From the IMG/VR virus record IMGVR_UViG_3300028833_000120, positions 1 to 64,000 of that record: a stretch of 64,000 nt of DNA, one strand, 5' to 3'. Shown piece after piece: positions 1 to 64,000 of the stretch. The position numbers and the translations under genes are program-made. How positions within the stretch are numbered: the first letter of the stretch is position 1; every line of letters begins with the position of its first letter. Source of the DNA: a virus. Lineage: Duplodnaviria; Caudoviricetes. The notes under the pieces were generated by a model that saw only the letters and a program-made list of their open reading frames with translations, was not told the origin of the DNA and made no database searches.

Positions 1-212
1 TTGGATGAGTTTTTGTTATAACTCTCATATATATCACCCCCATCAATGACCTCAATTTCATCTTCCCTACCTTCGTCTCTTAAATCACATTCTTCATCGA
101 AACTGATGTCTTCACCATTGTGACATATTCTAGGTATATAAGATATACGACACAATCCGTCGAATCCTTTTTTCTTAAGAAGTTTTGCAACCTCAAATGA
201 TACAATATCCAT
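1..212 (-). CDS. Hypothetical phage protein, truncated by the window edge
   Basis: ATG at 212 opens MDIVSFEVAKLLKKKGFDG..., open to base 1; this kind of N-terminus is common in Bacteroidota phage proteins. Confidence 0.6.
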   Translation of the reverse strand, partial: MDIVSFEVAKLLKKKGFDGLCRISYIPRICHNGEDISFDEECDLRDEGREDEIEVIDGGDIYESYNKNSS

Positions 213-274
213 ATCTATTATTTTTTATTGTTTTCCTTTTTTTTAAAGATACTATTTTTTATTGAAAAAAAAAT

Positions 275-300
275 AAAGTCGTGGATTTTTCCACGACTTT
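275..300. terminator. Intrinsic terminator hairpin
   Basis: AAAGTCGTGG-attttt-CCACGACTTT perfect stem with A/T tails, right after the stop of 304..603. Confidence 0.75.
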
Positions 301-303
301 ATT

Positions 304-603
304 TTATAGATTTGAGTTCATATCCTCAAATTCAAACTCATAATCTGATGAAGGTGGGTTTGCAGTGGCTTGACCAGTTATCTCCGGATTAGATTGTCTT
401 ATGTCATTCTTCGTAGGAGTGAGAAGTTCTTTTGCAGTCTTGAAAACACCTTCTTGAATTTCATAGGTTCTCTTATCATGCTCGCCACTTTCGAACTTCT
501 TTACTTGTTCTTTATCTTTCAAGAAATCCAAAGAATGTTCCCTTGCAGATTTGAACCTTTTGTTGTACTCGTAATGGTCGAGTTCTTTTTTGTAATCTTT
601 CAT
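304..603 (-). CDS. Hypothetical protein (99 aa)
   Basis: Start moved to MKDYKKELD at 603, which avoids overlap with the upstream gene. Confidence 0.6.
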   Translation of the reverse strand: MKDYKKELDHYEYNKRFKSAREHSLDFLKDKEQVKKFESGEHDKRTYEIQEGVFKTAKELLTPTKNDIRQSNPEITGQATANPPSSDYEFEFEDMNSNL

Positions 604-625
604 ATTCAATATTTTATTTTTTTTC

Positions 626-2557
626 TTAATTTTCAGATATTTCCAATTTTTTTGGAAGACCATAAATCTTACCACCAATTTTTTCGGGGATACCATCGAG
701 TGATTCTAATTCATTATTTTGACAAAGAAAGTTTCTACCAACTTCTTTTGGAGCCCCTTTAAATGATGTCAATTTATTACGTCTACAATCAAAATTACCA
801 CCAACTTTTTCTGGAGACCCATCAAGTGATATCAATTCGTTGTCAATACAACAAAACTCTCCACCTACTTCTTTTGGAGCTCCTTTAAGTGATTTCAATT
901 TATTATTATAACACTCAAAATCACCACCGAATTTTTCTGGAGCACCTTCTAGTGTTGTTAATTTATTACTAGAACAAATAAATTTACCACCAATTTCTCT
1001 TGGAAACCATTCGAGTGATGTTAATTCATTACACCTACAATCAAAATCTCCACCGACTTTTTCGGGACTGCCTTCAAGTGTTGTTAATTTATTTTTTTCA
1101 CAACTAAAATTACCACCTACTTCTTTTGGGACTCCTTCAAGTGATATCAAGTTATTATTATAACAATCAAAATCTCCATTAATTTTTTCTGGAGACCACT
1201 CAAGTGATGTCAATTCATTATTTGCACAAAGAAAGTTTCTACCTACTTCTTTCGGAGCACCTTTAAGTGATGTCAATTTATTATGTATACAATCAAAATC
1301 TCCACCGACTTTTTCCGGAGCTCCTTCGAGTGATGTCAATTTATTGCTAGAACAATCAAAATTTCCACCGACTTTTTCGGGAGCACCTTCTAGTGTTGTT
1401 AATTTATTACTAGAACAAATAAATTTACCACCAATTTCTCTTGGAAATCCTTCAAGTGATGTCAATTCACTAAAACTACAATTAAAATCACCACTAACTT
1501 TATTAAATAATATATTTACTGATAAGTTTTTATGATTAAAATCTATATCACCATCATAATCAATAACTGGTTTACCATTTTTTTCTTCAATGAATTTTAT
1601 TTTTTTAGCGTTAAATTTAAAATTGTTCCAATCTAAAATCAACTTTTTCTTATATATAAAAGATTTTTTTCTATCAATTTGAACCAAATAAAAATCATCA
1701 GTTATCTTATTAACTTTATCAAATAACGTATTTGTATCCACACCTCTTTCAAGTTCTAACTGAATATTGTATTTATTAAATCTTGCACCTTTTTGAGAAG
1801 GTTTGAAAACCTCAAAGAAATTCATATTTATAATCCTACTCACTTGTTCGGGTGTACAAAGATTTTTATTATTTTCTCCCTTAAACTCATGGTTATATCT
1901 AGTTGTTATATATAAAGGCATTCCGTTATAATCAACACATACTGAAATCATTGATAAACCATACTCATTCAAAGGAGCATCTTTATCATCTTTTTTTACA
2001 TTTTTAAATCCTTTTTTTAAACAAAAATAGAATTGATTCATTCCATCACATGAATATGAATCAAAATGACTTTTATTGTGAGTGACACACCAAGTGGTGA
2101 ATTTTCTATATTTTGAAGCGTCTTGATAAGAATCAATTTTAACTATTTCATAATCACTATCTCCAGTGAACTTCATTCTTTTGACATAATTAATTTCCTC
2201 TTCGGTTTCCTTTTTCTGTATCGGAAGGAATCTTTGAAAAATCTCTTCTTTACTCAATCCATTGAGATTATGGTCGTATTCAGATAAGTGAGGTTCAACA
2301 GAAATGATTTTTAACATACTATTCATTGTAGATATATCATTTGCATTCTGTAACTCTCTATCAGCATACATTCTACATATACCATACAAAAATTTATATG
2401 CTGGTCTTTCACTATGTTCAAGTTCAGAGAAATCATGTTTTACTGCATTTATAATTTTAGATGGATTATTATATCCTTTTGACCTTAACATTCTCTTTGT
2501 CTTGTCTTCCTTTGATTCCAATATAAGAAAACTTTCTAAATCTAATATATTTTTCAT
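626..2557 (-). CDS. Leucine-rich-repeat protein (22-aa LTSLEGAPxxVGGxFxCxxN repeats) with conserved N-terminal domain
   Basis: About 12-13 tandem 22-aa repeats; N-terminal ~330 aa highly similar to 2589..4367. Confidence 0.85.
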   Translation of the reverse strand: MKNILDLESFLILESKEDKTKRMLRSKGYNNPSKIINAVKHDFSELEHSERPAYKFLYGICRMYADRELQNANDISTMNSMLKIISVEPHLSEYDHNLNGLSKEEIFQRFLPIQKKETEEEINYVKRMKFTGDSDYEIVKIDSYQDASKYRKFTTWCVTHNKSHFDSYSCDGMNQFYFCLKKGFKNVKKDDKDAPLNEYGLSMISVCVDYNGMPLYITTRYNHEFKGENNKNLCTPEQVSRIINMNFFEVFKPSQKGARFNKYNIQLELERGVDTNTLFDKVNKITDDFYLVQIDRKKSFIYKKKLILDWNNFKFNAKKIKFIEEKNGKPVIDYDGDIDFNHKNLSVNILFNKVSGDFNCSFSELTSLEGFPREIGGKFICSSNKLTTLEGAPEKVGGNFDCSSNKLTSLEGAPEKVGGDFDCIHNKLTSLKGAPKEVGRNFLCANNELTSLEWSPEKINGDFDCYNNNLISLEGVPKEVGGNFSCEKNKLTTLEGSPEKVGGDFDCRCNELTSLEWFPREIGGKFICSSNKLTTLEGAPEKFGGDFECYNNKLKSLKGAPKEVGGEFCCIDNELISLDGSPEKVGGNFDCRRNKLTSFKGAPKEVGRNFLCQNNELESLDGIPEKIGGKIYGLPKKLEISEN

Positions 2558-2588
2558 ATAATTGTTTTTATCTATGAGTATATTTAAG

Positions 2589-4367
2589 TTATTTAATTAA
2601 TTTACCCTCAATTTTTCTTGGAGCACCTTCAAGTGATGTTAAATCATTATTGTGACAATCAAAATATCCACCAACTTTGTCTGGAGCACCTTCAAGTGAT
2701 GTTAAATCATTATTGTGACAATCAAAATTTCCACCAACTTCCCTTGGAGCACCTTCAAGTGATGTTAATTTATTATTTTGACAATAAAAATCTTCACCAA
2801 CTTCTCTTGGAGCACCCTCAAGCGATGTTAAATCATTATTGTGACAATCAAAATATCCACCAACTTTGTCTGGAGCACCTTCAAGTGATGTTAAATCATT
2901 ACGAAAACAATCAAAATTTCTACCAACTTTGTCTGGAGCACCTTCAAGTGATGTTAATTTATTATAGGAACAATCAAAATCTCCACCAACTTCGTCTGGA
3001 GCACCTTTAAGTGATGTCAATTTATTATTTTGACAAGCAAAATATCCACCAACTTCCCTTGGAGCACCTTCAAGTGATGTTAAATCATTATTGTGACAAT
3101 CAAAATATCTACCAACTTTTTCTGGAGAGCCTTCAAGTGATGTTAATTTATTATCACTACAATTAAATCTTCCACCAACTTCTCTTGGGGCACCTTTAAG
3201 TGATGTTAATTTATTATCAATACAAATAAAATTTCCAACGACTTTTTTCGGAGAACCTTCAAGTGATGTTAATTGATTAGAAGAACATATAAAGTCACCA
3301 CTAACTCTATTAAAATATATTGGAAGTGACGATAGTTTATTCCCATTAAGTTTTACATCACCATCATAGTTAATAACCGGTTTATCATTTTTTTCTTTAA
3401 TAAATTTTATTTTTTTACAATCAAATTCAAAATCATCCCAATCAAAAAGTAAATTTTTCTTATATATAAAAGATTGTTTTTTATCAATTTGAACCAAATA
3501 GAAATCATTAGTTATTTTATCTACTTTATCAAATAATGAATTTATATCTACACCTTTTTTAAGTTTTTCTTGAATATTATACTTATTAAATTTTTCACCT
3601 TTTTCCGAAGGTTTAAAAACTTCAAAAAAGTTCATGTTTATAACTTCACTGACTTGTCTAGGAGAACAAAAGTTTTCATTATTTTCTCCATCAAAATCGT
3701 GGTTATATCTAGTTGTGATATATAAAGGCATTCCGTTATAATCAACACATACTGAAATCATTGATAAACCATAGTCGTTCAAAGGGGCGTCTTTATCATC
3801 TTTTTTTACATTTTTGAATCCATTTCTCAAACAAAAATAGAATTGATTCATTCCATCACATGAGTATGAATCGAAATTTTTATTACTTTTGGTAACACAC
3901 CAAGAAGTATATGATTTGTATTTTGAAGCATCTTGATAAGAATCAATTTTAACTATTTCATAATCACTACCTCCAGTGAATTTCATTCTTTTGACATAAT
4001 TAATTTCCTCTTCAGTTTCTTTTTTCTGTATAGGAAGGAATCTTTGAAAGATTTCATCCTTACTTAATCCATTGAGATTATTGTCATATTCGGACAAATG
4101 TGGTTCAACAGAAATGATTTTCAGCATACTATTCATTGTAGATATATCATTTGCATTTTGTAACTCCCCATCAACATACATTCTGCACACACCGTACAAA
4201 AATTTATATGCCGGTCTTTCTGTGTGTTCAAGTTCAGAGAAATCATGCTTTACTGCATTTATGATTTCAGATGGATTATCATATCCTTTTGACCTTAACA
4301 TTCTTTTTGTCTTGTCTTCTTTTGATTCCAATATAAGAAAACTTCCTAAATCTAATATATTTTTCAT
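2589..4367 (-). CDS. Leucine-rich-repeat protein, tandem paralogue
   Basis: About 11 repeats of LTSLEGAPxxVGGxFxCxxN; near-identical N-terminus MKNILDL.SFLILESKEDKTKRML. Confidence 0.85.
   Translation of the reverse strand: MKNILDLGSFLILESKEDKTKRMLRSKGYDNPSEIINAVKHDFSELEHTERPAYKFLYGVCRMYVDGELQNANDISTMNSMLKIISVEPHLSEYDNNLNGLSKDEIFQRFLPIQKKETEEEINYVKRMKFTGGSDYEIVKIDSYQDASKYKSYTSWCVTKSNKNFDSYSCDGMNQFYFCLRNGFKNVKKDDKDAPLNDYGLSMISVCVDYNGMPLYITTRYNHDFDGENNENFCSPRQVSEVINMNFFEVFKPSEKGEKFNKYNIQEKLKKGVDINSLFDKVDKITNDFYLVQIDKKQSFIYKKNLLFDWDDFEFDCKKIKFIKEKNDKPVINYDGDVKLNGNKLSSLPIYFNRVSGDFICSSNQLTSLEGSPKKVVGNFICIDNKLTSLKGAPREVGGRFNCSDNKLTSLEGSPEKVGRYFDCHNNDLTSLEGAPREVGGYFACQNNKLTSLKGAPDEVGGDFDCSYNKLTSLEGAPDKVGRNFDCFRNDLTSLEGAPDKVGGYFDCHNNDLTSLEGAPREVGEDFYCQNNKLTSLEGAPREVGGNFDCHNNDLTSLEGAPDKVGGYFDCHNNDLTSLEGAPRKIEGKLIK
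2610..3310 (-). repeat. 66-bp tandem repeat array encoding LRR units (a second array lies at about 680-1500)
   Basis: Recurring GGAGCACCTTCAAGTGATGTTAA on the + strand at 66-nt spacing. Confidence 0.85.
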
Positions 4368-4379
4368 ATTCTTTTTTTT

Positions 4380-7300
4380 TTACCAATTAACGTCATCACC
4401 TCCGAAATACAAGGCGAATCCAGCTTCAAGTTGTGTTATATTTACAAATATTTTTTCACCCGTTCCTTGACCGTTGTCTATTACACAGAACAAAGTATCT
4501 TCAGCAGTGAGATAATAAAAACCTTGTTGGATAAATTTTCCCTCATGTTGTTTTAATTCACTTTCGTGTGCAAACTCACGACTCAAAACTATTGCATTTT
4601 TAATACCCTCAAATTGAGTTTTTCTCAAGTAATACTCATCAACCCACACTTTTTTGGCAAATGCACTAGCTTCTTCTCTTGTAACACAATCATTATCAGT
4701 ATAATTTATTATACTTGATATTTTTGCATAAATGTTTTCTGCATCTTGTTTGGTGAGATATATATTGTCTGCAACATCCTTTTCGAGGAATATTGAGTAG
4801 ATGTCATCGGCCTTCATATAGTCCGACAATTTGAACTTCTTCATATAGAACTCATCCACCCAAATCTTTTTGGCAAATGCAGTAAGAGACTCTCTTATCT
4901 CGGAAAGTTGGTCATTTGTTGCATATTTTGAAAACTTATTGTTTATTTCGGTAATTTTCTGTGACAGCAACTCGTTGATTGAATCACTGGTCATATAGTT
5001 TTCAAGTGTTTTGCTGAGATAAACAATCGAAGTATATTTTTTTAGTTCATTCAGAAGTTCGTTATTACCAATAAAATTGGTACTTACCCAAGTTTTTTGA
5101 GCGAGAGTTGGAATAACCGAACTCACAGAAGAAAGTTGTTCCTTTGTTGCATATTTGTACAATTTATTATTTAAATTAGAAGTCTTTTGTAAAAGAGACT
5201 CCTTTGTTGCATAATCTTTAAGTTTCTCATCAATATAATCATGAGTTGCATATCCACTTTCACTCAAATTTATTAGTTCTCCACCTGAACTTTCAATAAA
5301 ATCACCTTTTCTGACAAAATTATCACTTACCCAAGTCTTTTGAGCAAAATTGTCCATTTTATTTCTAATATTAGACACTTGTGTACGTGTTGCAAATTTT
5401 GACATTTTGTCGTTTATCTCAATCGATAGTTGCCTTACTTTTTCATCGGCAACACCTTTTTCCTCAAATTTATCAAGTTCTTTATTTATATATTCTAGTG
5501 TTGCATATTTTTCAAGTTTTTCATTAAATTCTAACTTTTTCAAATAAAACTCATTAATCCATGTTTTTTTTGCAAATGTAGAATAAATATCTGAGTTCAA
5601 TTTATTTATTTGTTCTTTTGTTGCAAATCTTAATAATTTATTGTCTATCTCTGTTACTACGTGTTCAATTTCGTCGTTTACTGTTGATAAATTTTCATTT
5701 AAAACAAAAAAATTTGAATTTACATATTCAAGCGATGCATAATCATTAAGACTTTTCATTAAATCGGTTTTACGAAGATAAAATTCATCGACCCATGGTT
5801 TTTTTGCAAAAGACCCCAAACTTGAACTTAATGAAGAAATCTGCTCATTTGTTGCAAATCTAGATAATTTACTATTTATTTCTGTAATTTTATCATCAAT
5901 AGATTCATCTTGACCGATTATTTTTTCTATTCTATCATTCACATATTCAAGTGATGCATATTTTTTAAGTTTGGTATCTATGTCTGATTTTTGTAGATAA
6001 AACTCATCGACCCATGTTTTTTTTGCAAAAGAATCAATATCACTATTCAAAAGAGAAACTTGTTCCTTTGTTGCAAATTTGGATAATTTATTGTTTATTT
6101 CAGATATAATACCATTTATCCTTTCATCAATCATACCGTTATCATCACCCATTTTTTCTATTCTATCATTCACATATTCAAGTGATGCATATTTTTTAAG
6201 TTTGGTATCTATGTCTGATTTTTGTAGATAAAATTCATCGACCCATGTTTTTTTTGCAAAAGAACCGATAGTGTCGTTCAAAAGTGAAATCTGTTCCTTT
6301 GTTGCAAATTTGGATAATTTATTGTTTATTTCTGTTATGACGTTATTTATCCTTTCATCAATAACACCACTATCGTCACTTATTTTTTCTATTTTATCAT
6401 TCACATATTCAAGCGATGCATAATCATTAAGACTTTGCATAAAATCGGTTTTACGGAGATACCAATCATCCACCCACGATTGAGTTGCAAACAACAACAA
6501 TTTTTCATTGATGTCTTCTTTTGTTTCAATTATAGATAAATCTGATTTCTTTAAAAATGAAGAATCAGCAACATCTTTTTTAAGATATTCATTTGCATCA
6601 TTTTTTGTCAAGTACTCATCAAGTACCTCATCAACAGATTCTTTTGTCACATAGTTATTCTGCAACTCATTTTTTGTTGCAAAAGTATTGTTTGCAGTAG
6701 TTTTTAAAATATACTTGTTATTTACATCTTCTTTTGTTGCATATATAGAACCGACTTCACTTTTCTTTAAGTAGGGTTTCAATGATTCCGTGAGTTGGTT
6801 TCTTGTTATATAGTTCTGAACTTTTTCTAAAAATTCAGCCTCATCTATATATAATTTATTGGCATCATCTTTTGATAGATAAATAGATTCAGCAAGAGAA
6901 GTCTTTAGATATCCATTCAATTTTGTATCCAATTCTCCGGATGATATTCTTTTGTTGGCTTCAGACCTTACCTCATTAATTGAATTTGCAAGTCTGTCAC
7001 AATAAGCATAAAGACTTCTGTTTGAAGTTTGTAAACTTTTTATATCTTCTATAAGGGATAATGGTTCGTCCAACAAACCAAATTCTTCTTTGGTAAGAAG
7101 ATAGTTTTTTGAATAGTTTTCAAGAGCTTGTTTTGTTATGATATTCTCGATTGGCGAACCTATTATATTTACAAGTTCATCTACAAGTGACAAATTTGTT
7201 ACATAGTCATGTTCGGTGAGCCAGGCGTCGAGTTCAGATTTTTTTACAGCATCTTTAATATTGTTATCTGAAGCAAAAACAGATAGTTTATGTCTCTTAT

Positions 7301-7448
7301 TATCCCAATCAAAATAAAACTCATTGGTATCACTTGTATGATATAGTTTTCCGTTTGAAGGTGTCTTTATACTACACAATTCATCATATGTGCAAGTTAT
7401 AACCTCCAAATAATCAACAGCAAGATTCGTGTTGTCTTGTGTGTTCAT
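4380..7448 (-). CDS. Long repeat-rich fibrous protein, putative fibre/virion protein
   Basis: About 75-77-aa repeats (FATKEQ...FAKKTWVDEFYL...YASLEYVN); near-identical DNA copies 231 bp apart (about 5920-6030 and 6150-6260); late promoter upstream. Confidence 0.55.
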   Translation of the reverse strand: MNTQDNTNLAVDYLEVITCTYDELCSIKTPSNGKLYHTSDTNEFYFDWDNKRHKLSVFASDNNIKDAVKKSELDAWLTEHDYVTNLSLVDELVNIIGSPIENIITKQALENYSKNYLLTKEEFGLLDEPLSLIEDIKSLQTSNRSLYAYCDRLANSINEVRSEANKRISSGELDTKLNGYLKTSLAESIYLSKDDANKLYIDEAEFLEKVQNYITRNQLTESLKPYLKKSEVGSIYATKEDVNNKYILKTTANNTFATKNELQNNYVTKESVDEVLDEYLTKNDANEYLKKDVADSSFLKKSDLSIIETKEDINEKLLLFATQSWVDDWYLRKTDFMQSLNDYASLEYVNDKIEKISDDSGVIDERINNVITEINNKLSKFATKEQISLLNDTIGSFAKKTWVDEFYLQKSDIDTKLKKYASLEYVNDRIEKMGDDNGMIDERINGIISEINNKLSKFATKEQVSLLNSDIDSFAKKTWVDEFYLQKSDIDTKLKKYASLEYVNDRIEKIIGQDESIDDKITEINSKLSRFATNEQISSLSSSLGSFAKKPWVDEFYLRKTDLMKSLNDYASLEYVNSNFFVLNENLSTVNDEIEHVVTEIDNKLLRFATKEQINKLNSDIYSTFAKKTWINEFYLKKLEFNEKLEKYATLEYINKELDKFEEKGVADEKVRQLSIEINDKMSKFATRTQVSNIRNKMDNFAQKTWVSDNFVRKGDFIESSGGELINLSESGYATHDYIDEKLKDYATKESLLQKTSNLNNKLYKYATKEQLSSVSSVIPTLAQKTWVSTNFIGNNELLNELKKYTSIVYLSKTLENYMTSDSINELLSQKITEINNKFSKYATNDQLSEIRESLTAFAKKIWVDEFYMKKFKLSDYMKADDIYSIFLEKDVADNIYLTKQDAENIYAKISSIINYTDNDCVTREEASAFAKKVWVDEYYLRKTQFEGIKNAIVLSREFAHESELKQHEGKFIQQGFYYLTAEDTLFCVIDNGQGTGEKIFVNITQLEAGFALYFGGDDVNW

Positions 7449-7470
7449 ATAAAGTTCTATTTATTTTATA

Positions 7471-7496
7471 TATTTATGATTTTTTTGTTATATTTA
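7471..7496. promoter_or_regulatory. Back-to-back promoters: late CATAAATA (- strand, 7471-7478) and early/middle TTTTGTTATATTTA (+ strand, 7483-7496)
   Basis: Both motifs recur about 18-20 times upstream of correctly oriented genes. Confidence 0.75.
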
Positions 7497-7524
7497 ATAC
7501 ATAAAAACAATTAAAATAATAACT

Positions 7525-7971
7525 ATGGATTTAAACGAAAGATTTAATGTATTAGTGCAAGGTGTTGAAATTGCACAAAAAAGTGGAGTTCTTACTTTAG
7601 ATGATGCAGTTAAAGCAAAAACTGCAATTGATTCCATCCAAAAAGGTGAAAAATTGAGAGAAGAATTATCCAAACTCGTAGAGATTTGTGAATTTGCTCA
7701 AAAGAAAGGTGTGTATAATCTTGCAGATGCACATACAATTTTCCTTGCCGCTGACCAGATTGGTGCAGAAATTGATAAATTCTTGATTAGTCAAGAGAAA
7801 CCACACGAAGTACCCTATAATGATGTGGAAAAAGAAGAGGAAAAAGAAGAAAGTGAATCATGGGGAGAAAATATTCCAAATGGAACCAAGTATGTAGAAG
7901 ATTGTGAAAAACTAGAGGAAATCAAGGAATCTGAAGGGAAAAAGAAATCATCTAAGAAAAAGAGTAAATAA
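7525..7971 (+). CDS. Hypothetical protein with duplicated helical motif (AQKxGVxxLxDA)
   Basis: Clean ORF with promoter and terminator. Confidence 0.75.
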   Translation: MDLNERFNVLVQGVEIAQKSGVLTLDDAVKAKTAIDSIQKGEKLREELSKLVEICEFAQKKGVYNLADAHTIFLAADQIGAEIDKFLISQEKPHEVPYNDVEKEEEKEESESWGENIPNGTKYVEDCEKLEEIKESEGKKKSSKKKSK

Positions 7972-7987
7972 AACACCAATAGGAACG

Positions 7988-8019
7988 AAAAAAAGGGGGT
8001 CTCTAAGACCTCCTTTTTT
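7988..8019. terminator. Bidirectional terminator
   Basis: AAAAAAAGGGGGTC-tctaa-GACCTCCTTTTTT between convergent genes. Confidence 0.75.
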
Positions 8020-8055
8020 ATTTTTGGATAAAGTGTTCATAAAAATAGAAACGGG

Positions 8056-8607
8056 TCAAAATAGACCCGTTTCTATTAGTTTTATAGAAGCTATTGCACC
8101 AAGTATTCCTCTCGTGTGTTCTTTGAGTTCAACATCATTTTCCACAAGGTTTACAACAACCTCATCATCTGTTGCAAGTGATGTTTGGATATCTACATCT
8201 TTCCATCTACGAAAACCTTTTTCACAAGTCACCACAATTCTTTCATACCAGTCGAGAGGGAATCTTTCTTTCATTCTCTCTATATTTCTACCGAGCTCAT
8301 AGAAGCAAATTGGCTGGTCTGACTCCAACGTGTTTGCAAAATACATAGAAAACACGTCACACTTTTCAAGCATTTCAAACTCCCATCTGATTTGTTCTTC
8401 GGAGGCCGATGGGTCATTGATTGGAAAATTAGGTCTTCTTGGATTTATTAGATAAATATCAACATCTGATTCCATTTCAACATTTGTGAAATTTTTAATG
8501 ATTCTGTCTTGCCACATCGGACATTTCTGAATACCACCGGCGAGAAAAACCTTTATCGAGTTTTTAGTAAAATTTACCATTTCTGGTGCAGTAATTACTT
8601 TAATCAT
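8056..8607 (-). CDS. Nucleoside 2-deoxyribosyltransferase-like protein
   Basis: VFLAGGIQKCPMWQ, NPRR, EQIRWEF and ICFYELG motifs. Confidence 0.75.
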   Translation of the reverse strand: MIKVITAPEMVNFTKNSIKVFLAGGIQKCPMWQDRIIKNFTNVEMESDVDIYLINPRRPNFPINDPSASEEQIRWEFEMLEKCDVFSMYFANTLESDQPICFYELGRNIERMKERFPLDWYERIVVTCEKGFRRWKDVDIQTSLATDDEVVVNLVENDVELKEHTRGILGAIASIKLIETGLF

Positions 8608-8624
8608 ATCTTGTTATTATTTTA

Positions 8625-9464
8625 TTAATTCCAATACAAACTTTCGAAAACATCTTTGTTCGTCATGCCTTCTTTTGTTCGACGGAACGAACTGTTCTTA
8701 CTGTCTATATATACCTTGTTAATATAGCAATCAATCGGTACAACAAGAGAACCATTTGACTTACCATCAAAACTTAAGACAAATTTAATATCCATCGTGT
8801 TCAATATTCTTAACTGATTGAAAAAATCATCGAAAACTACTCTACCAAAATATCTGTTTATCCGTGTGTTGTCATAAGGAGGGTCAAGATAAAGAAAGTC
8901 TCCTTCTTCAATTTCTTCAAATATGTCTTTGTAATCACAACATCTGAATGTCACCTCGTTTACATTTAAAAGTTCACTCCAATCCATAATCACCGGTTGA
9001 AGTCTTTTTGGCTTTATTCCGTCACGAGTCAAATGAAATGTTCCATTGAACTCTTTATGTTTATTGTACCTTGGTATTCCGTTTGTACAAGTTCTCATTA
9101 TGAAGAAAAACAACATAGGATTTCTCGTTTTGTTAAACTCATTTCTGATTTCTTCGAAATATGCACGTTTCATCCCTTTGTTATCTATAGACTGCATTTT
9201 TGACCACATTTTACTGTACTCATCGAACAATTCTTCTGGATTATCCTTTATAACATTCCACAAATCAATTAAATCCGGATTGGTATCTGAACATACAAAA
9301 TCACGAGCAAACTTCTCATCAGACACCATGAGTTGATACAAGACCGAACATCCACCACAAAATGGTTCGTAGTATGTTCCCATATATTTTGGGAAATAGG
9401 ATATTATCTGCTCACTTTGTATTCTTTTACTTCCCGACCATTTTATAATTGGTTGAAAATCCAT
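8625..9464 (-). CDS. D12-class (Dam-like) DNA N6-adenine methyltransferase
   Basis: IKWSGSK, YYEPFCGGCSV (motif I) and YLDPPY (motif IV). Confidence 0.9.
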   Translation of the reverse strand: MDFQPIIKWSGSKRIQSEQIISYFPKYMGTYYEPFCGGCSVLYQLMVSDEKFARDFVCSDTNPDLIDLWNVIKDNPEELFDEYSKMWSKMQSIDNKGMKRAYFEEIRNEFNKTRNPMLFFFIMRTCTNGIPRYNKHKEFNGTFHLTRDGIKPKRLQPVIMDWSELLNVNEVTFRCCDYKDIFEEIEEGDFLYLDPPYDNTRINRYFGRVVFDDFFNQLRILNTMDIKFVLSFDGKSNGSLVVPIDCYINKVYIDSKNSSFRRTKEGMTNKDVFESLYWN

Positions 9465-10574
9465 TTAAAATCCTATTTTTTTCTCTTCTTCGACAAATTT
9501 GTTTTCACCGGAAAACAATTCTGCAAGTGATATATCTTTATCGGGTTCTTTCAAACCAAGTCTCTTTGCCGCCTCGATAGCACGTTCCTTTTTCAATTTA
9601 CCAAAGTCATACTTCATTCTGCAACGGCCGGGTCTAAGGAGAGCACTATCAATATTTTTTTCATTTGTGTTAAATGTACAGATAAATTTTATGTTGAGGG
9701 CATCTGCAAGTAGACCATCACTCATATTCAACATGTCTGCAACTGCTGAACTTCTCGTATTATTTTTTGTAACAACTAAATTCTCACAATCTTCAATGAC
9801 AAATACACAATTTTTATTACTCATAAGAAACGATAAAAATTGTGGACTAGTTATATCATTTACAAGATTTGATGGTACATATACAAACTTCTTATTATTC
9901 TTTAGTTGTTTAATCAAATGTCTTATATATGTGGTCTTGCCAGTGCCGGCATCACCATGTAAGATATACAAACCATTGTCATCTTCCTTGATACTTCTCA
10001 CGATTTCTTTGTTAATTTCCTCAAACCCTTCGTTATACAGTCCGAAATCCAATTCACTTTTCAATTTTATTTCAAAAGATTCCATGTAAAAATCATGTGC
10101 ATGTGCTATAATATTGCACATGACCCTGTTGTTGTCACCAACATAATCCAAAAGATATTTGTCTATTACGGATTTAATAATATCTTTATTCTTATGTGTA
10201 AGAATGTCTATTCCTGGCCAACTATTTCCAAAAGAAATTAAACATTCGTCATTAAACACAATAAAACCATTGATAAAAATATCATTCAATATAATTTCTT
10301 CTTCGTGGTCATCAAACATATCAGTCTCATCTGTATTTGAATATCCAGCACAAAAATTGGTAAATCCGTCAGCAATTAATTTATTATAAAGACTTTCAAC
10401 CTTTTTTAGTCTATCATTACGACCATTATAAGAAATACTAAACGAACAATGTATAGTTGGGTAAAATCCAAAAATAGAAGAGTATACAGTTTTCTCATCA
10501 TCAAGATGTGTTCTCAAAACGGCTGTGTTTTCTATAGTTTTATCCGTGCCGTATAGTTTAAATATTTTTTCCAT
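9465..10574 (-). CDS. AAA+ ATPase
   Basis: Walker A GDAGTGKT, Walker B FVIEDCE, SRH IDSALLRPGR; C-terminal KIGF. Confidence 0.9.
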   Translation of the reverse strand: MEKIFKLYGTDKTIENTAVLRTHLDDEKTVYSSIFGFYPTIHCSFSISYNGRNDRLKKVESLYNKLIADGFTNFCAGYSNTDETDMFDDHEEEIILNDIFINGFIVFNDECLISFGNSWPGIDILTHKNKDIIKSVIDKYLLDYVGDNNRVMCNIIAHAHDFYMESFEIKLKSELDFGLYNEGFEEINKEIVRSIKEDDNGLYILHGDAGTGKTTYIRHLIKQLKNNKKFVYVPSNLVNDITSPQFLSFLMSNKNCVFVIEDCENLVVTKNNTRSSAVADMLNMSDGLLADALNIKFICTFNTNEKNIDSALLRPGRCRMKYDFGKLKKERAIEAAKRLGLKEPDKDISLAELFSGENKFVEEEKKIGF

Positions 10575-10595
10575 TTTGTAAATTTTAATCTTTTG

Positions 10596-11942
10596 TTATA
10601 CTAAATGACTTAATGTATCTACCATATCACTTCTTTCAAAAAGTTTCATCTTATTATAGTTAGCATCTATTTTAAACTTAGTATCACGACCTTCACCCTC
10701 ACGGATTTTTAATATCTTCAAATAATAAAACGGAACACAAATACCACCGTCATCTTCGTTACCAACACCCATTCTCATATCATCTGTCTGTATGATACCG
10801 AAACAAGTATCAACCGTATGTATAAGACCCATAGATTCGGCGACATCTTCCATATTGATATCAGAACCATTTAGGGCACTACGACCACACTGTGTGGCGG
10901 TAATAATTGAAAGGTTATACTTTACTGCAATACCCCTCAAATCTTCTGCTATCTGTTTGATTTTCAGATATGTGCTTTCACTATTTGGAAGACGGTAGTT
11001 ACACATAATGTTGATATAGTCTATTATGACAACATCAACCTTGAAACGTTGTGTTTCCTCTATTTCTTTTATATATCTTTCAACATCCAACACGGTACCT
11101 TGTCCGGTAGGGAACTCTTTGATAAAAAGTTTTCCGAGTGGCATTATCGAACTCATTGAAAGATTATTTAGTTTTTTTCTTACCTTGTTCGAATCTTCCA
11201 CTATAGAATCATAATCTTCCAATGTTATATCAAAAAGGTTTGCACCGATTCTTCTTGTAACCTTTGCTGCCGACATCTCACAAGTAATATAGAGAACGTT
11301 CTTTCCCTTACGGACAAACTCGGCTGCATCGTTACAAAGAAAAACCGACTTACCGGCATTTGTTGCACCGATATAACACGTAAGTGTTTTAAGGTCAAGA
11401 CCACCTTTTGAAATTCTGTTAAAATATTCCCAAGTATATGGTATCTTATATTCTTTTAACGATTTATGTGAATCGACATCAAAGAAATTACTTCCTAAAT
11501 CACTATCAAAAGAAATTAAAGACGTATCGGCGACTATACTCGTGGCTTTATGAACCACATCGACAACATTGTCAAGTGTAATATCGGTTGTCTTAACGTA
11601 TGTTACTGCCTTAACTATATTGACATTCAAAGCTCTCCATTGTATCCAACCCTCAGTTGTACCTTTCAACCACTCGTCGTCGTATGAACCTATCTCGACA
11701 TCATATATTGAACGAATTGTTTCAACAGATATTTTCTTTTCATCATCTTTCAACAACGAAATCATCTGCTCACAAGATGGAGATTCCTTATACTCTTTGA
11801 AGAAATTTTTGGAAGTAAGTGCAACATACTGAATTTCCTCATTAGTAAAAAAATCACCACCTATTGAAAGAAGATAGTTCGGGTGTTTCAACATGTAAGC
11901 AAATATGACTTTCTCCTGTTGTATGCTCGACTTTAATCCCAT
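10596..11942 (-). CDS. gp41: Replicative DnaB-family helicase (T4 gp41-like)
   Basis: GATNAGKS, YITCEM, IIDYINIM, IAEDLRGIA, TATQ and AESMG motifs. Confidence 0.9.
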   Translation of the reverse strand: MGLKSSIQQEKVIFAYMLKHPNYLLSIGGDFFTNEEIQYVALTSKNFFKEYKESPSCEQMISLLKDDEKKISVETIRSIYDVEIGSYDDEWLKGTTEGWIQWRALNVNIVKAVTYVKTTDITLDNVVDVVHKATSIVADTSLISFDSDLGSNFFDVDSHKSLKEYKIPYTWEYFNRISKGGLDLKTLTCYIGATNAGKSVFLCNDAAEFVRKGKNVLYITCEMSAAKVTRRIGANLFDITLEDYDSIVEDSNKVRKKLNNLSMSSIMPLGKLFIKEFPTGQGTVLDVERYIKEIEETQRFKVDVVIIDYINIMCNYRLPNSESTYLKIKQIAEDLRGIAVKYNLSIITATQCGRSALNGSDINMEDVAESMGLIHTVDTCFGIIQTDDMRMGVGNEDDGGICVPFYYLKILKIREGEGRDTKFKIDANYNKMKLFERSDMVDTLSHLV

Positions 11943-12218
11943 ATCGTTTTCACAATTTTATATGAACTACCACTTTTTTCTATAAACCCTTCACCAAGTA
12001 AAGTGTTTATTATTTTATCTATTCTATTATTAACCAATTCATCGTCTGTTTCATTGGAGAAATATCTATTTTTAATTTTATCCCTTGAAAACAACTTATC
12101 ATCCAATGAAATTGTACATGAGTCATAAAGTACATCCAATGGGGTGGGATAACCGAATAAAGTCTTATTTATTCCAGTTATATCTTACTTGTATTTTATT
12201 TTTGTCCAATTCTCTCAT
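11933..12218 (-). CDS. Small hypothetical protein interrupted by a +1 frame break near 12180
   Basis: ATG at 12218 just downstream of a promoter reads MRELDKNKIQVRY then stops; the +1 frame continues ITGINKTLFGYPTPLDVLYD into ORF 11933..12139. Confidence 0.55.
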
Positions 12219-12257
12219 ATAACTAAAATATAACAAAAAAGGTGGAGATTATCCACC

Positions 12258-12328
12258 TTTTAACAAAATATCAAGTATATGTTGGATTTTTTGTTAAAAT
12301 CTATAATATACTTGATATTTTGTTAAAA
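12258..12328. repeat. Perfect 23-bp inverted repeat with 25-nt spacer
   Basis: TTTTAACAAAATATCAAGTATAT (12258-12280) and ATATACTTGATATTTTGTTAAAA (12306-12328). Confidence 0.9.
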
Positions 12329-12332
12329 AATG

Positions 12333-13547
12333 TTATTCCTCAATGAGTTGTGTTTTGATTTGGTCATCAACGGTTTCTTCTTCCTCCTCAAACAAATCAT
12401 CTATTTTCACACCCTCTGCATACTTAAACTCACTCTGGATATATTCATCAAGTCTTTGAAGTCTTTCCTTTGTAAAAGTTTTTGCTGTAAACAACTCCTT
12501 TGGTGAAATCGTTTCACCGTTATCGAGACAATAGTTTCTTGAAGTCTCACTTGGAACAAAATATAAAACCTCTCCGTCCTTTTTTTCTACACGGATATAT
12601 TCATCATTTGGTGACTTATTGTATTCCTTTTCTGTTATAAATTTTCCTTTTTGAATACCACATCTTTCAAATGAGATATACTCCTCTAGACCGACATACG
12701 GATTCATACCATTTACATAGGAGATATAAAACTTCACTTTGACTGGTTTGCAGAATCTATTTTTGTCAGGTTCAGCAGTGACAACGATTCCTGTCTGCAA
12801 ATTGTCCGAACCCTCTTTGAGTTTTGCCTTTGAAAGGTTGAGAATGATACTTGCACCATATACAAGACCCTTACCACCCGACTGAATTCTCTGAGAGAAC
12901 AAGTCGTTGGACATATAGATGTGGTTTGAGAAGGCAAATGTTGCACCGACAATACCCATCTTATGGGCGACGATACGGAAGATTGCACGTATATTCTTTG
13001 CACGAGTCATATCTGCCTTGTCACTTGCTGCCTTTGCATCGTCAATTTCTTTCTGTGTGGCCAAGTTACCAACAGAATCAAGGACAAAGAAAATATTAGG
13101 AATTTGATTTCCAGCTTCTTTCTGTTCAATCAAAAGGTCAAGTGTTTGTGTGATTGAGGTTTTAAAATCTTGAACAGTACCGACTGGTTCGTAACGGAAC
13201 TTCTCTGGGTCAACTCCGAACTGAACGAGTTGTGAAAGTTCGATTGCATTTTCACTGTCATACCAAATCACATAGTGACCTTTTTTCTGTGCCTCACGAG
13301 CCATGTTCATAAGAAGGTATGTCTTACCCGTTCCACTCTCACCAGACAAACAGAGGATTCTATTATTTGGGGCTCCCTTAAATATACTACCCGTTAGGCT
13401 GGCGTTACAGATGTAGTTACCCGTTGGGATGTAATCTGTAATCTCAGACACTCCAGCACCATCGGACATCAAACCACCCCACTTTGAATTTTTTGACATT
13501 TCTTTGTTTAAATCACTAAAACTAAAAATTCCACTTTGTTTAGCCAT
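12333..13547 (-). CDS. uvsX: RecA-like recombinase UvsX
   Basis: GESGTGKT, YDSENA, LDSVGNL, KADMTRAK and SGGKGLVYGAS motifs. Confidence 0.92.
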   Translation of the reverse strand: MAKQSGIFSFSDLNKEMSKNSKWGGLMSDGAGVSEITDYIPTGNYICNASLTGSIFKGAPNNRILCLSGESGTGKTYLLMNMAREAQKKGHYVIWYDSENAIELSQLVQFGVDPEKFRYEPVGTVQDFKTSITQTLDLLIEQKEAGNQIPNIFFVLDSVGNLATQKEIDDAKAASDKADMTRAKNIRAIFRIVAHKMGIVGATFAFSNHIYMSNDLFSQRIQSGGKGLVYGASIILNLSKAKLKEGSDNLQTGIVVTAEPDKNRFCKPVKVKFYISYVNGMNPYVGLEEYISFERCGIQKGKFITEKEYNKSPNDEYIRVEKKDGEVLYFVPSETSRNYCLDNGETISPKELFTAKTFTKERLQRLDEYIQSEFKYAEGVKIDDLFEEEEETVDDQIKTQLIEE

Positions 13548-13632
13548 ATACTATAAAATTTATTTTGTTGTACTTTAAATATAACAAAAATGTGTCATAT
13601 TGCATAAATATTTTAAACACAAAATTTTTGCA

Positions 13633-14199
13633 ATGATTGATGAAAAATTACCAAAGAGAATAACACTTGAAGACATTCTTTACCACAAGCGATGGATATT
13701 GGAACTTGTCGATAAATTCGGAATGGATATACCAGATGATATAGATGGTCACGATTTCAAGAAAGTTTGGGACAGATGGGTAGATAGAGGTGGTGAATCC
13801 AACTATTACTTTGCAGAAGAATTAAGAAAAGGATTGAACAAGTATCTTATAGAAAAAAATAAAGAAGTAAATGAATGTGGGGTACAAGGTGGTGCAACAC
13901 CGGCAAATGTCGGTGGAATGGGTGACATAGTTTTACCCGGTGGTGAACCTGGTAGTGGTTCACCCGGTTCCGGTGACATTCCTTTACCATCTCCAACAGG
14001 AAAAGTGTATACACAAGTTCAACCATTTGACCAATTTATAAAGAAAAATTGGAAGAATAGGAAAATAAAAAAATCAAAGAGAAAACGTAGATTGGAAAAA
14101 AACAGTGATGCAGAACATACACCAAATGCTCCAGTTTATGACTATGTTGATGATTTTAGAACGTATGCACAAAGAACACAAAATAATCTTAACGGATAA
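13633..14199 (+). CDS. Hypothetical late protein with Gly/Pro-rich linker
   Basis: CATAAATA at 13603; ATG at 13633; internal VNE and PFDQFIKK motifs. Confidence 0.65.
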   Translation: MIDEKLPKRITLEDILYHKRWILELVDKFGMDIPDDIDGHDFKKVWDRWVDRGGESNYYFAEELRKGLNKYLIEKNKEVNECGVQGGATPANVGGMGDIVLPGGEPGSGSPGSGDIPLPSPTGKVYTQVQPFDQFIKKNWKNRKIKKSKRKRRLEKNSDAEHTPNAPVYDYVDDFRTYAQRTQNNLNG

Positions 14200-14949
14200 A
14201 TGGGAATACTCAAAACTATAACAAAAGAATATTTCGGTGATACAGTAAGAAAAGAAGACATGATAAATTTAAATAGTCTCAATGTTGAAATAATTTCTTT
14301 CACAGACAATAATAAAAAATATCATGGAATAGGTTATAAACCTAAAGATAAAGATAACTTGAAAATGTTATTGAAAAGAATGATTGAAATGAGGGGTGAT
14401 GAAGGTTACTTCAATGATATAGATACTTCAGATATTGAAGATATGAGTTCTTTATTTAAAAATAATAAAAATTTTAACGGGGATATAACCGGTTGGGACG
14501 TATCAAATGTTAAATATATGAATGATATGTTTTTTTATTCAACATCATTCAACCAACCTATTGGAAATTGGAATGTATCAAAAGTTGAAAATATGAATTG
14601 TATGTTTAGTGATGCAACATCATTCAATCAACCTATTGGAAAATGGGACGTTTCAAATGTTTATAATATGAAATATATGTTTTTTGGTTGCCATAAATTC
14701 AACCAACCTATTGGTAATTGGAAAGTATCAAAAGTTACAACTATGGAATATATGTTTGCTTATGTAACATCATTCAATCAACCTATTGAAAATTGGGATG
14801 TTTCAAATGTTACAAATATGAGTAATATGTTTAACTATGCTAAATCATTCAATCAAGATTTATCAAAATGGGATTTAACCGAAAAAGAAACAATAGGTAT
14901 GTTTAATGATTGTCCAATAAAAGATGAATACAAACCTAAAATGAAATAA
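14200..14949 (+). CDS. BspA-like (DUF285) repeat protein
   Basis: 25-aa repeats FNQPIGNWxVSxVxxMxxMF. Confidence 0.88.
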   Translation: MGILKTITKEYFGDTVRKEDMINLNSLNVEIISFTDNNKKYHGIGYKPKDKDNLKMLLKRMIEMRGDEGYFNDIDTSDIEDMSSLFKNNKNFNGDITGWDVSNVKYMNDMFFYSTSFNQPIGNWNVSKVENMNCMFSDATSFNQPIGKWDVSNVYNMKYMFFGCHKFNQPIGNWKVSKVTTMEYMFAYVTSFNQPIENWDVSNVTNMSNMFNYAKSFNQDLSKWDLTEKETIGMFNDCPIKDEYKPKMK

Positions 14950-14950
14950 C

Positions 14951-15475
14951 ATGGGAATACTTAAAACCATAACAGAAGAATATTTCGGTGAGACAATAAG
15001 AAAAGAAGATGAAATAAACATAGAAGGTCTTAATGTTAAAATAGTTTCTTTTACAGACAATAATGGTAATATCCATAGAAAAGGTTATAAACCTAAAGAT
15101 AAAATTAATTTAAAAAGATTATTGGAAAGAATGATTGAAGTGAGGGGAGATGATGGTGACTTCAACGATATAGACACTTCTGACATTAAAATTATGGACT
15201 CGTTATTTAAAGACAATAATACTTTTAACGGGGATATAACCGGTTGGAATGTTAGTGGTGTTAAAAGTATGTATCGTATATTTTTTAATGCAACATCATT
15301 CAATCAACCAATAGGTAATTGGGTTGTTTCAAATGTTGAAGAGATGGGCGGTATGTTTGCTTATGCAACATCATTCAATCAAGATTTATCAAAATGGAAT
15401 TTAAATGGAAAGGATACGACAAATATGTTTGTTGATTGTCCGATAAAAGACGAATATAAACCAAAGATAGAATAA
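14951..15475 (+). CDS. BspA-like (DUF285) repeat protein, shorter paralogue
   Basis: Same N-terminus and C-cap as 14200 with three fewer repeats. Confidence 0.88.
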   Translation: MGILKTITEEYFGETIRKEDEINIEGLNVKIVSFTDNNGNIHRKGYKPKDKINLKRLLERMIEVRGDDGDFNDIDTSDIKIMDSLFKDNNTFNGDITGWNVSGVKSMYRIFFNATSFNQPIGNWVVSNVEEMGGMFAYATSFNQDLSKWNLNGKDTTNMFVDCPIKDEYKPKIE

Positions 15476-15539
15476 AGAGTGATTGTTAAATCATTCTTTA
15501 TTTTTTCATAAATACTATAAATATATAAAATATAATAAC

Positions 15540-17321
15540 ATGGATTATACTAATAAAGGATATTCCCCATTGAACGAAAGTAAAAAAGCAGACGATATTC
15601 AAATTGTTTTTTTGAGTTCTAGAGCAGAAAAAACAACAAAAAGTTCAAATTCAATGTTTTTCTTTGAAGATGCTGCAAAGAAAGCCGGCCTTAAAATGAT
15701 AACAATAGACCCAAGTTCATCTACTATAAAGAGAAACAGTGAGGATTCATATACGGTTGTGGAAGACAATGGTGGTAAAAAAACTTATGTTTTGAAACCA
15801 TCAAATACAATTATTGTTCCAAGACGTACTGTTTTGAAAAACAGTGAGTCGAAAGAATTTATACAAGACTTGCAGACTTATGGATTTTTCTGTTTGAACA
15901 CACTCGACTCAATAGAGACTTGTGAAGATAAGTTTTTGACATATAAAAAACTAAAAAACGCTGGTGTTCCAACACCAAAGACAACCGTTATTACATCATC
16001 TTCAATGAATAAACTCGATGACAAGATAGACAATATCGGAGGAAAGTTCCCAATTGTTTGTAAGATTCTGAATGGGACACAAGGTGTAGGTGTATTTATC
16101 ATCGACTCAAAGATGAGTCTTCGTTCCACTCTACAAACTATGTTCAAACTATCCCCAAAGTCTGACATCATTCTTCAGGAGAAGATTGATTCAGATTATG
16201 ATTTGAGGGTTCATGTTATGTATAATGGATTTGAAAGAATGACATCGGGACTAGATGGTTTTGAAATCATTGGTTGTATGAAAAGAAACCAGCTTGCTGG
16301 TGACTTCAGAAGTAACTATTCACTCGGTTCAACTGCTGAAAAAGGAACTCTTACACCGGAACAGGAAAAGATTGCAAAGATGGCTGCCAAGGCAACTGGA
16401 TGTAGATGGTGTGGTGTTGATTTGATTGTTTCAGCAACAACAAAACCACCTTATGTCATCGAAGTCAATTCATCACCAGGAACAAAAGGTATCACTACAG
16501 CAGCAGGTGACGATGTTGTCGGAACACTCTTCAATATGTTCAAAGACTTCAAATACACCAAGTATGAGTCAGAACAAATCGGTAGTTATGAAACAATAAC
16601 CATCAAGGATATTTCGAAAGAAACATCTGCTCTTGATACGGCAATAAAATTTGACGACAATAAGACATTCACAGAACTTGAGTGTTCGTCGGTCAATGCA
16701 AAAGATGAAGACGTTTCATTTGTTTTCAATGGAGTCACCTATAACCGTGAATTGGTTGGTTTGAAGAAAAACGACCCAATGGTGGAACTCAACTTGAAAT
16801 TTAACGGAACTGTCTATAAAAATGAACTCGTTGTGTTGAAACAAGTCAACGACAATATTAATAAGAATCATATGGTTGGTGGTACAAAACTTATCAATCG
16901 TGTAGCAAACAACGCTGTCATCATAGATAAACCTTTCTATCTGACAGACAACACGACAAACTTCGATATACCTAAAAAAACGGTGGAAGAAGGTCTTTTG
17001 ACAGAGGGTAAAAACTGGGTGTTCAAAGTTAACGATGAAGAAATTAAACTTGCTGGTTTAAGACAAGTTATTAAATCTTTTGTCGATGGAACAAGGAATA
17101 AATATTCAAGAGGAAAATGGTCGATTGAAGCAGAAGATTCCAATAATTGGGAACTTATGTACAATGAACAAAAGTTCATCGAATGTAAGGATGCAGAGAT
17201 AAAGTTCAAACACAATTACATGCCGTATAATTTGGCATGTAAAATCTCCGGTGTAATCGAATCAATCATAGAAGGTGCCATTGTAGATATGAGTGTATAT
17301 CCAGAAACAAAAGAAGTGTAA
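15540..17321 (+). CDS. rimK: RimK-family ATP-grasp ligase fused to a degenerate RimB-like domain
   Basis: DKFLTY, PTPKT, FPIVCKILNGTQGVGV, DLRVHV, DFRSNYSLG, GVDLI and EVNSSPG; start at MDYTNK after CATAAATA (15507). Confidence 0.85.
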   Translation: MDYTNKGYSPLNESKKADDIQIVFLSSRAEKTTKSSNSMFFFEDAAKKAGLKMITIDPSSSTIKRNSEDSYTVVEDNGGKKTYVLKPSNTIIVPRRTVLKNSESKEFIQDLQTYGFFCLNTLDSIETCEDKFLTYKKLKNAGVPTPKTTVITSSSMNKLDDKIDNIGGKFPIVCKILNGTQGVGVFIIDSKMSLRSTLQTMFKLSPKSDIILQEKIDSDYDLRVHVMYNGFERMTSGLDGFEIIGCMKRNQLAGDFRSNYSLGSTAEKGTLTPEQEKIAKMAAKATGCRWCGVDLIVSATTKPPYVIEVNSSPGTKGITTAAGDDVVGTLFNMFKDFKYTKYESEQIGSYETITIKDISKETSALDTAIKFDDNKTFTELECSSVNAKDEDVSFVFNGVTYNRELVGLKKNDPMVELNLKFNGTVYKNELVVLKQVNDNINKNHMVGGTKLINRVANNAVIIDKPFYLTDNTTNFDIPKKTVEEGLLTEGKNWVFKVNDEEIKLAGLRQVIKSFVDGTRNKYSRGKWSIEAEDSNNWELMYNEQKFIECKDAEIKFKHNYMPYNLACKISGVIESIIEGAIVDMSVYPETKEV

Positions 17322-17409
17322 AAGATAGAATAAGACTCATAAAACAAAAATAGAAGTTAATTGAAATTAACTTCTATTTTTTCATAAATATATAAAATAA
17401 ATATTATTT

Positions 17410-17967
17410 ATGGATGTTCTCTTAAAATTAACAAAAGAATATTTTGGTAAGTTACAGAGAGATGAGGATAAGTTTGTAACAAATATAGATGAAATGGAAG
17501 AAGTTGACCTCGGTCGAAGTTTTCCAATAATATTTGCAGACAGAGACTTGATTATAAACGGACAAGATTATTTTAACTGGTTTTTTGTTGAAAGTGTTTT
17601 AGAGAAAATAAAAAAGACCGGTTGGGATTTACCACCATATAAAGGATTTGATGAGATGTTTTATAAATCAACATATCCACATAGAAAAAAAGACATTATA
17701 ATAGATAATTGGATTTCTTTTGAGGGGGGTACGATAACGACAACCGAAACAAGTCAAGTATTACATTTTAATTCAAATAGACAATTTGGTGAAACTTATT
17801 GGTGTAGTCCAGATAGAGATTTATCCAATTCTGATACTGCAAGATGTTTCAATATGGGTGACACGAGATTTGAAGCAATAGTGGTTACAAATAACGAACC
17901 GAAAGAAGGAAAATGTAAAATAAGACTTGTAAAATACAAGTTTCCTGATGAAGATTTCTTCAAATAA
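17410..17967 (+). CDS. Hypothetical protein, possible DUF1566/C-type-lectin-like fold, sharing the BspA-type leader
   Basis: EEVDLG...W.LP...YWCS...IRLVK pattern; N-terminal LKLTKEYFG..R.ED. Confidence 0.5.
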   Translation: MDVLLKLTKEYFGKLQRDEDKFVTNIDEMEEVDLGRSFPIIFADRDLIINGQDYFNWFFVESVLEKIKKTGWDLPPYKGFDEMFYKSTYPHRKKDIIIDNWISFEGGTITTTETSQVLHFNSNRQFGETYWCSPDRDLSNSDTARCFNMGDTRFEAIVVTNNEPKEGKCKIRLVKYKFPDEDFFK

Positions 17968-17981
17968 TTCATAAATATACT

Positions 17982-18152
17982 ATGGGATGCAACTGTAACA
18001 AAAACGATTCTATACCACTTTCAGTTAAGAAGGAAAAAAGAAGAAAACTGAAAGAAAAAATATCAGATATAAAACAACTTTGGAAAGAAAGTGAGTCGTC
18101 AGGATTGTCTGGTAGTGCTACCGTAACAAAAGACGAATTGGGATTTAAATAA
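17982..18152 (+). CDS. Small basic protein MGCNCNK... (56 aa; below the ORF-track cut-off)
   Basis: Own CATAAATA at 17970-17977, ATG at 17982, TAA at 18150; fills the intergenic gap. Confidence 0.65.
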   Translation: MGCNCNKNDSIPLSVKKEKRRKLKEKISDIKQLWKESESSGLSGSATVTKDELGFK

Positions 18153-18163
18153 AGGAATAAAAA

Positions 18164-19114
18164 ATGCAACAAATAAAATCATTCGACGAATTTATAAACA
18201 ACGTCACAGAATCTAAAACCGATTCAAAAAAAGAAATCGCCGGATTCAAGGAAGCAATTGAAATTGTCGGTCTCGGAACAATCAAGGCAAAACTTGATAC
18301 TGGGAACACGACAAAATACAACGCCCTCATAGTCCAAGACTATTTCGAAAAAGATGGAAAGGTGAAGTTTAATTTCAACGGAAAAGAACTGGAGTATGAT
18401 GTGGAGAAACATGTAAGAATATGGCATCACGGAAAATCAACAGAACGTCCAATTATCAAAGTTGATTTGATTTTCAATGGAAAAGAGTATAAAGACGAAC
18501 TCATTGATTTAAAAATTTCAGATTTGACTGGTACAAAGAGCTATAGATGTCGTATGTTGATATGTAAAAAATTTATGGAAGAGGCAAATATTATCATAGA
18601 CCCATCCAAAGAATTTAACATCACTAAAAAACATCAGATTGACAAACCAAGAAAAAAGAAAGTCAATGAATCAAAAGATAGTGAAAATCAAGTGATAATG
18701 AGTACCAACAAAAACTTGGACGCTACTGACATTGATTTCATACTCGGTGGGAAAACCATTGGTGGTGCAATTCTGACAAATCAATATATTGATGGAATAA
18801 TAAGTGAATATAAAGACTCTGTGGATGATTTCGACGAAAGTATATTCAGAAAATTTGACGACAGTGAAAAACTATATAACCTTGAAGACTTTTGGATAAA
18901 CAGAGAATATCGAGGAAAAGGTTATTCAAAATTGTGTCTAGAAAAATTGATGGAAAAATATGGTGATAAACAAATGGTATTGAGAGCGTTTCCTGATGGT
19001 GGAGTAGATGAAGACACTCTTGTGAAGATATATAGCAGATATGGTTTTGTAGTGCTTCAACCAACAAAATCTGATGGAACGATAATGGGTAAATATAAAA
19101 ATAAAAAAGAGTGA
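18164..19114 (+). CDS. RimB-like retropepsin protease fused to a GNAT acetyltransferase, with capsid-targeting-like N-terminus
   Basis: IKAKLDTG...ERP...MLI protease signature; INREYRGKGYS acetyl-CoA motif; LVKIYSRYGF. Confidence 0.8.
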   Translation: MQQIKSFDEFINNVTESKTDSKKEIAGFKEAIEIVGLGTIKAKLDTGNTTKYNALIVQDYFEKDGKVKFNFNGKELEYDVEKHVRIWHHGKSTERPIIKVDLIFNGKEYKDELIDLKISDLTGTKSYRCRMLICKKFMEEANIIIDPSKEFNITKKHQIDKPRKKKVNESKDSENQVIMSTNKNLDATDIDFILGGKTIGGAILTNQYIDGIISEYKDSVDDFDESIFRKFDDSEKLYNLEDFWINREYRGKGYSKLCLEKLMEKYGDKQMVLRAFPDGGVDEDTLVKIYSRYGFVVLQPTKSDGTIMGKYKNKKE

Positions 19115-19147
19115 GGTTTTCCCCACTCTTTTTTTATTTTACTCTTC

Positions 19148-19867
19148 TTATTCACATTCATCACTCCAATCACAATCAAGTTCTTCATCGATAGATGTAT
19201 ATGTTGAAAAATCAAGGAACTTACTCTCTGATACATGAGTTGGTGTGAATTTAGAATGCTCATCAATGACACCCAAAAATCTTTCTTCTGCAAAACATCT
19301 GAATGACATCTTTTCTATATCAAAATAGGTGACAAAACCTTCTTTTGCAGGTCTTTTTGTTCCAGAAGATGAAGTTGATGGACCAAGTACTCTTGCAATT
19401 ATATCTCTATTTCTTGTTCCGTATGCAACTCTTATTGAACCATCCTTTTTCTCAAATTTGAACGAGACGATATCTGCTCTAAGCATTTCTATAAATGTTG
19501 AAATTGGAACCATCTTTGGTTTTATTGCCATTGTAGTAGTTTTGATTTCACCAGTAGGAGTCTCAACAACACCCTTTGGTACCCTAATCTCACCACTAGG
19601 AAGTTCAACGACACCTTCCGGTGTATCAATTTCTTCTTTGGTTTCTTTGGTTTTTGTTGTTTCTGGATTATCACTTTCCCAGTTATACCCCTCTTTAATC
19701 AATTTGTCCCATAATTTATCGAAATAACTATATGCTTCAGACGATGCTTCGGATGGCCATGTTCTTCTAACATCATCCAAATTCATCAATACAGTATTGA
19801 ATGGATTTTCTTCACGGAATCCCTCTGTAGAACCATCCCATGATTCATTTACTTTTTTCATAAACAT
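19148..19867 (-). CDS. WYL_2 / Sm-like SH3 barrel domain protein
   Basis: VSFKFEKKDGSIRVAYGT...YFDIEKMSFRCF; late promoter at 19882-19889. Confidence 0.7.
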   Translation of the reverse strand: MFMKKVNESWDGSTEGFREENPFNTVLMNLDDVRRTWPSEASSEAYSYFDKLWDKLIKEGYNWESDNPETTKTKETKEEIDTPEGVVELPSGEIRVPKGVVETPTGEIKTTTMAIKPKMVPISTFIEMLRADIVSFKFEKKDGSIRVAYGTRNRDIIARVLGPSTSSSGTKRPAKEGFVTYFDIEKMSFRCFAEERFLGVIDEHSKFTPTHVSESKFLDFSTYTSIDEELDCDWSDECE

Positions 19868-19880
19868 TTTAAATTATATA

Positions 19881-20708
19881 TTATTTATGAAAAAGAATGT
19901 TATTCATTATATTGTCACTTAATTTTTGAATATATCTAATTTCATATGAACCGTCGTCTTTCAACCAGATAAGTCTTCTGTCGATGATTTTCAAACCGAC
20001 ACTTTCAAACATTTTCTGATATAAATTGAACTGAAGTGTATAATGTGACAACGCCGTATCTTGAAAATCACCCATAGGTGGTTTCATTCTGATGTCGTTT
20101 CTGACCGTGAAATCTTTTTCAAGCTCCTTGTTTGTTTTCCAGTCACCTATAACAAAACCACTCTCTTCGGGAAATATTTGATTTTCTTCATAGAAAAGAA
20201 TATCGGCCGTACCACATATCGGAAGTACATTATCCATATATTTTGTAGAAAGTTTAAACTCAGCACCAACCACATATAATCGTTTACATGGGTCAAAGTT
20301 CATCTCCCTGTAAAACTTCACAATAGCTTCCTCTTTCGGATATGTCGGAAGAAGGACTTTGTATTCTTCATCCCATTGTTTTTTGTTTGATTCACAGATA
20401 AGTTCCGGATGACCCGCCATAACATTTGTATAACTCTCTCCAAACTCATGTGTTCTCGAACCAGATATTGTTGATTTACGATTCAATAGTCTCCAATTTC
20501 TTAAAACATCATATTGTGTCAAACCAACTTTCTCTGCATATGCTCTCGATTTTACATCCTCATCAAATGGTTGCTCATATTTCTTGATGATATGGGAAAC
20601 CGGAGTGTACTCTTTTTTGTCGATGAAATATTGATGACTCTCTTCAATGAAATTGATGTCACCAAATTTTTCATTCAACAACTCTCTTGTTTCTTCTACT
20701 ATTTTCAT
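19881..20708 (-). CDS. PD-(D/E)xK exonuclease
   Basis: FIEESHQY, GSRTH, CGTAD, IGDWKT and YTLQFNLY motifs. Confidence 0.8.
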   Translation of the reverse strand: MKIVEETRELLNEKFGDINFIEESHQYFIDKKEYTPVSHIIKKYEQPFDEDVKSRAYAEKVGLTQYDVLRNWRLLNRKSTISGSRTHEFGESYTNVMAGHPELICESNKKQWDEEYKVLLPTYPKEEAIVKFYREMNFDPCKRLYVVGAEFKLSTKYMDNVLPICGTADILFYEENQIFPEESGFVIGDWKTNKELEKDFTVRNDIRMKPPMGDFQDTALSHYTLQFNLYQKMFESVGLKIIDRRLIWLKDDGSYEIRYIQKLSDNIMNNILFHK

Positions 20709-20983
20709 ATCTTTCCTATTACCATTTCTTTACTTATAACAACATATTCAATATCATCTACTTTGATGTATAATCCACCCATATCACAAAAAGCGATACG
20801 GTCTCCGACTTGATATTCATCATTAGGAACACCAATACTGTCTATTGTACCGGTATATGGTGGTGGAATTTCCATCATATTTTCAGATTTCAATGGTTCC
20901 GGAAGGATTATCCCTCCAGCAGATTTATATTCACCATGGTCTTTAATAACCATCATTACATCATTTACTGCAACAAGTCTCAT
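20705..20983 (-). CDS. groES: Co-chaperonin GroES
   Basis: KSAGGIILP mobile loop, VGDRI and YVVISKEMVIG. Confidence 0.85.
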   Translation of the reverse strand: MRLVAVNDVMMVIKDHGEYKSAGGIILPEPLKSENMMEIPPPYTGTIDSIGVPNDEYQVGDRIAFCDMGGLYIKVDDIEYVVISKEMVIGKI

Positions 20984-22032
20984 AGTTTTTCTTTATAGTT
21001 TGTATATAATTCCATTACTGTGTCGAATCTCTTTCCCTCGACATCGTTGTCTTTCAGCCATTCCTCTATATATTGTTCTTGTGTCTTTTTATCCACAGAA
21101 TTTTCATCTTCATTCAACGATACAATATCTTCGTTATTTTCAGAATGTATGTTAAACTCTTTGAACACTCCGTTCAACTCATTCATCAAATCATCAAACT
21201 TACATTGTATGACATCATTCCCGTTAATATGTAAATCGACAAAACAATTTCTCCACATATCCTTTAATTCACCAACTGTTTTGTCAAGTATCTCATATAT
21301 AGAGAACTTTTTAAATTTTGGTGAATATGTGTTTTCAAAAAATGTTGTCTCACCCGTTTTTACATCAAGTATGGTTATTCCGTTCATACCATCCATATCA
21401 CCACGTGTCATCTGATACGGTGTGCCAACATAATGAACATTTTTCATATCTTGTTTCTTATGAATATGACCGGCGTATACCACAGATTTCTTAAAATCTT
21501 TTGAATCTATTGCATTACTCGACATAGACTTAATACCACTTTTGTTCAACTGACAACCGGCAACATCTAAATGTCCAAAGATATAATCGACATCAACTGA
21601 CTCCAATAATTTTCTCTCAGTTTCCAATTCGTTAATCCAAGGATTGAATAAAACACTTTTTCCACTTATAACCTCAACCTCTGGTTTCTTATACACTGTA
21701 ACATTTGGTATATTCTCCAACATTCTTATTGATGTAATATCGTTTGACGATTTATTGTAAATATCGTGATTTCCGACCACAATACGAATATCATCAAATA
21801 TTTTAGACAAACTATTGAATATATCAATTGTTCTGCACATCGTATTAAGACCAACTGTACTTCTATTATCAAATACATCACCAAGATGGACAAGTATATC
21901 ACCATCCTTATGTTCTTTCTTCATCAAAGGAATAACGACATCATTGAAATATCTTGTAAAATCGTTCAACCAATTCTCATTGTCGTTTTTCACACCAAAA
22001 TGTGTATCTGCTAAAAACCATATTCTACTCAT
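20980..22032 (-). CDS. gp47: Mre11/SbcD-like nuclease (T4 gp47-like)
   Basis: ADTHFG, LGDVFD, GNHD, FGH and GHIH phosphoesterase motifs; start at MSRIW just after the promoter. Confidence 0.88.
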   Translation of the reverse strand: MSRIWFLADTHFGVKNDNENWLNDFTRYFNDVVIPLMKKEHKDGDILVHLGDVFDNRSTVGLNTMCRTIDIFNSLSKIFDDIRIVVGNHDIYNKSSNDITSIRMLENIPNVTVYKKPEVEVISGKSVLFNPWINELETERKLLESVDVDYIFGHLDVAGCQLNKSGIKSMSSNAIDSKDFKKSVVYAGHIHKKQDMKNVHYVGTPYQMTRGDMDGMNGITILDVKTGETTFFENTYSPKFKKFSIYEILDKTVGELKDMWRNCFVDLHINGNDVIQCKFDDLMNELNGVFKEFNIHSENNEDIVSLNEDENSVDKKTQEQYIEEWLKDNDVEGKRFDTVMELYTNYKEKL

Positions 22033-22112
22033 ATTTAAAATATAACAAAAATAAAAAAGGTGTGATTCTTTTTTCACACCTTTCTAAAAAAACAATATGA
22101 ACTTTTACAGTA

Positions 22113-22994
22113 TTAAGAAAACATAATCGGACCAATGACAACACTTGTTTTCACACAATTTTCTTCATCAAACGAAGAAAACTTTATTCTGTTACTATGA
22201 AACTCAATAGTATACAATTTGTCATTGTCAATGTACGAGAAATGTTGCTTATTGAAGCAGCCAAGGAACGAATCACTTCCACTGAAGTTTTCATAGCCTA
22301 TATTACTCAATCTCTTGTTATATACCTTTTCGTAGTCTACGAACTCCTTAAATGCACCCTCATCACCTTCACGATAACGATTGATAATTTCGTTTATCTC
22401 AGAACGAACATTTTCGTCGGTAGGTTCGATTTCGGAAACAAACACATCATCACCATTTTTATAGAAGAATACACGAGCAAACTCCTTATATAGACTGAAA
22501 AGGTTTTGTATATACTTAAACTCATTCTCATTAATATCAATTGAGAATTGTAAATTTGACGTATTCTCGAAAACGTTTTTCTTTTTGTCTTCCTCCATTG
22601 TAAGAAAATCAACTGCCTCTGGGTCTGCACAAACCACATTCAACTCGAATCCGTCTGTGTGGATTGACATCTTCTTTGCAAAGTTGTTGTCTTCAACATA
22701 GAATGTGATATTGACATTTTCGGAACCAATGAGTGGAAGGGCGGAGATAATCTTACTGGCATCACCGAACTGAATCTTCACACACTCATCATCACACTCG
22801 TTTTCATAACTTTCACAAATCTTTTCCAAATCTGACTCAACAGCCTTGACGGCGGTTTTTTGTTTGTTATAGGCGATAGATTCATACTCACTACCCCTAA
22901 CTGTGACGAACATCATTCTGTCCATACTCGAACTTCTCTTGACGAGATTAAGGAAACGCTTGGTTTCCACATTTTTTAGTGAAATCTTTCTCAT
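22113..22994 (-). CDS. Probable sliding clamp (gp45-like)
   Basis: 293-aa acidic alpha/beta protein next to gp47 under an early promoter; no diagnostic motif, inferred from size and context. Confidence 0.45.
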   Translation of the reverse strand: MRKISLKNVETKRFLNLVKRSSSMDRMMFVTVRGSEYESIAYNKQKTAVKAVESDLEKICESYENECDDECVKIQFGDASKIISALPLIGSENVNITFYVEDNNFAKKMSIHTDGFELNVVCADPEAVDFLTMEEDKKKNVFENTSNLQFSIDINENEFKYIQNLFSLYKEFARVFFYKNGDDVFVSEIEPTDENVRSEINEIINRYREGDEGAFKEFVDYEKVYNKRLSNIGYENFSGSDSFLGCFNKQHFSYIDNDKLYTIEFHSNRIKFSSFDEENCVKTSVVIGPIMFS

Positions 22995-23046
22995 AAAATA
23001 AAACTAAATTAAAAATTAACTTCTTGAATTAAATATAACAAAAAAA

Positions 23047-23814
23047 TTACCACAATGGGAACATTTTTTCATTTTTTATTTTTTCAATCCTCTTATTTGC
23101 AGTATTACAATATTCCGTGCTTATTTCTGCACCGATATATTTCCTATCTAAATTTTCACATACACAGCAAGTTGTTCCAACACCGGAAAACGGGTCAAAC
23201 ACAACATCACCTTTATATGTAAAAAGTTTCAAAATTCTTTCAACCAATTCTTCTGGAAACATCGCCGGATGACCAAATTCTTTCATTCTTTTTTCAGGAG
23301 GTATCACCCACTTGGCCGTAGTGTATAACTTGAACTCCTCACCGGTTATGTCTATATTTTCTTTTAGTCCTTTATGTTTCGGAGAGTTTTTATAGAAGTA
23401 TTCAACATATTCCCATGTGTATTTCAAATATGGTTGTGACGGACTCTTCCAACTACCCCATGTTGTATATGCACAATTATAGTTATTCTTCTCCCAAAGT
23501 ATCTCACCTCCCCAAGTAAGTCCAAGTTCGGTAAGAATTTTTGTAACGATATGATGTGTCGGATAGTTATTTGTAAAAACCGGTTGCACATTGACAAACA
23601 TTCTTCCACCATCCTTTAAAACTCTAACACACCCTTTGAATATATTCGTTAAAAACTCCTCATATTTCTCAGGTTGAAACTTATCGTCATAATTATTATA
23701 TTCCTTTTGGAACATATATGGTGGACTTGTAATGATACAATCGACAGACGAGTCACACATTTTTTCAATAATTGTGATACAATCCTCGTTATATATTTTA
23801 TTAAGTTCTATCAT
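23047..23814 (-). CDS. Beta-class N4C/N6A DNA methyltransferase
   Basis: TSPPY, HPAMFP and FDPFSGVGTT. Confidence 0.92.
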   Translation of the reverse strand: MIELNKIYNEDCITIIEKMCDSSVDCIITSPPYMFQKEYNNYDDKFQPEKYEEFLTNIFKGCVRVLKDGGRMFVNVQPVFTNNYPTHHIVTKILTELGLTWGGEILWEKNNYNCAYTTWGSWKSPSQPYLKYTWEYVEYFYKNSPKHKGLKENIDITGEEFKLYTTAKWVIPPEKRMKEFGHPAMFPEELVERILKLFTYKGDVVFDPFSGVGTTCCVCENLDRKYIGAEISTEYCNTANKRIEKIKNEKMFPLW

Positions 23815-23861
23815 ATATTAAATATAACAAAAAAGGAGAGATTTTTAAATCTCTCCTTTTT

Positions 23862-25970
23862 TTAAGACATGCTTCTTTTTGAATCAATAAGCGTTTTTTG
23901 AAGAATTAACATCTTCCACATTTTTTCACTATTTTCACTGCTCCCAATATATTTTCTCAAAGTTGTTATTGTTCTAAATACAACTTTTCCGTATATTTCC
24001 GTCTCAGTATTATACTTTCCATCAACAATATCTTCCATATAACTCATAACATTATCAATGTCTGAACCTTCGGCCTTTCCTTTTTTTGGAAGAATTCTCA
24101 TTTCGTCTGGAAGTTCTTCATTATTTATATCATCATATATCTTTCTTTTAATCCATTCCCAAACAACTCTTTGTGTTGGACTTATATCAATAACAGTCAA
24201 ACGTGAAGAAAGTGCTCCCCAATGAGGGGCAATAAGTCTACTGTTTGAAAACTTTTCTATTGGTTTATTACTTACAAAAACTATAAAACCATTAAAAATA
24301 AACTGATTAGGAATAAGGGCACGTTGTTTTTGTTCAGCATATTTCTCAAAATTCTGTTCTGCTTGCAATCTCAAAGCGGCAGCACTCATTCCTGAATATT
24401 CTGGGTCTTTTTTCGTTTTTGCTTCATCTTCAGCTGTAAGTTTCTTTATTTCTTTTTTAATCCATATTCCTCTATCATACTCAGATATTGAACCAACTTC
24501 TAAATAATATCTTTCACGTCTAGATAATCTTTCACCCATAACGTCGTAAAATTCAGATTTTTGGTCTCCAGCATTAAGACCTCTTGCTGTTGGAGCAGTA
24601 AGTTTTCTCTCCTTTTCCGTTTCAGATGTTGCTTTCTTGAAAAGAGAAATCTTATCATCATCATCCCATATATTTGGAGTGTCGTCATATATAAGTACCA
24701 TATTATTAAACCTATATAGGTTTTTATATACAGCTTGTGGTGTTGATACTGCACCTATACTAATATAATGAATACCTTCTATTGCACCAGTATTTTTAAT
24801 TGCTTTTTCTATACCGACAGATTTACCAATACCAGCAGTACCTGTGACAAGGATACCTCTTGTAAGTGCCATAATACCTTCAAGTTTTTCGGTAGACCCT
24901 TCTTTACCGCCTTTCTTAACGTATTCTAACATTGCTTCAACAGACCGTCTTTCAAATTCCATACGTTCTTCCAAATCATCAATTTTTTCATTGATGACAC
25001 TTTCAGCCTCTCTAACATCCCAAAGACCATGTTCATTGATATATGTTGACAATCTACCACTCTTTCCTGCATTAAAAAACCACAAATCTTTCAATTCTTG
25101 TGCCTTATCATCAGTAAGACCATGTGTTGTTCCACACAATGCCATATGTACAAGTGTAATTGTTCTATGTCCATTTGTACTATCCAAATCGCCGGTAGAT
25201 GTAATGAATAAAGCTCTCTGAACTTGATAAAGGTCTTCCGTTTCATCAAAAAAATCAGTAGTCATTATTTTAAGAATATCTGGGTCATCATATTTCTCAA
25301 AAAGTTTTAAAAATTCATTTGCAGATTCTCTTGAAATAGTGGTATCATCAGTCTCTCTTGTTCTTGAAGACTTACTTACCAATTTTCCCATAAAGGCGGC
25401 TGTGATTTTTTTAGGAGAACCGTCTGAAATTTTTGTAACAGGTGATATTCCTATTTCCGCCTTCGGTGTAACTTCTCTTGCTTCAGATATAGGTGAATAT
25501 TTGTTATTTATAACATTAAGTGTAGATATAAGTGTTCTTATCATCGACAACCAACCAAATTTTTTTGTAGATACAGAAAACACCGATTTAGCGTTACTAT
25601 TTTCAAGTGGGTCTTCATTAAAGAAAATTATCACTTTATCGATACCACTTTTCGACAACACCAAATAAAATTCATCACAATATATCATTGTAGCCTTTTT
25701 TCCATTAGCTGTGATTATATATGGATGAACATTCCAATCAATATTATCAAAATTATTCTTAAGATGTTTTAAAATAATAGATGTTGCCTTCAACAAATAC
25801 CTATTATCTGAAACAAATTCCGGTTTATCAAAGTCTTCTTCTGTATTGAAAACATCACCAATATTACTACCATTACCATCTATACCTGGTACATAAACAC
25901 CAGGTATACTATTTTCAAATAACGAAGTATAACCAGATTTTTTCAAAAATTCATTAAAACTTTCAATCAT
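23862..25970 (-). CDS. P-loop/AAA-like ATPase, late gene with capsid-targeting-like N-terminus
   Basis: GTAGIGKS, VLIYDD, FVSN and ALSSR; N-terminus MIESFNEFLKK; CATAAATA at 26000-26007. Confidence 0.75.
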   Translation of the reverse strand: MIESFNEFLKKSGYTSLFENSIPGVYVPGIDGNGSNIGDVFNTEEDFDKPEFVSDNRYLLKATSIILKHLKNNFDNIDWNVHPYIITANGKKATMIYCDEFYLVLSKSGIDKVIIFFNEDPLENSNAKSVFSVSTKKFGWLSMIRTLISTLNVINNKYSPISEAREVTPKAEIGISPVTKISDGSPKKITAAFMGKLVSKSSRTRETDDTTISRESANEFLKLFEKYDDPDILKIMTTDFFDETEDLYQVQRALFITSTGDLDSTNGHRTITLVHMALCGTTHGLTDDKAQELKDLWFFNAGKSGRLSTYINEHGLWDVREAESVINEKIDDLEERMEFERRSVEAMLEYVKKGGKEGSTEKLEGIMALTRGILVTGTAGIGKSVGIEKAIKNTGAIEGIHYISIGAVSTPQAVYKNLYRFNNMVLIYDDTPNIWDDDDKISLFKKATSETEKERKLTAPTARGLNAGDQKSEFYDVMGERLSRRERYYLEVGSISEYDRGIWIKKEIKKLTAEDEAKTKKDPEYSGMSAAALRLQAEQNFEKYAEQKQRALIPNQFIFNGFIVFVSNKPIEKFSNSRLIAPHWGALSSRLTVIDISPTQRVVWEWIKRKIYDDINNEELPDEMRILPKKGKAEGSDIDNVMSYMEDIVDGKYNTETEIYGKVVFRTITTLRKYIGSSENSEKMWKMLILQKTLIDSKRSMS

Positions 25971-26040
25971 ATTTTTTGTTTATATTATATTATTTAAAGT
26001 ATTTATGAAAAAAGAAAAAGGAGGATAAACCTCCTTTTAA

Positions 26041-26910
26041 TCACCACAAACCATTATCATTGTTATAGTTTAAGTAAAGACTCTCATATACGATTGCATT
26101 TTTATCTTTACCGGTTGTTCTTTTGAAAGATGAGTTTCCACTTTTGATATAAAGATGTCTTCTGTAACACTTTTCTGGTACAGAGTATGTGTTGTCAATA
26201 TCACCGGATTTCCCATCAAATGAAAGTGCAAACTTCACATTCATTTTCGAAACATTTTCAAGAAAAACAAAGAACGACTCAAAGTCTATCCCTCCGAAAT
26301 ACATTCCCTTGGTGTTGAAATACGGTGGGTCCATATAAATGAAATCACCTTCTTTTATTTCATCAAGTATTTCTTCATAGGAACGATGTACAAACTCGAC
26401 GTTATTTTTTCTCAATTTGTCACTCCATTCATTTAATATGGGTTTCAACAATTCTGGTTTGATTCCATTTCTTGTTATGTGAAAACTATTGTTGAACTCA
26501 CCCATCTGATTATATCTCGGCATACCGTTTGTGGTTGTTCTCATTATGAAGAAAAACACAAGTGGGTCGTGGTTCTCGTTGTATATCTTCCTTTGTTCCT
26601 CAAAAAATTTCCTCTTACGGTCTATATCGTTGTCTTTGTTCAACTCTTCCCACAGTTTCACATAAGACTCATATATCTCATCCGGTGAATGCTTTACTTT
26701 TTTCCACAATTCAATAAGGTCTTGGTTTATGTCAGAACACACATATCTCTTCACAAATATTCCAGAGTTAATCAAACCCATAAGCATCGAACAACCACCA
26801 CAGAAAGGCTCGTAGTATGTGTCGATTGTCTGTGGGAAATACCCAAGAATATCTTCACACTGACTTCTTTTTGAACCACTCCACTTTATAACCGGTTGAA
26901 ACTTAACCAT
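26041..26910 (-). CDS. D12-class (Dam-like) N6-adenine methyltransferase, paralogue of 8625
   Basis: IKWSGSKR, YYEPFCGGCSM and YMDPPY. Confidence 0.9.
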   Translation of the reverse strand: MVKFQPVIKWSGSKRSQCEDILGYFPQTIDTYYEPFCGGCSMLMGLINSGIFVKRYVCSDINQDLIELWKKVKHSPDEIYESYVKLWEELNKDNDIDRKRKFFEEQRKIYNENHDPLVFFFIMRTTTNGMPRYNQMGEFNNSFHITRNGIKPELLKPILNEWSDKLRKNNVEFVHRSYEEILDEIKEGDFIYMDPPYFNTKGMYFGGIDFESFFVFLENVSKMNVKFALSFDGKSGDIDNTYSVPEKCYRRHLYIKSGNSSFKRTTGKDKNAIVYESLYLNYNNDNGLW

Positions 26911-26913
26911 ATC

Positions 26914-27660
26914 TTAAATTCCTATTCTTTTTTCTGCAATATCGAAATATTTTTTATTCAATTCTATTCCAATAAAATCCCTGTTCAAATTTCTGCAAGC
27001 GACTCCAGTGGTACCGCTACCCATAGTCATATCCATAACCAAATCACCCTCTTTTGTGTATGTTTTTACAAGATATTCGAGAAGAGCGATGGGTTTCTGT
27101 GTTGGATGCAAATGTGACTTGTCTGTATTGAACTCAAGTATATTGTATGGATATCTCAACGAAGTATCCCTGTCTTTGTGTCTGTATACACCGTTCTTGT
27201 GGTTTTCTGCAAATATCGAAGTTGTTTTACTCTCTTTCGGAAGAGTATATTTTTCACCTTTTATCATCTGTGGATAATAAGGCATTTTCTTCTCACCATA
27301 TCTTGCATAACCGTTTGAAAAAACAGAAATGATTTCTATATTGTTCAACGGTTGGTATGGCGCTTGTGGAAAATTTGACTTCGTGTCTTTTTTCCAAATC
27401 CAGTCATACTTGAACTCATCGACATTTGACATTCTCAACATAGACGAAAACGGTTCCTTACCAAACAGTATAATGGGAATGTAATCTTTACGTAGTTGTT
27501 TTATACACCCCCACAATTCGTCAAACGGAATCACAAAATCCCATTTTTTGCATCGACTTGTACCATAAGGCAAATCACATATAACTGCATCAACTTTCAC
27601 ACCCCATTCAATAAGTTTGTGCATAATATCTATACAATCACCATTATACAGTTCAAACAT
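26914..27660 (-). CDS. Beta-class DNA methyltransferase
   Basis: CDLPY, HPTQKP and DMTMGSGTT. Confidence 0.9.
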   Translation of the reverse strand: MFELYNGDCIDIMHKLIEWGVKVDAVICDLPYGTSRCKKWDFVIPFDELWGCIKQLRKDYIPIILFGKEPFSSMLRMSNVDEFKYDWIWKKDTKSNFPQAPYQPLNNIEIISVFSNGYARYGEKKMPYYPQMIKGEKYTLPKESKTTSIFAENHKNGVYRHKDRDTSLRYPYNILEFNTDKSHLHPTQKPIALLEYLVKTYTKEGDLVMDMTMGSGTTGVACRNLNRDFIGIELNKKYFDIAEKRIGI

Positions 27661-27661
27661 A

Positions 27662-28396
27662 CTAAAAAAGTTTTATTGTATTTTCCACCTCATTCATTCT
27701 TTGTTCGACAATCTTAAAATAACCACAATCCAATTCAATACCTATAAAGTTACGGTTTGTATTGACACAGGCTACGCCGGTTGAACCACTACCCATTGTA
27801 TTATCAAGAACCGTTTCTCCTTCATTGGTATATGTCTTTATAAGATACTCCAAAAGGTCTACCGGTTTCTCATTCGGATGTTGTTTGCTGTAATTATCAA
27901 CACACTTGTATTCAAGGAGATTGTTCGGATACCTTGTTGTATCTCCACCCTCATAATTCCTCTTGTTTCCACCATAATAGATTTTACCGTTGGAACAACC
28001 CTTTGCACTGTTTGTCGGGATATGTCCATCGGACTTTTGTGGGTAATATTCGTGTTTGTAGAAAACACATATTTCCTCTATCTTTCTCAACGGCATCCGT
28101 TTGGCGTGGAAAAAATTTGTCGTCTGGTTTTTTGACCAATACCAGCAATATTTGAAATTTTTTATATTCGAATTTATGAGTTTTGTTGTAAATGGTTGTG
28201 ACGAAAACAACACAACCGGACAATCGTCCTTTCTTACCCTCTTATAATGATTCCACAACAAGTCAAGGTTTATCTCTTTATCCCACTCTTGTGCAGTGCA
28301 GTTATATGGAAGGTCACACAGAATCATATCAATGGATTTGTCTTGAATGCTATTCATAACATCAAAACAATCACTATTAAATAACCTTGTACTCAT
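27662..28396 (-). CDS. Beta-class DNA methyltransferase
   Basis: CDLPY, HPNEKP and DNTMGSGST. Confidence 0.9.
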   Translation of the reverse strand: MSTRLFNSDCFDVMNSIQDKSIDMILCDLPYNCTAQEWDKEINLDLLWNHYKRVRKDDCPVVLFSSQPFTTKLINSNIKNFKYCWYWSKNQTTNFFHAKRMPLRKIEEICVFYKHEYYPQKSDGHIPTNSAKGCSNGKIYYGGNKRNYEGGDTTRYPNNLLEYKCVDNYSKQHPNEKPVDLLEYLIKTYTNEGETVLDNTMGSGSTGVACVNTNRNFIGIELDCGYFKIVEQRMNEVENTIKLF

Positions 28397-28616
28397 TATT
28401 CAAATATAAGTATTCTACTTTACATTTTTCACAAGTTTCCCATTTAATCCATTCGAGTGCCTTTTCAAATGTGTCAAATTCAACATAGTCACTCCATTCA
28501 CCAATATATCCAAAATAATGCCACCAACTCCACCAATGCTTATGTTGTGGGAAATAAGTAACCGAAATCTTTCCGTCGATTCCCTTTGATTTTACTTTCT
28601 TAATTCTATATTTCAT
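28377..28616 (-). CDS. Small Trp-rich hypothetical protein inside the MTase array
   Basis: MKYRIKK...YFPQHKHWWSWWHY; ATG directly after the preceding stop. Confidence 0.65.
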   Translation of the reverse strand: MKYRIKKVKSKGIDGKISVTYFPQHKHWWSWWHYFGYIGEWSDYVEFDTFEKALEWIKWETCEKCKVEYLYLNNEYKVI

Positions 28617-28617
28617 A

Positions 28618-29367
28618 CTAAAATAAAGTTTTATTATTCGACTCAGCTTCAATTATTCTCAGTTTTGCAATCTTGAAAAACCTTTCCTCGATTTCAAATC
28701 CTATAAATTTTCTGTTTGTATTGATGCAAGCGACAGCGGTCGTTCCACTACCTATACAATTGTCCAACACCAATCCACCTTCCGGACAATACGACTTCAC
28801 CAAAAATTCAATCAACTCAACCGGTTTCTGTGTAGGATGTATCTGGTCCTGTCTTCTCCATTTTTGTGGAAAGTCTAAAACCGTGATTGGATGACGTGTT
28901 CCTTTGTTGTCAGTCTCGACACCTTTTATCCCATATCCAAGATTATTCACTTTGTTTGGAGTATACTTTCTTTTATATGGAGTTCCTTTTGACATCTGTG
29001 GTTCATAGTATGCTGCCGACTCACCGAATACAAGTATCATCTCGTGTTTCTTTAACGGCATATACTTTGCCGTAAGAGGAGACCCACACTTCGATTTCTT
29101 CCAAACCATATCATATCTGAAAAGTTTCTCATTTGAGATGGCAAGTTTAAATGCAAAAAGACCGGAACCGAAAAGAATGATATTTCCTTTCGGTTTGATT
29201 ATCCTCTCATATTGTCCCCACAACTTATCGACTGGGAGTTGAACATCCCAATTCATTGATGTTGATTGATAAGGTGGGTCACAAATGATACAGTCAACAG
29301 AATGGTCGTCAATCTTCTTCATCCCTTCAAGACAATCCTCGTTATATATTTTATTAATTTCTAACAT
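28618..29367 (-). CDS. Beta-class DNA methyltransferase
   Basis: CDPPY, HPTQKP and DNCIGSGTT. Confidence 0.92.
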   Translation of the reverse strand: MLEINKIYNEDCLEGMKKIDDHSVDCIICDPPYQSTSMNWDVQLPVDKLWGQYERIIKPKGNIILFGSGLFAFKLAISNEKLFRYDMVWKKSKCGSPLTAKYMPLKKHEMILVFGESAAYYEPQMSKGTPYKRKYTPNKVNNLGYGIKGVETDNKGTRHPITVLDFPQKWRRQDQIHPTQKPVELIEFLVKSYCPEGGLVLDNCIGSGTTAVACINTNRKFIGFEIEERFFKIAKLRIIEAESNNKTLF

Positions 29368-30151
29368 ATTAAAATAAACTATATTCTTTTTCTTGCAATT
29401 CTTCTTTTATTCTCTTACAAGATTTATCATAATATTCTTTGTTCAATTCAAATCCGATAAAATTTCTATTTTCTCTTATACAAGCGATAGCAGTTGTACC
29501 AGACCCCATGCAGTTGTCAAGAACCAAATCATCCTCGTTTGTATATGTACGAACCAAATATGCAACAAGGTCAACTGGTTTCTGTGTCGGATGGATTTTA
29601 GATTTATCACGATTATACTTCAGTATAGATGTCGGGTATCTATCTCCATTATTGACAGTTATAGTTTCTTTATTGTTCTTATAGTCATAATTTGTTCCGA
29701 CACCACCTTGTTTGCATATATAAGGTTTTCCCGTTCCCATCTGTGGGTGGTATGTCATTGCATCATCAGAATTTTTCACAAAACAAGCAGCCTTTTTGGA
29801 AAACACAAGTATATTCTCATGCTTCTTCAATGGGGCAAAATTACTGTTAAGATGACCTGTTCCGGAATCTTTTTCCCATATCCACTCATATTTCAACATC
29901 TCAATATTACTTGCACCAAGTATTTTATCGAAAGGAGTCTGGGCAAACAACACAATTGCTCCAGCTGGTTTTATGATACGTTTATATTCAGTCCATAAAG
30001 AATCGAGTGGTATGACACTATCCCAACTATTCTTTGTTGTCCCATAAGGTAAATCACAAATGATACAATCAATTGATTCATCATCTATCTTCTTCATCCC
30101 TTCAAGACAATCCTCGTTATATATTTTATTGATTTCTAACATATTAAAATA
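29312..30151. repeat. 65-bp direct repeat (29312-29376 and 30087-30151, one mismatch) spanning MTase gene junctions
   Basis: ATCTTCTTCATCCCTTCAAGACAATCCTCGTTATATATTTTATT(A/G)ATTTCTAACATATTAAAATA. Confidence 0.85.
29369..30142 (-). CDS. Beta-class DNA methyltransferase
   Basis: CDLPY, HPTQKP and DNCMGSGTT. Confidence 0.92.
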   Translation of the reverse strand: MLEINKIYNEDCLEGMKKIDDESIDCIICDLPYGTTKNSWDSVIPLDSLWTEYKRIIKPAGAIVLFAQTPFDKILGASNIEMLKYEWIWEKDSGTGHLNSNFAPLKKHENILVFSKKAACFVKNSDDAMTYHPQMGTGKPYICKQGGVGTNYDYKNNKETITVNNGDRYPTSILKYNRDKSKIHPTQKPVDLVAYLVRTYTNEDDLVLDNCMGSGTTAIACIRENRNFIGFELNKEYYDKSCKRIKEELQEKEYSLF

Positions 30152-30884
30152 CTTTTACTTCATTTTGTACTTCTGAAATTCTTCTTTTTGCAATATCGTA
30201 AAATCCTTTGTCTATTTCAAATCCTATGAAATCACGACCGAGATTGAGACAAGCGACACCGGTACTTCCACTACCCATACAACCGTCGAGTACAACATCA
30301 CCTTCGTTTGTTGATATGAATACAATCCTCTCCATCAGTAAAACTGGTTTCTGTGTCGGGTGGTTTGTCTTTTCCTTTGAGTTGTGTGGAAGTGCCGGTA
30401 TATCAGTCCATACATCCGACAGACTAACTCCGTCTTTCAACATACCTTCGGTGTATTCCTTTCTTTTTGTATCTGGTTTCACCTTTATATTATTAAAAAC
30501 CGGTTCGCCTCCAGATTTGGAATAATAAGCAATCGGTTCGTAACCGGAAGCGAGGGAGTGACCCCTCGTATTGTTGAAACCTCTTTTCCTTGCCCAGATG
30601 ATTATCCTTTTCTCAATCAGATATTTATCAAGCATGTTGCATATTTTCCTATTCATTTGTCTTGATGTGAAAAGAAAGATGTTTCCACCGGGTTTCAATA
30701 CACGAACATACTGCACAATCAAAGACTCAACCCATTCAAGATAACCTTGTTCTGACGACCATTGGTTATCAAACTCCGCCTCAACAACACCAAAATAGGG
30801 CAAATCACAGATAATACAATCTATCGAACAATCTTTTATTTTGTTACGTATTCCGTCGACACAATCTTCATTATACAATTCCAT
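30144..30884 (-). CDS. Beta-class DNA methyltransferase (first gene of the MTase operon)
   Basis: CDLPY, HPTQKP and DGCMGSGST. Confidence 0.9.
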   Translation of the reverse strand: MELYNEDCVDGIRNKIKDCSIDCIICDLPYFGVVEAEFDNQWSSEQGYLEWVESLIVQYVRVLKPGGNIFLFTSRQMNRKICNMLDKYLIEKRIIIWARKRGFNNTRGHSLASGYEPIAYYSKSGGEPVFNNIKVKPDTKRKEYTEGMLKDGVSLSDVWTDIPALPHNSKEKTNHPTQKPVLLMERIVFISTNEGDVVLDGCMGSGSTGVACLNLGRDFIGFEIDKGFYDIAKRRISEVQNEVKVF

Positions 30885-30900
30885 ACACTAAATATAACAA

Positions 30901-30962
30901 ATTACATAAATAACATATACATAAAAAAAAAATTACATAAATAACATATACATAAAAAAAAA
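30901..30962 (+). repeat. Perfect 2 x 31-bp tandem duplication containing the late promoter
   Basis: ATTACATAAATAACATATACATAAAAAAAAA twice. Confidence 0.9.
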
Positions 30963-30965
30963 GAT

Positions 30966-31433
30966 ATGATTAAGAAATTTGAAAATTTTATAAACGAAAA
31001 TGCATCAAATGGTATTTTTCCAAAAAAATTACAAGAACATATAGAGTTTATAATACAATCTCTAAAAAAATCAGAAGATAAAGATAAAAATATATCTGCT
31101 TTCTTTACAAGTACAAAAGATGAAGAAAGAAATGAAATAAAACGAATGTTGGAAAAAGAACTTGGTGATGATTTATTCATAATCAATAAAGACATTGATT
31201 CAACTGAAGATATGGAAAAAACCATTGAAGAAAATAAAGGTAAAGTATTCTATTTCACTCATTTTAAATCAAAAGAAATGTTGAAAGTAATATGTGCAAC
31301 ACCATTGAAACACAATTGTGTCATAAACATATGCACAACAAACGAACCAGAAGGAAAACTCTGGGGTGAAATATTTAAAGAACGTTTTACTTGGATTTGT
31401 AACATTTCAGAATTAAAAGATTTATGGAAATAA
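30966..31433 (+). CDS. Putative head-packaged internal protein
   Basis: N-terminus MIKKFENFINE; late promoter upstream; terminator at 31441-31466. Confidence 0.65.
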   Translation: MIKKFENFINENASNGIFPKKLQEHIEFIIQSLKKSEDKDKNISAFFTSTKDEERNEIKRMLEKELGDDLFIINKDIDSTEDMEKTIEENKGKVFYFTHFKSKEMLKVICATPLKHNCVINICTTNEPEGKLWGEIFKERFTWICNISELKDLWK

Positions 31434-31472
31434 ACAAAATAAAAGGAGGTCGATTGACCTCCTTTTATTTTT

Positions 31473-32156
31473 CTACCATAACGGAATGTCATCAACCTTT
31501 CCGTCGAACCTTTCCATATTTCCGGTGTCCCAATTCATTATTTTAGCAGGAATTTCAGTTTCCGGAAGACACATTGACACTCCATCCATCCTGAAAAGGT
31601 TATAAGAGACGATTTCTGCCCATTTTTTTACCTCTGTGGGGTCTTTACCGAACTTTGTGGTAAAACTCTCCACAACGGCAGATAAAACGTTCTCACGGGC
31701 AAGAAACAATGAATCTTCCTGCCACTCGTATCCATAAGTTGATTTAAGTGCAAGTTCCGCCAATCGGTACCATTCTTTTTCATCATTGGTTTTTATTCTC
31801 TGAAGTTTTCTGTCAAGAATACCAACCCTCTTGTTGATTGGAATCTTCTCACCACTCGAAACATCATAGAGTGTTGTGAGATATGGTGCTTCACCACAAG
31901 TCACTTCAAGAACTTTTCTTTTGATATATTCCTCATCAGAACCTTTATATTCCTCATCAAACATATCATTCATTCTTTTCACCACCTCAATCGGAGTAAA
32001 AACCTCCGCTTTCTCTTTCGTCCTTGCAGTCTGTACATCGACATTCTTTAAGTAACGTGGTACAACTTCATCAACATTTACATTGAGTTTTCCACCGGTT
32101 GTACGTTCTTCAAGTAAAATTTCTTTTATATTCTTATCTATATTCATTTCAAACAT
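31473..32156 (-). CDS. SAM-binding half of a gamma-class amino-methyltransferase (no catalytic motif IV)
   Basis: EVFTP (motif X), LEVTCGEAPYL (I), YGYEWQ (II), RMDG (III); no NPPY. Confidence 0.75.
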   Translation of the reverse strand: MFEMNIDKNIKEILLEERTTGGKLNVNVDEVVPRYLKNVDVQTARTKEKAEVFTPIEVVKRMNDMFDEEYKGSDEEYIKRKVLEVTCGEAPYLTTLYDVSSGEKIPINKRVGILDRKLQRIKTNDEKEWYRLAELALKSTYGYEWQEDSLFLARENVLSAVVESFTTKFGKDPTEVKKWAEIVSYNLFRMDGVSMCLPETEIPAKIMNWDTGNMERFDGKVDDIPLW

Positions 32157-33016
32157 CTGTCTTTTCTTTTCCTTTCAAAATCAAATCCATTAACATATTC
32201 AAGTATTTCATCTACATCCTCTTCCTCACACCCGACACTAAACAGAAGTTCCCTCTCATTTTCAATCTTCGAGTAGTCAATATCAGGAAACAATCTCCAC
32301 ACCTTTCTTTTCATATTCCTATCGTCTTGACAAATCCACAGACAAAACCTCATAAGATTGGTATGAAGTAAATTCCATACATTCTTTGCAGACTTTTTAT
32401 CACAGAAACCGAGAACAACCTTCGTTGTTGTATCAGTCCTGAAAAACTTGTTTTCCTCTTCGAGACTCAACACACCGACATTCTCCAAAGACTTCTGTGC
32501 AATCCACTTTCCGTTTTCCTTATAGTTTGCATAACTAACATTGATAAACCAAGAATATTGGTTCAACTTCTTCAAGTCTTTTGTTTTATTCCAGTTATAA
32601 TAGTCCTTATTCCAACTACCATACATAGTGACGGTGTGTTTGTACATCTTCTCTTCTTTATCCATAAGAGAACATATCTTTTTTTCTATGTGATTCAGAA
32701 GAATATTATCACCAAAATTCAGTCTGAAATCAAAATTCTTTGAACCTTTCTTGCAAAAATAGATTGCTGGGTCTGTCATTTGTGTTTCTTGAAACAATAC
32801 ACTATCCACAATCTCTATCCTCTCACATCCGAGTCTTTTCAAGAACGTTCTCTCCCTCTCCATTCTCATATCATACAAACATTTAGATGGCATAATGAAA
32901 CAGAGTTTGTCATCAAACACACAAGTACTTGACTTCATTATATTGAAATGAAGCAATCTACTTCCCACCTTATCATGTCCGTATGGTGGATTGCCCACGA
33001 TTACATCAAATCTCAT
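32144..33016 (-). CDS. Catalytic/target-recognition half of a gamma-class (Eco57I/TaqI-like) methyltransferase
   Basis: Begins directly at MRFDVIVGNPPY, has FIMP; no motif I. Confidence 0.75.
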   Translation of the reverse strand: MRFDVIVGNPPYGHDKVGSRLLHFNIMKSSTCVFDDKLCFIMPSKCLYDMRMERERTFLKRLGCERIEIVDSVLFQETQMTDPAIYFCKKGSKNFDFRLNFGDNILLNHIEKKICSLMDKEEKMYKHTVTMYGSWNKDYYNWNKTKDLKKLNQYSWFINVSYANYKENGKWIAQKSLENVGVLSLEEENKFFRTDTTTKVVLGFCDKKSAKNVWNLLHTNLMRFCLWICQDDRNMKRKVWRLFPDIDYSKIENERELLFSVGCEEEDVDEILEYVNGFDFERKRKDRCLK

Positions 33017-33020
33017 ATAC

Positions 33021-33043
33021 TAAATATAACAAATACATAAATA
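33021..33043. promoter_or_regulatory. Compact divergent early (-) / late (+) promoter cassette; similar cassettes at 30889-30912 and 35751-35772
   Basis: TAAATATAACAAA immediately followed by CATAAATA. Confidence 0.75.
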
Positions 33044-33064
33044 ATATAAATCAAAACAAAATTT

Positions 33065-33451
33065 ATGGAACTTAAAAATTTTGAAGAATTTATCAGTGAG
33101 AATGTAAATCAAAATTCAGATTTAATATTTTTCTGTAAACATTCTGACTTCTGTACATATTGTCCTCTGTTTCACGGTGGTAGTAGTAGAACTTGTCACG
33201 ACCACGAAGGAATCTTTGTATCAAAAGACACAAGAATTGAAAACGGAAACGAACTCGTATGGGTTTGCATAAACGGTGAATGGAGTTGGCAGAAGAAAGA
33301 TATAGAACCATCAAAATTCGACAACAGTAAAACTTCAAAAAGAAGAATCATAGACGGTAAAAAATGCAGATTCTACAAAGGTCATTGGGTTGATATTGAT
33401 AACAAAGATGTTATAGTGAAAGACTATACAAACGATGTATTTGGTGAATAA
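33065..33451 (+). CDS. Putative internal protein, Cys/His-rich
   Basis: MELKNFEEFISE; CxHxxxCxxC; late promoter; terminator at 33465-33491. Confidence 0.65.
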   Translation: MELKNFEEFISENVNQNSDLIFFCKHSDFCTYCPLFHGGSSRTCHDHEGIFVSKDTRIENGNELVWVCINGEWSWQKKDIEPSKFDNSKTSKRRIIDGKKCRFYKGHWVDIDNKDVIVKDYTNDVFGE

Positions 33452-33490
33452 AACTTATAAAACAAAAAGGAGGTCAAACGACCTCCTTTT

Positions 33491-33854
33491 TTATTGTAGT
33501 TGTTCCTTCCAAGTTTTCCCACACTTCCGGCAAGTGTAAACTCGATAAGTGTTGTGAACTTTATGTTTTCCGAACTCCGTCTTGTTTCCATTTTCATCAA
33601 GATATTCTTCCTCATACGAAATTGATGAGTTGTTGTAACAGTTGTGGTATATCTTATCTGGTAGTGAAAACTCTTCGTTGATTATCATAAGAATCACAAG
33701 TGCCCACGACATAAAGACACACAACAATATACCTGGTATCAAAAAACAACTTCGGATGGTCATAGTCTTTATACTCACGAATTTTTTTGTTACCGAGCAA
33801 AGCGATAACGATACCTATTGTCCAAAAGATTATAAGTGCAAGTATGTTGTTCAT
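33491..33854 (-). CDS. Two-TM membrane protein with C-terminal CxxC, split by a +1 frame break
   Basis: ORF 33654..33854 (first TM) and ORF 33491..33778 (second TM, CRKC) join if one base is removed from the homopolymer at 33741-33746 or 33782-33788. Confidence 0.5.
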
Positions 33855-33861
33855 ATTTTTA

Positions 33862-34128
33862 TTAAAATTTATATGTCCTACAATCCATCGGTGGATATTT
33901 TACTTCCAGAAGTCCCAACACAGACCTTACATTTTTTGATGCTTTCACGGCTTCATCGTAATTGTTATAAACCGCCCATTGGTTTCCACCACGTACAACT
34001 TCCATTCTTTCGACCGTCATATTGTATCCACAATCGGCGAGGTTCTCCACAAGGAAATCGAGGTCTCTCAAATACCACCAGTTCCCATATTTCTTGACAA
34101 ATCTTTTTTTATTGTTCTTCGGTATCAT
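33862..34128 (-). CDS. Hypothetical protein
   Basis: Likely start MIPKNNKK. Confidence 0.6.
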   Translation of the reverse strand: MIPKNNKKRFVKKYGNWWYLRDLDFLVENLADCGYNMTVERMEVVRGGNQWAVYNNYDEAVKASKNVRSVLGLLEVKYPPMDCRTYKF

Positions 34129-34969
34129 TGTTCGTTTTATTTTTTGATAAAATATCTTCAAACTCTTTAATCATTTCATCATTTATAAATTTATAACCAT
34201 CTGCTTTTCTACTCTTTTTAATAAACCAACTAAACATTCTTCTTGTATTTGTATCACAAAAATCTGGCATCGAATATGGGTTTGTTGAAACAAATGCTTT
34301 TATTACACTATGATAAAAATCATTTTTTTGTATATATAATTCGATTTCTTTACGATTTGCAACTCTAAATGATTTCTCATCATAGTCCAAATTTTGTAAA
34401 TAATCATCTTTCCATTCAAAATCTTCATCATACCCAACAAGACTTTTGAAAAAATCATCACGTATATCTTCAAATTCAACCAAACATTTTCCTTTACAAG
34501 TATTTACAACATAAACAACAAACGGCATAATTTTCTTTCCATTTATTGTGATACCTTTTTTTCTTATACCTATTGGCATTGTTTCATTACAATGAAACGC
34601 TGATAAATCATTCAATTTTATAGAAATATCATATAAACCTATAGCAGTCATTCGTAATTGTCCTTTGTGGTTTCCTATGAAATACAATGTACCAAAATCA
34701 CCCTCTTCAGTTACACCTTCAATCCAAATAAGATTATCACAACGAATATCAAACATATATTCATCATTTAATTTGATGCAACCAGAATTTTTTGGATGAA
34801 AATCGGTTTCACCACTATCAATGAGTTTATTTTTTTCATAACAAAATAAACAATGTTTATCATCATCGTTTTCTAAAAACATTTTTGCTGTATCACTAAA
34901 CTTTGACATCTTCTTCAATTCTGACATTATAGTTTCATCAGAAACTGATAAATAATTATAAATTTTCAT
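34109..34969 (-). CDS. Hypothetical protein
   Basis: 286-aa ORF co-oriented in the operon. Confidence 0.7.
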   Translation of the reverse strand: MKIYNYLSVSDETIMSELKKMSKFSDTAKMFLENDDDKHCLFCYEKNKLIDSGETDFHPKNSGCIKLNDEYMFDIRCDNLIWIEGVTEEGDFGTLYFIGNHKGQLRMTAIGLYDISIKLNDLSAFHCNETMPIGIRKKGITINGKKIMPFVVYVVNTCKGKCLVEFEDIRDDFFKSLVGYDEDFEWKDDYLQNLDYDEKSFRVANRKEIELYIQKNDFYHSVIKAFVSTNPYSMPDFCDTNTRRMFSWFIKKSRKADGYKFINDEMIKEFEDILSKNKTNNDTEEQ

Positions 34970-34993
34970 ATTCTTATTTTTTTAGTTTATATC

Positions 34994-35746
34994 TTACCAC
35001 AACCCTTCGACAGGTTCATCAACTTCCTTAATCAATCTTTCATTTGCAAATTTTACATACTCATCAGATATTTCAAACCCTATGAAATTCCTTCCAGTCT
35101 GTTTTGCCGCCACGGCAGTCGTCCCACTCCCCATAAAGGGGTCGAGTATCAAATCACCTTCTTTCGAAAAAAGGGTTATTAGTTTCTTTGCAAAATCAAC
35201 AGGGAAACAAGCCCCATGAGTTGATGTGTTATTCTGTTTATGAAAACCAGAAATCACATTGTTTTGCATCCCACGACCGAAATACGAGTTGTTTATCACA
35301 CGACCTTTCTTATCGTCACCCTCCAAAATAACAACAAATTCGTAACAAGAGTTCAATACTTTGTCGTGCATCGCCGGTTGCCCCCCTTTGTGCCAAATCA
35401 TAATGTCTTTTATATATGGTGAGAAATCACCAAGCAGTCTGAAGAACGCTTCCTTGGAACCCGTGACAATTTGGTAGTTGTAACACACAATCTTCGACAC
35501 TCTCAACAACTCTGTCAAAACATCTTTGTGAAAATAATAGTATTCTTCAATAGGAAGGTCATCACCGAAATATTTATACTTCTTACTGAAGTGCTCACCG
35601 TGCTCTCTTACAGTATATTGTCCTTCACGGATACGAGTTCTCATGTTATAAGGTGGTGACGTAAGTACCATATCAACAGACTTGTCTGGAAGTTTCTTCA
35701 ACCCTTCAAGACAGTCTTGGCTATATATTTTGTTTATCTCCAACAT
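34994..35746 (-). CDS. Beta-class DNA methyltransferase
   Basis: Start at MLEINKIY; TSPPY, HGACFP and DPFMGSGTT. Confidence 0.92.
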   Translation of the reverse strand: MLEINKIYSQDCLEGLKKLPDKSVDMVLTSPPYNMRTRIREGQYTVREHGEHFSKKYKYFGDDLPIEEYYYFHKDVLTELLRVSKIVCYNYQIVTGSKEAFFRLLGDFSPYIKDIMIWHKGGQPAMHDKVLNSCYEFVVILEGDDKKGRVINNSYFGRGMQNNVISGFHKQNNTSTHGACFPVDFAKKLITLFSKEGDLILDPFMGSGTTAVAAKQTGRNFIGFEISDEYVKFANERLIKEVDEPVEGLW

Positions 35747-35795
35747 ACAATAAATATAACAAAACATAAATAAGTTATATAAATAAAAAAGAAAC

Positions 35796-36017
35796 ATGAT
35801 TAAAACATTTGAAGATTTCAGTAGAACAAAAATTGAACCAAAATTATACAGTGGTATATTACAATACAGTGGTGAGGAAACCACAGGACAACTTATAGTA
35901 TTTAACAACAATATGTACATATTGTCGGATGAAAATATTTTTGAAGGTAACAACACAATTTTAATCGGTGCCGACGAAGAGACATTGGTAGACCCTAACA
36001 CGGTAAAAGAACTATAA
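35796..36017 (+). CDS. Putative small internal protein
   Basis: MIKTFEDF; CATAAATA at 35765. Confidence 0.6.
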   Translation: MIKTFEDFSRTKIEPKLYSGILQYSGEETTGQLIVFNNNMYILSDENIFEGNNTILIGADEETLVDPNTVKEL

Positions 36018-36062
36018 GTGATAAACTATAAGACATAAACAAATTATATAAATAAAAAAACT

Positions 36063-36410
36063 ATGATTAAAAAATTTGAAGAATTTGTAAACGAATCTCT
36101 AAACCAATTAGATTTTGAACCAATTTTGTGGGGTGTTGAAATCTTTGATGATGAGATGGAGGATGACAAAGGTATTTCCGTAACTCTTGAAAGAGGTGCC
36201 GGTGGTGGTCGAGAACTTATTGAATCACACTGGAAAGTATATGCAATTGAGGATTTGGATGACAGATGGAACGTAAAGGCTATCTGCATCGATTCCGAAG
36301 ATAGAAGATACCAACCAGATGATGAGATTGATTTTGAAGTCAATAAAGACGATGATGTTTGGGACCTTGAATCTTTATTGCAAGATGCTCTTGATAAAGA
36401 AGGATTCTAG
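36063..36410 (+). CDS. Putative small acidic internal protein
   Basis: MIKKFEEFVNES; very D/E-rich; terminator at 36412-36441. Confidence 0.65.
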   Translation: MIKKFEEFVNESLNQLDFEPILWGVEIFDDEMEDDKGISVTLERGAGGGRELIESHWKVYAIEDLDDRWNVKAICIDSEDRRYQPDDEIDFEVNKDDDVWDLESLLQDALDKEGF

Positions 36411-36455
36411 TAAAAAAGACAACACATGGTTGTCTTTTTTTGTTATATTTAATAT

Positions 36456-37226
36456 ATGTTGGAAATAAACCGAATATATAACCAAAATTGTCTCGAAGGT
36501 ATGAAAGAGATAGATGACAAGTCAATCGACTGCATCATCTGTGATTTACCTTATGAGGTTCTCAATAAATCGAATGAAAACGCCAAATGGGACGTTGTGA
36601 TACCTTTTGACAAACTATGGGAACAATACAACAGAATAATCAAGGACAACGGTGCTATATTACTTTTTGGACAGGGTATGTTCACTGCACAGTTGATGAT
36701 GAGTAATTCTTCAATGTGGAGGTATAATCTTATATGGAAAAAAGGAAACCGTTCCACTGGTTTCCTGAATGCAAAAAGGATGCCTCTTCGTAACCACGAA
36801 GACATTGTTGTATTCTACAAGAAACTTCCGACATATAATCCACAGAAAACAGTTGGTGCCAAAAATCATTCACGTGGTTATATGAAAAACGAACAAAAAA
36901 ACCAATGCTATGGTAAATTTGATGCTTCCTTATCCGAAAATGATTTTTCAGGTATGAAGTATCCGACGAGTATAATTGATGTTGAGAAAGAACATTGTAA
37001 GACATTCCACCCGACACAGAAACCGGTTGAACTTATATCATACTTGATAAAGACTTATACAAATGAAGGAGACTTGGTTCTAGACAATTGCATGGGAAGT
37101 GGAACAACTGCAATCGCCTGTATAAAAGAAAACAGAAACTTTATCGGATTTGAAACAAACGAAGAATATTTTGATAAAGCAAACAAAAGAATAAATGATG
37201 AAAAATCAATAGTAAAATTGTTTTAA
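36456..37226 (+). CDS. Beta-class DNA methyltransferase
   Basis: CDLPY, HPTQKP and DNCMGSGTT; promoter at 36437-36451. Confidence 0.92.
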   Translation: MLEINRIYNQNCLEGMKEIDDKSIDCIICDLPYEVLNKSNENAKWDVVIPFDKLWEQYNRIIKDNGAILLFGQGMFTAQLMMSNSSMWRYNLIWKKGNRSTGFLNAKRMPLRNHEDIVVFYKKLPTYNPQKTVGAKNHSRGYMKNEQKNQCYGKFDASLSENDFSGMKYPTSIIDVEKEHCKTFHPTQKPVELISYLIKTYTNEGDLVLDNCMGSGTTAIACIKENRNFIGFETNEEYFDKANKRINDEKSIVKLF

Positions 37227-37241
37227 CAAAAAAGGTTGGAG

Positions 37242-38120
37242 TCATCTTCCAACCTTTTTTGTTTTCCAACCATATTCTTTCATTTTCTCGTGAATATACT
37301 CCATGTCTTTTTTTGACAGTCCAAACTCATCCATCAACGACTCATCCGAATAGTCCACATTATTGGGTTGTGATGGAATCATTTTTAACAGGGATTTAGG
37401 ACATTTTGTAGATTTTTTGAAAAACATTATTACAAAAAGAACCAAGTCAGTATTCAACCATTCTATAAATTTTTTACTGGAGTCCTCACTCGAGAATGTG
37501 AAAACGTTCCATTGTCCGTCAGATATTTCCTTATGTGGTGAAAGATTTTCTTGTGTAAATAAAGTTGGCCAGTCCCATTCATAATTTCCACCATCACGGA
37601 CATGACCACGATGAACCGATAGAAGACAATGCCAACCGAATGGTATATTGTATATTTTCTTAACTCTTTCCTCTCCATGTATGTCAGCGAGTGACATAAA
37701 CGACATCTCTTTTAAATCCAAACTTTTATGTTTGGAAATTTTTTCAATAATCTCCTTATTTTTGAAATGTTCCCCACCAAACCGGATGTTCTTTACAAAG
37801 TCACTCGTTATTCCATATTTTCCTTTCTTTGAAAATGTAAAGATACCGACACCACGTATGATATCAACTGTTCCGAATATATTCCTCAAACCTTCATCAT
37901 ATTCAAAACCAGATAGCATCAACGACGAATATTTCTCACAGAATCTTTTATAATGTGGGTCTTTTTCGTTCATATTGTCGACTACCGATGTCGGGTTTAT
38001 CAGGCACATAACACTTTCATCATCCATATTGTTATCGTATATAGATTTGGTTATCTGTATATACAAAGGGTCCCAGTGACCTTGGTATGGTGGATTGCCT
38101 ACTATAATATCAAATATCAT
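37242..38120 (-). CDS. Second stand-alone NPPY catalytic/TRD half of a gamma-class methyltransferase
   Basis: Begins MIFDIIVGNPPY, has LINP; no motif I. Confidence 0.75.
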   Translation of the reverse strand: MIFDIIVGNPPYQGHWDPLYIQITKSIYDNNMDDESVMCLINPTSVVDNMNEKDPHYKRFCEKYSSLMLSGFEYDEGLRNIFGTVDIIRGVGIFTFSKKGKYGITSDFVKNIRFGGEHFKNKEIIEKISKHKSLDLKEMSFMSLADIHGEERVKKIYNIPFGWHCLLSVHRGHVRDGGNYEWDWPTLFTQENLSPHKEISDGQWNVFTFSSEDSSKKFIEWLNTDLVLFVIMFFKKSTKCPKSLLKMIPSQPNNVDYSDESLMDEFGLSKKDMEYIHEKMKEYGWKTKKVGR

Positions 38121-38167
38121 ATATTAAAAATAACAAACGGAAGATTTTTTTAGTCTTCCGTTCTTAT

Positions 38168-39307
38168 TTATTTCAATTTTTCGTGGTTTCCATAGGCAGT
38201 CTTTGGTATGATTGCAAGTGTGATTGGGAGGATGGATGCAACACCCCATTTCTGAAGTTCAAGACAGATGTCATCAAGTGTTGCACCGGAAGATATGTTG
38301 TCATCGAATATAACAACATGTTTTCCTTTAAGTTTAAGTCTCATATCTTTCAATTTTGGATTTATTACAAAAAGACCTTCGATAGACCTTCTGTGTTTAT
38401 CATCCAAAGACTTGATTTCAAATTTCTTTGCCCTTCCGTTTTCGTCCTTTGTTTTATCTTTACCTCTTCTACCAAAATTATGTCTCCTAATTTTTATGAG
38501 TTCCTCTATGGCCTTTATCTCATTTTTTTTATCCGTCACATCCCGTGTAGGTCTTCCTCTTTTTCCGATTGCATATGCAATAGAATCATTCAGTTCATCA
38601 ACCCTGACCCTTAAATTATAAATGTCTGCATCGAATTGCCAATTCTCAATATCTTTTTGAAGTTTATGTATCTCCATGTCTGTAAGACCGATACTCTTTG
38701 CAACATCTGTATTAACAACGACATTTTTTATATCTTTGATAAGCAAGTCTGGAATACACTTGATACCCGGTGAATCCTTGTATCTCTTCATTATATACTC
38801 AACCATATCCTTGTTGAAATCACTAGAACTCTGTGGAAAAGTTATTATATCGATTGGATTATCTTTTAAAAGATGATATATGTACAAAGATGTCCTCTTC
38901 ATAAATTTGTCGATTGAATCAAAGTCTATATTTCTCTTTTCTATATTCTTGAACTTACTTGGGTGTTTCAAGGCCATAGAAACTCTCATATCCGATATTT
39001 TATATAGGTTGTATGACATCACGTTACTTTTTGGTAGAAGTACTTCATGATATTCAAATTTTTTATCGTCATTGAATATTTCGGTAGATGTTGAATCTGT
39101 ATCATTCTTACCTGGTGTAAATCTAAAAGTTCTGTCGCTTGAACGACCACGTGACCCGAAAGACCATCCTTCACTGCATAAATCAATTTTATCATACCCC
39201 ATCTCATGTTCCTCTTCCATAAGAAGTTCGATAAAATCAAATATAGACAATGAATCTTCAATTATAACATTATCTACAAATTCATCATATGTTTTTATAT
39301 TATTCAT
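38168..39307 (-). CDS. Type I phosphoribosyltransferase-domain protein, late gene with capsid-targeting-like N-terminus
   Basis: PRPP loop VVIFDDNISSGATL; PQSSS; MNNIKTYDEFVD; CATAAATA at 39332-39339. Confidence 0.75.
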   Translation of the reverse strand: MNNIKTYDEFVDNVIIEDSLSIFDFIELLMEEEHEMGYDKIDLCSEGWSFGSRGRSSDRTFRFTPGKNDTDSTSTEIFNDDKKFEYHEVLLPKSNVMSYNLYKISDMRVSMALKHPSKFKNIEKRNIDFDSIDKFMKRTSLYIYHLLKDNPIDIITFPQSSSDFNKDMVEYIMKRYKDSPGIKCIPDLLIKDIKNVVVNTDVAKSIGLTDMEIHKLQKDIENWQFDADIYNLRVRVDELNDSIAYAIGKRGRPTRDVTDKKNEIKAIEELIKIRRHNFGRRGKDKTKDENGRAKKFEIKSLDDKHRRSIEGLFVINPKLKDMRLKLKGKHVVIFDDNISSGATLDDICLELQKWGVASILPITLAIIPKTAYGNHEKLK

Positions 39308-39378
39308 ATCATTAAAATAATCATTTTATAATATTTATGAGAAAGGGCTTGGAACAAAAGTCCCAAGTCCTTTCAATA

Positions 39379-40599
39379 TTAAAACAGAGGAACATCGTGT
39401 GACATGCTTATGTCGATTGGTGAATATCCCATAGCCTCCACAATTCTGTTCATTGGTCCAAGAATAAGCAGGTCGAACATTTTGTCGTAATCGATTTCAA
39501 AACCACTTGCCATATCCATTGGATAATTACCGGCTGGATATGAAAACGCCTGTATAGGTTCTTTCATCTGACAGTCTATATAATAGTCAACATTCCCACG
39601 TTTTTCGATGATTCCACCTTTCGTGAATCTGACTTCTTGATGTTTTCTTACATTTGCAATGTCAGAAACCTTGATTTCACAACATTTCCAGTAAGTATAC
39701 CTTTGTGTTGGTTTTATATATATCACACACAGTTTATCACTGTCAACAAGTGCCGTATATTTTCTTTTATACTTTTCATTACTATTCAACAACCAGTTAT
39801 AGAATGATGCACCCTGCACAGTCACCATCGCCTTTTGCATAAGTTCAATTTCACCAACGTCGGATAAGACATACTCTCCATATTTGTTCATTCCTTTGTT
39901 AACTGAAATCGTCTCAAAGTTCTGCATCATAAAACTTTTCTTGACTGCTTTCATCTGTTTGACAAAACCCTCGATTGTGAATTTTTCTTGTTTGAATATC
40001 CACTTAATCAAATCAGTCATCTGCTTCTTGACCCAAGTCGAACTAGATGTCTGTGCAATCTCAATACCGGTCGGTTTGATTTTAGTGCAAGAATCATAGT
40101 AAACATTTGGCTCAGCCCAAGTGGTATTCTTCACATACTTTTTCTTAGCGAGCCAGATACCAGCCTCATTGTATGCCTCCAACTCGAAGTCGAGAATATT
40201 AGGTGTTCCCTGCTTGGCGGCATAGTCCTCATGTATCTTCTTCAAGAAGTCCTTCATAAACACACGGTCAAGAGTAAGACAGAACTCACGACCTGCTGGT
40301 TCTATTTTATCAATCTCAAAATCATACTTTTCTTTATCGATTGAATCGACATCAAAATATTGTCTTGCATCATCTTCAGTCGGATAACCACCGGAAGACA
40401 CATACACGAATTCTTTCTGGTCATTCGACTTGTTAATCTTGGTGAGTCTCCACACGTCGTGTAACATCCAATCAGTTGAATTTACAATCTCATAAAATGA
40501 ACAGTATACACTATCAGTATCTATGTATCTACTTATAGGTGAGATAGTTACATTTTTATCTGGGATAAACACCCATTTTTTTATGTGTTTTTTCATCAA
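39379..40599 (-). CDS. gp43: Family B DNA polymerase, C-terminal part (palm motif C, thumb)
   Basis: YIDTDS, FELE, AKKKY and GIE; ends VPLF. Confidence 0.88.
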   Translation of the reverse strand: MMKKHIKKWVFIPDKNVTISPISRYIDTDSVYCSFYEIVNSTDWMLHDVWRLTKINKSNDQKEFVYVSSGGYPTEDDARQYFDVDSIDKEKYDFEIDKIEPAGREFCLTLDRVFMKDFLKKIHEDYAAKQGTPNILDFELEAYNEAGIWLAKKKYVKNTTWAEPNVYYDSCTKIKPTGIEIAQTSSSTWVKKQMTDLIKWIFKQEKFTIEGFVKQMKAVKKSFMMQNFETISVNKGMNKYGEYVLSDVGEIELMQKAMVTVQGASFYNWLLNSNEKYKRKYTALVDSDKLCVIYIKPTQRYTYWKCCEIKVSDIANVRKHQEVRFTKGGIIEKRGNVDYYIDCQMKEPIQAFSYPAGNYPMDMASGFEIDYDKMFDLLILGPMNRIVEAMGYSPIDISMSHDVPLF

Positions 40600-42319
40600 T
40601 AATCCAACCTTTTTGTGCCCATAGATTCATAAGTCTCTCGGCGTTCAAGATGGCGTGCTTACCTTGTTTCGTAACAGATTCAGCAATATTCTTGTTATAG
40701 AAATAAAAACCGGAGAATCCGAAAGCGCCATAGATACCGTTAATTACGACCTTTGTACCAAGCTGATAGTTGTTGTAGATGTCTGCCTGTGTAGTACAGA
40801 AAGTAAGAACAACATCCATTTGTTTACCAATCAAATCACCAAGGTCGTTCTTTTTCATATAGTCTTCTATCTCTTCTTGACTTGCACCATTGTGCATAAG
40901 GTCTTTCAAGTCATAGTAGCACTGTGTGTATTTGAACGATGTCTTCTTGTATGCCTTTCTTTTGAAATAAAGGTCTGTGATAATCTTCTTCAAATTACCG
41001 TCCTCTTTCTCATAGACTGCACCGGAAGCACATACAATATAACCCTTATCTCTCCACTGTTGTTTCAGTTCCTCATCATCTTCGGGAAGCATCTTGACAA
41101 GTGTTTCCGGACCGATATTGAACTGTCTCATCAAAGACGGATAAAGTGAGGCGTAGTCGTTACATGTGCAATACTTGTGAAGACCTGGAACAGGCTGCTT
41201 GACGAATGCCCCTTCATATTTCTCACCATCACCTTTCTTCTTTGGTTTCGGAGAAACTGCAAGGACACGACCTTGTTCAGCAAACTTCTGTCTTAAAAGA
41301 TTTTCAGGAATATATGTAGTAGAGAAACAATCCATTGCACGGATATGACCCAACCATGCAGTGGTGATACCACAAGTCAATGCATTACACTTCTCGTGGA
41401 TGAGTTTTACGAGACCACAGTCGATAGCGTTGTAATACACATACTTTTGAAAGTTATTATTGAACATATCATCGAGACTCTCACTGTGCTGTACTTTTTT
41501 GATACCACAGAGTTTCTCCCCGATATAGTCGAGTTTGTAATTCTCATTGGAGTTCCAAGTCCATTTCTTGTATGCTTTCAAATAGTCGATAAGACCGACG
41601 TGACATGGACGCTCAAACTGACCAGTCATTTTATGAGTAGGTGACGAAATGTTTATATTTATTTCAAGTTTTTTCGCCCTGTTTATGATATACCTCCAGT
41701 CATATTCCTCAAAGTTCCAACCGGTCATCATAGCCATATTCGGAACAAGTTTGTTCAAGAAGAAATACAACATGTCATATTCCGTATTAAAACAACGGAA
41801 AGCGAACTTGAACTTACGGTTTACTTGTGCAAAATGGTCGTCAATTTGCTTTTGAATATCCTCAATTTGTTTCCTGTTTAAGTTCTTGCCGGAAGAAAGA
41901 ACCATGATAGTATCGTTTGGACAACACACACCGATAACCGTTATCGGTTTATCTGCCTTTTCTGGGTCTGGTTTTCCCTCTTGCATCAAGTTCTCAATAT
42001 CGATAAAAAACATTTCAGGAAGATTATATGAGAATATCCTTTCCTTTACATCTTCCGGAAGATTGTCAACAATCTCATACATCCTATATCTATTCAAGAC
42101 ATGTTTTGGATTTGTGAGATTTAACTTGTGTTTCCACACCTTGTCTTTGTTCCAGTTTTTGACCGTTCCACCGGGTTCATCTTTTTTATCGATGGGTTCT
42201 GTGAGCCAAGTGTACCAATCCTTTTCTTGAATTGGAATCACATCGATGTGTGTCTTGTGGTCATCCCCCCAATAGGAGATTTCCAAATTTGTTCCGTTTT
42301 GTACTAAATCTAATAACAT
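40556..42319 (-). CDS. gp43: Family B DNA polymerase, N-terminal part (3'-5' exonuclease, motifs A and B)
   Basis: FIDIE, GWNFEEYD, YNAID, DYASLYPS and KVVINGIYG. Confidence 0.9.
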   Translation of the reverse strand: MLLDLVQNGTNLEISYWGDDHKTHIDVIPIQEKDWYTWLTEPIDKKDEPGGTVKNWNKDKVWKHKLNLTNPKHVLNRYRMYEIVDNLPEDVKERIFSYNLPEMFFIDIENLMQEGKPDPEKADKPITVIGVCCPNDTIMVLSSGKNLNRKQIEDIQKQIDDHFAQVNRKFKFAFRCFNTEYDMLYFFLNKLVPNMAMMTGWNFEEYDWRYIINRAKKLEININISSPTHKMTGQFERPCHVGLIDYLKAYKKWTWNSNENYKLDYIGEKLCGIKKVQHSESLDDMFNNNFQKYVYYNAIDCGLVKLIHEKCNALTCGITTAWLGHIRAMDCFSTTYIPENLLRQKFAEQGRVLAVSPKPKKKGDGEKYEGAFVKQPVPGLHKYCTCNDYASLYPSLMRQFNIGPETLVKMLPEDDEELKQQWRDKGYIVCASGAVYEKEDGNLKKIITDLYFKRKAYKKTSFKYTQCYYDLKDLMHNGASQEEIEDYMKKNDLGDLIGKQMDVVLTFCTTQADIYNNYQLGTKVVINGIYGAFGFSGFYFYNKNIAESVTKQGKHAILNAERLMNLWAQKGWIIDEKTHKKMGVYPR

Positions 42320-42338
42320 ATTACTTTTTATTTTTATG

Positions 42339-42358
42339 TGTCCGTTTAGAAGCGGACA
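42339..42358 (-). promoter_or_regulatory. Hairpin in the polymerase mRNA leader, candidate translational operator
   Basis: TGTCCG-CTTCTAAA-CGGACA, 19 nt before the ATG and downstream of the promoter at 42372-42384. Confidence 0.45.
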
Positions 42359-42450
42359 AGTTTAATCAATCTAAATATAACAAATGGTCGTATAAAAAAA
42401 TATTATTTTTTTTTTGTTATATTTAGACTATAAATAAGATAAAAAAATAT

Positions 42451-43059
42451 ATGTGCAATACATACGAAGACTGGTATGAAAAAGAATTTAACAAACATGA
42501 ATCATTACTAGATGAAGAAATTGTCCTAAAGAATCATAAACTTGTTGATGAAAATGGTGTCGATATTTCAAAAAAGAAAAGTTCCGAAAAAACAGTAGAG
42601 GAAAGAATAAAGACATCAAGGTCGTTAAAAATCAAATATAACAAATGGAACCAAGTAGACTTCACAGAAGACAACTACCAACAGGATAAGATAACAATAG
42701 ACAAAGACTATTCCGAACAAAAAATGTCATCCTTCGACGATGTGGAGTTTGAACAGAAGTTCCATGAGATAATCAAAAATTCAAAATATAAAGCGATACT
42801 ACTTGACGATGATTGTGAAAAGGTGGTCATCAATTATCAAATTATAAATGACATACTTCTATACATTTATGCACGTATGAAAAACGAATACACATTGTCA
42901 AGAATATTTGTAATGGTCTGTGAATATTGTGGAATTAACATACAGACAATGTGGAAAAGACTAAGTTCATACATACAAAAAACCATACTTGAAGAACTCT
43001 CGGAATATAGTCCATTGGCAAGTTTGGAATTAGATAAAGAAGAAAACCAATTATTTTAA
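42451..43059 (+). CDS. Hypothetical protein, possible gp33-like late-transcription coactivator
   Basis: C-terminal VCEYCGINIQTMWKRLSSYIQKTILEE helical pattern and terminal QLF; early promoter at 42412. Confidence 0.35.
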   Translation: MCNTYEDWYEKEFNKHESLLDEEIVLKNHKLVDENGVDISKKKSSEKTVEERIKTSRSLKIKYNKWNQVDFTEDNYQQDKITIDKDYSEQKMSSFDDVEFEQKFHEIIKNSKYKAILLDDDCEKVVINYQIINDILLYIYARMKNEYTLSRIFVMVCEYCGINIQTMWKRLSSYIQKTILEELSEYSPLASLELDKEENQLF

Positions 43060-43064
43060 AAACT

Positions 43065-43322
43065 ATGGAAGATATAAAATTTTTTTCAGTAACAGTAAAG
43101 TTGGAAGAAGAGACCGACATGGTAGACAAAGTCGGCAATCCAAAAATCAAAAAGTGGTCTGAAGACTATCTCGTAAGAGCAACGACATCACACGAAGCAA
43201 ACGAAATCGTCAAAAAAGAGATGGACGGTGTTACCGCCGAATGGAGAATCTCAAAAATTGCCGAAACAAAATTTCTTGCCGTACTTGATGTAAATGGAGA
43301 AGTTGAATGTGATATTCAATAA
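43065..43322 (+). CDS. DUF4494-like protein
   Basis: FFSVTVK...KK.SE.YLVRA.T..EA...I.ET pattern typical of Bacteroidota DUF4494. Confidence 0.6.
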   Translation: MEDIKFFSVTVKLEEETDMVDKVGNPKIKKWSEDYLVRATTSHEANEIVKKEMDGVTAEWRISKIAETKFLAVLDVNGEVECDIQ

Positions 43323-43396
43323 CAAAAAGACCGTGAATCGTCACGGTCTTTTTTATTTTAATTCATAAATATAAATAGAATAAATCACTATCAATT

Positions 43397-43888
43397 ATGA
43401 ATAACCTAAAAGATTATGAAGAATATATAAATGAGGCAAAATCTGTGAGAGAGATTGTGAGAGACCTTGCCCGCCGTTTGTCTTTTGACAAGGACGTTAT
43501 TAAATTCTTGAACACGTCGAGAGCAAAAAGAACGATGGGTTGGAGAGAGCTTCTTCAAAGTAAACTACACGGTAACAATCTTGATTACATAAACTATATC
43601 ACAAAAAATATGGTCGCCGACTATAACCCACAGATTACCGGTTATATAAATGTAAGAGACGAAGAGGAAGGGGATTTCGATGAAGAGGAAGAAGAAAAGA
43701 ACAAAGAAAGAAAAGGTGTCTTGGGTGATGATTTAGACGACATAGAAAGTAGGGTCGAAGATATTGAATATGTGTTAGGAATAGACCCAGACGACAGAGA
43801 TACCATTGAATATGCAAAAGACACACTAGGTTTAAATACCGATGACAGTGACAGTGACGATGACGAAAACATCGTTGAGGAGGAATAA
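43397..43888 (+). CDS. Putative internal protein with acidic tail
   Basis: MNNLKDYEEYINEA; CATAAATA at 43364. Confidence 0.65.
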   Translation: MNNLKDYEEYINEAKSVREIVRDLARRLSFDKDVIKFLNTSRAKRTMGWRELLQSKLHGNNLDYINYITKNMVADYNPQITGYINVRDEEEGDFDEEEEEKNKERKGVLGDDLDDIESRVEDIEYVLGIDPDDRDTIEYAKDTLGLNTDDSDSDDDENIVEEE

Positions 43889-43890
43889 CA

Positions 43891-44808
43891 ATGAACGAAT
43901 ACAATAACAAATACAACAAAGATGACGTATTTATCAGAAATATGATAGTATGTTTCCTTGCTGAATTAAACAAAAAGATTTATTATTATAACAGAGTTGA
44001 CAACAACACGTTGAATAAAATAAATGTTCCGTGTATGTATTCCATCACCGGACAGGAGAAATTTTTAAAAGATGAATTTTTTTATGACCCAATAAATATG
44101 GGAATGGCTATTGGTGATTATGAAAAAGTTCCACGTGTTATTGTAAATCTATCCGGACTCAATATCAATACGGCTGAACAGACAAACAAATATAACCATA
44201 CGAAAATTGTACGTGAGTCGAATGGAAAGATGAGAACATGTTATTTGAACGTGGAATGGATTCCTGTTCAGCTTTCATTCGACTGCAATCTTGTTTGTTC
44301 AAACAACATAGAGTTATTTAAGATAACCGAATGTATCATTTCAAAAATTTACAAAAATCCAAATTACTTCAAAGTTGATTTAGGGATGTGCAATGTCGAT
44401 GGTGCATTTGAGGTACAAGAGAATTATTCAAACGAAATCCCAACGGAATTCGGTCTTAATGAAAAAAAAGAGTTCCGAATGAATTTCTCAATGGAAATGA
44501 AAAGTTTCATACCGGCGTTTGAACACGGACTTCTTCTTTGTGAGATTGACGAAATGCTCTCAAAGATACCGAAAGAAAACAATGGTATTGTCATGTTTCG
44601 TGCTGATGACTATGGAAACATGGGAATGAGAACAGGTGGTGTATTGGAAACTTTCCGTGTGTCTGAATATGCTTACAGAATAGAACCACCAGAATTATTG
44701 TCCAACACACATAAAGTTCCAATGCAAGCCTTTACCAAAGAAGAATTGGAACAAAAAGATATAAAAGAAGATTTAGTTGTCCGTTTTTACTATTCTCCAG
44801 ATAAGTAA
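43891..44808 (+). CDS. Tail terminator / sheath stabiliser (gp15-like)
   Basis: IRNMIV.F...INVP..Y...EKF...VPR...IPVQLSF pattern. Confidence 0.6.
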   Translation: MNEYNNKYNKDDVFIRNMIVCFLAELNKKIYYYNRVDNNTLNKINVPCMYSITGQEKFLKDEFFYDPINMGMAIGDYEKVPRVIVNLSGLNINTAEQTNKYNHTKIVRESNGKMRTCYLNVEWIPVQLSFDCNLVCSNNIELFKITECIISKIYKNPNYFKVDLGMCNVDGAFEVQENYSNEIPTEFGLNEKKEFRMNFSMEMKSFIPAFEHGLLLCEIDEMLSKIPKENNGIVMFRADDYGNMGMRTGGVLETFRVSEYAYRIEPPELLSNTHKVPMQAFTKEELEQKDIKEDLVVRFYYSPDK

Positions 44809-44849
44809 AATCCACATAAATACTATTATAACACATAAAAAGAAAGATA

Positions 44850-46607
44850 ATGTTAACTCTACAAAATATCTTGAACACAGAAGGTCAAGAATTTATAAAC
44901 AATCTTTTAAATAAGGAAGTTGTAGTTATCGAGAAATTAAATGCTGCAACATTATCGTTTAAAAAGAAACAATCGTCCGATATGGACTTGAATAGAAAAC
45001 TCACATTCTATAAAGGTTCCGGTTCAAACAAAAAAGAGATAACCATTGCCGACAAAGTGATGACTACGTTCTATGCAAACGGGATGACTTACTTAAGTAA
45101 TATGAGTAAACTAATCATAGACAGAATACCGGCGAACTGGACATTTGTATGTAGATATTTTCCAAACCATCAACCAAGTTTCATCAATTATTCAGTACTA
45201 CCGAAAAACAACTTGGTTCTTTCGTGCATTATAACAAACGGAGGTACCAAGATTGACGACGTTGACGATTTAAGAAGTTGGGCAGAAATGTTTGATATTG
45301 CATATCAAGAACCTGTTTTTAAAGGATTTCTTTCTGAGTATCAGAAAGAAAGATTGACAGACTATATTAAAGACGGTTCAAACAACAAAGACTCTTTTGC
45401 AAGATTTGTAATCACTTTGTTGAACCCAAGTCTAACACATTCCATCTATCAAGATGATGGATTTGAATCGCCAATTGACGGGTTTATTTTCAAATTCATA
45501 TCAGATGATGGAATAACAAAACCAATCTCGGCCAAACTCATAGACCCATATATGTCAGGACTCATCGCCAAAAACAAGGCTAAAAAAGGATTTAATGACA
45601 ACAAAGATGTTCTTTTATCCGATTTCACCATTTTTATGATGGGTCAAGATTTAAATTCAATCATACTCACAAGCAATTCAAATGAAGACAGGTATCTAGA
45701 ACTTTTCTATACATTGTTCAACAGATACATTAAGTATAAGAAAGCACAACTCGAAGACTTCGATATTGATACAAACGATGTTGTCAAAGAGAGTATTGAA
45801 ATAGATTTTTCAGTAGATTTAGATAAAATCTCAAATGAGACAACAAAAAAACTCTTGACTGAAAATCCAGAATATCGTAATATATTCAAAACACTTCTTG
45901 GAAGTTTCCGTACAAAGAAACCCGAGGATTACAAGTCTCTCGTAATGGCGCCAAATGTTGTCAGAATGTTTAATAGCATGGTTGATAGTATTTCGGAAAA
46001 ATCCAAAGTCGGTCATAAGAGTAAAAACATGACATTTTCAGATTATCTATCTGCAATCAGACCAAAAGATATCAACACATTGGATATAAACAACGCTCCC
46101 GATGAAGTAAAGGATGAGATGGGAATTTCAGAACCAGAACCACAGAGGGAACCTTTGTCATTTGCAGACTTCAAGAAAAAAGACGAGAAAGAAGAAAAAA
46201 AAGAAAAAACCGATAAAAGGTTGATGAATATAGAAGATATGATTAAACAACTTAAAGATTCGGTGAAAGATATCACAGACGATGTGAAAAAGACAAGAAA
46301 TGAGGAAGAGAAACAGTCAGAAGATATTGAAAATTTAAAGAATAAAGAAGAAAAAGAAGAAACCGACACAGAAAAAAAGGACGAAAAAGACGAAAAAAAA
46401 TCAGATAATCATCCATCTAATGACAACCATGAATCAAAGTCAGATGAAAAAAATGATGATAATGGTTCTAAAGACGACGACGGTTCTGAATCTGAAGACG
46501 ACGAACCAAAAGACGAAAACAAGGACGACGAGTCAAAAGAAAAGGACAAAAAGGATGATTCTTCAAAAAAAGATGATAAAAATGTTTCCCAATTCGGTGG
46601 TTTCTAA
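44850..46607 (+). CDS. Nucleotidyltransferase/ligase-fold protein with acidic C-terminal tail
   Basis: VVIEKLNA (motif I-like), DGFIFK (IV-like) and AKLID (V-like); late promoter at 44815. Confidence 0.45.
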   Translation: MLTLQNILNTEGQEFINNLLNKEVVVIEKLNAATLSFKKKQSSDMDLNRKLTFYKGSGSNKKEITIADKVMTTFYANGMTYLSNMSKLIIDRIPANWTFVCRYFPNHQPSFINYSVLPKNNLVLSCIITNGGTKIDDVDDLRSWAEMFDIAYQEPVFKGFLSEYQKERLTDYIKDGSNNKDSFARFVITLLNPSLTHSIYQDDGFESPIDGFIFKFISDDGITKPISAKLIDPYMSGLIAKNKAKKGFNDNKDVLLSDFTIFMMGQDLNSIILTSNSNEDRYLELFYTLFNRYIKYKKAQLEDFDIDTNDVVKESIEIDFSVDLDKISNETTKKLLTENPEYRNIFKTLLGSFRTKKPEDYKSLVMAPNVVRMFNSMVDSISEKSKVGHKSKNMTFSDYLSAIRPKDINTLDINNAPDEVKDEMGISEPEPQREPLSFADFKKKDEKEEKKEKTDKRLMNIEDMIKQLKDSVKDITDDVKKTRNEEEKQSEDIENLKNKEEKEETDTEKKDEKDEKKSDNHPSNDNHESKSDEKNDDNGSKDDDGSESEDDEPKDENKDDESKEKDKKDDSSKKDDKNVSQFGGF

Positions 46608-46640
46608 TTTTTCATAAATATATTAAAGTAAATTTATAAA

Positions 46641-48236
46641 ATGGATAATTTAAACAAAAACATGCTCAATTTGATTGCAAGTTTCAAGAAAACAGGTCAA
46701 TCAGATGAAGTTATTAAACAAAGTTTATGGCAGATGGGTATGATTCCAGAATTGATAGATTCCCACATCGACTATTACAATTCACATCAATCAGATGTCT
46801 ATAAACCTTATGTTGGTCCGATAGTAAAAGAAAATAATAACAATATGGAATTGACGTTAGAAAATTTGTACAAAAGTACACTTAAAGCAATAGACGCTTT
46901 AAAAGAAATGAGGAACGATGACAAGTTCGGTTTCTCGGCAGCTACAGCACAATCCATCATTGAGCACAATCTTTCAAAACTAAATATCTCAAACGATAAC
47001 GAGGTTATTCTTAAAGAATGTATCAAAGAAGGAAAAGAGATTGAAGATACACTTGTAAATCCAATCTTAAAATATTCTGTAGCAGAGAATATGTTCTATG
47101 ATTTGACACAATATGACTGGATTATGCCCGTCTCAGACCTCCGTAAGTCTCTATTCGAGACATTCAGTGGTGACAAATGGGGTTATGTTACAGCAAAATT
47201 TGCAAAGAAAATTGCAAAGGATACAAGTAATAAAGCATTTGAAAATCTGTATGATTCACTCATTGACACTTTGATTGATGAAGATAACAAGAGACTCGCC
47301 CTTAAAAATGTCTTGATGGAAAACACTTGGAATAGTGATGCAAAGGGAATCCTTAAGTCAATCATTGCAGAAGAAAAAGAAGAACAAGGTCAAATCGACA
47401 CAAGAATTTATGAAAACAACAATTGTTCCATCCGTAAGAATATTTCTCCTTGTATTGTTGATGGTGAAAACAAAGTGTTCTTCTTGAATGGTAAGAACTA
47501 TATATTCAATGGAAAAGAACTCAAAGAAGCGAAGGTTACTGACAGAAGATACCTTAACGTACTTGAGGGTCTTTCTTTGATGAAATATGAAGAAGACAAG
47601 AATCGTTTTGTATACTATGGAAAGAACAATATGCTTCTCGAATATAGTTGTGATACAGACAAATTCAATCTTACTGGTGTAGATAATTTCTCAGACATGA
47701 GTCTTATTGACATGAACGAAACTTTGAAGAGATGTGGTATCTTTGACCGTGAGACAATCCAAATTTGTGAGAAACTTATCAAATTCTACGAAAGTAAAGA
47801 CCTTCTCACAGAAATCGACACTATCACCACAATCAGTAGAAATGATGTCGCCGGTGTTATGGTCAGTATCATCAATGTTGAGGAAGGAATTATTGTTAAC
47901 AAAGTAAATCTCCCATTCAACTATAACGAATTAGTTTCTTGCAAAACTGCAACAGAGGCTTGCAATATTATTAAGGAGTTCATCAAATACGATGCAACAT
48001 CTATCCTTGAAGAGCAATTGAAGAAAGAGGGTGAAGAAAAAGCAATCATTGAGTCAAAAAGAAACGAGATTAAAGATACTCTTGCATTTTTGACAGAAAA
48101 GAGAGCAGAACTCATCAGTGCAATCCAAGAAACTAACAACAATGAGCAACTCAAAGAAGCATTGAAACTTGTCGAAGGTGAGATTCGTAAATTTGAAAAA
48201 GAACTTCAAGAATCTTACAACGAAAAAAAAAATTAA
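46641..48236 (+). CDS. Late structural protein, possible prohead core/scaffold component
   Basis: CATAAATA at 46613; coiled-coil C-terminus; ends in an A10 run. Confidence 0.5.
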   Translation: MDNLNKNMLNLIASFKKTGQSDEVIKQSLWQMGMIPELIDSHIDYYNSHQSDVYKPYVGPIVKENNNNMELTLENLYKSTLKAIDALKEMRNDDKFGFSAATAQSIIEHNLSKLNISNDNEVILKECIKEGKEIEDTLVNPILKYSVAENMFYDLTQYDWIMPVSDLRKSLFETFSGDKWGYVTAKFAKKIAKDTSNKAFENLYDSLIDTLIDEDNKRLALKNVLMENTWNSDAKGILKSIIAEEKEEQGQIDTRIYENNNCSIRKNISPCIVDGENKVFFLNGKNYIFNGKELKEAKVTDRRYLNVLEGLSLMKYEEDKNRFVYYGKNNMLLEYSCDTDKFNLTGVDNFSDMSLIDMNETLKRCGIFDRETIQICEKLIKFYESKDLLTEIDTITTISRNDVAGVMVSIINVEEGIIVNKVNLPFNYNELVSCKTATEACNIIKEFIKYDATSILEEQLKKEGEEKAIIESKRNEIKDTLAFLTEKRAELISAIQETNNNEQLKEALKLVEGEIRKFEKELQESYNEKKN

Positions 48237-48484
48237 GTGAATCGTTCATAGATGAACCTTCAGACCCAAGTCAATTGGACTTTAACAAAAAGAAAATGTT
48301 AAAGAACGGATATATGGAAATGATTGTAAAGATTCCAGTTGATGGACTCAAAGAAGGTGATGTGGTATTTGCCTTGACAAATGAATTTGGACAAATAGGT
48401 GATGACGCTTCAATTGAAGTGTGGAAAAACGAGAAAGACGAAAAAGGTATTATAATACCGGTCAAAAATCTCGAGATAAAATAA
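48233..48484 (+). CDS. -1 frame extension of 46641 (or a small independent ORF)
   Basis: Open from TTA at 48233 (LSESFIDEP...) in frame with ORF 48275..48484. Confidence 0.55.
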   Translation, partial: LSESFIDEPSDPSQLDFNKKKMLKNGYMEMIVKIPVDGLKEGDVVFALTNEFGQIGDDASIEVWKNEKDEKGIIIPVKNLEIK

Positions 48485-48550
48485 TAAAAACTGGGAATTA
48501 TTTTTAATTCCCAGTTTTGTTATATTTATATATATAATAAAATTTAGTCT

Positions 48551-48931
48551 ATGGGTAAGTCTAACACTAAGAAGTACTACCTGGACAACGATGAGCTAAA
48601 AACAGAAATTCTAAAATGTAAAGACAGTAAGGTTGCAAGTGAAAAATTAGGACAAATGTTCTTTAAAATAGTTGAGAATGTTTCTAGAAGTTTCTATTGG
48701 GAGAATAAAGACGATGGTGATGACTGTAAAGCAAACGCCTTGTTTGATTTATGCAAAAACTTCTGGAAATATGAACCGGAAAACGGAAATGCATTTGCTT
48801 TCTGCACACAAATAGCTTACTTCGGAATAGCAGGCGGGAAAAGGATTCTATACCCCAAAAAGTATGAAGGTACAGTTTCACTAACTTGTATCGATGATGA
48901 CGGTAACAATTTTGAAATGTACAACATTTAA
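48551..48931 (+). CDS. gp55: Late-transcription sigma factor (T4 gp55-like)
   Basis: YYLDNDEL...LGQMFFKI...NAFAFCTQI matches the gp55 pattern YVNN.../IG...KI/NPFAYFTQI; early promoter at 48515. Confidence 0.8.
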   Translation: MGKSNTKKYYLDNDELKTEILKCKDSKVASEKLGQMFFKIVENVSRSFYWENKDDGDDCKANALFDLCKNFWKYEPENGNAFAFCTQIAYFGIAGGKRILYPKKYEGTVSLTCIDDDGNNFEMYNI

Positions 48932-48995
48932 AGAGACAACAAAGTTGTCTCTTTTTTTTTTATAACCATAAATACAATATATATTATATTTTATT

Positions 48996-50285
48996 ATGGG
49001 TAACAATTTGTTTCAAAACGACAACATAGTAGGAAATTCATTAATCGGTTTCGAATTTAAAGCCATTTTCGATATGGACGACAATTCATTAATTGAAAAA
49101 TTAAAAAATGTTCTAAATAGGGAAATCTCGTTTTCAAATATAGAATACAAGTTACTTGAACCAACTAATAGTACGGCTATCTTAATGAAAGACGGACAAT
49201 ATTCTATTATAAAAACCGCCCTCTATAATTATTATGAGGCGGTTTATGTAATGCCTAAGATTTTAGAACTTCTTAAAGAAATAAAAGAAGTAAGAAACAC
49301 ATACATACATTTCGATATTGGTTTCAATGAAGATTTCTGTGAAGTAAAAAATTTAAATATTGTTAAATTTATTTTGGAATTAAATGAAGACAGTATTTTA
49401 AAAAATATCGGTGATGTTACACAAAATGGTGAATTTAAGAAACTTACAGACATTAAACCAACTTCATACAATGATTGTACAGATAAAGTTCAAAAACAGA
49501 TAGAATCTCTCAAACAACTTGATGAAGATGATTCAATCTACGGAATAGACTTTTCAAAAGTAAATACCGGTATCATAATATTTAAATATGCTGAGAATAT
49601 AGATTACAGAAACAAATGGGAAGGTATTCTGAAATCATTAAACCATACAATATCCACACTATATAATTCTACAAAATACAACGAACTCACAGATGAGCAA
49701 GTAAAAAAGATAGACGATTGGAATGAGCAGTACGATGAGTATGAAAAATCATTCAGATGTTTTGAACTTTTCAACGAAAGATTCAAATCAATAAAAATAA
49801 CGGTAGATTTGAACGACGATAAATCTGTTATTGATGTGATATTTCCATCAATAAAGGAAAAATTATTCGACATAGTTATCTGCAACAACATCCGTACAGC
49901 AGAAATAAACTACGATTCGGATGTATCCAAATTACAAGTTAAAGATATAACTCTAAAAGGTTGTTACCATTTAAAAGATGTAGATATAGTTGATAGTGAG
50001 ATACAAAATTCAAACATCAGAAAATGTGACATCTATGATACAAAGATTACAAATAGCAATATCATAGAATGTAACTTATTCGGATATGCAAACTGCAAAG
50101 ACTCAAAATTCAAAAATTGTTTTATCAGTAGAAACATAGAATTAAAAGATTGTGAAGTTACTGGTAAACTAGGAAAATTTGGTGGTACGATGAAAGGAGG
50201 TACCTTGAAAAACACAACGGTTTTGGTAGATAGTGCAGACATACACGATGATGTTGAAAAAATAAATGTAAACGAGATAATGTAA
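48996..50285 (+). CDS. Amidoligase-like (possibly degenerate) domain plus C-terminal beta-helix
   Basis: IGFEF and IHFDIG; pentapeptide-like repeats near the C-terminus; late promoter at 48967. Confidence 0.4.
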   Translation: MGNNLFQNDNIVGNSLIGFEFKAIFDMDDNSLIEKLKNVLNREISFSNIEYKLLEPTNSTAILMKDGQYSIIKTALYNYYEAVYVMPKILELLKEIKEVRNTYIHFDIGFNEDFCEVKNLNIVKFILELNEDSILKNIGDVTQNGEFKKLTDIKPTSYNDCTDKVQKQIESLKQLDEDDSIYGIDFSKVNTGIIIFKYAENIDYRNKWEGILKSLNHTISTLYNSTKYNELTDEQVKKIDDWNEQYDEYEKSFRCFELFNERFKSIKITVDLNDDKSVIDVIFPSIKEKLFDIVICNNIRTAEINYDSDVSKLQVKDITLKGCYHLKDVDIVDSEIQNSNIRKCDIYDTKITNSNIIECNLFGYANCKDSKFKNCFISRNIELKDCEVTGKLGKFGGTMKGGTLKNTTVLVDSADIHDDVEKINVNEIM

Positions 50286-50286
50286 T

Positions 50287-50646
50287 ATGTTGAAAGAAAT
50301 ATATGCAATTCCAAACGGAGAAACTCGATATAAAAAAGACGTGATGGAATTGACAAGTGAATTAGATGTGATAATACAGCAAGTTGACCTTTTACTATTC
50401 ACAAACAAAGGTGATGTGTTGATGATGCCGGAATTTGGTTGCAACCTTGAACAATATCTATTCGAGACATCATTCAACGAATCTGTCATAAAGTCGATAA
50501 TTATGAACCAGATAAATACTTTCATTTACCTTAAAGGAACATATACGGTCGATGTAGATGTCAGTTTCATTAAATGGGATTTCAATGTCGCCATGGTGGT
50601 AGATTTAACAATCAACAATAAAAAGGTAGCAAGCTATCTAATTTAA
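50287..50646 (+). CDS. gp25: Baseplate wedge protein (gp25-like)
   Basis: LLFTNKGDVLMMPEFGCNLEQYLFE. Confidence 0.8.
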   Translation: MLKEIYAIPNGETRYKKDVMELTSELDVIIQQVDLLLFTNKGDVLMMPEFGCNLEQYLFETSFNESVIKSIIMNQINTFIYLKGTYTVDVDVSFIKWDFNVAMVVDLTINNKKVASYLI

Positions 50647-50720
50647 AACAAAAAGGGATATTTTTAATAAATATCCCTTTTTGTTTCATAAATATACTAT
50701 ATAATCAATTATAGAATTTT

Positions 50721-52496
50721 ATGTTCTTATCGAAAGCAAGACTTAAAGCGTCAGAACTCATTGAACAAGCAGTTACATTTTTAGTTTCCAAATATGAACA
50801 AGCAGCCCACGTTTTCACACCGGCATCACCATTCGGACAATTGTTGATTGTGATATCAAATATGGCCGAACTTATTTTCACGTACATCACACACTCGGCA
50901 GAAGAGTTGAATATTTCAACTGCACAAAATGTAGAAAGTATTCACGGCCTTGCAAGACTTACCGGACACGATGCTTATCGTGGTGCTTCTGCATATGGTG
51001 TAATGCAGATAAAATTGAATAATTCATCACTTGATTATATTAAAGGAAATTATTTGACAATTAATAATTTCACAAAGTTTTCAATAGCAGAAACAAGTGC
51101 AAATTATTTCATAAATCTTCCTAACGACTATATCCGTATTTCAAAATCTGAAGACAATTTTATAAATATAAACTATATCCAAGGTGATATTGATTCCCAA
51201 ACATTTATTTCAGACGGAACACCTCTCCAAACATTTAACCCAGTTGTAAAAAATATGACTGACAATGATAATGTTACAGTCACAGTAAATGGTAAAGAAT
51301 GGAGAAAAGTTGAGAGTCTATATGACATGCCCGCCGACGATGGATATAATGAAGATTGTGAATGTTTTATGGTCAAGTCATCTGTAAATGTAGGATTGAC
51401 AATTATATTCGGAAACGGACATTTTGGAAAGATTCCAGAAAATGGTTCAAATATAGAAGTCACATATATCAAGACAGTTGGATATGCCGGTAATGCACAT
51501 TCCGACAATCTCACATTTGAATTTACAGACACGGGTATAGACGAGATGGGGAACGAAGTAGATTTGAATGAAGTACTCTTGATAAAAAGTGTGACACCAC
51601 CGACGATGGGTTGTGACTATGAAGACCCAGAATTTACAAAACTTATTGCTCCAAAGACAAGTAAGTCATTCGTTCTAGCAACACCAGAAAACTATGTCAG
51701 TTTTCTTTCAAAATATAATCAATTCTCATTCATAGATGCTTATAACACAAAGGATGATGGAAACCTTGAAGATGATAATATTGTTTATTTGAGACTTATT
51801 CCCAACATTAAAAAGAAACTATCTTCAACAGAAGACTATTTTCAACTTCCGGAAAAGGAATACTTCTTAACGGATGATGAAAAATCAGCGGTTATACAAG
51901 CAATCGAAGACTCAGGTCAAATGTTGATTTCATCTGAGGTTTATATCGTAGACCCGGTTATTAAAAGATTTGCAATCAATGTAATTATCAGATATTTCGA
52001 AAATGCAAACAAAACTGCAATAAGAACCGACATCAGAAACATTTTCGGAAAGTATTTCTTGAATATAAACAGAAGAGACATCATACCTTTGTCGGATTTG
52101 ATTTCTATTGTAGAAGGTGTTGAAGGAGTCGATACATGTGATGTTTTCTTCACAACAGAGGAAAACGAGAATGCCATCAAATACGGATACTACACAACAA
52201 CCAAGCAAAGATGGAATAACTACACACTAAGATACGAAAGTGTCGATACAAGAATATATGTGAATACAGGTGAAGACCCACAGGTAGGATTCGACAGTTT
52301 CGGAAACATAATAGTACCAGAAAACTGCATCTACATACCAAAAGGTGGTTGGAGAGACAGAAACGGTAACTACTACACCGAAACACCGGAAACCGGAAAA
52401 CTTGGTCCGTTGAACATATTCTTCACAGATGAAGTTGATGACACCATATATAATCAGACAATGCAAAAAAGATTTGCAAAATTATTGAACAAGTAA
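50721..52496 (+). CDS. gp6: Baseplate wedge protein (gp6-like)
   Basis: TAQNVESIHGLARLTG, IFGNGHFGKIP, YIKTVGYAGN and ATPENY. Confidence 0.8.
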   Translation: MFLSKARLKASELIEQAVTFLVSKYEQAAHVFTPASPFGQLLIVISNMAELIFTYITHSAEELNISTAQNVESIHGLARLTGHDAYRGASAYGVMQIKLNNSSLDYIKGNYLTINNFTKFSIAETSANYFINLPNDYIRISKSEDNFININYIQGDIDSQTFISDGTPLQTFNPVVKNMTDNDNVTVTVNGKEWRKVESLYDMPADDGYNEDCECFMVKSSVNVGLTIIFGNGHFGKIPENGSNIEVTYIKTVGYAGNAHSDNLTFEFTDTGIDEMGNEVDLNEVLLIKSVTPPTMGCDYEDPEFTKLIAPKTSKSFVLATPENYVSFLSKYNQFSFIDAYNTKDDGNLEDDNIVYLRLIPNIKKKLSSTEDYFQLPEKEYFLTDDEKSAVIQAIEDSGQMLISSEVYIVDPVIKRFAINVIIRYFENANKTAIRTDIRNIFGKYFLNINRRDIIPLSDLISIVEGVEGVDTCDVFFTTEENENAIKYGYYTTTKQRWNNYTLRYESVDTRIYVNTGEDPQVGFDSFGNIIVPENCIYIPKGGWRDRNGNYYTETPETGKLGPLNIFFTDEVDDTIYNQTMQKRFAKLLNK

Positions 52497-52497
52497 T

Positions 52498-52782
52498 ATG
52501 GATACAAGTAAGAACACAGATATAAACATTCTGAAATACAAAGGGTTTGATTCTATTTACGACCAAATTAATACAAGTAGATGGAAACTCAAAAACCTTG
52601 GATACAAATATGAAGACACACTCTTTGAGGACAATACGAGTAAGTATCTCCAAAGAAACACAATGATGGTAAGTATGTTTAAACATCTCAACAAAATAAT
52701 GTCACATTTAATTAACAGTGTTAAATATTTGAGAAACTATAACAACTACGCCGTACCAAAAGATTATAAATTTATAAACTAA
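52498..52782 (+). CDS. Small baseplate-region protein
   Basis: Translationally coupled between gp6 and the large baseplate gene. Confidence 0.6.
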   Translation: MDTSKNTDINILKYKGFDSIYDQINTSRWKLKNLGYKYEDTLFEDNTSKYLQRNTMMVSMFKHLNKIMSHLINSVKYLRNYNNYAVPKDYKFIN

Positions 52783-55619
52783 TGAATATAAAAAATTTAG
52801 TATTTTTCGACAATAGTGGATACAATTTGAACTTTGAGTGGAATAATTCACTAAAATTATGGGAAGGAAATATTTATTTTCCAAAAGTGAGTGTTGGTCT
52901 ATATGCAAATACCAACATATACATCATGGAAAAATTCACTGAAGGGTCTGGTTCAGACATTGAAGAGTATTACTATTTTCCACAAAAAGATGAGTCCGGC
53001 AACACTCTGACATTTTCGTGGGATATACTGAATACGTTTGTCGATGAATTTTTTATGTTCGATTTCGACACGACATACTATGCCTTACACGACTATGAAA
53101 CTTCGGCTTTAGAATATACACCAAACAACGGTCCGGAACTCGAGACATTGATTGTAAAAACATTTGACAAGTATGAAGTGGAGTTAGACGACAATCTTTC
53201 AACAAAGGCTCTACCTTTACATATTGCATTCTCATCGCCAGCCAAATTTGATGCAACAACATTCAAAAGAACATTGGATATTTCTTATGGTTCAAGAAAA
53301 ATTGCAAGAATAACATTTTTTGCTGAAACCGTAGAGGAAGACGAGCGTCTTAAAGTACTAAACAAAAACTTAGGGTACAATATCAAACCGGAAGATACAA
53401 TAATCTTTAAAGATGCAGATATCAAAGAAATTTATCCAGACTATAAGTTATTGAATGAAAAAAGAAAAGAACTTATGATAGAGGGTCATAACATTTACCC
53501 GTATATAGGTTCATATAAAGCAATCATAAACGTAATCAAATATTTCGGTTATGAGAACTTGAATATAATAGAATATTGGAGAAACGTTGATTTCCAGAGT
53601 GAAAACTTCGGTAAGATATTTGCAACGTCAAAATACAAACTCACGAACAAAGAAACTATAAACGTGAGTGGTAAAATTATACCCATACCAAACAAAAATT
53701 ACAGGAAACTCAACAATATATCGCTTGTTTACACTATAAACCATCCGACAAAAGAGTTCGACCATCTTGAACTTCCACTTGTTAAAGAAGATTTCGACTT
53801 TACTATGGAAGAGGTGTTAATTAAACTTTTCGCCCTCCGTAGAAAATTGAATGCCGAATTTATGCCATCATCATCAAGAATCGTCAACATTATCGGAGAA
53901 GGTTATTATTTTGGACTGGAAGATGTTATAAACAATGCCGTTACACCGGATGATGAGAAAACGTTTGAAAAGAAAAGACTGCATCATCCAAGTATATCTA
54001 TTTTCCCAAGCACTAAAATATTCACACCAAAAACCAAAGAGGTTGATTTTGTAGATTCTTATTCTTATGTTGAAGACTTGACTGAGAACTTACCGGATGG
54101 GTTTGAATTTCACACATGTACAACACATATAACGGACAACAGACAATTCAGACAATATGCAATAGAACAATACTATGATGTTGAAATAGAACCAAATTTC
54201 TATAAAATAAATTTGGAAACTCCAATATCAAATGTAAGTGATGTCCCAATCGAATTGGCAGAAGAAGAATATCTAGGTGGAGATTCTGATTTAGACGTAT
54301 TGAATAATATATATTCATTTGAAAAAATACCTCTCGTCAATGACATATCGGACGATGAAAGTGATAGTGGATACTACAAGAAAGGACTCACAGACTATTA
54401 TGAAGAATACTACAACAAAGTAATGTCTGGAGAACTTCCAGAGATAGAGTTTGAACCAAATTTTCACAAGGATGAAATGGATATAAAACCATCGGCAAAA
54501 GTCATCCTCGAAAACACATCATTCGATACGGTTAAATTCAGACAAATTTTGGACACATTCGGTGACTCTGATTTAAACGGAATGACATTCGGAAACATAG
54601 ACACCACATATTATGGGTTTGAAGAAATAAGATGGGTTGTAAAAACATCCGAAAACCAAGATGACGAGGATTTGAAAAAGATTGGTGAGGATTCCACATT
54701 TGAAGCACGTGATTTCACATACGACACCGATTTTCAAAGTATATATGATTTCAGAAAGATACTAGTTGAACTTCCATTTGTTGGATATTATGATGTAGAA
54801 ATGACATTCAAAAATGATGATGGGACTGTAAAATATACTTTCGAGAAAGCTATAAAGGTCGAACCATACAATCTTGACATACGTGGTTTTTACTATGATG
54901 CAAGAAGTCTTCCGGAAGATTTACAATATGATTTTAAATCTTATGACATAGAAGTGGTTGATGGTAGTGACAGTGATACTACAAACGACTATATCGACTT
55001 CATCCATAGAAGACTAACCGACATGTCGAACTTTGCACTCAATGAAAGACTTTATGAGACAGACAGAGATAAATCGATGCCATTGTATGGTATAGATGAC
55101 GATGGTTTAAGATACACCATCAATTCTGGACCATATGGGGGTAGTTATATAAATGAAAGTTGGTATCTACTAGACAATCTAAATTATGATATAACTTCAC
55201 TTAATCCTGAATTAAATATTGAAAGTGCTAGATATATTAAAAATGCAGTGGATGTAAAACCATACACATGGTTCCTGTTAGGGTTTGATGAGTCAAAGAT
55301 AACAAGTGTTGTCAATCCAAAATGGAAACTTACAAATCTCACAAGGGGAGAATCCGTTGAACATGAAGGAAGATACTTTACACTTCTTTTGAAAAAGGAA
55401 GGTGACTATATGATTGAACTCTCATTGGAAGATACTAACGGTAATAAATATAGTACAAAGAGAAATATCATCATAGTCGATAAAGATGCAAACTATAAGT
55501 TATACAAGTTATTCAAAGAAGACTACGATGCATCCGTAAAAGAAAACGAACAAAGAGATGCAATGTTTTATCAGAATCTTGCACGACTGAGTACATCAAT
55601 GACAATAGACAATGAATAA
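52782..55619 (+). CDS. Large baseplate protein (gp7-like) with PKD/Ig-like segments
   Basis: GSYKAIINVIKYFGY..L.I.EYW; G.YDVEM and GDYMIELSLED Ig-like motifs. Confidence 0.6.
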   Translation: MNIKNLVFFDNSGYNLNFEWNNSLKLWEGNIYFPKVSVGLYANTNIYIMEKFTEGSGSDIEEYYYFPQKDESGNTLTFSWDILNTFVDEFFMFDFDTTYYALHDYETSALEYTPNNGPELETLIVKTFDKYEVELDDNLSTKALPLHIAFSSPAKFDATTFKRTLDISYGSRKIARITFFAETVEEDERLKVLNKNLGYNIKPEDTIIFKDADIKEIYPDYKLLNEKRKELMIEGHNIYPYIGSYKAIINVIKYFGYENLNIIEYWRNVDFQSENFGKIFATSKYKLTNKETINVSGKIIPIPNKNYRKLNNISLVYTINHPTKEFDHLELPLVKEDFDFTMEEVLIKLFALRRKLNAEFMPSSSRIVNIIGEGYYFGLEDVINNAVTPDDEKTFEKKRLHHPSISIFPSTKIFTPKTKEVDFVDSYSYVEDLTENLPDGFEFHTCTTHITDNRQFRQYAIEQYYDVEIEPNFYKINLETPISNVSDVPIELAEEEYLGGDSDLDVLNNIYSFEKIPLVNDISDDESDSGYYKKGLTDYYEEYYNKVMSGELPEIEFEPNFHKDEMDIKPSAKVILENTSFDTVKFRQILDTFGDSDLNGMTFGNIDTTYYGFEEIRWVVKTSENQDDEDLKKIGEDSTFEARDFTYDTDFQSIYDFRKILVELPFVGYYDVEMTFKNDDGTVKYTFEKAIKVEPYNLDIRGFYYDARSLPEDLQYDFKSYDIEVVDGSDSDTTNDYIDFIHRRLTDMSNFALNERLYETDRDKSMPLYGIDDDGLRYTINSGPYGGSYINESWYLLDNLNYDITSLNPELNIESARYIKNAVDVKPYTWFLLGFDESKITSVVNPKWKLTNLTRGESVEHEGRYFTLLLKKEGDYMIELSLEDTNGNKYSTKRNIIIVDKDANYKLYKLFKEDYDASVKENEQRDAMFYQNLARLSTSMTIDNE

Positions 55620-56274
55620 AATAAACAAAATAAAAAAAAATATGGAAGATATTATTTTTAATAAAAGAGACGATGAAACACCAGTTTTAGTAACAGAACC
55701 TGAGACAACAGAAATAGTTCCATCAGTTGAACCGAATGACATTGTGATTCCAGAATCACCAGAATGTCGTGAAGGTGTACCTTGTGATTGCCCAACTTGT
55801 GACACTCCAACTTGTGATTGCCCAACTTGTGATTGTAACACGGAAAACATCCCAACTGAAAATTTAACCATTGGTGAATTTTTCGGAACACTTATAGAAA
55901 GTATTCCAATTACATGGAAATACCATCTCAAATCAAGGAAACATTCTACACATGTTATTCTTGAAGAATATTATGAAGATGCACAAGAAATAATCGACAG
56001 AATCATTGAGAGTTACCAAGGTAAATTCAATATGGTAATATTTGAATATGGTAACCGTATATTCGACGATGAAAAAGAAGATATACTATATCTGTCAGAA
56101 CTTAGAGATTTTATACAGAATGGTAGAGATATGTTTGATGAAATTGTATCGTCATCTGAAATAATGTCTGAGATTGACACACTTTTAAGTTTGCTTGATT
56201 CAACATTATACAAACTAAAAAATCTCACAGAGTCAAAAAAACCATTCAAAACATTTGAAGAGTTTATAAAATAA
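55612..56274 (+). CDS. Ferritin/Dps-like (DUF5856-like) protein with Cys-rich repeat
   Basis: YHL...H.IL.EYY.....IDRIIESYQG...YKL; CDCPTCDTPTCDCPTCDC; ends KTFEEFIK. Confidence 0.65.
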   Translation: MNKINKIKKNMEDIIFNKRDDETPVLVTEPETTEIVPSVEPNDIVIPESPECREGVPCDCPTCDTPTCDCPTCDCNTENIPTENLTIGEFFGTLIESIPITWKYHLKSRKHSTHVILEEYYEDAQEIIDRIIESYQGKFNMVIFEYGNRIFDDEKEDILYLSELRDFIQNGRDMFDEIVSSSEIMSEIDTLLSLLDSTLYKLKNLTESKKPFKTFEEFIK

Positions 56275-56305
56275 AAAAAAAAAGAATCCCATTGGGATTC
56301 TTTTT

Positions 56306-56872
56306 TTATACTCTTGATGGTTCCATTTCTATGTTTATCTTGTTAGCCGCCCAACTTGTAGTGATAATTTTCTGGTCTATTGTATTGGAACTGAAATCAA
56401 ATTCAAGACCGGAAACACCAGTAAAAAGTAAATCGACAAAACTTATTCTATACAACACTTTATGATTACAGTCAAGTATTTCCATACCGGGTGGTTTTGG
56501 AAGATATTTATCCTTAATTTCGTAATAGTATATAAACAAATCACATAAAATACTCCAGATAATATACGATTGGTCTAATTCAAATGTTATCGTCATCTCT
56601 TTCCTGAATAGATAGTCTGGATATGCATCAGAACGTGAAATTCTTCCGTATGGAGTTCCGGAATCTACTTGAAGAATAGGTTCATAATTCTGTGGATTGA
56701 CTTGAAGTTCAACTGACTTAATTTGAAGATTGATGAAATCTATGACAGTATCACACATAATACCTGGTATCCTTTTCAGAACAGGTCTATATTTCTCTTC
56801 AATCTCATCCGGTACAAAAACCTTTGGAAAATGAAACCTAAAATTATTATTTTTTCCAGATAAAAATGCCAT
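56306..56872 (-). CDS. Tail tube-like / tail completion protein
   Basis: NNFRF...EMTITF.LD....W...F.DL..T.VSGLEF; late promoter at 56894-56901. Confidence 0.5.
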   Translation of the reverse strand: MAFLSGKNNNFRFHFPKVFVPDEIEEKYRPVLKRIPGIMCDTVIDFINLQIKSVELQVNPQNYEPILQVDSGTPYGRISRSDAYPDYLFRKEMTITFELDQSYIIWSILCDLFIYYYEIKDKYLPKPPGMEILDCNHKVLYRISFVDLLFTGVSGLEFDFSSNTIDQKIITTSWAANKINIEMEPSRV

Positions 56873-56963
56873 CTTTAATATCTAATTTTAATATATTTAT
56901 GAGATATAAAAAGGGTGTGGAATATTTCCACACCCTTGAAACAAAACAAGAAAGAGTACTCTT

Positions 56964-58145
56964 TTAATCCGTAATAATCCTAACCGTCTTTTTCACGGTA
57001 TCGACATTCGATACACCGAAATGTACTTCCTTACCAATCTCAACGTTGTTCATATCGACAACCTTTCTTGACAAGAAGAATGTAATATTATTGAAATTTG
57101 GAGCAGACACCACGACACCATTATCAAATGTATTCTTGATGACACCGGTAAGGACATACTTATTATCCTTATCGACAGTTTCCTTCAAATTGTTCCAACC
57201 CTCACTCTTACTGTTTGTCTGGGTTATAGTAATCCTGTCGTTAACAACACTCTCGACATAGAACTTAATCGATTCACCAACTTTGATTTCACCATTCTTG
57301 AATTTATTCTCAGTCTCTTCATTCATCTCACTTACAGACAAAAGTGTAGGAACACATTCGTCGATGAGGATGAATACACCGAAAGGTTTGATGGATGAAA
57401 CAATACCTTCTATAAGGGATGCCTTATCTGCATTTTCAAGATTATAAAGTACATCATCTTTTTTAGTATTCAAGAACTCCTTGTGTGATACGACAATACT
57501 ATCTTTCACTTTAGCAACAGGCATAACATACATTGACTTACCAATCAAAGTGTTATAATCTTCGAGAGGTACAACATCCGATTCACTTCCTGGCATGAAA
57601 CATTTCAAACCACTAACATCGACAATGAATCCATTGAACACTTTGGAAGAATTGAACACAATATCCTTGACAACACCGACATATGCTGAAGTTGGTGTTT
57701 CAATCTGCTTAATTAGTTCAATACGAAGTCTTTCCAACTGAGCACTCTTGGAAGCTGCATCGGCGATAATCTTACCATCCTGTTTGGTTACTACAACTTC
57801 AATAGGTTTACCAATCTCCATCTCATCCTTGATGGAAGATGTGTTCTTTGACGAAAGGTCAATTGTCGTAGAATGTTTTTTGGAAAGTGAAATGTCTGCA
57901 ACATTGTCGTTAAATGAATTTACGACACCTGTACAAATACCCTTGTATGAAGAATTGTCATAAGATGAAATCACCTTAATATCATCTGAGTTAAATGAAG
58001 CATCATACATCTTCATCAAATCCAACACATACGGTTCTTTACAAAGGATTTTTTGATGTCCGTTGATTGGGACAACCACTTTCTTGGATTCAAGTGGATT
58101 TTCCGGATTTATAATTTCAATCGTTTGAGTCTTTATTTTACTCAT
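56964..58145 (-). CDS. rpsA: Ribosomal protein S1-like, multiple S1 domains
   Basis: GFIVDVSGLKCFMPGSE...IVVSH and EGIVSSIKPFGVFI...LLSVSEM match RpsA domains 2 and 3. Confidence 0.8.
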   Translation of the reverse strand: MSKIKTQTIEIINPENPLESKKVVVPINGHQKILCKEPYVLDLMKMYDASFNSDDIKVISSYDNSSYKGICTGVVNSFNDNVADISLSKKHSTTIDLSSKNTSSIKDEMEIGKPIEVVVTKQDGKIIADAASKSAQLERLRIELIKQIETPTSAYVGVVKDIVFNSSKVFNGFIVDVSGLKCFMPGSESDVVPLEDYNTLIGKSMYVMPVAKVKDSIVVSHKEFLNTKKDDVLYNLENADKASLIEGIVSSIKPFGVFILIDECVPTLLSVSEMNEETENKFKNGEIKVGESIKFYVESVVNDRITITQTNSKSEGWNNLKETVDKDNKYVLTGVIKNTFDNGVVVSAPNFNNITFFLSRKVVDMNNVEIGKEVHFGVSNVDTVKKTVRIITD

Positions 58146-58244
58146 CTAAAAAAATTTTATGTGTCTTTCGACACTGGTTAAACACTACAAGTTATTTATG
58201 ATTGGTGTGTTTTGGTTTTAAACACACCAATCACATAATTAAAG

Positions 58245-59027
58245 TTAAGCAGAAACCTCTTCCTTTGTAGTCATTTCTTCTGGAATATCATTCTCACTCT
58301 GAGAAAACTCAGTATCAATATTCTGCAAATACTTTGCATACTCACGAGCAGTCTCATATTCATTCTGAATCTGACGGACGGTTTCACCGATGTTCTTACC
58401 ACAGTTTGCCCAGCAAGAAAGGAACTCCTTGGCGGTATTCCAACCCTTACCCTCAATCTTGTTCAACATGAAATCTTGAAGTGCAAGTACGTTACCTGAA
58501 CGTAACATAATAATACCATCAAAATCCTTTGAACGGACGAAACCACGATTCTCTTCGAGATTCTTTGTAAGTGTCATAAGTGCAGGAGCCGTCTTGGAAG
58601 TCCACACCATAGAATGGTTGCAGAAGTCAAGAAGTTGATTGAACGTCCTACTGTTAACAATATTAATATGATACTCACGAGACACTTGTGCTGTTCTTTC
58701 ATTGTCAAACAACTCGGTTGCTGCATCAAGATATGGTTTCAACTCAGACTGTTTAAAAGACAAAGATGCAATCTCATCCTCAAGTTTCTTCAGTTCAGAA
58801 TCAGCGATTTCAACAACACCTTTCTTTGCTTCAAACTGTTTAGATGTTTCACCATAAAGAGTCTTTATACTCTCAAGGTCTTTAAGATGAACATCGAACT
58901 CACTTTGTTTTGTTTCGAGTTCTCTTCTTTTCTGATTAAGAGTCTCGATTCGATTAGAAACCTCTTCTATTTGTTCCTTAGTAATTTTTTCGACCTCTGT
59001 CGTTTCTGTTTTGATTTCTTCACTCAT
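58245..59027 (-). CDS. Coiled-coil hypothetical protein
   Basis: Heptad E/K-rich N-terminal half; early promoter at 59055. Confidence 0.7.
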   Translation of the reverse strand: MSEEIKTETTEVEKITKEQIEEVSNRIETLNQKRRELETKQSEFDVHLKDLESIKTLYGETSKQFEAKKGVVEIADSELKKLEDEIASLSFKQSELKPYLDAATELFDNERTAQVSREYHINIVNSRTFNQLLDFCNHSMVWTSKTAPALMTLTKNLEENRGFVRSKDFDGIIMLRSGNVLALQDFMLNKIEGKGWNTAKEFLSCWANCGKNIGETVRQIQNEYETAREYAKYLQNIDTEFSQSENDIPEEMTTKEEVSA

Positions 59028-59073
59028 AGTTTAAAATATTAAAAAATTCTATATTAAATATAACAAAAAATTA

Positions 59074-59310
59074 TTACTTTTCTTTTAAAGATTTTACCAA
59101 TTCATCCAAAGTTTTGTATAAATCACCAGGATGATAATCTGCATAACCGCCTAATTTGTAAGTTTCCTCTTCTATAATTCCACCATCAAGAAAAAATCCT
59201 TTCGATTTCTCCTTCGTAAATAATATAGATTCTATTCTCTCTTTTCTAATTTTATTGTCAAAAAGAAAATAAACGATATCACCTAAATTAAAAGTCGTAT
59301 TATATGTCAT
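59074..59310 (-). CDS. Small hypothetical protein (T.(F/Y)..GD family)
   Basis: Similar to 59307..59555. Confidence 0.65.
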   Translation of the reverse strand: MTYNTTFNLGDIVYFLFDNKIRKERIESILFTKEKSKGFFLDGGIIEEETYKLGGYADYHPGDLYKTLDELVKSLKEK

Positions 59311-59555
59311 AATTCTTTAAAAATTTTTTTTATCAAAGAGTTAATAAGTTCATCTTTTGTATCAAACACATCTTTATCATACACCTCTATGTTATACTCA
59401 TAACCACACCTAATACCTATATATTTTACAGAGAGTCTACTAGTAGATTGTAACGTAGCATATACTTCTATTTTTTTAATGAGTATCTCCACTGGCATAT
59501 TATTAACCATACACCAACATTTATCACCAATATCGTATTTTGTACTTATTTCCAT
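59307..59555 (-). CDS. Small hypothetical protein (T.(F/Y)..GD family)
   Basis: TKYDIGD...TKDELINSL, paralleling TFNLGD...TLDELVKSL. Confidence 0.65.
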   Translation of the reverse strand: MEISTKYDIGDKCWCMVNNMPVEILIKKIEVYATLQSTSRLSVKYIGIRCGYEYNIEVYDKDVFDTKDELINSLIKKIFKEL

Positions 59556-59557
59556 GA

Positions 59558-60034
59558 TTAAAACAATGTTTCTTCCTCTTTTTTATTTTTTGTTTCTTTT
59601 TTATTTGTCTTTTTAACTATGACACAATCTTTATTATCAAAAAAATTCTTTTTTATAAGGTCAAGTGTTTTAGTAATAGTTTCTTCGTCAAACATATATG
59701 CTTCCTCCAACTCTCTCATCCCAATCTCGTTTATCTCCATATATTTCTCCAAAACACAATCCTCATATTCACTGAGGATTTTATCCTTCTTTTTCTTTTG
59801 TGAAATTTTCAATTTCAAGAAAGGAGGTAAATCCGTGTATCTTGTTGCAAGCATTGCCACAAGATTAGAAGAAAGTTCTGGGTCGGAATCAAGATTATTT
59901 ACAAGATTACACTGAATCGGATATTGGGCAGAAAACAGTCTCTTTAACATAAACGAGTGCTTTCTTTTGTCTACACTCGACACTGCACCGGAATTTCTGT
60001 GACAGAAACAATTTAATACTTCGAATAGTTCCAT
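59558..60034 (-). CDS. Possible clamp-loader small subunit (gp62-like)
   Basis: LFEVLN...FMLKR.FS...N..N pattern, size, early promoter and terminal TLF. Confidence 0.4.
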   Translation of the reverse strand: MELFEVLNCFCHRNSGAVSSVDKRKHSFMLKRLFSAQYPIQCNLVNNLDSDPELSSNLVAMLATRYTDLPPFLKLKISQKKKKDKILSEYEDCVLEKYMEINEIGMRELEEAYMFDEETITKTLDLIKKNFFDNKDCVIVKKTNKKETKNKKEEETLF

Positions 60035-60054
60035 ATCTTAAATATAACAAAAAA

Positions 60055-61236
60055 TTAATCTTGAATAAAAGATAAATCACCATCATCCTTAACATCTTTC
60101 AAGGCGTTTATCTGAATGGTACTTTTATAATCTTTGAATCTTGATTTTGAGAATATTTTCTCTTTCGTTATCTTTGAAATAACAGCATTGTTTTTCAACA
60201 TCTCTTCATTTATGTTTGCATCCATGTCTTTAATGATATAATCGGGAATACTTTCCTCCGTCAAAGCAACAAGTTTTGCATTTGTCTTGATGTTTTCAAA
60301 AAGCATTCTCTTTGTGAAATTATCATCCTTTATCTTTGCAATATCATATATAACATTACAGAGTATTTTCAACGCTTCGTCGTTTGAATAGATTGTATAG
60401 TTAAACTTACATCCTAGTCTCTTTATAAATTCCTCATATATTTTTTCAGTGGTTTTGATACCGATACCCTTAGACCTTGTTGCCCCGTCACCTTGTTTAT
60501 AATACACGGGATAGATATTGTCAGACTGGTCTCCGGAAACGACTTTTGTAAATCTAACGACCTCTGGTTCCACAACCTCAACATCAACACTCGATACAAA
60601 CTTTCTAAATGGGTCACTCTCAATGGAAACTGCAAAAACTTCACCAAATAAATTCTCAGACGAAAGATTTGTCTTTTTTTCCAAATCTTTGATAAAGTCA
60701 TCACTTTCTTTGCTAACATATAACTTATTGGTCAATGGAGCATATTGAATTATTTGCACACCATCGACACATTTAACCAATTGGGTTAAATCCCTGTCGG
60801 TGGAAAAAATGAGAGAAGACTTTCCATTTTTAAAAAGAGACTCACTCCAGACATAAATCAAATCGTCACCCTCACTATGCTCAACTTGTGAAACCTTAAT
60901 CCCAAGATTCTTTATAGTTTCGGTAAAAGAATTTGTTACTTCAGCGAAACTTTCCTTATTAATATTATCTTGAACTTTCTTACGATTTCCTTTGTATTCC
61001 CTTTGTAGCAACAAATCTTTTCTCCATGGATGTGGTGAATCCTTCACGAATACTATATCGTTGATAATCGGATTCATCTGTTTCACAATATTACAGAAAT
61101 CCACCATCAGTTTCTTCTCATAAGCGTCTTTGTCTTTTTGTGTGTTCAAAACTTTTGTACTCCCTTGTTTAAACACACCCCACAAACTTCTGAAAAAGAA
61201 GTTATGTCCATCTATTATCAAAGTAAATCTTTTCAT
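60055..61236 (-). CDS. rnh: T4 RNase H / 5'-3' flap exonuclease
   Basis: IIDG, WRK...YKGNR, EGDD, STDRDLTQL and GDQSDNI. Confidence 0.88.
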   Translation of the reverse strand: MKRFTLIIDGHNFFFRSLWGVFKQGSTKVLNTQKDKDAYEKKLMVDFCNIVKQMNPIINDIVFVKDSPHPWRKDLLLQREYKGNRKKVQDNINKESFAEVTNSFTETIKNLGIKVSQVEHSEGDDLIYVWSESLFKNGKSSLIFSTDRDLTQLVKCVDGVQIIQYAPLTNKLYVSKESDDFIKDLEKKTNLSSENLFGEVFAVSIESDPFRKFVSSVDVEVVEPEVVRFTKVVSGDQSDNIYPVYYKQGDGATRSKGIGIKTTEKIYEEFIKRLGCKFNYTIYSNDEALKILCNVIYDIAKIKDDNFTKRMLFENIKTNAKLVALTEESIPDYIIKDMDANINEEMLKNNAVISKITKEKIFSKSRFKDYKSTIQINALKDVKDDGDLSFIQD

Positions 61237-61258
61237 ATTACTAAATATAACAAAACTT

Positions 61259-61972
61259 TTACAAGTCAATATAATTTGTTATAAGTCTAACCTTCGGTTT
61301 ATGATAGGTCATAATCGTTGGAAAACTTGTCAAAAAATCAATCCCGTCTTCTCCTATTGTTTGTATTAAATCATAATTATTAGAAAGCACCATATTCATA
61401 AAACTAACATAATCATCAAAATCGAAATCAACATAAAACTTCCTATTCATATAATCATTCGGAATATACCCATAGAAAATAAACATATTGTTAAAAAAAT
61501 CGACAGCATTCTTATCCAAAGAATCACTCAGATACATCTCTATTTTCTTGACTTTATATATATTGTTAAAAAAATCATGCTTTTTTTCTTCATCCAATTC
61601 AGATTCAGATTCAGAATTTAAGGCATTTTCAAACAAATTCAAATAATTGTCATCATTAACAAATGTAACTGTTATACATCGTAAATTACGGAAGACCCTG
61701 AAAATACTGAAAATACACTCCAATCCAAACAGAGGAATTTTATTTTCTTTACATTCATTATAGCAATTCATCAAAACATTCACAACGTCATTGGAATGTA
61801 GATTCATAAATTTTACACAATCATTTTCTTCCAATATAGTGAATACAATCCCACTATTTTTCAAAGAATTATAAAATTTTAAAATAGAAACATTCAGCAA
61901 AGGAACTTTAACATCGATTTCATAAACTTGAAGAAGTCTGAATACAAACTTATTATTTTCCATTTTACCCAT
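61259..61972 (-). CDS. Hypothetical protein
   Basis: Long ORF with early promoter near 61997-62011. Confidence 0.6.
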   Translation of the reverse strand: MGKMENNKFVFRLLQVYEIDVKVPLLNVSILKFYNSLKNSGIVFTILEENDCVKFMNLHSNDVVNVLMNCYNECKENKIPLFGLECIFSIFRVFRNLRCITVTFVNDDNYLNLFENALNSESESELDEEKKHDFFNNIYKVKKIEMYLSDSLDKNAVDFFNNMFIFYGYIPNDYMNRKFYVDFDFDDYVSFMNMVLSNNYDLIQTIGEDGIDFLTSFPTIMTYHKPKVRLITNYIDL

Positions 61973-62013
61973 AAATATAAAATAAAACCATTCACTTAAA
62001 ATATAACAAAACT

Positions 62014-62502
62014 ATGGACATTAAATCACTAAAACCGGTAGCTTACGGAAAATTTAGACAAGGATACTATAATCCGATTCATCCGGAAAAATATGTAACA
62101 AACAAAAATCAAATCATTTATAGAAGTTCGTGGGAACTTCGTTTTATGAAATGGTTGGATACATGTATTGATGTTATCGAATGGGCATCGGAACCGGTTT
62201 CAATAAAATATTTCTATACCATAGACCAAAGAATACATACATACTATCCAGATTTTTATTTTTCATACAAGAAGCAAGACGGAAGAATACTAAAATATAT
62301 AGTTGAGTGTAAACCATCTAACCAATTAAAAGAACCAGAACCTCCAAAAAGAAGAACGATAAACTCAATAAAAAACTATAATTACTTAATGGAATGTTGC
62401 ATCAAAAACTCTTGTAAGAGAATAGCAGCTAAAAAATGGTGTGAAGAAAACGGATATCACTTTGTATACTTGACTGAAAAGTCAAATTTAAATTTCTTGT
62501 AA
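62014..62502 (+). CDS. gp4: Head completion nuclease (T4 gp4 / TnsA-like)
   Basis: P..PEKY, IIYRSSWE, W.SE, YYPDF, VECKP and LTEK. Confidence 0.88.
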   Translation: MDIKSLKPVAYGKFRQGYYNPIHPEKYVTNKNQIIYRSSWELRFMKWLDTCIDVIEWASEPVSIKYFYTIDQRIHTYYPDFYFSYKKQDGRILKYIVECKPSNQLKEPEPPKRRTINSIKNYNYLMECCIKNSCKRIAAKKWCEENGYHFVYLTEKSNLNFL

Positions 62503-62588
62503 AAACTTTTATATTATGATATAAACAAATGAGCCATAATTTTTGTTTGTATTAATCATAAATATATTACATAAAAACAATCATTTAG

Positions 62589-64000
62589 ATGCCAAAAGCA
62601 GTAAGTTTGAACGATGTCGCCGGTATGTTGTCTACTAGGGGTGACATATCTACAATAGGTGGTGCAATCGGATGTATGTCGGCAATGATAAGTGGTGACG
62701 CCAGGGATAAGGAAAACACCACTAGTAACGACATTAAAAAAATACAAGAATTTATTCTCGGTGACGGTGGAAGTCTGTCATCGATGATTGATAGTATACA
62801 TGAGGCTATAGCAGACCAAACTATTGAAATTCAAAAAATAATTGAAGGAAACAGAGAAAAGAAACTTGTAAAGTCTGATATTTCTAAGATGATTAAGACT
62901 GCAACCGATGGTCTTGAAAAAAGACTTGACCGAATTATAGACTCGTTAAGAAAGATTGGTAAAGACCAAGGTGGAAGTATGAAATGGGGTAAAACAAAAA
63001 GAGAAAAGGATTCTATCGAACAATTCAGACTTTCATTGAATGACAAGAAAAAAATGAAAGAAAGCAAGATAGGAAAACTTGTTTCTATGCTCAGTGAATT
63101 GAAAGCGGTTTCCCTCAAAGACCTTTTGACATTCAGACCGAAACTTAAACTTCTTGATAATCTTAATCCACAGATTAATTCACTCGCTAAGAGTATAAAT
63201 TCAAAAAATGTTGCAAAGGTTTCTGATTTCTTGGAGAAAAGTCCAAAGATGTTCGAGAATTTAAATCTTTCGATTAGGTTGGCGAGATTTATAAAACAGA
63301 AAGAACTTGACAAGTTTTACGACATACTCGGTGTAGGTGATGAGAAAAAACCACGAAAGAGGTCCATTTTAGGCCTTCTGACGAGTTTTAGTGAGTTGAA
63401 TGAGGCAACATTAAACAAATCCAAAAAGAACGTCGCCACGGTCTTTAAAATGGTCCGTGATATTTGTTCCGGAGTTGCAGTGTTGGTTGTTGCCACACCC
63501 GTGATACTCGCCGCCGGTATTTTGTCAAAACCTTTAGAATGGGCTTTCTTTGGTTTCAATAAGAAGGGTGATGGTGGAATAATGGGATTGTTAACTAAAC
63601 TTTCAAAGAAAAGAAAGGTTATAAGGAATGCCAATGAAGCCATCGTGTCGATGAGTTTTGGATTTGTTGCACTCGGTGCCGGTCTCGGTCTGTTGTTCTC
63701 ACTCACCAAGAAGATAGAGTGGGTGCAACTTGCAAGAGTTGCCGCTACAACTGTTGTCTTTGGTACACTTACTACTTTACTGGGTAAGTTTAAGAAACCT
63801 ATTAAAACGGGTGTAGAGTCGATGTTGATGTTGTCGGCGGGTATGGCCGGTCTTGGAATTGGTCTCGGTCTGTTGTTTAAATTGACCAAAGGTGTCGATT
63901 GGGAGCAGATGGCGATAGTCGGAACATCAGTTCTTGGATTTGGACTTATCGCTGCAACATTCGGTAAGTTCGACAGAACTATACAGAAAGGTTCTATTGC
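62589..64000 (+). CDS. Tape-measure-like protein, runs off the window (absent from the ORF track)
   Basis: CATAAATA at 62557; ATG at 62589 (MPKAVSLND...) open to the end; repeated hydrophobic GxGLGLLF.LTK..W units. Confidence 0.7.
   Translation, partial: MPKAVSLNDVAGMLSTRGDISTIGGAIGCMSAMISGDARDKENTTSNDIKKIQEFILGDGGSLSSMIDSIHEAIADQTIEIQKIIEGNREKKLVKSDISKMIKTATDGLEKRLDRIIDSLRKIGKDQGGSMKWGKTKREKDSIEQFRLSLNDKKKMKESKIGKLVSMLSELKAVSLKDLLTFRPKLKLLDNLNPQINSLAKSINSKNVAKVSDFLEKSPKMFENLNLSIRLARFIKQKELDKFYDILGVGDEKKPRKRSILGLLTSFSELNEATLNKSKKNVATVFKMVRDICSGVAVLVVATPVILAAGILSKPLEWAFFGFNKKGDGGIMGLLTKLSKKRKVIRNANEAIVSMSFGFVALGAGLGLLFSLTKKIEWVQLARVAATTVVFGTLTTLLGKFKKPIKTGVESMLMLSAGMAGLGIGLGLLFKLTKGVDWEQMAIVGTSVLGFGLIAATFGKFDRTIQKGSI

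Follow-up and report, generated by a model that had tools for sequence, protein, structure and literature searches.

Genes of the locus

The window considered here is a 64,000-nucleotide stretch of the IMG/VR record IMGVR_UViG_3300028833_000120, an 84,977-bp contig that represents ~31% of an uncultured jumbo phage. It carries a series of DNA methyltransferase (MTase) genes, most of them located between the genes for a predicted sliding clamp and a family B DNA polymerase (Table 1; ORFs are referred to by their first coordinate). Two relatives served for comparison, namely G002 (363 kb; clamp 62% identical) and G003 (411 kb; clamp 47% identical).

Thirteen ORFs had been read as MTases of three structural classes in the initial annotation. 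Ten of these pass the Pfam gathering cut-offs taken as proof (26.7 bits for PF01555 and 22 bits for PF02086): eight belong to PF01555 (N6/N4, beta class; 90–171 bits) and are paralogues of 23–52% identity, and two belong to PF02086 (D12, alpha class; 105 and 121.5 bits). The other three fall below every Pfam cut-off. Those at 32144–33016 and 37242–38120 have sub-threshold Eco57I matches only, while ORF 31473 has zero matches in Pfam, PHROG and NCBIfam and none by Foldseek at E ≤ 1e-3; the number of proven structural classes is thus two instead of three. A stretch of ORF 31473 (VLEVTCGEAPY) resembles MTase motif I, and the protein is taken here as a putative MTase only. The true start of ORF 34994 is probably an internal Met that would give ~250 aa, since its paralogues align from residue 86 and the G002 orthologue, ending ..VDHLW, comprises 250 aa.

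The polymerase is 27–31% identical to named T4-type phage polymerases, which are the best among the matches listed. A naturally split enzyme was considered and rejected: a 2-nt deletion near 40556–40599, relative to a 97%-identical relative, interrupts a frame of ~990 aa, and relatives encode the polymerase as a single frame of 983–994 aa. The labels ‘gp62-like’ and ‘gp33-like’ previously given to ORFs 59558 and 42451 find no support in Pfam, PHROGs, NCBIfam or Atlas.

ORF 22113, proposed from the outset as the clamp, is a sliding clamp by its predicted fold. The AlphaFold2 model (25 homologues; pLDDT 89, pTM 0.86) consists of two beta-alpha-beta-beta-beta domains of similar topology, as in the protomer of the DNA-clamp fold. 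Foldseek returned at least 500 PDB matches at E ≤ 1e-3, the best 50 being PCNAs or clamp complexes; the best matches are all PCNA (1rwz, E 6e-14, TM 0.75 by target), with best TM values of 0.75–0.78 by target. A further 174 matches at E ≤ 1e-3 in BFVD include viral PCNAs and T4-type clamps, and among named Atlas clusters gp45-slide_C and PCNA_N come closest, at 0.92–0.93. The sequence has no match in Pfam, PHROG or a PDB profile search and no similarity to gp45, and it falls outside the curated clamp families for PCNA (PF00705/PF02747), gp45 (PF02916/PF09116) and DnaN (PF00712/PF02768), the last four of which were also searched against the genomes and have no match at this locus. Neither DnaN (PF00712/PF02768) nor the gp45 N-domain family was detected in the lineage genomes G000–G003, of which two have a completeness of at least 94%. 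A sub-threshold PF09116 match, present in G002 only, was not supported by follow-up. ORF 22113 is the only recognizable clamp of this lineage. The AAA+ ATPase ORF 9465 is a possible, weak candidate for a clamp-loader subunit, as its match to phrog_168 (‘clamp loader of DNA polymerase’) is outscored by PHROGs of unknown function.

Table 1. Features of the locus, with C-terminal endings and the basis for each assignment.
Coordinates	Strand	Feature	C-terminus	Basis
8056..8607	-	Nucleoside 2-deoxyribosyltransferase-like protein	..ETGLF	Pfam PF15891, 52.7 bits
8625..9464	-	Second D12-class MTase	tailless	Pfam; 50% identical to 26041–26910
9465..10574	-	AAA+ ATPase, candidate clamp-loader subunit		PF00004; phrog_168, E 2.7e-8
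22113..22994	-	Predicted sliding clamp, two-domain PCNA fold, 293 aa; proposed tail receptor		Structure prediction only
23047..23814	-	PF01555 N6/N4 DNA MTase	..KMFPLW	Pfam, 159 bits; G002 orthologue ..KMFQLW
26041..26910	-	D12-class (Dam-like) DNA MTase	..DNGLW	PF02086, 105 bits
26914..27660	-	PF01555 MTase	tailless, ..KRIGI at domain boundary	Pfam, 101 bits
27662..28396	-	PF01555 MTase	..TIKLF	Pfam; G002 orthologue ..NENKLW
28618..29367	-	PF01555 MTase	..NKTLF	Pfam; G002 orthologue ..NNVSLW
29369..30142	-	PF01555 MTase	..EYSLF	Pfam
30144..30884	-	PF01555 MTase	..EVKVF, sole Val-Phe end	Pfam, 171 bits; G002 orthologue ..NEIKLF
31473..32156	-	Conserved 227-aa protein, no family	..DDIPLW	ORF and orthologues
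34994..36001	-	PF01555 MTase	..VEGLW	Pfam domain at residues 109–321
36456..37226	+	PF01555 MTase	..IVKLF	Pfam
39379..42319	-	T4 gp43-type family B DNA polymerase	..HDVPLF	Pfam DNA_pol_B and exonuclease domains; phrog_262
42451..43059	+	202-aa protein, no family	..ENQLF	ORF divergent from polymerase gene
59558..60034	-	158-aa protein	..EETLF	phrog_35599 (unknown function) only; G002 orthologue ..NEGLF

A shared C-terminal ending

The 83 contig ORFs of at least 60 aa were scored for their C-terminal dipeptide. Thirteen end in [LVIM][FW], all of them in [LV][FW], against 1.25 expected from internal dipeptide frequencies (binomial P 5e-10); for L[FW] alone, 12 of 83 were observed and 0.39 expected. 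The nine MTase tails quoted in the initial annotation, as well as its four others (on the polymerase and ORFs 8056, 42451 and 59558), are all present in the sequence, and the enrichment for which it proposed a test was borne out, as was, for late-block ORFs, the absence from structural genes. Tails occur on eight of the ten Pfam-supported MTases versus five of the 73 remaining ORFs (Fisher P 1.3e-6), and on none of the 24 ORFs in late blocks, which contain baseplate wedge and hub matches, versus 13 of 59 elsewhere (P 0.016). No tail is present on two of the ten Pfam-proven MTases or on either of the NPPY-type ORFs. Since the leucine codons (TTG, TTA, CTA, CTT and CTG), the stop codons and the downstream DNA all differ among the tails, the signal lies at the protein level and is not a DNA motif.

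The gp43-family polymerase shares its extreme C-terminal L-[FW] with 12 other contig ORFs, and the carriers include non-homologous proteins (PolB, D12, PF01555 and the families of ORFs 31473, 42451 and 59558). Alignment of the PF01555 paralogues places the tail as an extension beyond the last MTase helix, and the tailless ORF 26914 terminates where its paralogues begin this extension of ~10 residues. In the AlphaFold2 model of ORF 31473 the tail (residues 219–227) has a pLDDT below 50, and the ending is thus predicted to be a flexible appendage. Further tailed proteins are an NT5C nucleotidase in G002 and a UvsW-like helicase with a Val-Phe end. Nucleotide-metabolism and repair enzymes are thus tailed too, which makes the client set wider than an MTase ‘battery’.

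As proposed, polymerase and MTases have the tail in common, and orthologues throughout the lineage retain it. Eleven of the 13 tails are retained in reciprocal-best orthologues of G002, where the residues before the terminal pair vary and where the polymerase and two MTases alike show swaps of Phe and Trp relative to the contig. The polymerase ends in HDVPLF, VEGLW and ETGLW in the three genomes. L[FW] ends are found in 13 of 447 ORFs of G003 (1.9 expected), including the polymerase and two MTases. ORF 42451 keeps both its tail (..DNQLF) and its position adjacent to the polymerase in G002, and a 193-aa ORF at the corresponding place in G003 ends ..NVKLF; a 154-aa ORF of G003 ending ..EKSLF is assumed, by size alone, to be the counterpart of ORF 59558. 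The tail of ORF 31473 persists in all eight aligned orthologues, at identities down to 44%. The G002 orthologue of ORF 8056 is seven residues shorter and lacks the tail. Across 47–88% identity the terminal dipeptide is held while neighboring residues drift, a pattern that points to selection on the final two residues only. Among 42 lineage tails, Leu occupies position −2 in 41, the last residue is Phe in 27 and Trp in 15, and position −5 is Glu (14), Asp (8) or Asn (5) in 27, with Gln outside the six commonest residues. The coexistence of tailed and tailless close paralogues (ORFs 27662 and 26914; ORFs 26041 and 8625) indicates turnover under selection; ORF 8625 is consistently tailless, ending ..SLYWN in G000 and G002 and ..NLYIN in G003.

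Tail type and clamp type

The eukaryotic-type PIP box follows the pattern Q-x-x-[LIM]-x-x-[FY]-[FY]. This eight-residue pattern occurs within the last 25 residues of none of the 13 tails in the window, and none of them has Gln at −5, so that the Gln-plus-aliphatic pattern of the beta motif is absent as well. The conserved part, L-[FW]-COOH, comprises two residues and is far shorter than the PIP box or the pentapeptide beta motif, and the resemblance of the tails to the PIP box is functional only.

Homologous MTases of other phages carry related endings. Of the 120 clusters closest to ORF 36456, 98 end in [LVIM][FW] and 58 in strict QLxLF, which the available part of a 2024 review describes as the bacterial beta-clamp-binding motif with L-F at its core (PMC11139829). 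Three of the five phage records that are at least 90% complete and have QLxLF MTases encode their own DnaN, the others being a provirus and a 35-kb phage (DnaN association counts, 3/5 versus 0/3 records). In a complete 82-kb record L[FW] ends only three of 124 ORFs, all three being its PF01555 MTases, and in a second jumbo lineage (387 kb) the polymerase ends in NKLF and five PF01555 MTases end in x-L-F (three KLF, one RLF and one CLF). L[FW] likewise ends 88 of the 120 clusters closest to the D12-class ORF 26041, mostly as GLW. Tail type tracks clamp type across phages. Most MTase relatives function without a tail, given that [LM][FW] ends only 15 of 150 representatives of 50%-identity clusters of the PF01555 family. 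The tail of the PF01555 enzymes sits where relatives have QLxLF and therefore looks inherited and re-tuned, not convergent; the earlier claim that unrelated MTases converged on the tail stands between classes (PF01555 versus D12) but fails among the paralogues of PF01555.

This QLxLF ancestry makes the host beta clamp (DnaN) a possible target, either alone or besides the phage clamp, such that the MTases would ride on host-loaded clamps. Docking of this kind accords with the canonical motif in nearly half of the clusters closest to ORF 36456, with L-F as the core of the beta motif and with the two near-complete phages that have QLxLF MTases and lack a clamp of their own. It is nevertheless unlikely, as the phage encodes a PCNA-fold clamp of its own and lacks DnaN, and its gp43-type polymerase bears the same tail and swaps Phe and Trp along with the MTases. 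Moreover, the tails have no Gln, are rich in Glu, Asp and Asn at −5 and frequently end in Trp, whereas beta-clamp binding is weakened by Gln-to-Glu and by Phe-to-Trp exchanges according to the same part of the review (PMC11139829). The residues at −5 and the frequent Trp thus fit re-tuning to a different clamp.

Alternatively, the tails might bind another phage hub, such as a gp32-like SSB, a helicase or the polymerase, or serve as a localization signal for the jumbo-phage replication compartment. T4 nucleotide-metabolism enzymes are tied to the replisome via gp32 and not the clamp, and the deoxyribosyltransferase-like protein, the NT5C nucleotidase of G002 and the UvsW-like helicase would suit such a hub. 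There is little probability in this reading, however, since the polymerase tail lies where T4 gp43 has its clamp epitope, the tails of MTase homologues elsewhere constitute a clamp motif and not one that binds SSB or helicase, and tail type shifts with clamp type. A C-terminal degradation tag of early proteins, or a vestige of ancestry that no longer has a function, would agree with the location of every carrier in the early or replication region of the contig and with the copying of a single ancestral tail among eight PF01555 paralogues, but is highly improbable in view of the non-homologous carriers, the terminal dipeptide kept despite drift of its neighbors and the tailed and tailless paralogues side by side, a degradation tag on a replicative polymerase being itself unlikely.

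Proposed docking on the phage clamp

On balance, the L-[FW] tails are probably docking peptides for the PCNA-fold clamp that the phage itself encodes (ORF 22113). In the proposed mechanism, the tail of the gp43-type polymerase would confer processivity via the clamp, in the manner of the tail of T4 gp43. Eight of the ten proven MTases and a few other DNA- and nucleotide-related enzymes bear the plug of the polymerase, and would therefore be concentrated on clamps loaded on fresh, still unmethylated phage DNA. Many site types could then be methylated directly behind the fork, ahead of cutting by host restriction enzymes. Physical docking, a trimeric ring and a benefit against restriction are all presumed in this scheme.

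The arrangement resembles the epitopes by which gp43, gp33 and gp55 of T4 and RB69 bind gp45, which are likewise short, hydrophobic and partly acidic peptides that follow a variable linker at the very C-terminus. In both cases several unrelated clients, including a gp43-family polymerase, would share one phage-encoded clamp of trimeric type, here a predicted one. Unlike in T4 and RB69, the clients would be mainly DNA MTases and nucleotide enzymes, conservation is confined to L-[FW]-COOH and the clamp lacks sequence similarity to gp45; the available T4 late-transcription literature names no MTase among gp45 ligands. The beta-clamp motif QL[S/D]LF of Pol II, Pol IV, Pol III alpha, Hda and others has a terminal L-F and is often C-terminal, and its canonical form stands at the same position in homologous MTases of DnaN-encoding phages. 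The lineage tails differ in having Glu, Asp or Asn for Gln and frequent Trp, and in their association with a PCNA-fold clamp rather than DnaN.

Clamp ‘toolbelts’ and the DNMT1–PCNA pair are textbook material. DNMT1 is one cytosine MTase with an internal N-terminal PIP box. Its recruitment to newly replicated DNA by a clamp-binding peptide, as described in the available part of one source (PMC9690074), is the principle proposed here. In contrast to DNMT1, the phage would use a bare C-terminal tail of dipeptide type on some ten N6/N4-type enzymes that differ in specificity, and the purpose would presumably be protection from restriction, not epigenetic inheritance. Full-text literature searches found no phage or bacterial tether between an MTase and a clamp. 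No bacterial or phage DNA MTase is listed as a clamp client in the available portions of clamp reviews, and the word ‘methyltransferase’ is absent from the main text of the 2024 beta-clamp review (PMC11139829). The system can reasonably be regarded as a variant of toolbelt docking.

A general rule may tentatively be proposed, although the odds are somewhat against it. Double-stranded DNA viruses might fit acquired DNA-modifying and dNTP-handling enzymes with the clamp tail of their own polymerase. The tail dialect would co-evolve with the clamp, being QLxLF for DnaN, L-[FW] for the PCNA-fold clamp described here and [K/R]LF in the other jumbo lineage. The clamp would then be the scaffold of a replication-coupled factory for multi-specificity modification and nucleotide supply that outruns restriction, and the number of tailed MTases per genome would be a readout of restriction pressure on a phage.

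If the tails dock, phage methylation against restriction would be coupled to replication both spatially and temporally, which would explain how many types of site in a genome of ~360 kb can be shielded ahead of attack by host nucleases. Replisome clients in uncultured phages would also be predictable from a C-terminal signature of two residues, and a divergent family of clamps with no sequence similarity to known ones would become recognizable. The tail would, in addition, lend itself to the engineering of DNA-modifying enzymes that are tethered to a clamp.

The contig and its replication genes

The 64-kb window forms the first three quarters of one 84,977-bp virus contig (G+C approximately 33%), for which a CheckV-type estimate gives 31% completeness. 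Its clamp gene led to relatives on contigs that range from 39 to 411 kb; two of them, 363 and 411 kb long, reach 94-96% completeness, indicating that the present contig is a fragment of a jumbo phage. Its replication genes are T4-like, encoding a gp43-family polymerase (27-31% identity to named T4-type phage polymerases, e.g. that of KVP40, among the matches listed), a DnaB-like helicase, a RecA/UvsX-like protein, an Mre11-like phosphoesterase, a 5'-3' exonuclease and a gp32-type SSB; baseplate genes form two blocks (Table). No match to deposited phages was found by megablast with window positions 20000-43000, or by tblastn with the clamp. The polymerase gene, one frame of 994 aa in a 97%-identical relative (L015), is read here as two overlapping ORFs owing to a 2-nt deletion by comparison. 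The break reflects either misassembly or a genuine frameshift rather than a naturally split gene. Elsewhere, the tandem DUF285 ORFs, whose first 8 residues are identical and whose last are nearly so, are a recent duplication. Two adjacent paralogues flanked by a 1022-aa ORF both match one 590-aa ORF of the 363-kb relative at 67-70% identity; from size alone, our guess is that they are tail-fibre or receptor-binding variants.

The ORF initially annotated as the sliding clamp returned nothing in Pfam, PHROGs or PDB profile searches, and has 51 metagenome homologues. Its AlphaFold2 model, built on 25 homologues (pLDDT 89, pTM 0.86), matches PCNA first and throughout among the known structures listed (E 6e-14, TM up to 0.78 by target), and among viral models matches uncharacterised Tenacibaculum phage proteins, followed by viral PCNAs and T4-type clamps. 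Given a confident PCNA-like model without any sequence-family match, the clamp assignment is right on structural grounds only. Neither the DnaN nor the gp45 N-domain family gave a match in the four genomes of the lineage. PF09116 (gp45-slide_C) gave a single sub-threshold match (15 bits, E 0.0055) to a 252-aa ORF of the 363-kb relative; hhalign, a search of PDB sequences and PHROGs gave no support for a second clamp.

Coordinates of the features discussed; ORFs of the window are named in the text by their first position
Record	Position	Strand	Feature
Window	626-2557	-	643 aa, starts MKNILDL
Window	2589-4367	-	592 aa, starts MKNILDL
Window	14200-14949	+	DUF285 (BspA-like repeat)
Window	14951-15475	+	DUF285 (BspA-like repeat)
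Window	15483-17321	+	RimK-like ATP-grasp protein, 612 aa, within replication region
Window	18164-19114	+	Putative Zn-protease and GNAT acetyltransferase domains in one protein, replication region
Window	22113-22994	-	Clamp
Window	26041-26910		D12 methyltransferase
Window	31473-32156		Tailed ORF, possible methyltransferase
Window	32144-33016	-	290 aa, NPPY-type motif right at start
Window	34994-36001	-	Methyltransferase ORF, 335 aa as called
Window	36456-37226		Methyltransferase
Window	37242-38120	-	290 aa, NPPY-type motif right at start
Window	39379-42319	-	Polymerase
Window	40556-40599	-	Region of the 2-nt deletion in the polymerase gene
Window	42451-43059		'gp33-like' ORF
Window	59558-60034		'gp62-like' ORF
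Contig	43-56 kb and 62-80 kb		Baseplate gene blocks
Contig	80530-81519		gp32-type SSB
363-kb relative	310865-311623 (L152:1024-1782)	-	252-aa ORF, sub-threshold PF09116
387-kb jumbo phage	235001-315000 (L148-L151; also L127)		Region rich in x-L-F ends
82-kb phage (L143-L147)	30273-30623		Ends DDVPF
82-kb phage (L143-L147)	34145-36304		Ends DDNAPF
82-kb phage (L143-L147)	37820-38221		Ends NEPDF

Methyltransferases and their C-terminal tails

Thirteen ORFs had been counted as DNA methyltransferases, ten of which pass Pfam cut-offs (eight PF01555 and two D12) and three of which are unconfirmed. Two of these three carry an N-terminal NPPY motif with sub-threshold Eco57I matches; a homologue of one, ORF 37242, is part of an 1813-aa ORF in the 411-kb relative. 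The third, ORF 31473, gave no match in family searches and no significant match in a PDB profile search, and its AlphaFold2 model (pLDDT 74.6) returned no Foldseek match at E<=1e-3, the best non-significant ones being gamma-class adenine methyltransferases. We take its VLEVTCGEAPY stretch to resemble methyltransferase motif I, and the three ORFs may each supply half of a split or permuted methyltransferase, acting together. ORF 34994 as mechanically called has a GTG start 85 codons upstream of its likely true start (MLEINKIY...), and the resulting low-complexity N-terminal extension is missing from a 250-aa orthologue. The labels 'gp33-like' and 'gp62-like' are unsupported: Pfam, PHROGs, NCBIfam and Atlas give neither protein a name.

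All of the short aromatic tails quoted in the initial annotation are present. Endings of the form [LVIM][FW] occur on 13 of the 83 ORFs that are 60 aa or longer (1.25 expected, P 5e-10), which rules out a chance origin, and L[FW] alone on 12 (0.39 expected). Methyltransferases are enriched in tails, which end 8/10 Pfam-supported methyltransferases versus 5/73 other ORFs (Fisher P 1.3e-6), and the late blocks lack them (0/24 ORFs). Leucine codons, stop codons and downstream DNA all differ from tail to tail, so a shared DNA signal fixing the last codons, such as a promoter, RBS or terminator, is not the cause. An ORF-caller artefact is also ruled out: at 75 loci of other phage lineages only 31/2051 ORFs end in L[FW], 18 of them as Q-x-x-L-[FW] tails. 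The tail adds approximately 10 residues after the final PF01555 domain helix, and the model of ORF 31473 predicts it to be disordered.

Conservation of tails within and between lineages

Compared with the whole 363-kb relative, 11/13 window tails are kept in reciprocal-best orthologues, while the preceding residues drift and Phe and Trp interchange: the polymerase ends HDVPLF in the window and YVEGLW in the relative, and two methyltransferases end TIKLF and NKTLF versus NENKLW and NNVSLW. L[FW] ends 16/434 ORFs of this relative, 11 of them in the methyltransferase-polymerase region along with one VW-ending ORF that is probably spurious. A further PF01555 methyltransferase sits in this region, an NT5C-type nucleotidase is tailed outside it, and a UvsW-like helicase ends in Val-Phe. 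The 411-kb relative has L[FW] on 13/447 ORFs (1.9 expected), including its polymerase, the ORF 31473 homologue, a PF01555-like and a D12-like methyltransferase, with its other methyltransferases tail-less. Around the clamp genes of twelve related contigs, L[FW] ends 10/22, 7/21 and 10/27 neighbouring ORFs at the closer loci and two to four at each of the other nine.

Tails extend beyond the lineage. L[FW] is found in 88 of the 120 clusters closest to the D12 methyltransferase, and for methyltransferase 36456, 98 of its 120 nearest clusters at 90% identity end in [LVIM][FW], 58 of them as strict QLxLF. Such methyltransferases occur in five phage records with completeness of 90% or more. Three of these encode their own DnaN; the remaining two, a 35-kb phage and a provirus, would have to rely on the clamp of the host. 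DnaN is absent from three near-complete records with tail-less homologues, a comparison of small numbers (3/5 vs 0/3). Of 150 representatives of the PF01555 query's 50%-identity clusters, just 15 have a terminal [LM][FW], with QLxLF close to the end in two others, so the tail is an addition specific to certain clades rather than inherent in the fold. In the eight PF01555 enzymes it probably descends from a QLxLF-type tail. Convergence of unrelated methyltransferases on the tail is supported between classes (PF01555, D12, the unrelated polymerase and the families of ORFs 31473, 42451 and 59558), but not within PF01555, the eight members of which are paralogues at 23-52% identity.

In a complete 82-kb DnaN-encoding phage, 3/124 ORFs end in L[FW], namely its three PF01555 methyltransferases, all as QL[ST]LF. 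Three ORFs beside these end in DDVPF, DDNAPF and NEPDF, which we take to resemble the acidic SSB C-terminal tip, and may bear a second shared docking tail of the same replication module. In a separate 387-kb jumbo lineage (93% complete), the C-terminal polymerase ORF ends NKLF, at least five PF01555 methyltransferases end x-L-F, and 14/109 ORFs of one 80-kb region do so, mostly as [KR]LF; no clamp was recognised there by sequence. Polymerase and methyltransferase tails thus agree within a lineage, differ between lineages, and match the clamp type where this is known.

Putative docking on the phage clamp

The proposal that methyltransferases are tethered to the clamp through these tails was right in direction, though details have been corrected. 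The tails, how enriched and conserved they are, the fold of the clamp and the correspondence of tail to clamp are shown, and we consider it reasonably probable, and partly supported, that the tails of the methyltransferases and polymerase are clamp-docking peptides. The tails of T4 gp43, gp33 and gp55 are described as interchangeable clamp epitopes (PMC2988020). A complex prediction of the clamp with the last 35 residues of methyltransferase 36456 scored 0.27 against a mark of 0.32 and says nothing either way.

The tails could instead dock on host DnaN. However, 27/42 lineage tails have E, D or N at position -5 and 15/42 end in Trp, and both Gln-to-Glu and Phe-to-Trp changes weaken beta-clamp binding (PMC11139829); this favours the clamp that the phage itself encodes as receptor and makes the host clamp an unlikely one. 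It is similarly improbable that the tails bind another hub or serve as a localisation signal, and very improbable that they are a degron or functionless leftover.

The words 'methyltransferase' and 'methylase' are absent from the main text of the review of beta-clamp motif rules (PMC11139829), and the sole methyltransferase clamp client named in the accessible part of another article is Dnmt1 (PMC9690074). Jumbo phages are described as having several methylases and PCNA-superfamily clamps, with no connection drawn between them in the text available (PMC7824862), and Bacillus subtilis DnmA, found near the replisome, is explained by its authors through substrate availability, the word clamp being absent from the available text (PMC9973331). 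No report of a clamp-bound phage or bacterial methyltransferase was found by searching the full text of articles.

If the tails dock on the phage clamp, clamps loaded at primer ends would remain on nascent duplex DNA as a presumed trimeric ring, with one pocket per protomer. Through low-affinity L-[FW] tails, the polymerase, approximately ten methyltransferases that differ in specificity, and a small number of other enzymes could exchange on the clamp. Methyltransferases would thereby reach unmethylated sites directly behind the fork, with a putative anti-restriction benefit to the phage.

Follow-up and report, generated by a model that had tools for sequence, protein, structure and literature searches.

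DNA methyltransferases (MTases) of the gamma class, such as Eco57I, TaqI, CamA and M.BseCI (PF07669 region), are single-chain amino-methyltransferases in which the motif order X-I-II-III-IV, followed by a target-recognition domain, lies on one polypeptide. In Type I (HsdM + HsdS) and Type IIB (BcgI A + B) systems, specificity is exchanged via a separate subunit; in these, the methylase subunit forms an entire domain, and reading DNA is the sole task of the subunit that is swapped. Natural MTases built from two polypeptides have been described among the cytosine-5 (C5) enzymes, namely M.AquI and M.EcoHK31I (passages of PMC3404938); the former is cut within the variable region, and the latter has only motif IX on its small subunit. 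In Tenacibaculum phages PTm1 and PTm5, the products of gp277 and gp279 are named "DNA methyltransferase" and "restriction endonuclease subunit M", and neither these names nor the passages searched of PMC7824862 describe the two as a split enzyme. The phage locus reported here appears to differ from the C5 enzymes in that an amino-methyltransferase is cut between its SAM-binding and catalytic subdomains and has alternative partners, and from the Type I and Type IIB systems in that the exchangeable subunit contributes, besides the recognition domain, the NPPY loop and one half of the catalytic fold.

The window, that is the whole stretch of 64,000 nucleotides analyzed, comprises positions 1 to 64,000 of the 85-kb record IMGVR_UViG_3300028833_000120, which covers about 31% of the phage genome. 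The original prediction of one SAM-binding gene with motifs X, I, II and III only, and of two genes of about 290 aa that begin at motif IV, was borne out by three open reading frames on the minus strand: the SAM half at 31473..32156 (227 aa from the ATG at 32156), NPPY1 at 32144..33016 (290 aa, beginning MRFDVIVGNPPY) and NPPY2 at 37242..38120 (292 aa, beginning MIFDIIVGNPPY), the latter two consisting of motif IV onwards and a target-recognition domain. NPPY1 is the upstream gene and overlaps the SAM half by 13 bases; with an alternative ATG at 32147 the SAM half would have 224 aa and share an ATGA overlap with the NPPY1 stop. At a distance of 5 kb from the NPPY1/SAM-half unit, NPPY2 forms a unit of its own. 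The motif order of the single-chain enzymes is thus divided between two chains, with the gene of motif IV and the recognition domain placed upstream, which is the reverse of the fused order, as had been claimed. A simple frameshift, already doubted in the original prediction, or a pseudogene is rejected in view of this reversal together with the unbroken frames of all three genes and the low dN/dS values (SAM half, 0.09-0.18; NPPY2, 0.07), which indicate purifying selection; these values cover the two genes only, since dS was saturated for NPPY1 against L008 (as also for NPPY2 against L088). In addition, this phage has nine or more complete DNA methyltransferase genes near the split ones.

Regarding expression signals, a recurrent word, TTTGTTATATTTA, has an exact copy at 33021..33033 on the minus strand, 4 bases before the NPPY1 ATG, and a copy with one mismatch at 38125..38137 on the same strand, 4 bases before the NPPY2 ATG. 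Within 2 mismatches there are 47 copies, including 15 exact ones, versus 13.9 +/- 3.6 in shuffles, and the word is a candidate phage promoter or operon-start signal. The earlier claim that each NPPY gene has its own promoter holds as far as the word precedes both start codons, with promoter function as a candidate role, and is not helped by a generic sigma-70 scan, which gave 33 sites, fewer than the shuffles (40.7). A terminator-like hairpin at 31436..31471 on the minus strand, with 16 pairs and then a T run, follows directly after the SAM-half stop and ends the NPPY1/SAM-half unit. A further hairpin at 38136..38162, scored on the plus strand, is located between the upstream gene (38168..39307, minus strand) and NPPY2 and may insulate NPPY2 as a unit of its own. 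NPPY1 and the SAM half would accordingly be transcribed as one unit and probably be translationally coupled, with NPPY2 expressed separately.

By alignment, the SAM half is the N-terminal part only of the Eco57I/TaqI/CamA-like gamma-class N6-adenine DNA methyltransferases, and its C-terminus falls 8-14 residues short of motif IV in the fused relatives, the nearest of which in sequence are Fusobacterium phage FNU4 gp28 and Faecalibacterium proteins of 647-671 aa. Its motif strings are EVFTP, LEVTCGEAP, YGYEWQEDS and FRMDG; the patterns EVFTP, LEVTCGEAP, Y.YE.Q.DS and N..(R/Q)MDG are common to it and the fused relatives, and the residues of motifs I, II and III do not vary among the SAM-only and fused relatives compared (11 of 11). 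The SAM half therefore has the SAM-binding motifs X, I, II and III of the gamma class, and SAM binding is predicted from these motifs and from the fold of an AF2 model (pLDDT 85.6), which aligns with CamA residues 13-158 (Z 10.0, rmsd 3.4, 131 residues aligned) and with MmeI (Z 10.3); a Foldseek search of PDB had given no match at E <= 0.001, and the two alignments came from a VIA re-alignment of the model. Sequence searches returned zero matches in Pfam, PHROG and PDB sequences and nothing useful in NCBIfam. The SAM-only family comprises 4998 clusters of 124-398 aa, and none of the 120 clusters listed carried a Pfam family. The C-terminus of the SAM half reads DDIPLW, and NPPY1 and NPPY2 end in CLK and VGR, so that the L-W tail is indeed restricted to the SAM half among the three genes.

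Both NPPY proteins carry GNPPY at residues 8-12 within the start pattern FD.IVGNPPY, in agreement with the (N/D)PP(Y/F/W) form of motif IV in the gamma class, and the N-P-P is invariant in 15 of 15 rows of the NPPY1 family and 21 of 21 of the NPPY2 family (15 of the latter begin exactly at motif IV). The two proteins can be aligned with each other over the first ~57 residues only (21/57 identical, E 3e-5), so their bodies are divergent, just as originally noted. Their PF07669 scores (21.5 bits for NPPY1, 19.8 bits for NPPY2) stay below the gathering cut-off of 25.3, which fused and giant relatives pass, and no PADLOC model matched either protein at E <= 0.001. The NPPY1 model (pLDDT 83.7) aligns over residues 1-263 with CamA 158-577 (Z 8.9, rmsd 4.6, 237 aligned), with M.BseCI 126-576 (Z 8.8) and with M.TaqI 97-412 (Z 6.6), and on this model the catalytic domain of NPPY1 is followed by a C-terminal target-recognition domain.

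The halves are complementary, for in the model alignments the SAM half corresponds to CamA 13-158 and NPPY1 to CamA 158-577. Laid end to end they give the same motifs in the same order as the single-chain gamma enzymes, the folds of both halves match, and the NPPY halves have a C-terminal recognition domain, as do CamA, M.BseCI and M.TaqI; the differences are that the chain is cut between motifs III and IV, that the gene of the C-terminal part lies upstream, and that two alternative C-terminal parts exist per N-terminal part. The gene order NPPY1 to SAM half resembles the beta order, yet it lies on two chains, and PF01555 of the beta class matches none of the three split proteins, whereas it does match five neighboring genes. 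No fused protein of beta order occurred among the best 150 representatives when sorted by regular expressions for the motifs, a sorting that misfiled at least P0224 and P0239, which by Pfam are fused proteins with variant motifs.

Complex prediction for the SAM half with NPPY2 and SAM, an AlphaFold-type check that had been proposed, passed with an ipSAE of 0.93 versus 0.00 for the best control; in a calibration run without the riding ligand and with other alignments, 116 out of 157 solved complexes attained this mark, as did 2 out of 215 mismatched pairs. At least 94% of contacts agree between runs, the partner pLDDT is at least 85, and in the predicted interface SAM-half residues 80-87 meet NPPY2 residues 1-13, with strand beta1 pairing with beta4 and the sheet rebuilt. 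The pass may reflect the likeness to, or memory of, the solved single-chain gamma enzymes. From the complementary folds, copy numbers, relatives, purifying selection and this complex model we infer the assembly and activity of the halves, a SAM half common to both partners and the resulting specificities, and we consider it likely, as first proposed, that the locus encodes a heterodimeric MTase with exchangeable catalytic/specificity subunits. It would be an N6-adenine DNA methyltransferase of the Eco57I/TaqI/CamA (gamma) type with its Rossmann fold cut between beta3 and beta4: the SAM half of 227 aa would supply the SAM-binding strands beta1-beta3 with motifs X, I, II and III, and each NPPY protein would bring a DNA-recognition domain of its own along with beta4-beta7 and the catalytic NPPY loop. 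Pairing of beta1 with beta4 of an NPPY protein would rebuild a single active site, and since such pairing is proposed for either NPPY protein, one SAM subunit would serve two partners and give two methylation specificities, probably so that the phage can protect its DNA from host restriction by self-methylation.

The split layout recurs in other phages and in bacteria and is not known to have been described as such. PTm1 and PTm5 show the same split point and order: gp277, the one strong PF07669 match in PTm1, is NPPY-only, begins MKFDIIVGNPPY and lies upstream of the SAM-only gp279. Unlike in the present phage, an HTH gene lies between the halves, there is one NPPY half only, and gp279, at 335 aa, exceeds the SAM half in length, contains a Cys-rich insert and lacks the L-W tail. 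The NPPY-then-SAM order is kept in PTm1 and in three related contigs (G002, G011 and G012). Related contigs combine a single SAM half with NPPY-only genes of one type or the other, or of the two together as at the locus L014 and in this phage. In the relatives G003, G005 and G014, NPPY modules are found only in 477-484-aa ORFs or in helicase-like proteins of ~1800-1930 aa.

The search for more halves that had been suggested found, across the whole 85-kb record, one SAM half and two NPPY halves, with no other N-terminal half detected; as the record is about 31% of the genome, a further SAM half may lie outside it. NPPY2 might then have another N-terminal half as its partner in the unsampled ~69%, leaving the SAM half to NPPY1 alone, and besides the incomplete record its position as a separate unit 5 kb off fits such an arrangement, as do short N-terminal extensions of ~80-150 aa in some relatives (6 of 21 NPPY2-family rows, and P0138 and P0139 of the NPPY1 family). 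We regard this as unlikely, because exactly one SAM half was found in all five related jumbo contigs searched, and in G002, which is 96% complete, the single SAM half has as sole NPPY-only gene one of NPPY2 type, 0.8 kb upstream (the NPPY2-type half, a beta-class MTase and the SAM half being contiguous on one strand). A stand-alone copy of the short extension gave only chance-level matches in the 85-kb record, and it was the SAM half with NPPY2 whose complex was predicted and passed.

Partnerless copies of the SAM half raise another question. An alignment-based scan of viral contigs retrieved SAM-only loci where a single-protein query gave none, and an NPPY-only gene lay within 6 kb in only 3 of 80 of them. 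In five of five complete (98-100%) phage genomes of 57-63 kb, a SAM-only homologue occurs and a PF07669 match at E <= 1 is absent, and no MTase-like motif IV was seen in the two of these genomes scanned in full, so the family evidently exists without a phage-encoded NPPY partner. Conversely, among the 10 metagenome loci retrieved with the NPPY1 alignment, a number too small for gene-order statistics, L163, L164 and L167 have NPPY1-type genes with no SAM half within 4 kb. In bacteria, 17 of 26 SAM-only loci have the gene upstream of a ResIII-helicase + Eco57I protein of 1093-1559 aa, so the half-genes suspected in bacterial restriction-modification (RM)-like loci do exist, beside helicase-methylase giants and not beside a small NPPY-only gene as here. 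These giants may have a SAM-binding half of their own, as motif X-like and motif I-like strings are seen in them by eye; hhalign of the SAM-half profile against that region gave a probability of 0.5%, however, and phmmer against PDB gave zero matches. When three bacterial genomes were searched for a host-encoded NPPY-only partner of the lone SAM halves, Eco57I-type matches occurred in two, all in open frames of 205-3111 aa and none clearly NPPY-only. PADLOC model PDLC03390 "MTase_II" (327 positions) matches the bacterial protein L116 (E 3.6e-118, positions 3-315) and the SAM half (E 9.7e-50, 167 bits, in two stretches, the best being 75-200 to 139-268 of 327), and PDLC03375 "MTase_II" (348 positions) spans motif IV to the C-terminus in fused and giant relatives; hence catalogues already contain models fitting the SAM-only half and the NPPY part, and these models and the bacterial half-genes lower the novelty of the finding. 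PDLC03626 "REase_MTase_IIG" is a further PADLOC-DB model among the nearest catalogue entries.

Given the lone genes in complete phages, the SAM half could function alone or together with a protein of the host; it might, for instance, regulate by binding SAM, act while tethered to the clamp or serve as an anti-restriction decoy, and its closeness to the NPPY genes would then be incidental or secondary. The size of the family, the location of the SAM-only gene between a DNA polymerase gene and a clamp-like gene in G003/G005-type jumbo contigs, and the gene's own C-terminal L-W/L-F tail, as in the polymerase, would agree with this. Such a role is compatible with that of a methyltransferase subunit, and as the sole explanation it seems improbable to us: the NPPY-only proteins have no motifs X, I, II and III and so could not bind SAM without a partner, NPPY1 shares an operon and an overlap with the SAM half, the gene order is kept among relatives, and the complex model argues otherwise. 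That the three genes are decaying, non-functional remnants of a rearranged single-chain methyltransferase, as the reversed order, the weak Pfam scores and two metagenome NPPY1 copies shortened to 192 aa (L161 and L162) might hint, is hardly credible given intact frames with the same ends across thousands of clusters, dN/dS of 0.07-0.18, invariant catalytic and SAM-binding motifs, and a conserved upstream word and terminator.

A wider reading, which we offer as possible if doubtful, is that the stand-alone LEVTCGEAP half is a widespread, so far unrecognized and portable cofactor subunit for interchangeable catalytic/recognition modules, which would include the NPPY-only proteins of jumbo phages, the helicase-fused giants of bacteria and possibly host-encoded ones for the phages with a lone SAM half. 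Here the C-terminal L-W tail would tether it to the sliding clamp, so that methylation would follow the replication fork, and the NPPY-then-SAM order would represent a fission intermediate, still alive today, on the way from gamma to beta by circular permutation of amino-methyltransferases. Models for the origin of the methyltransferase motif orders were reportedly put forward by Jeltsch in 1999 and Bujnicki in 2002, and the exchangeable two-subunit enzyme would bear on the origin of the alpha, beta and gamma orders, since a fission-and-reorder route requires viable split intermediates. In genome annotation, halves of this kind are entered as complete methyltransferases. Should the halves assemble, the phage enzyme would be a natural amino-methyltransferase cut through the Rossmann fold, with one SAM subunit for several catalytic/recognition subunits, and a ready scaffold for split, programmable adenine methylases, split ones having hitherto been artificial and mainly made from C5 enzymes. 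It would also assign a function to a large family (4998 clusters) now labelled "hypothetical protein", and would offer the phage a cheap multiplication of its methylation specificities.

On the minus strand, a 290-aa ORF with the start MRFDVIVGNPPY (NPPY1, 33016..32144), which covers motif IV onwards and a recognition domain, is followed with a 13-base overlap by a 227-aa ORF (32156..31473), the putative SAM-binding half with motifs X, I, II and III (usual methyltransferase nomenclature). The NPPY gene thus lies upstream of the SAM half, as the original prediction had it. A second in-frame ATG of the SAM half at 32147 would give an ATGA overlap with the upstream TGA, and either ATG is possible as the start, because many homologues are 224 aa long. 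Directly after the 227-aa ORF there is a hairpin of 16 pairs with a T run (31471..31436, minus strand). The second NPPY gene (NPPY2, 38120..37242, minus strand, 292 aa, start MIFDIIVGNPPY) is located five kilobases from this pair and is flanked by a hairpin on one side and a convergent gene on the other. Likeness between NPPY1 and NPPY2 is confined to the first ~57 residues (21/57 identical, E 3e-5), in agreement with the divergent bodies that had been noted. The window, with a GC content of ~33%, comes from a viral record of 85 kb, which is estimated to cover ~31% of a genome. A search of the whole record for more halves, which had been proposed as a check, gave one SAM-half profile match and two ORFs matching NPPY profiles; some NPPY relatives have a short alternative extension at the N-terminus, of which the record contains no homologue. 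Compared with orthologues in related contigs, the SAM half has a dN/dS of 0.09-0.18 and NPPY2 one of 0.07, whereas dS is saturated for NPPY1. The gene directly upstream of NPPY2 (38168-39307, minus strand) encodes a 379-aa protein with a weak C-terminal match to a phosphoribosyltransferase domain (PF00156, 21 bits, under the cut-off), and this neighbour is kept in a related record, G001 (L087).

Sequence searches of Pfam, PHROGs, NCBIfam and the PDB yielded nothing useful for the 227-aa protein, while NPPY1 and NPPY2 scored 21.5 and 19.8 bits against PF07669 (Eco57I; cut-off 25.3), in the NPPY stretch only. By tblastn, the SAM half matches the N-terminal part of a 546-aa "Eco57I domain" protein of Fusobacterium phage FNU4 as well as the 335-aa gp279 of Tenacibaculum phage PTm1. 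When genes for the SAM part alone (SAM-only) are aligned with single-chain gamma-class relatives (fused), LEVTCGEAP, GLLDRKL, Y.YE.Q.DS..LAR and N..QMDG show little or no variation, and all SAM-only proteins end 8-14 residues ahead of the "KFD..IGNPPY" of their fused relatives in the same family alignment. The AF2 model of the SAM half (pLDDT 85.6) gave no match at E <= 0.001 with Foldseek alone; its best structural alignment is with MmeI (Z 10.3, rmsd 2.9, 141 residues), then with residues 13-158 of CamA (Z 10.0, rmsd 3.4, 131 residues), and next with BsaXI, LlaBIII, LlaGI, DrdV and BrxX/PglX, all of them gamma-type adenine methylase domains. The NPPY1 model (pLDDT 83.7) aligns with CamA 158-577 (Z 8.9), M.BseCI 126-576 (Z 8.8) and M.TaqI 97-412 (Z 6.6), a stretch that begins with motif IV and takes in the whole recognition domain. 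The SAM half and NPPY1 therefore complement each other as the two pieces of a known type of enzyme, with the cut falling between motifs III and IV; together with the SAM-only proteins stopping before motif IV, this confirms the split into a SAM-binding half and NPPY halves.

A complex model had also been suggested as a check, and one pair was predicted, the SAM half with NPPY2, the less obvious partner, with SAM included as ligand. The ipSAE is 0.93 (median of three runs), and that of the best control among three is 0.00. In a calibration made without the small molecule and with other alignments, this mark was attained for 116 of 157 complexes of solved structure, as against 2 of 215 mismatched pairs; contact agreement among runs is at least 94% and partner pLDDT at least 85. 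Confident contacts join residues 80-87 of the SAM half, a strand ending in motif I, to residues 1-13 of NPPY2, a strand ending in NPPY, so that the predicted complex pairs beta1 with beta4 as in an intact Rossmann fold. Because likeness to solved structures can yield passes, and in view of the calibration, we take this prediction as consistency rather than proof.

The arrangement recurs in other phages. PTm1 shares the layout: gp277 (344 aa, start MKFDIIVGNPPY) is followed by an HTH gene and the SAM-only gp279, and a PF07669 search of its genome gave gp277 and one weak match. In IMG/VR, a relative of the SAM half is encoded in 368 of 375 candidate stretches, and the gene is SAM-only in all 80 best loci kept; eight of these (L006-L013) are on contigs of 59-412 kb, which are taken to be relatives of the phage studied here. 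Each of the five records searched among these relatives holds exactly one SAM half. The company of the SAM half varies from contig to contig: G002 (96% complete) has a single NPPY2-type gene, followed contiguously on one strand by a beta-class methylase gene and the SAM half; in G011 the SAM half is preceded by an NPPY1-type gene; G012 (L014) has both types, as in the window; and in G001 the SAM half is ~11 kb from an NPPY2 orthologue (97% identical). Exchangeable subunits would be expected to show this pattern, in which the SAM half is constant and is accompanied by one NPPY type, the other, or both. The three genes probably encode a two-subunit methyltransferase, and we lean towards one SAM half being common to both NPPY proteins; the putative heterodimer with exchangeable specificity is supported as far as computation goes.

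SAM-only proteins form a family much larger than the subset with a visible gene for the NPPY part alone. It comprises 4998 clusters of 124-398 aa, with 1199 representatives at E <= 0.001 in a 50%-identity library; by motif expressions, the best 150 of these are 112 SAM-only, at least 2 of them being fused proteins with variant motifs, 38 gamma-order fused and none beta-order fused. Most of the best viral loci (71/80, L015-L085) are on contigs that range from 10 to 115 kb and mostly have 50-63 kb, with a GC content of 49% in the two genomes sequenced in full, and their lone SAM-only proteins have 260-320 aa and end in ..LFKDVGEDD. No PF07669 match at E <= 1 was found in the five genomes tested (G006-G010, 98-100% complete), nor any methylase-like motif IV in two of these phage genomes scanned in full. 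Prophage-like copies of the lone gene occur in Faecalibacterium (L113, L130), in genomes that also hold 647-671-aa fused relatives. In three other records (G003, G005, G014), the SAM half has the DNA polymerase gene on one side and a clamp-like gene on the other, and the NPPY modules are contained in 477-484-aa ORFs or, at the C-terminus, in helicase-like proteins of ~1800-1930 aa. Two such jumbo-phage giants of ~1800 aa (L093 2664-8051 in G005; L094 2778-8219 in G003) combine a ResIII helicase region with a C-terminal NPPY1-like module (MKWSLVVGNPPY at residue ~1429), and their N-terminal residues 233-861 match the PADLOC Type IIG model; each is an RM-like giant inside a phage.

In bacteria (Prevotella, Bacteroidales, Bifidobacterium, Akkermansia and others), 17 of 26 SAM-only genes are directly followed by a gene for a 1093-1559-aa protein with ResIII helicase and Eco57I regions and NPPY near residue 950-1220, and 13 further loci, mostly of Faecalibacterium, encode gamma-order fused proteins of 582-716 aa, a short ORF (L112) being scored fused by motif expression in addition to these. 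The conserved unit of a SAM-only gene (~330-360 aa) and a giant is seen among L114-L149, e.g. L116 4830-9845; no description of what the extra SAM-only subunit does was found in the searchable literature. The SAM-only family clearly keeps company with NPPY modules, and from the lone phage copies it follows that there is either a partner in the host or a second role.

Regarding known systems, two "MTase_II" models of PADLOC-DB correspond to the parts, one of 327 positions matching the SAM-only protein and one of 348 positions spanning motif IV to the end, and its Type IIG model is matched by the helicase-methylase giants; NPPY1 and NPPY2 match no PADLOC-DB model. PTm1 gp277 and gp279 are annotated as ordinary methylase genes. 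A natural amino-methyltransferase split between motifs III and IV was not found described in the open-access literature subset, its novelty being unproven. In the portion consulted, a jumbo-phage survey gives methylase clades and permuted forms with no split form among them (PMC7824862), and precedents for natural two-polypeptide methylases include the C5 enzymes M.AquI and M.EcoHK31I (PMC3404938).

The split enzyme belongs to a methylase island of ~15 kb (23047-37226) with nine whole DNA methylase genes (at 23047, 26041, 26914, 27662, 28618, 29369, 30144, 34994 and 36456), eight beta-class-like and one, at 26041, Dam-like by its motifs; PF01555 matched all five that were scanned, and the other four were read from DPPY/SPPY and FxGxG motifs only. 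The word TTTGTTATATTTA has 47 copies within 2 mismatches in the window versus 13.9 +/- 3.6 in shuffles, and 15 of the copies are exact, e.g. at 7484, 13576, 23030, 23819, 30889, 33021, 35751, 36439, 42372, 42413, 48516, 59055, 60039 and 61242. The word often lies 4-5 bases ahead of the start codon of the first gene in a cluster and may be a phage promoter or start signal; by its position, the 34994 methylase starts at 35746, not 36001.

The family-B DNA polymerase is encoded by two minus-strand ORFs overlapping by 44 bases (40556..42319, N-terminal, 587 aa; 39379..40599, C-terminal, 406 aa) and is a single gene of ~976 aa in the relatives L009, L010 and L012; the two ORFs could reflect a split gene, a frameshift or an assembly error. 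A 293-aa protein (22116..22994, minus strand), whose gene adjoins that of the SAM half or the DNA polymerase in relatives, has no PHROG match, and its protein-atlas neighbours include clusters with the gp45-slide_C, DNA_PPF and PCNA_N families; it is a candidate sliding clamp, as a lead only. Among 67 non-overlapping ORFs (8056-60034), 13 end in [LVIM][FW] versus ~1 expected from composition, namely eight whole methylases, the SAM half, the C-terminal polymerase piece (VPLF) and three unknowns; in relatives the whole polymerase ends in GLW and the SAM half in LSLF or IALF. T4 polymerase binds its clamp via a C-terminal tail, and by analogy we suggest that the [LVIM][FW] tail may dock the methylases, the SAM half and the polymerase on the sliding clamp. 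If it is clamp-binding, the common tail may couple methylation to replication.
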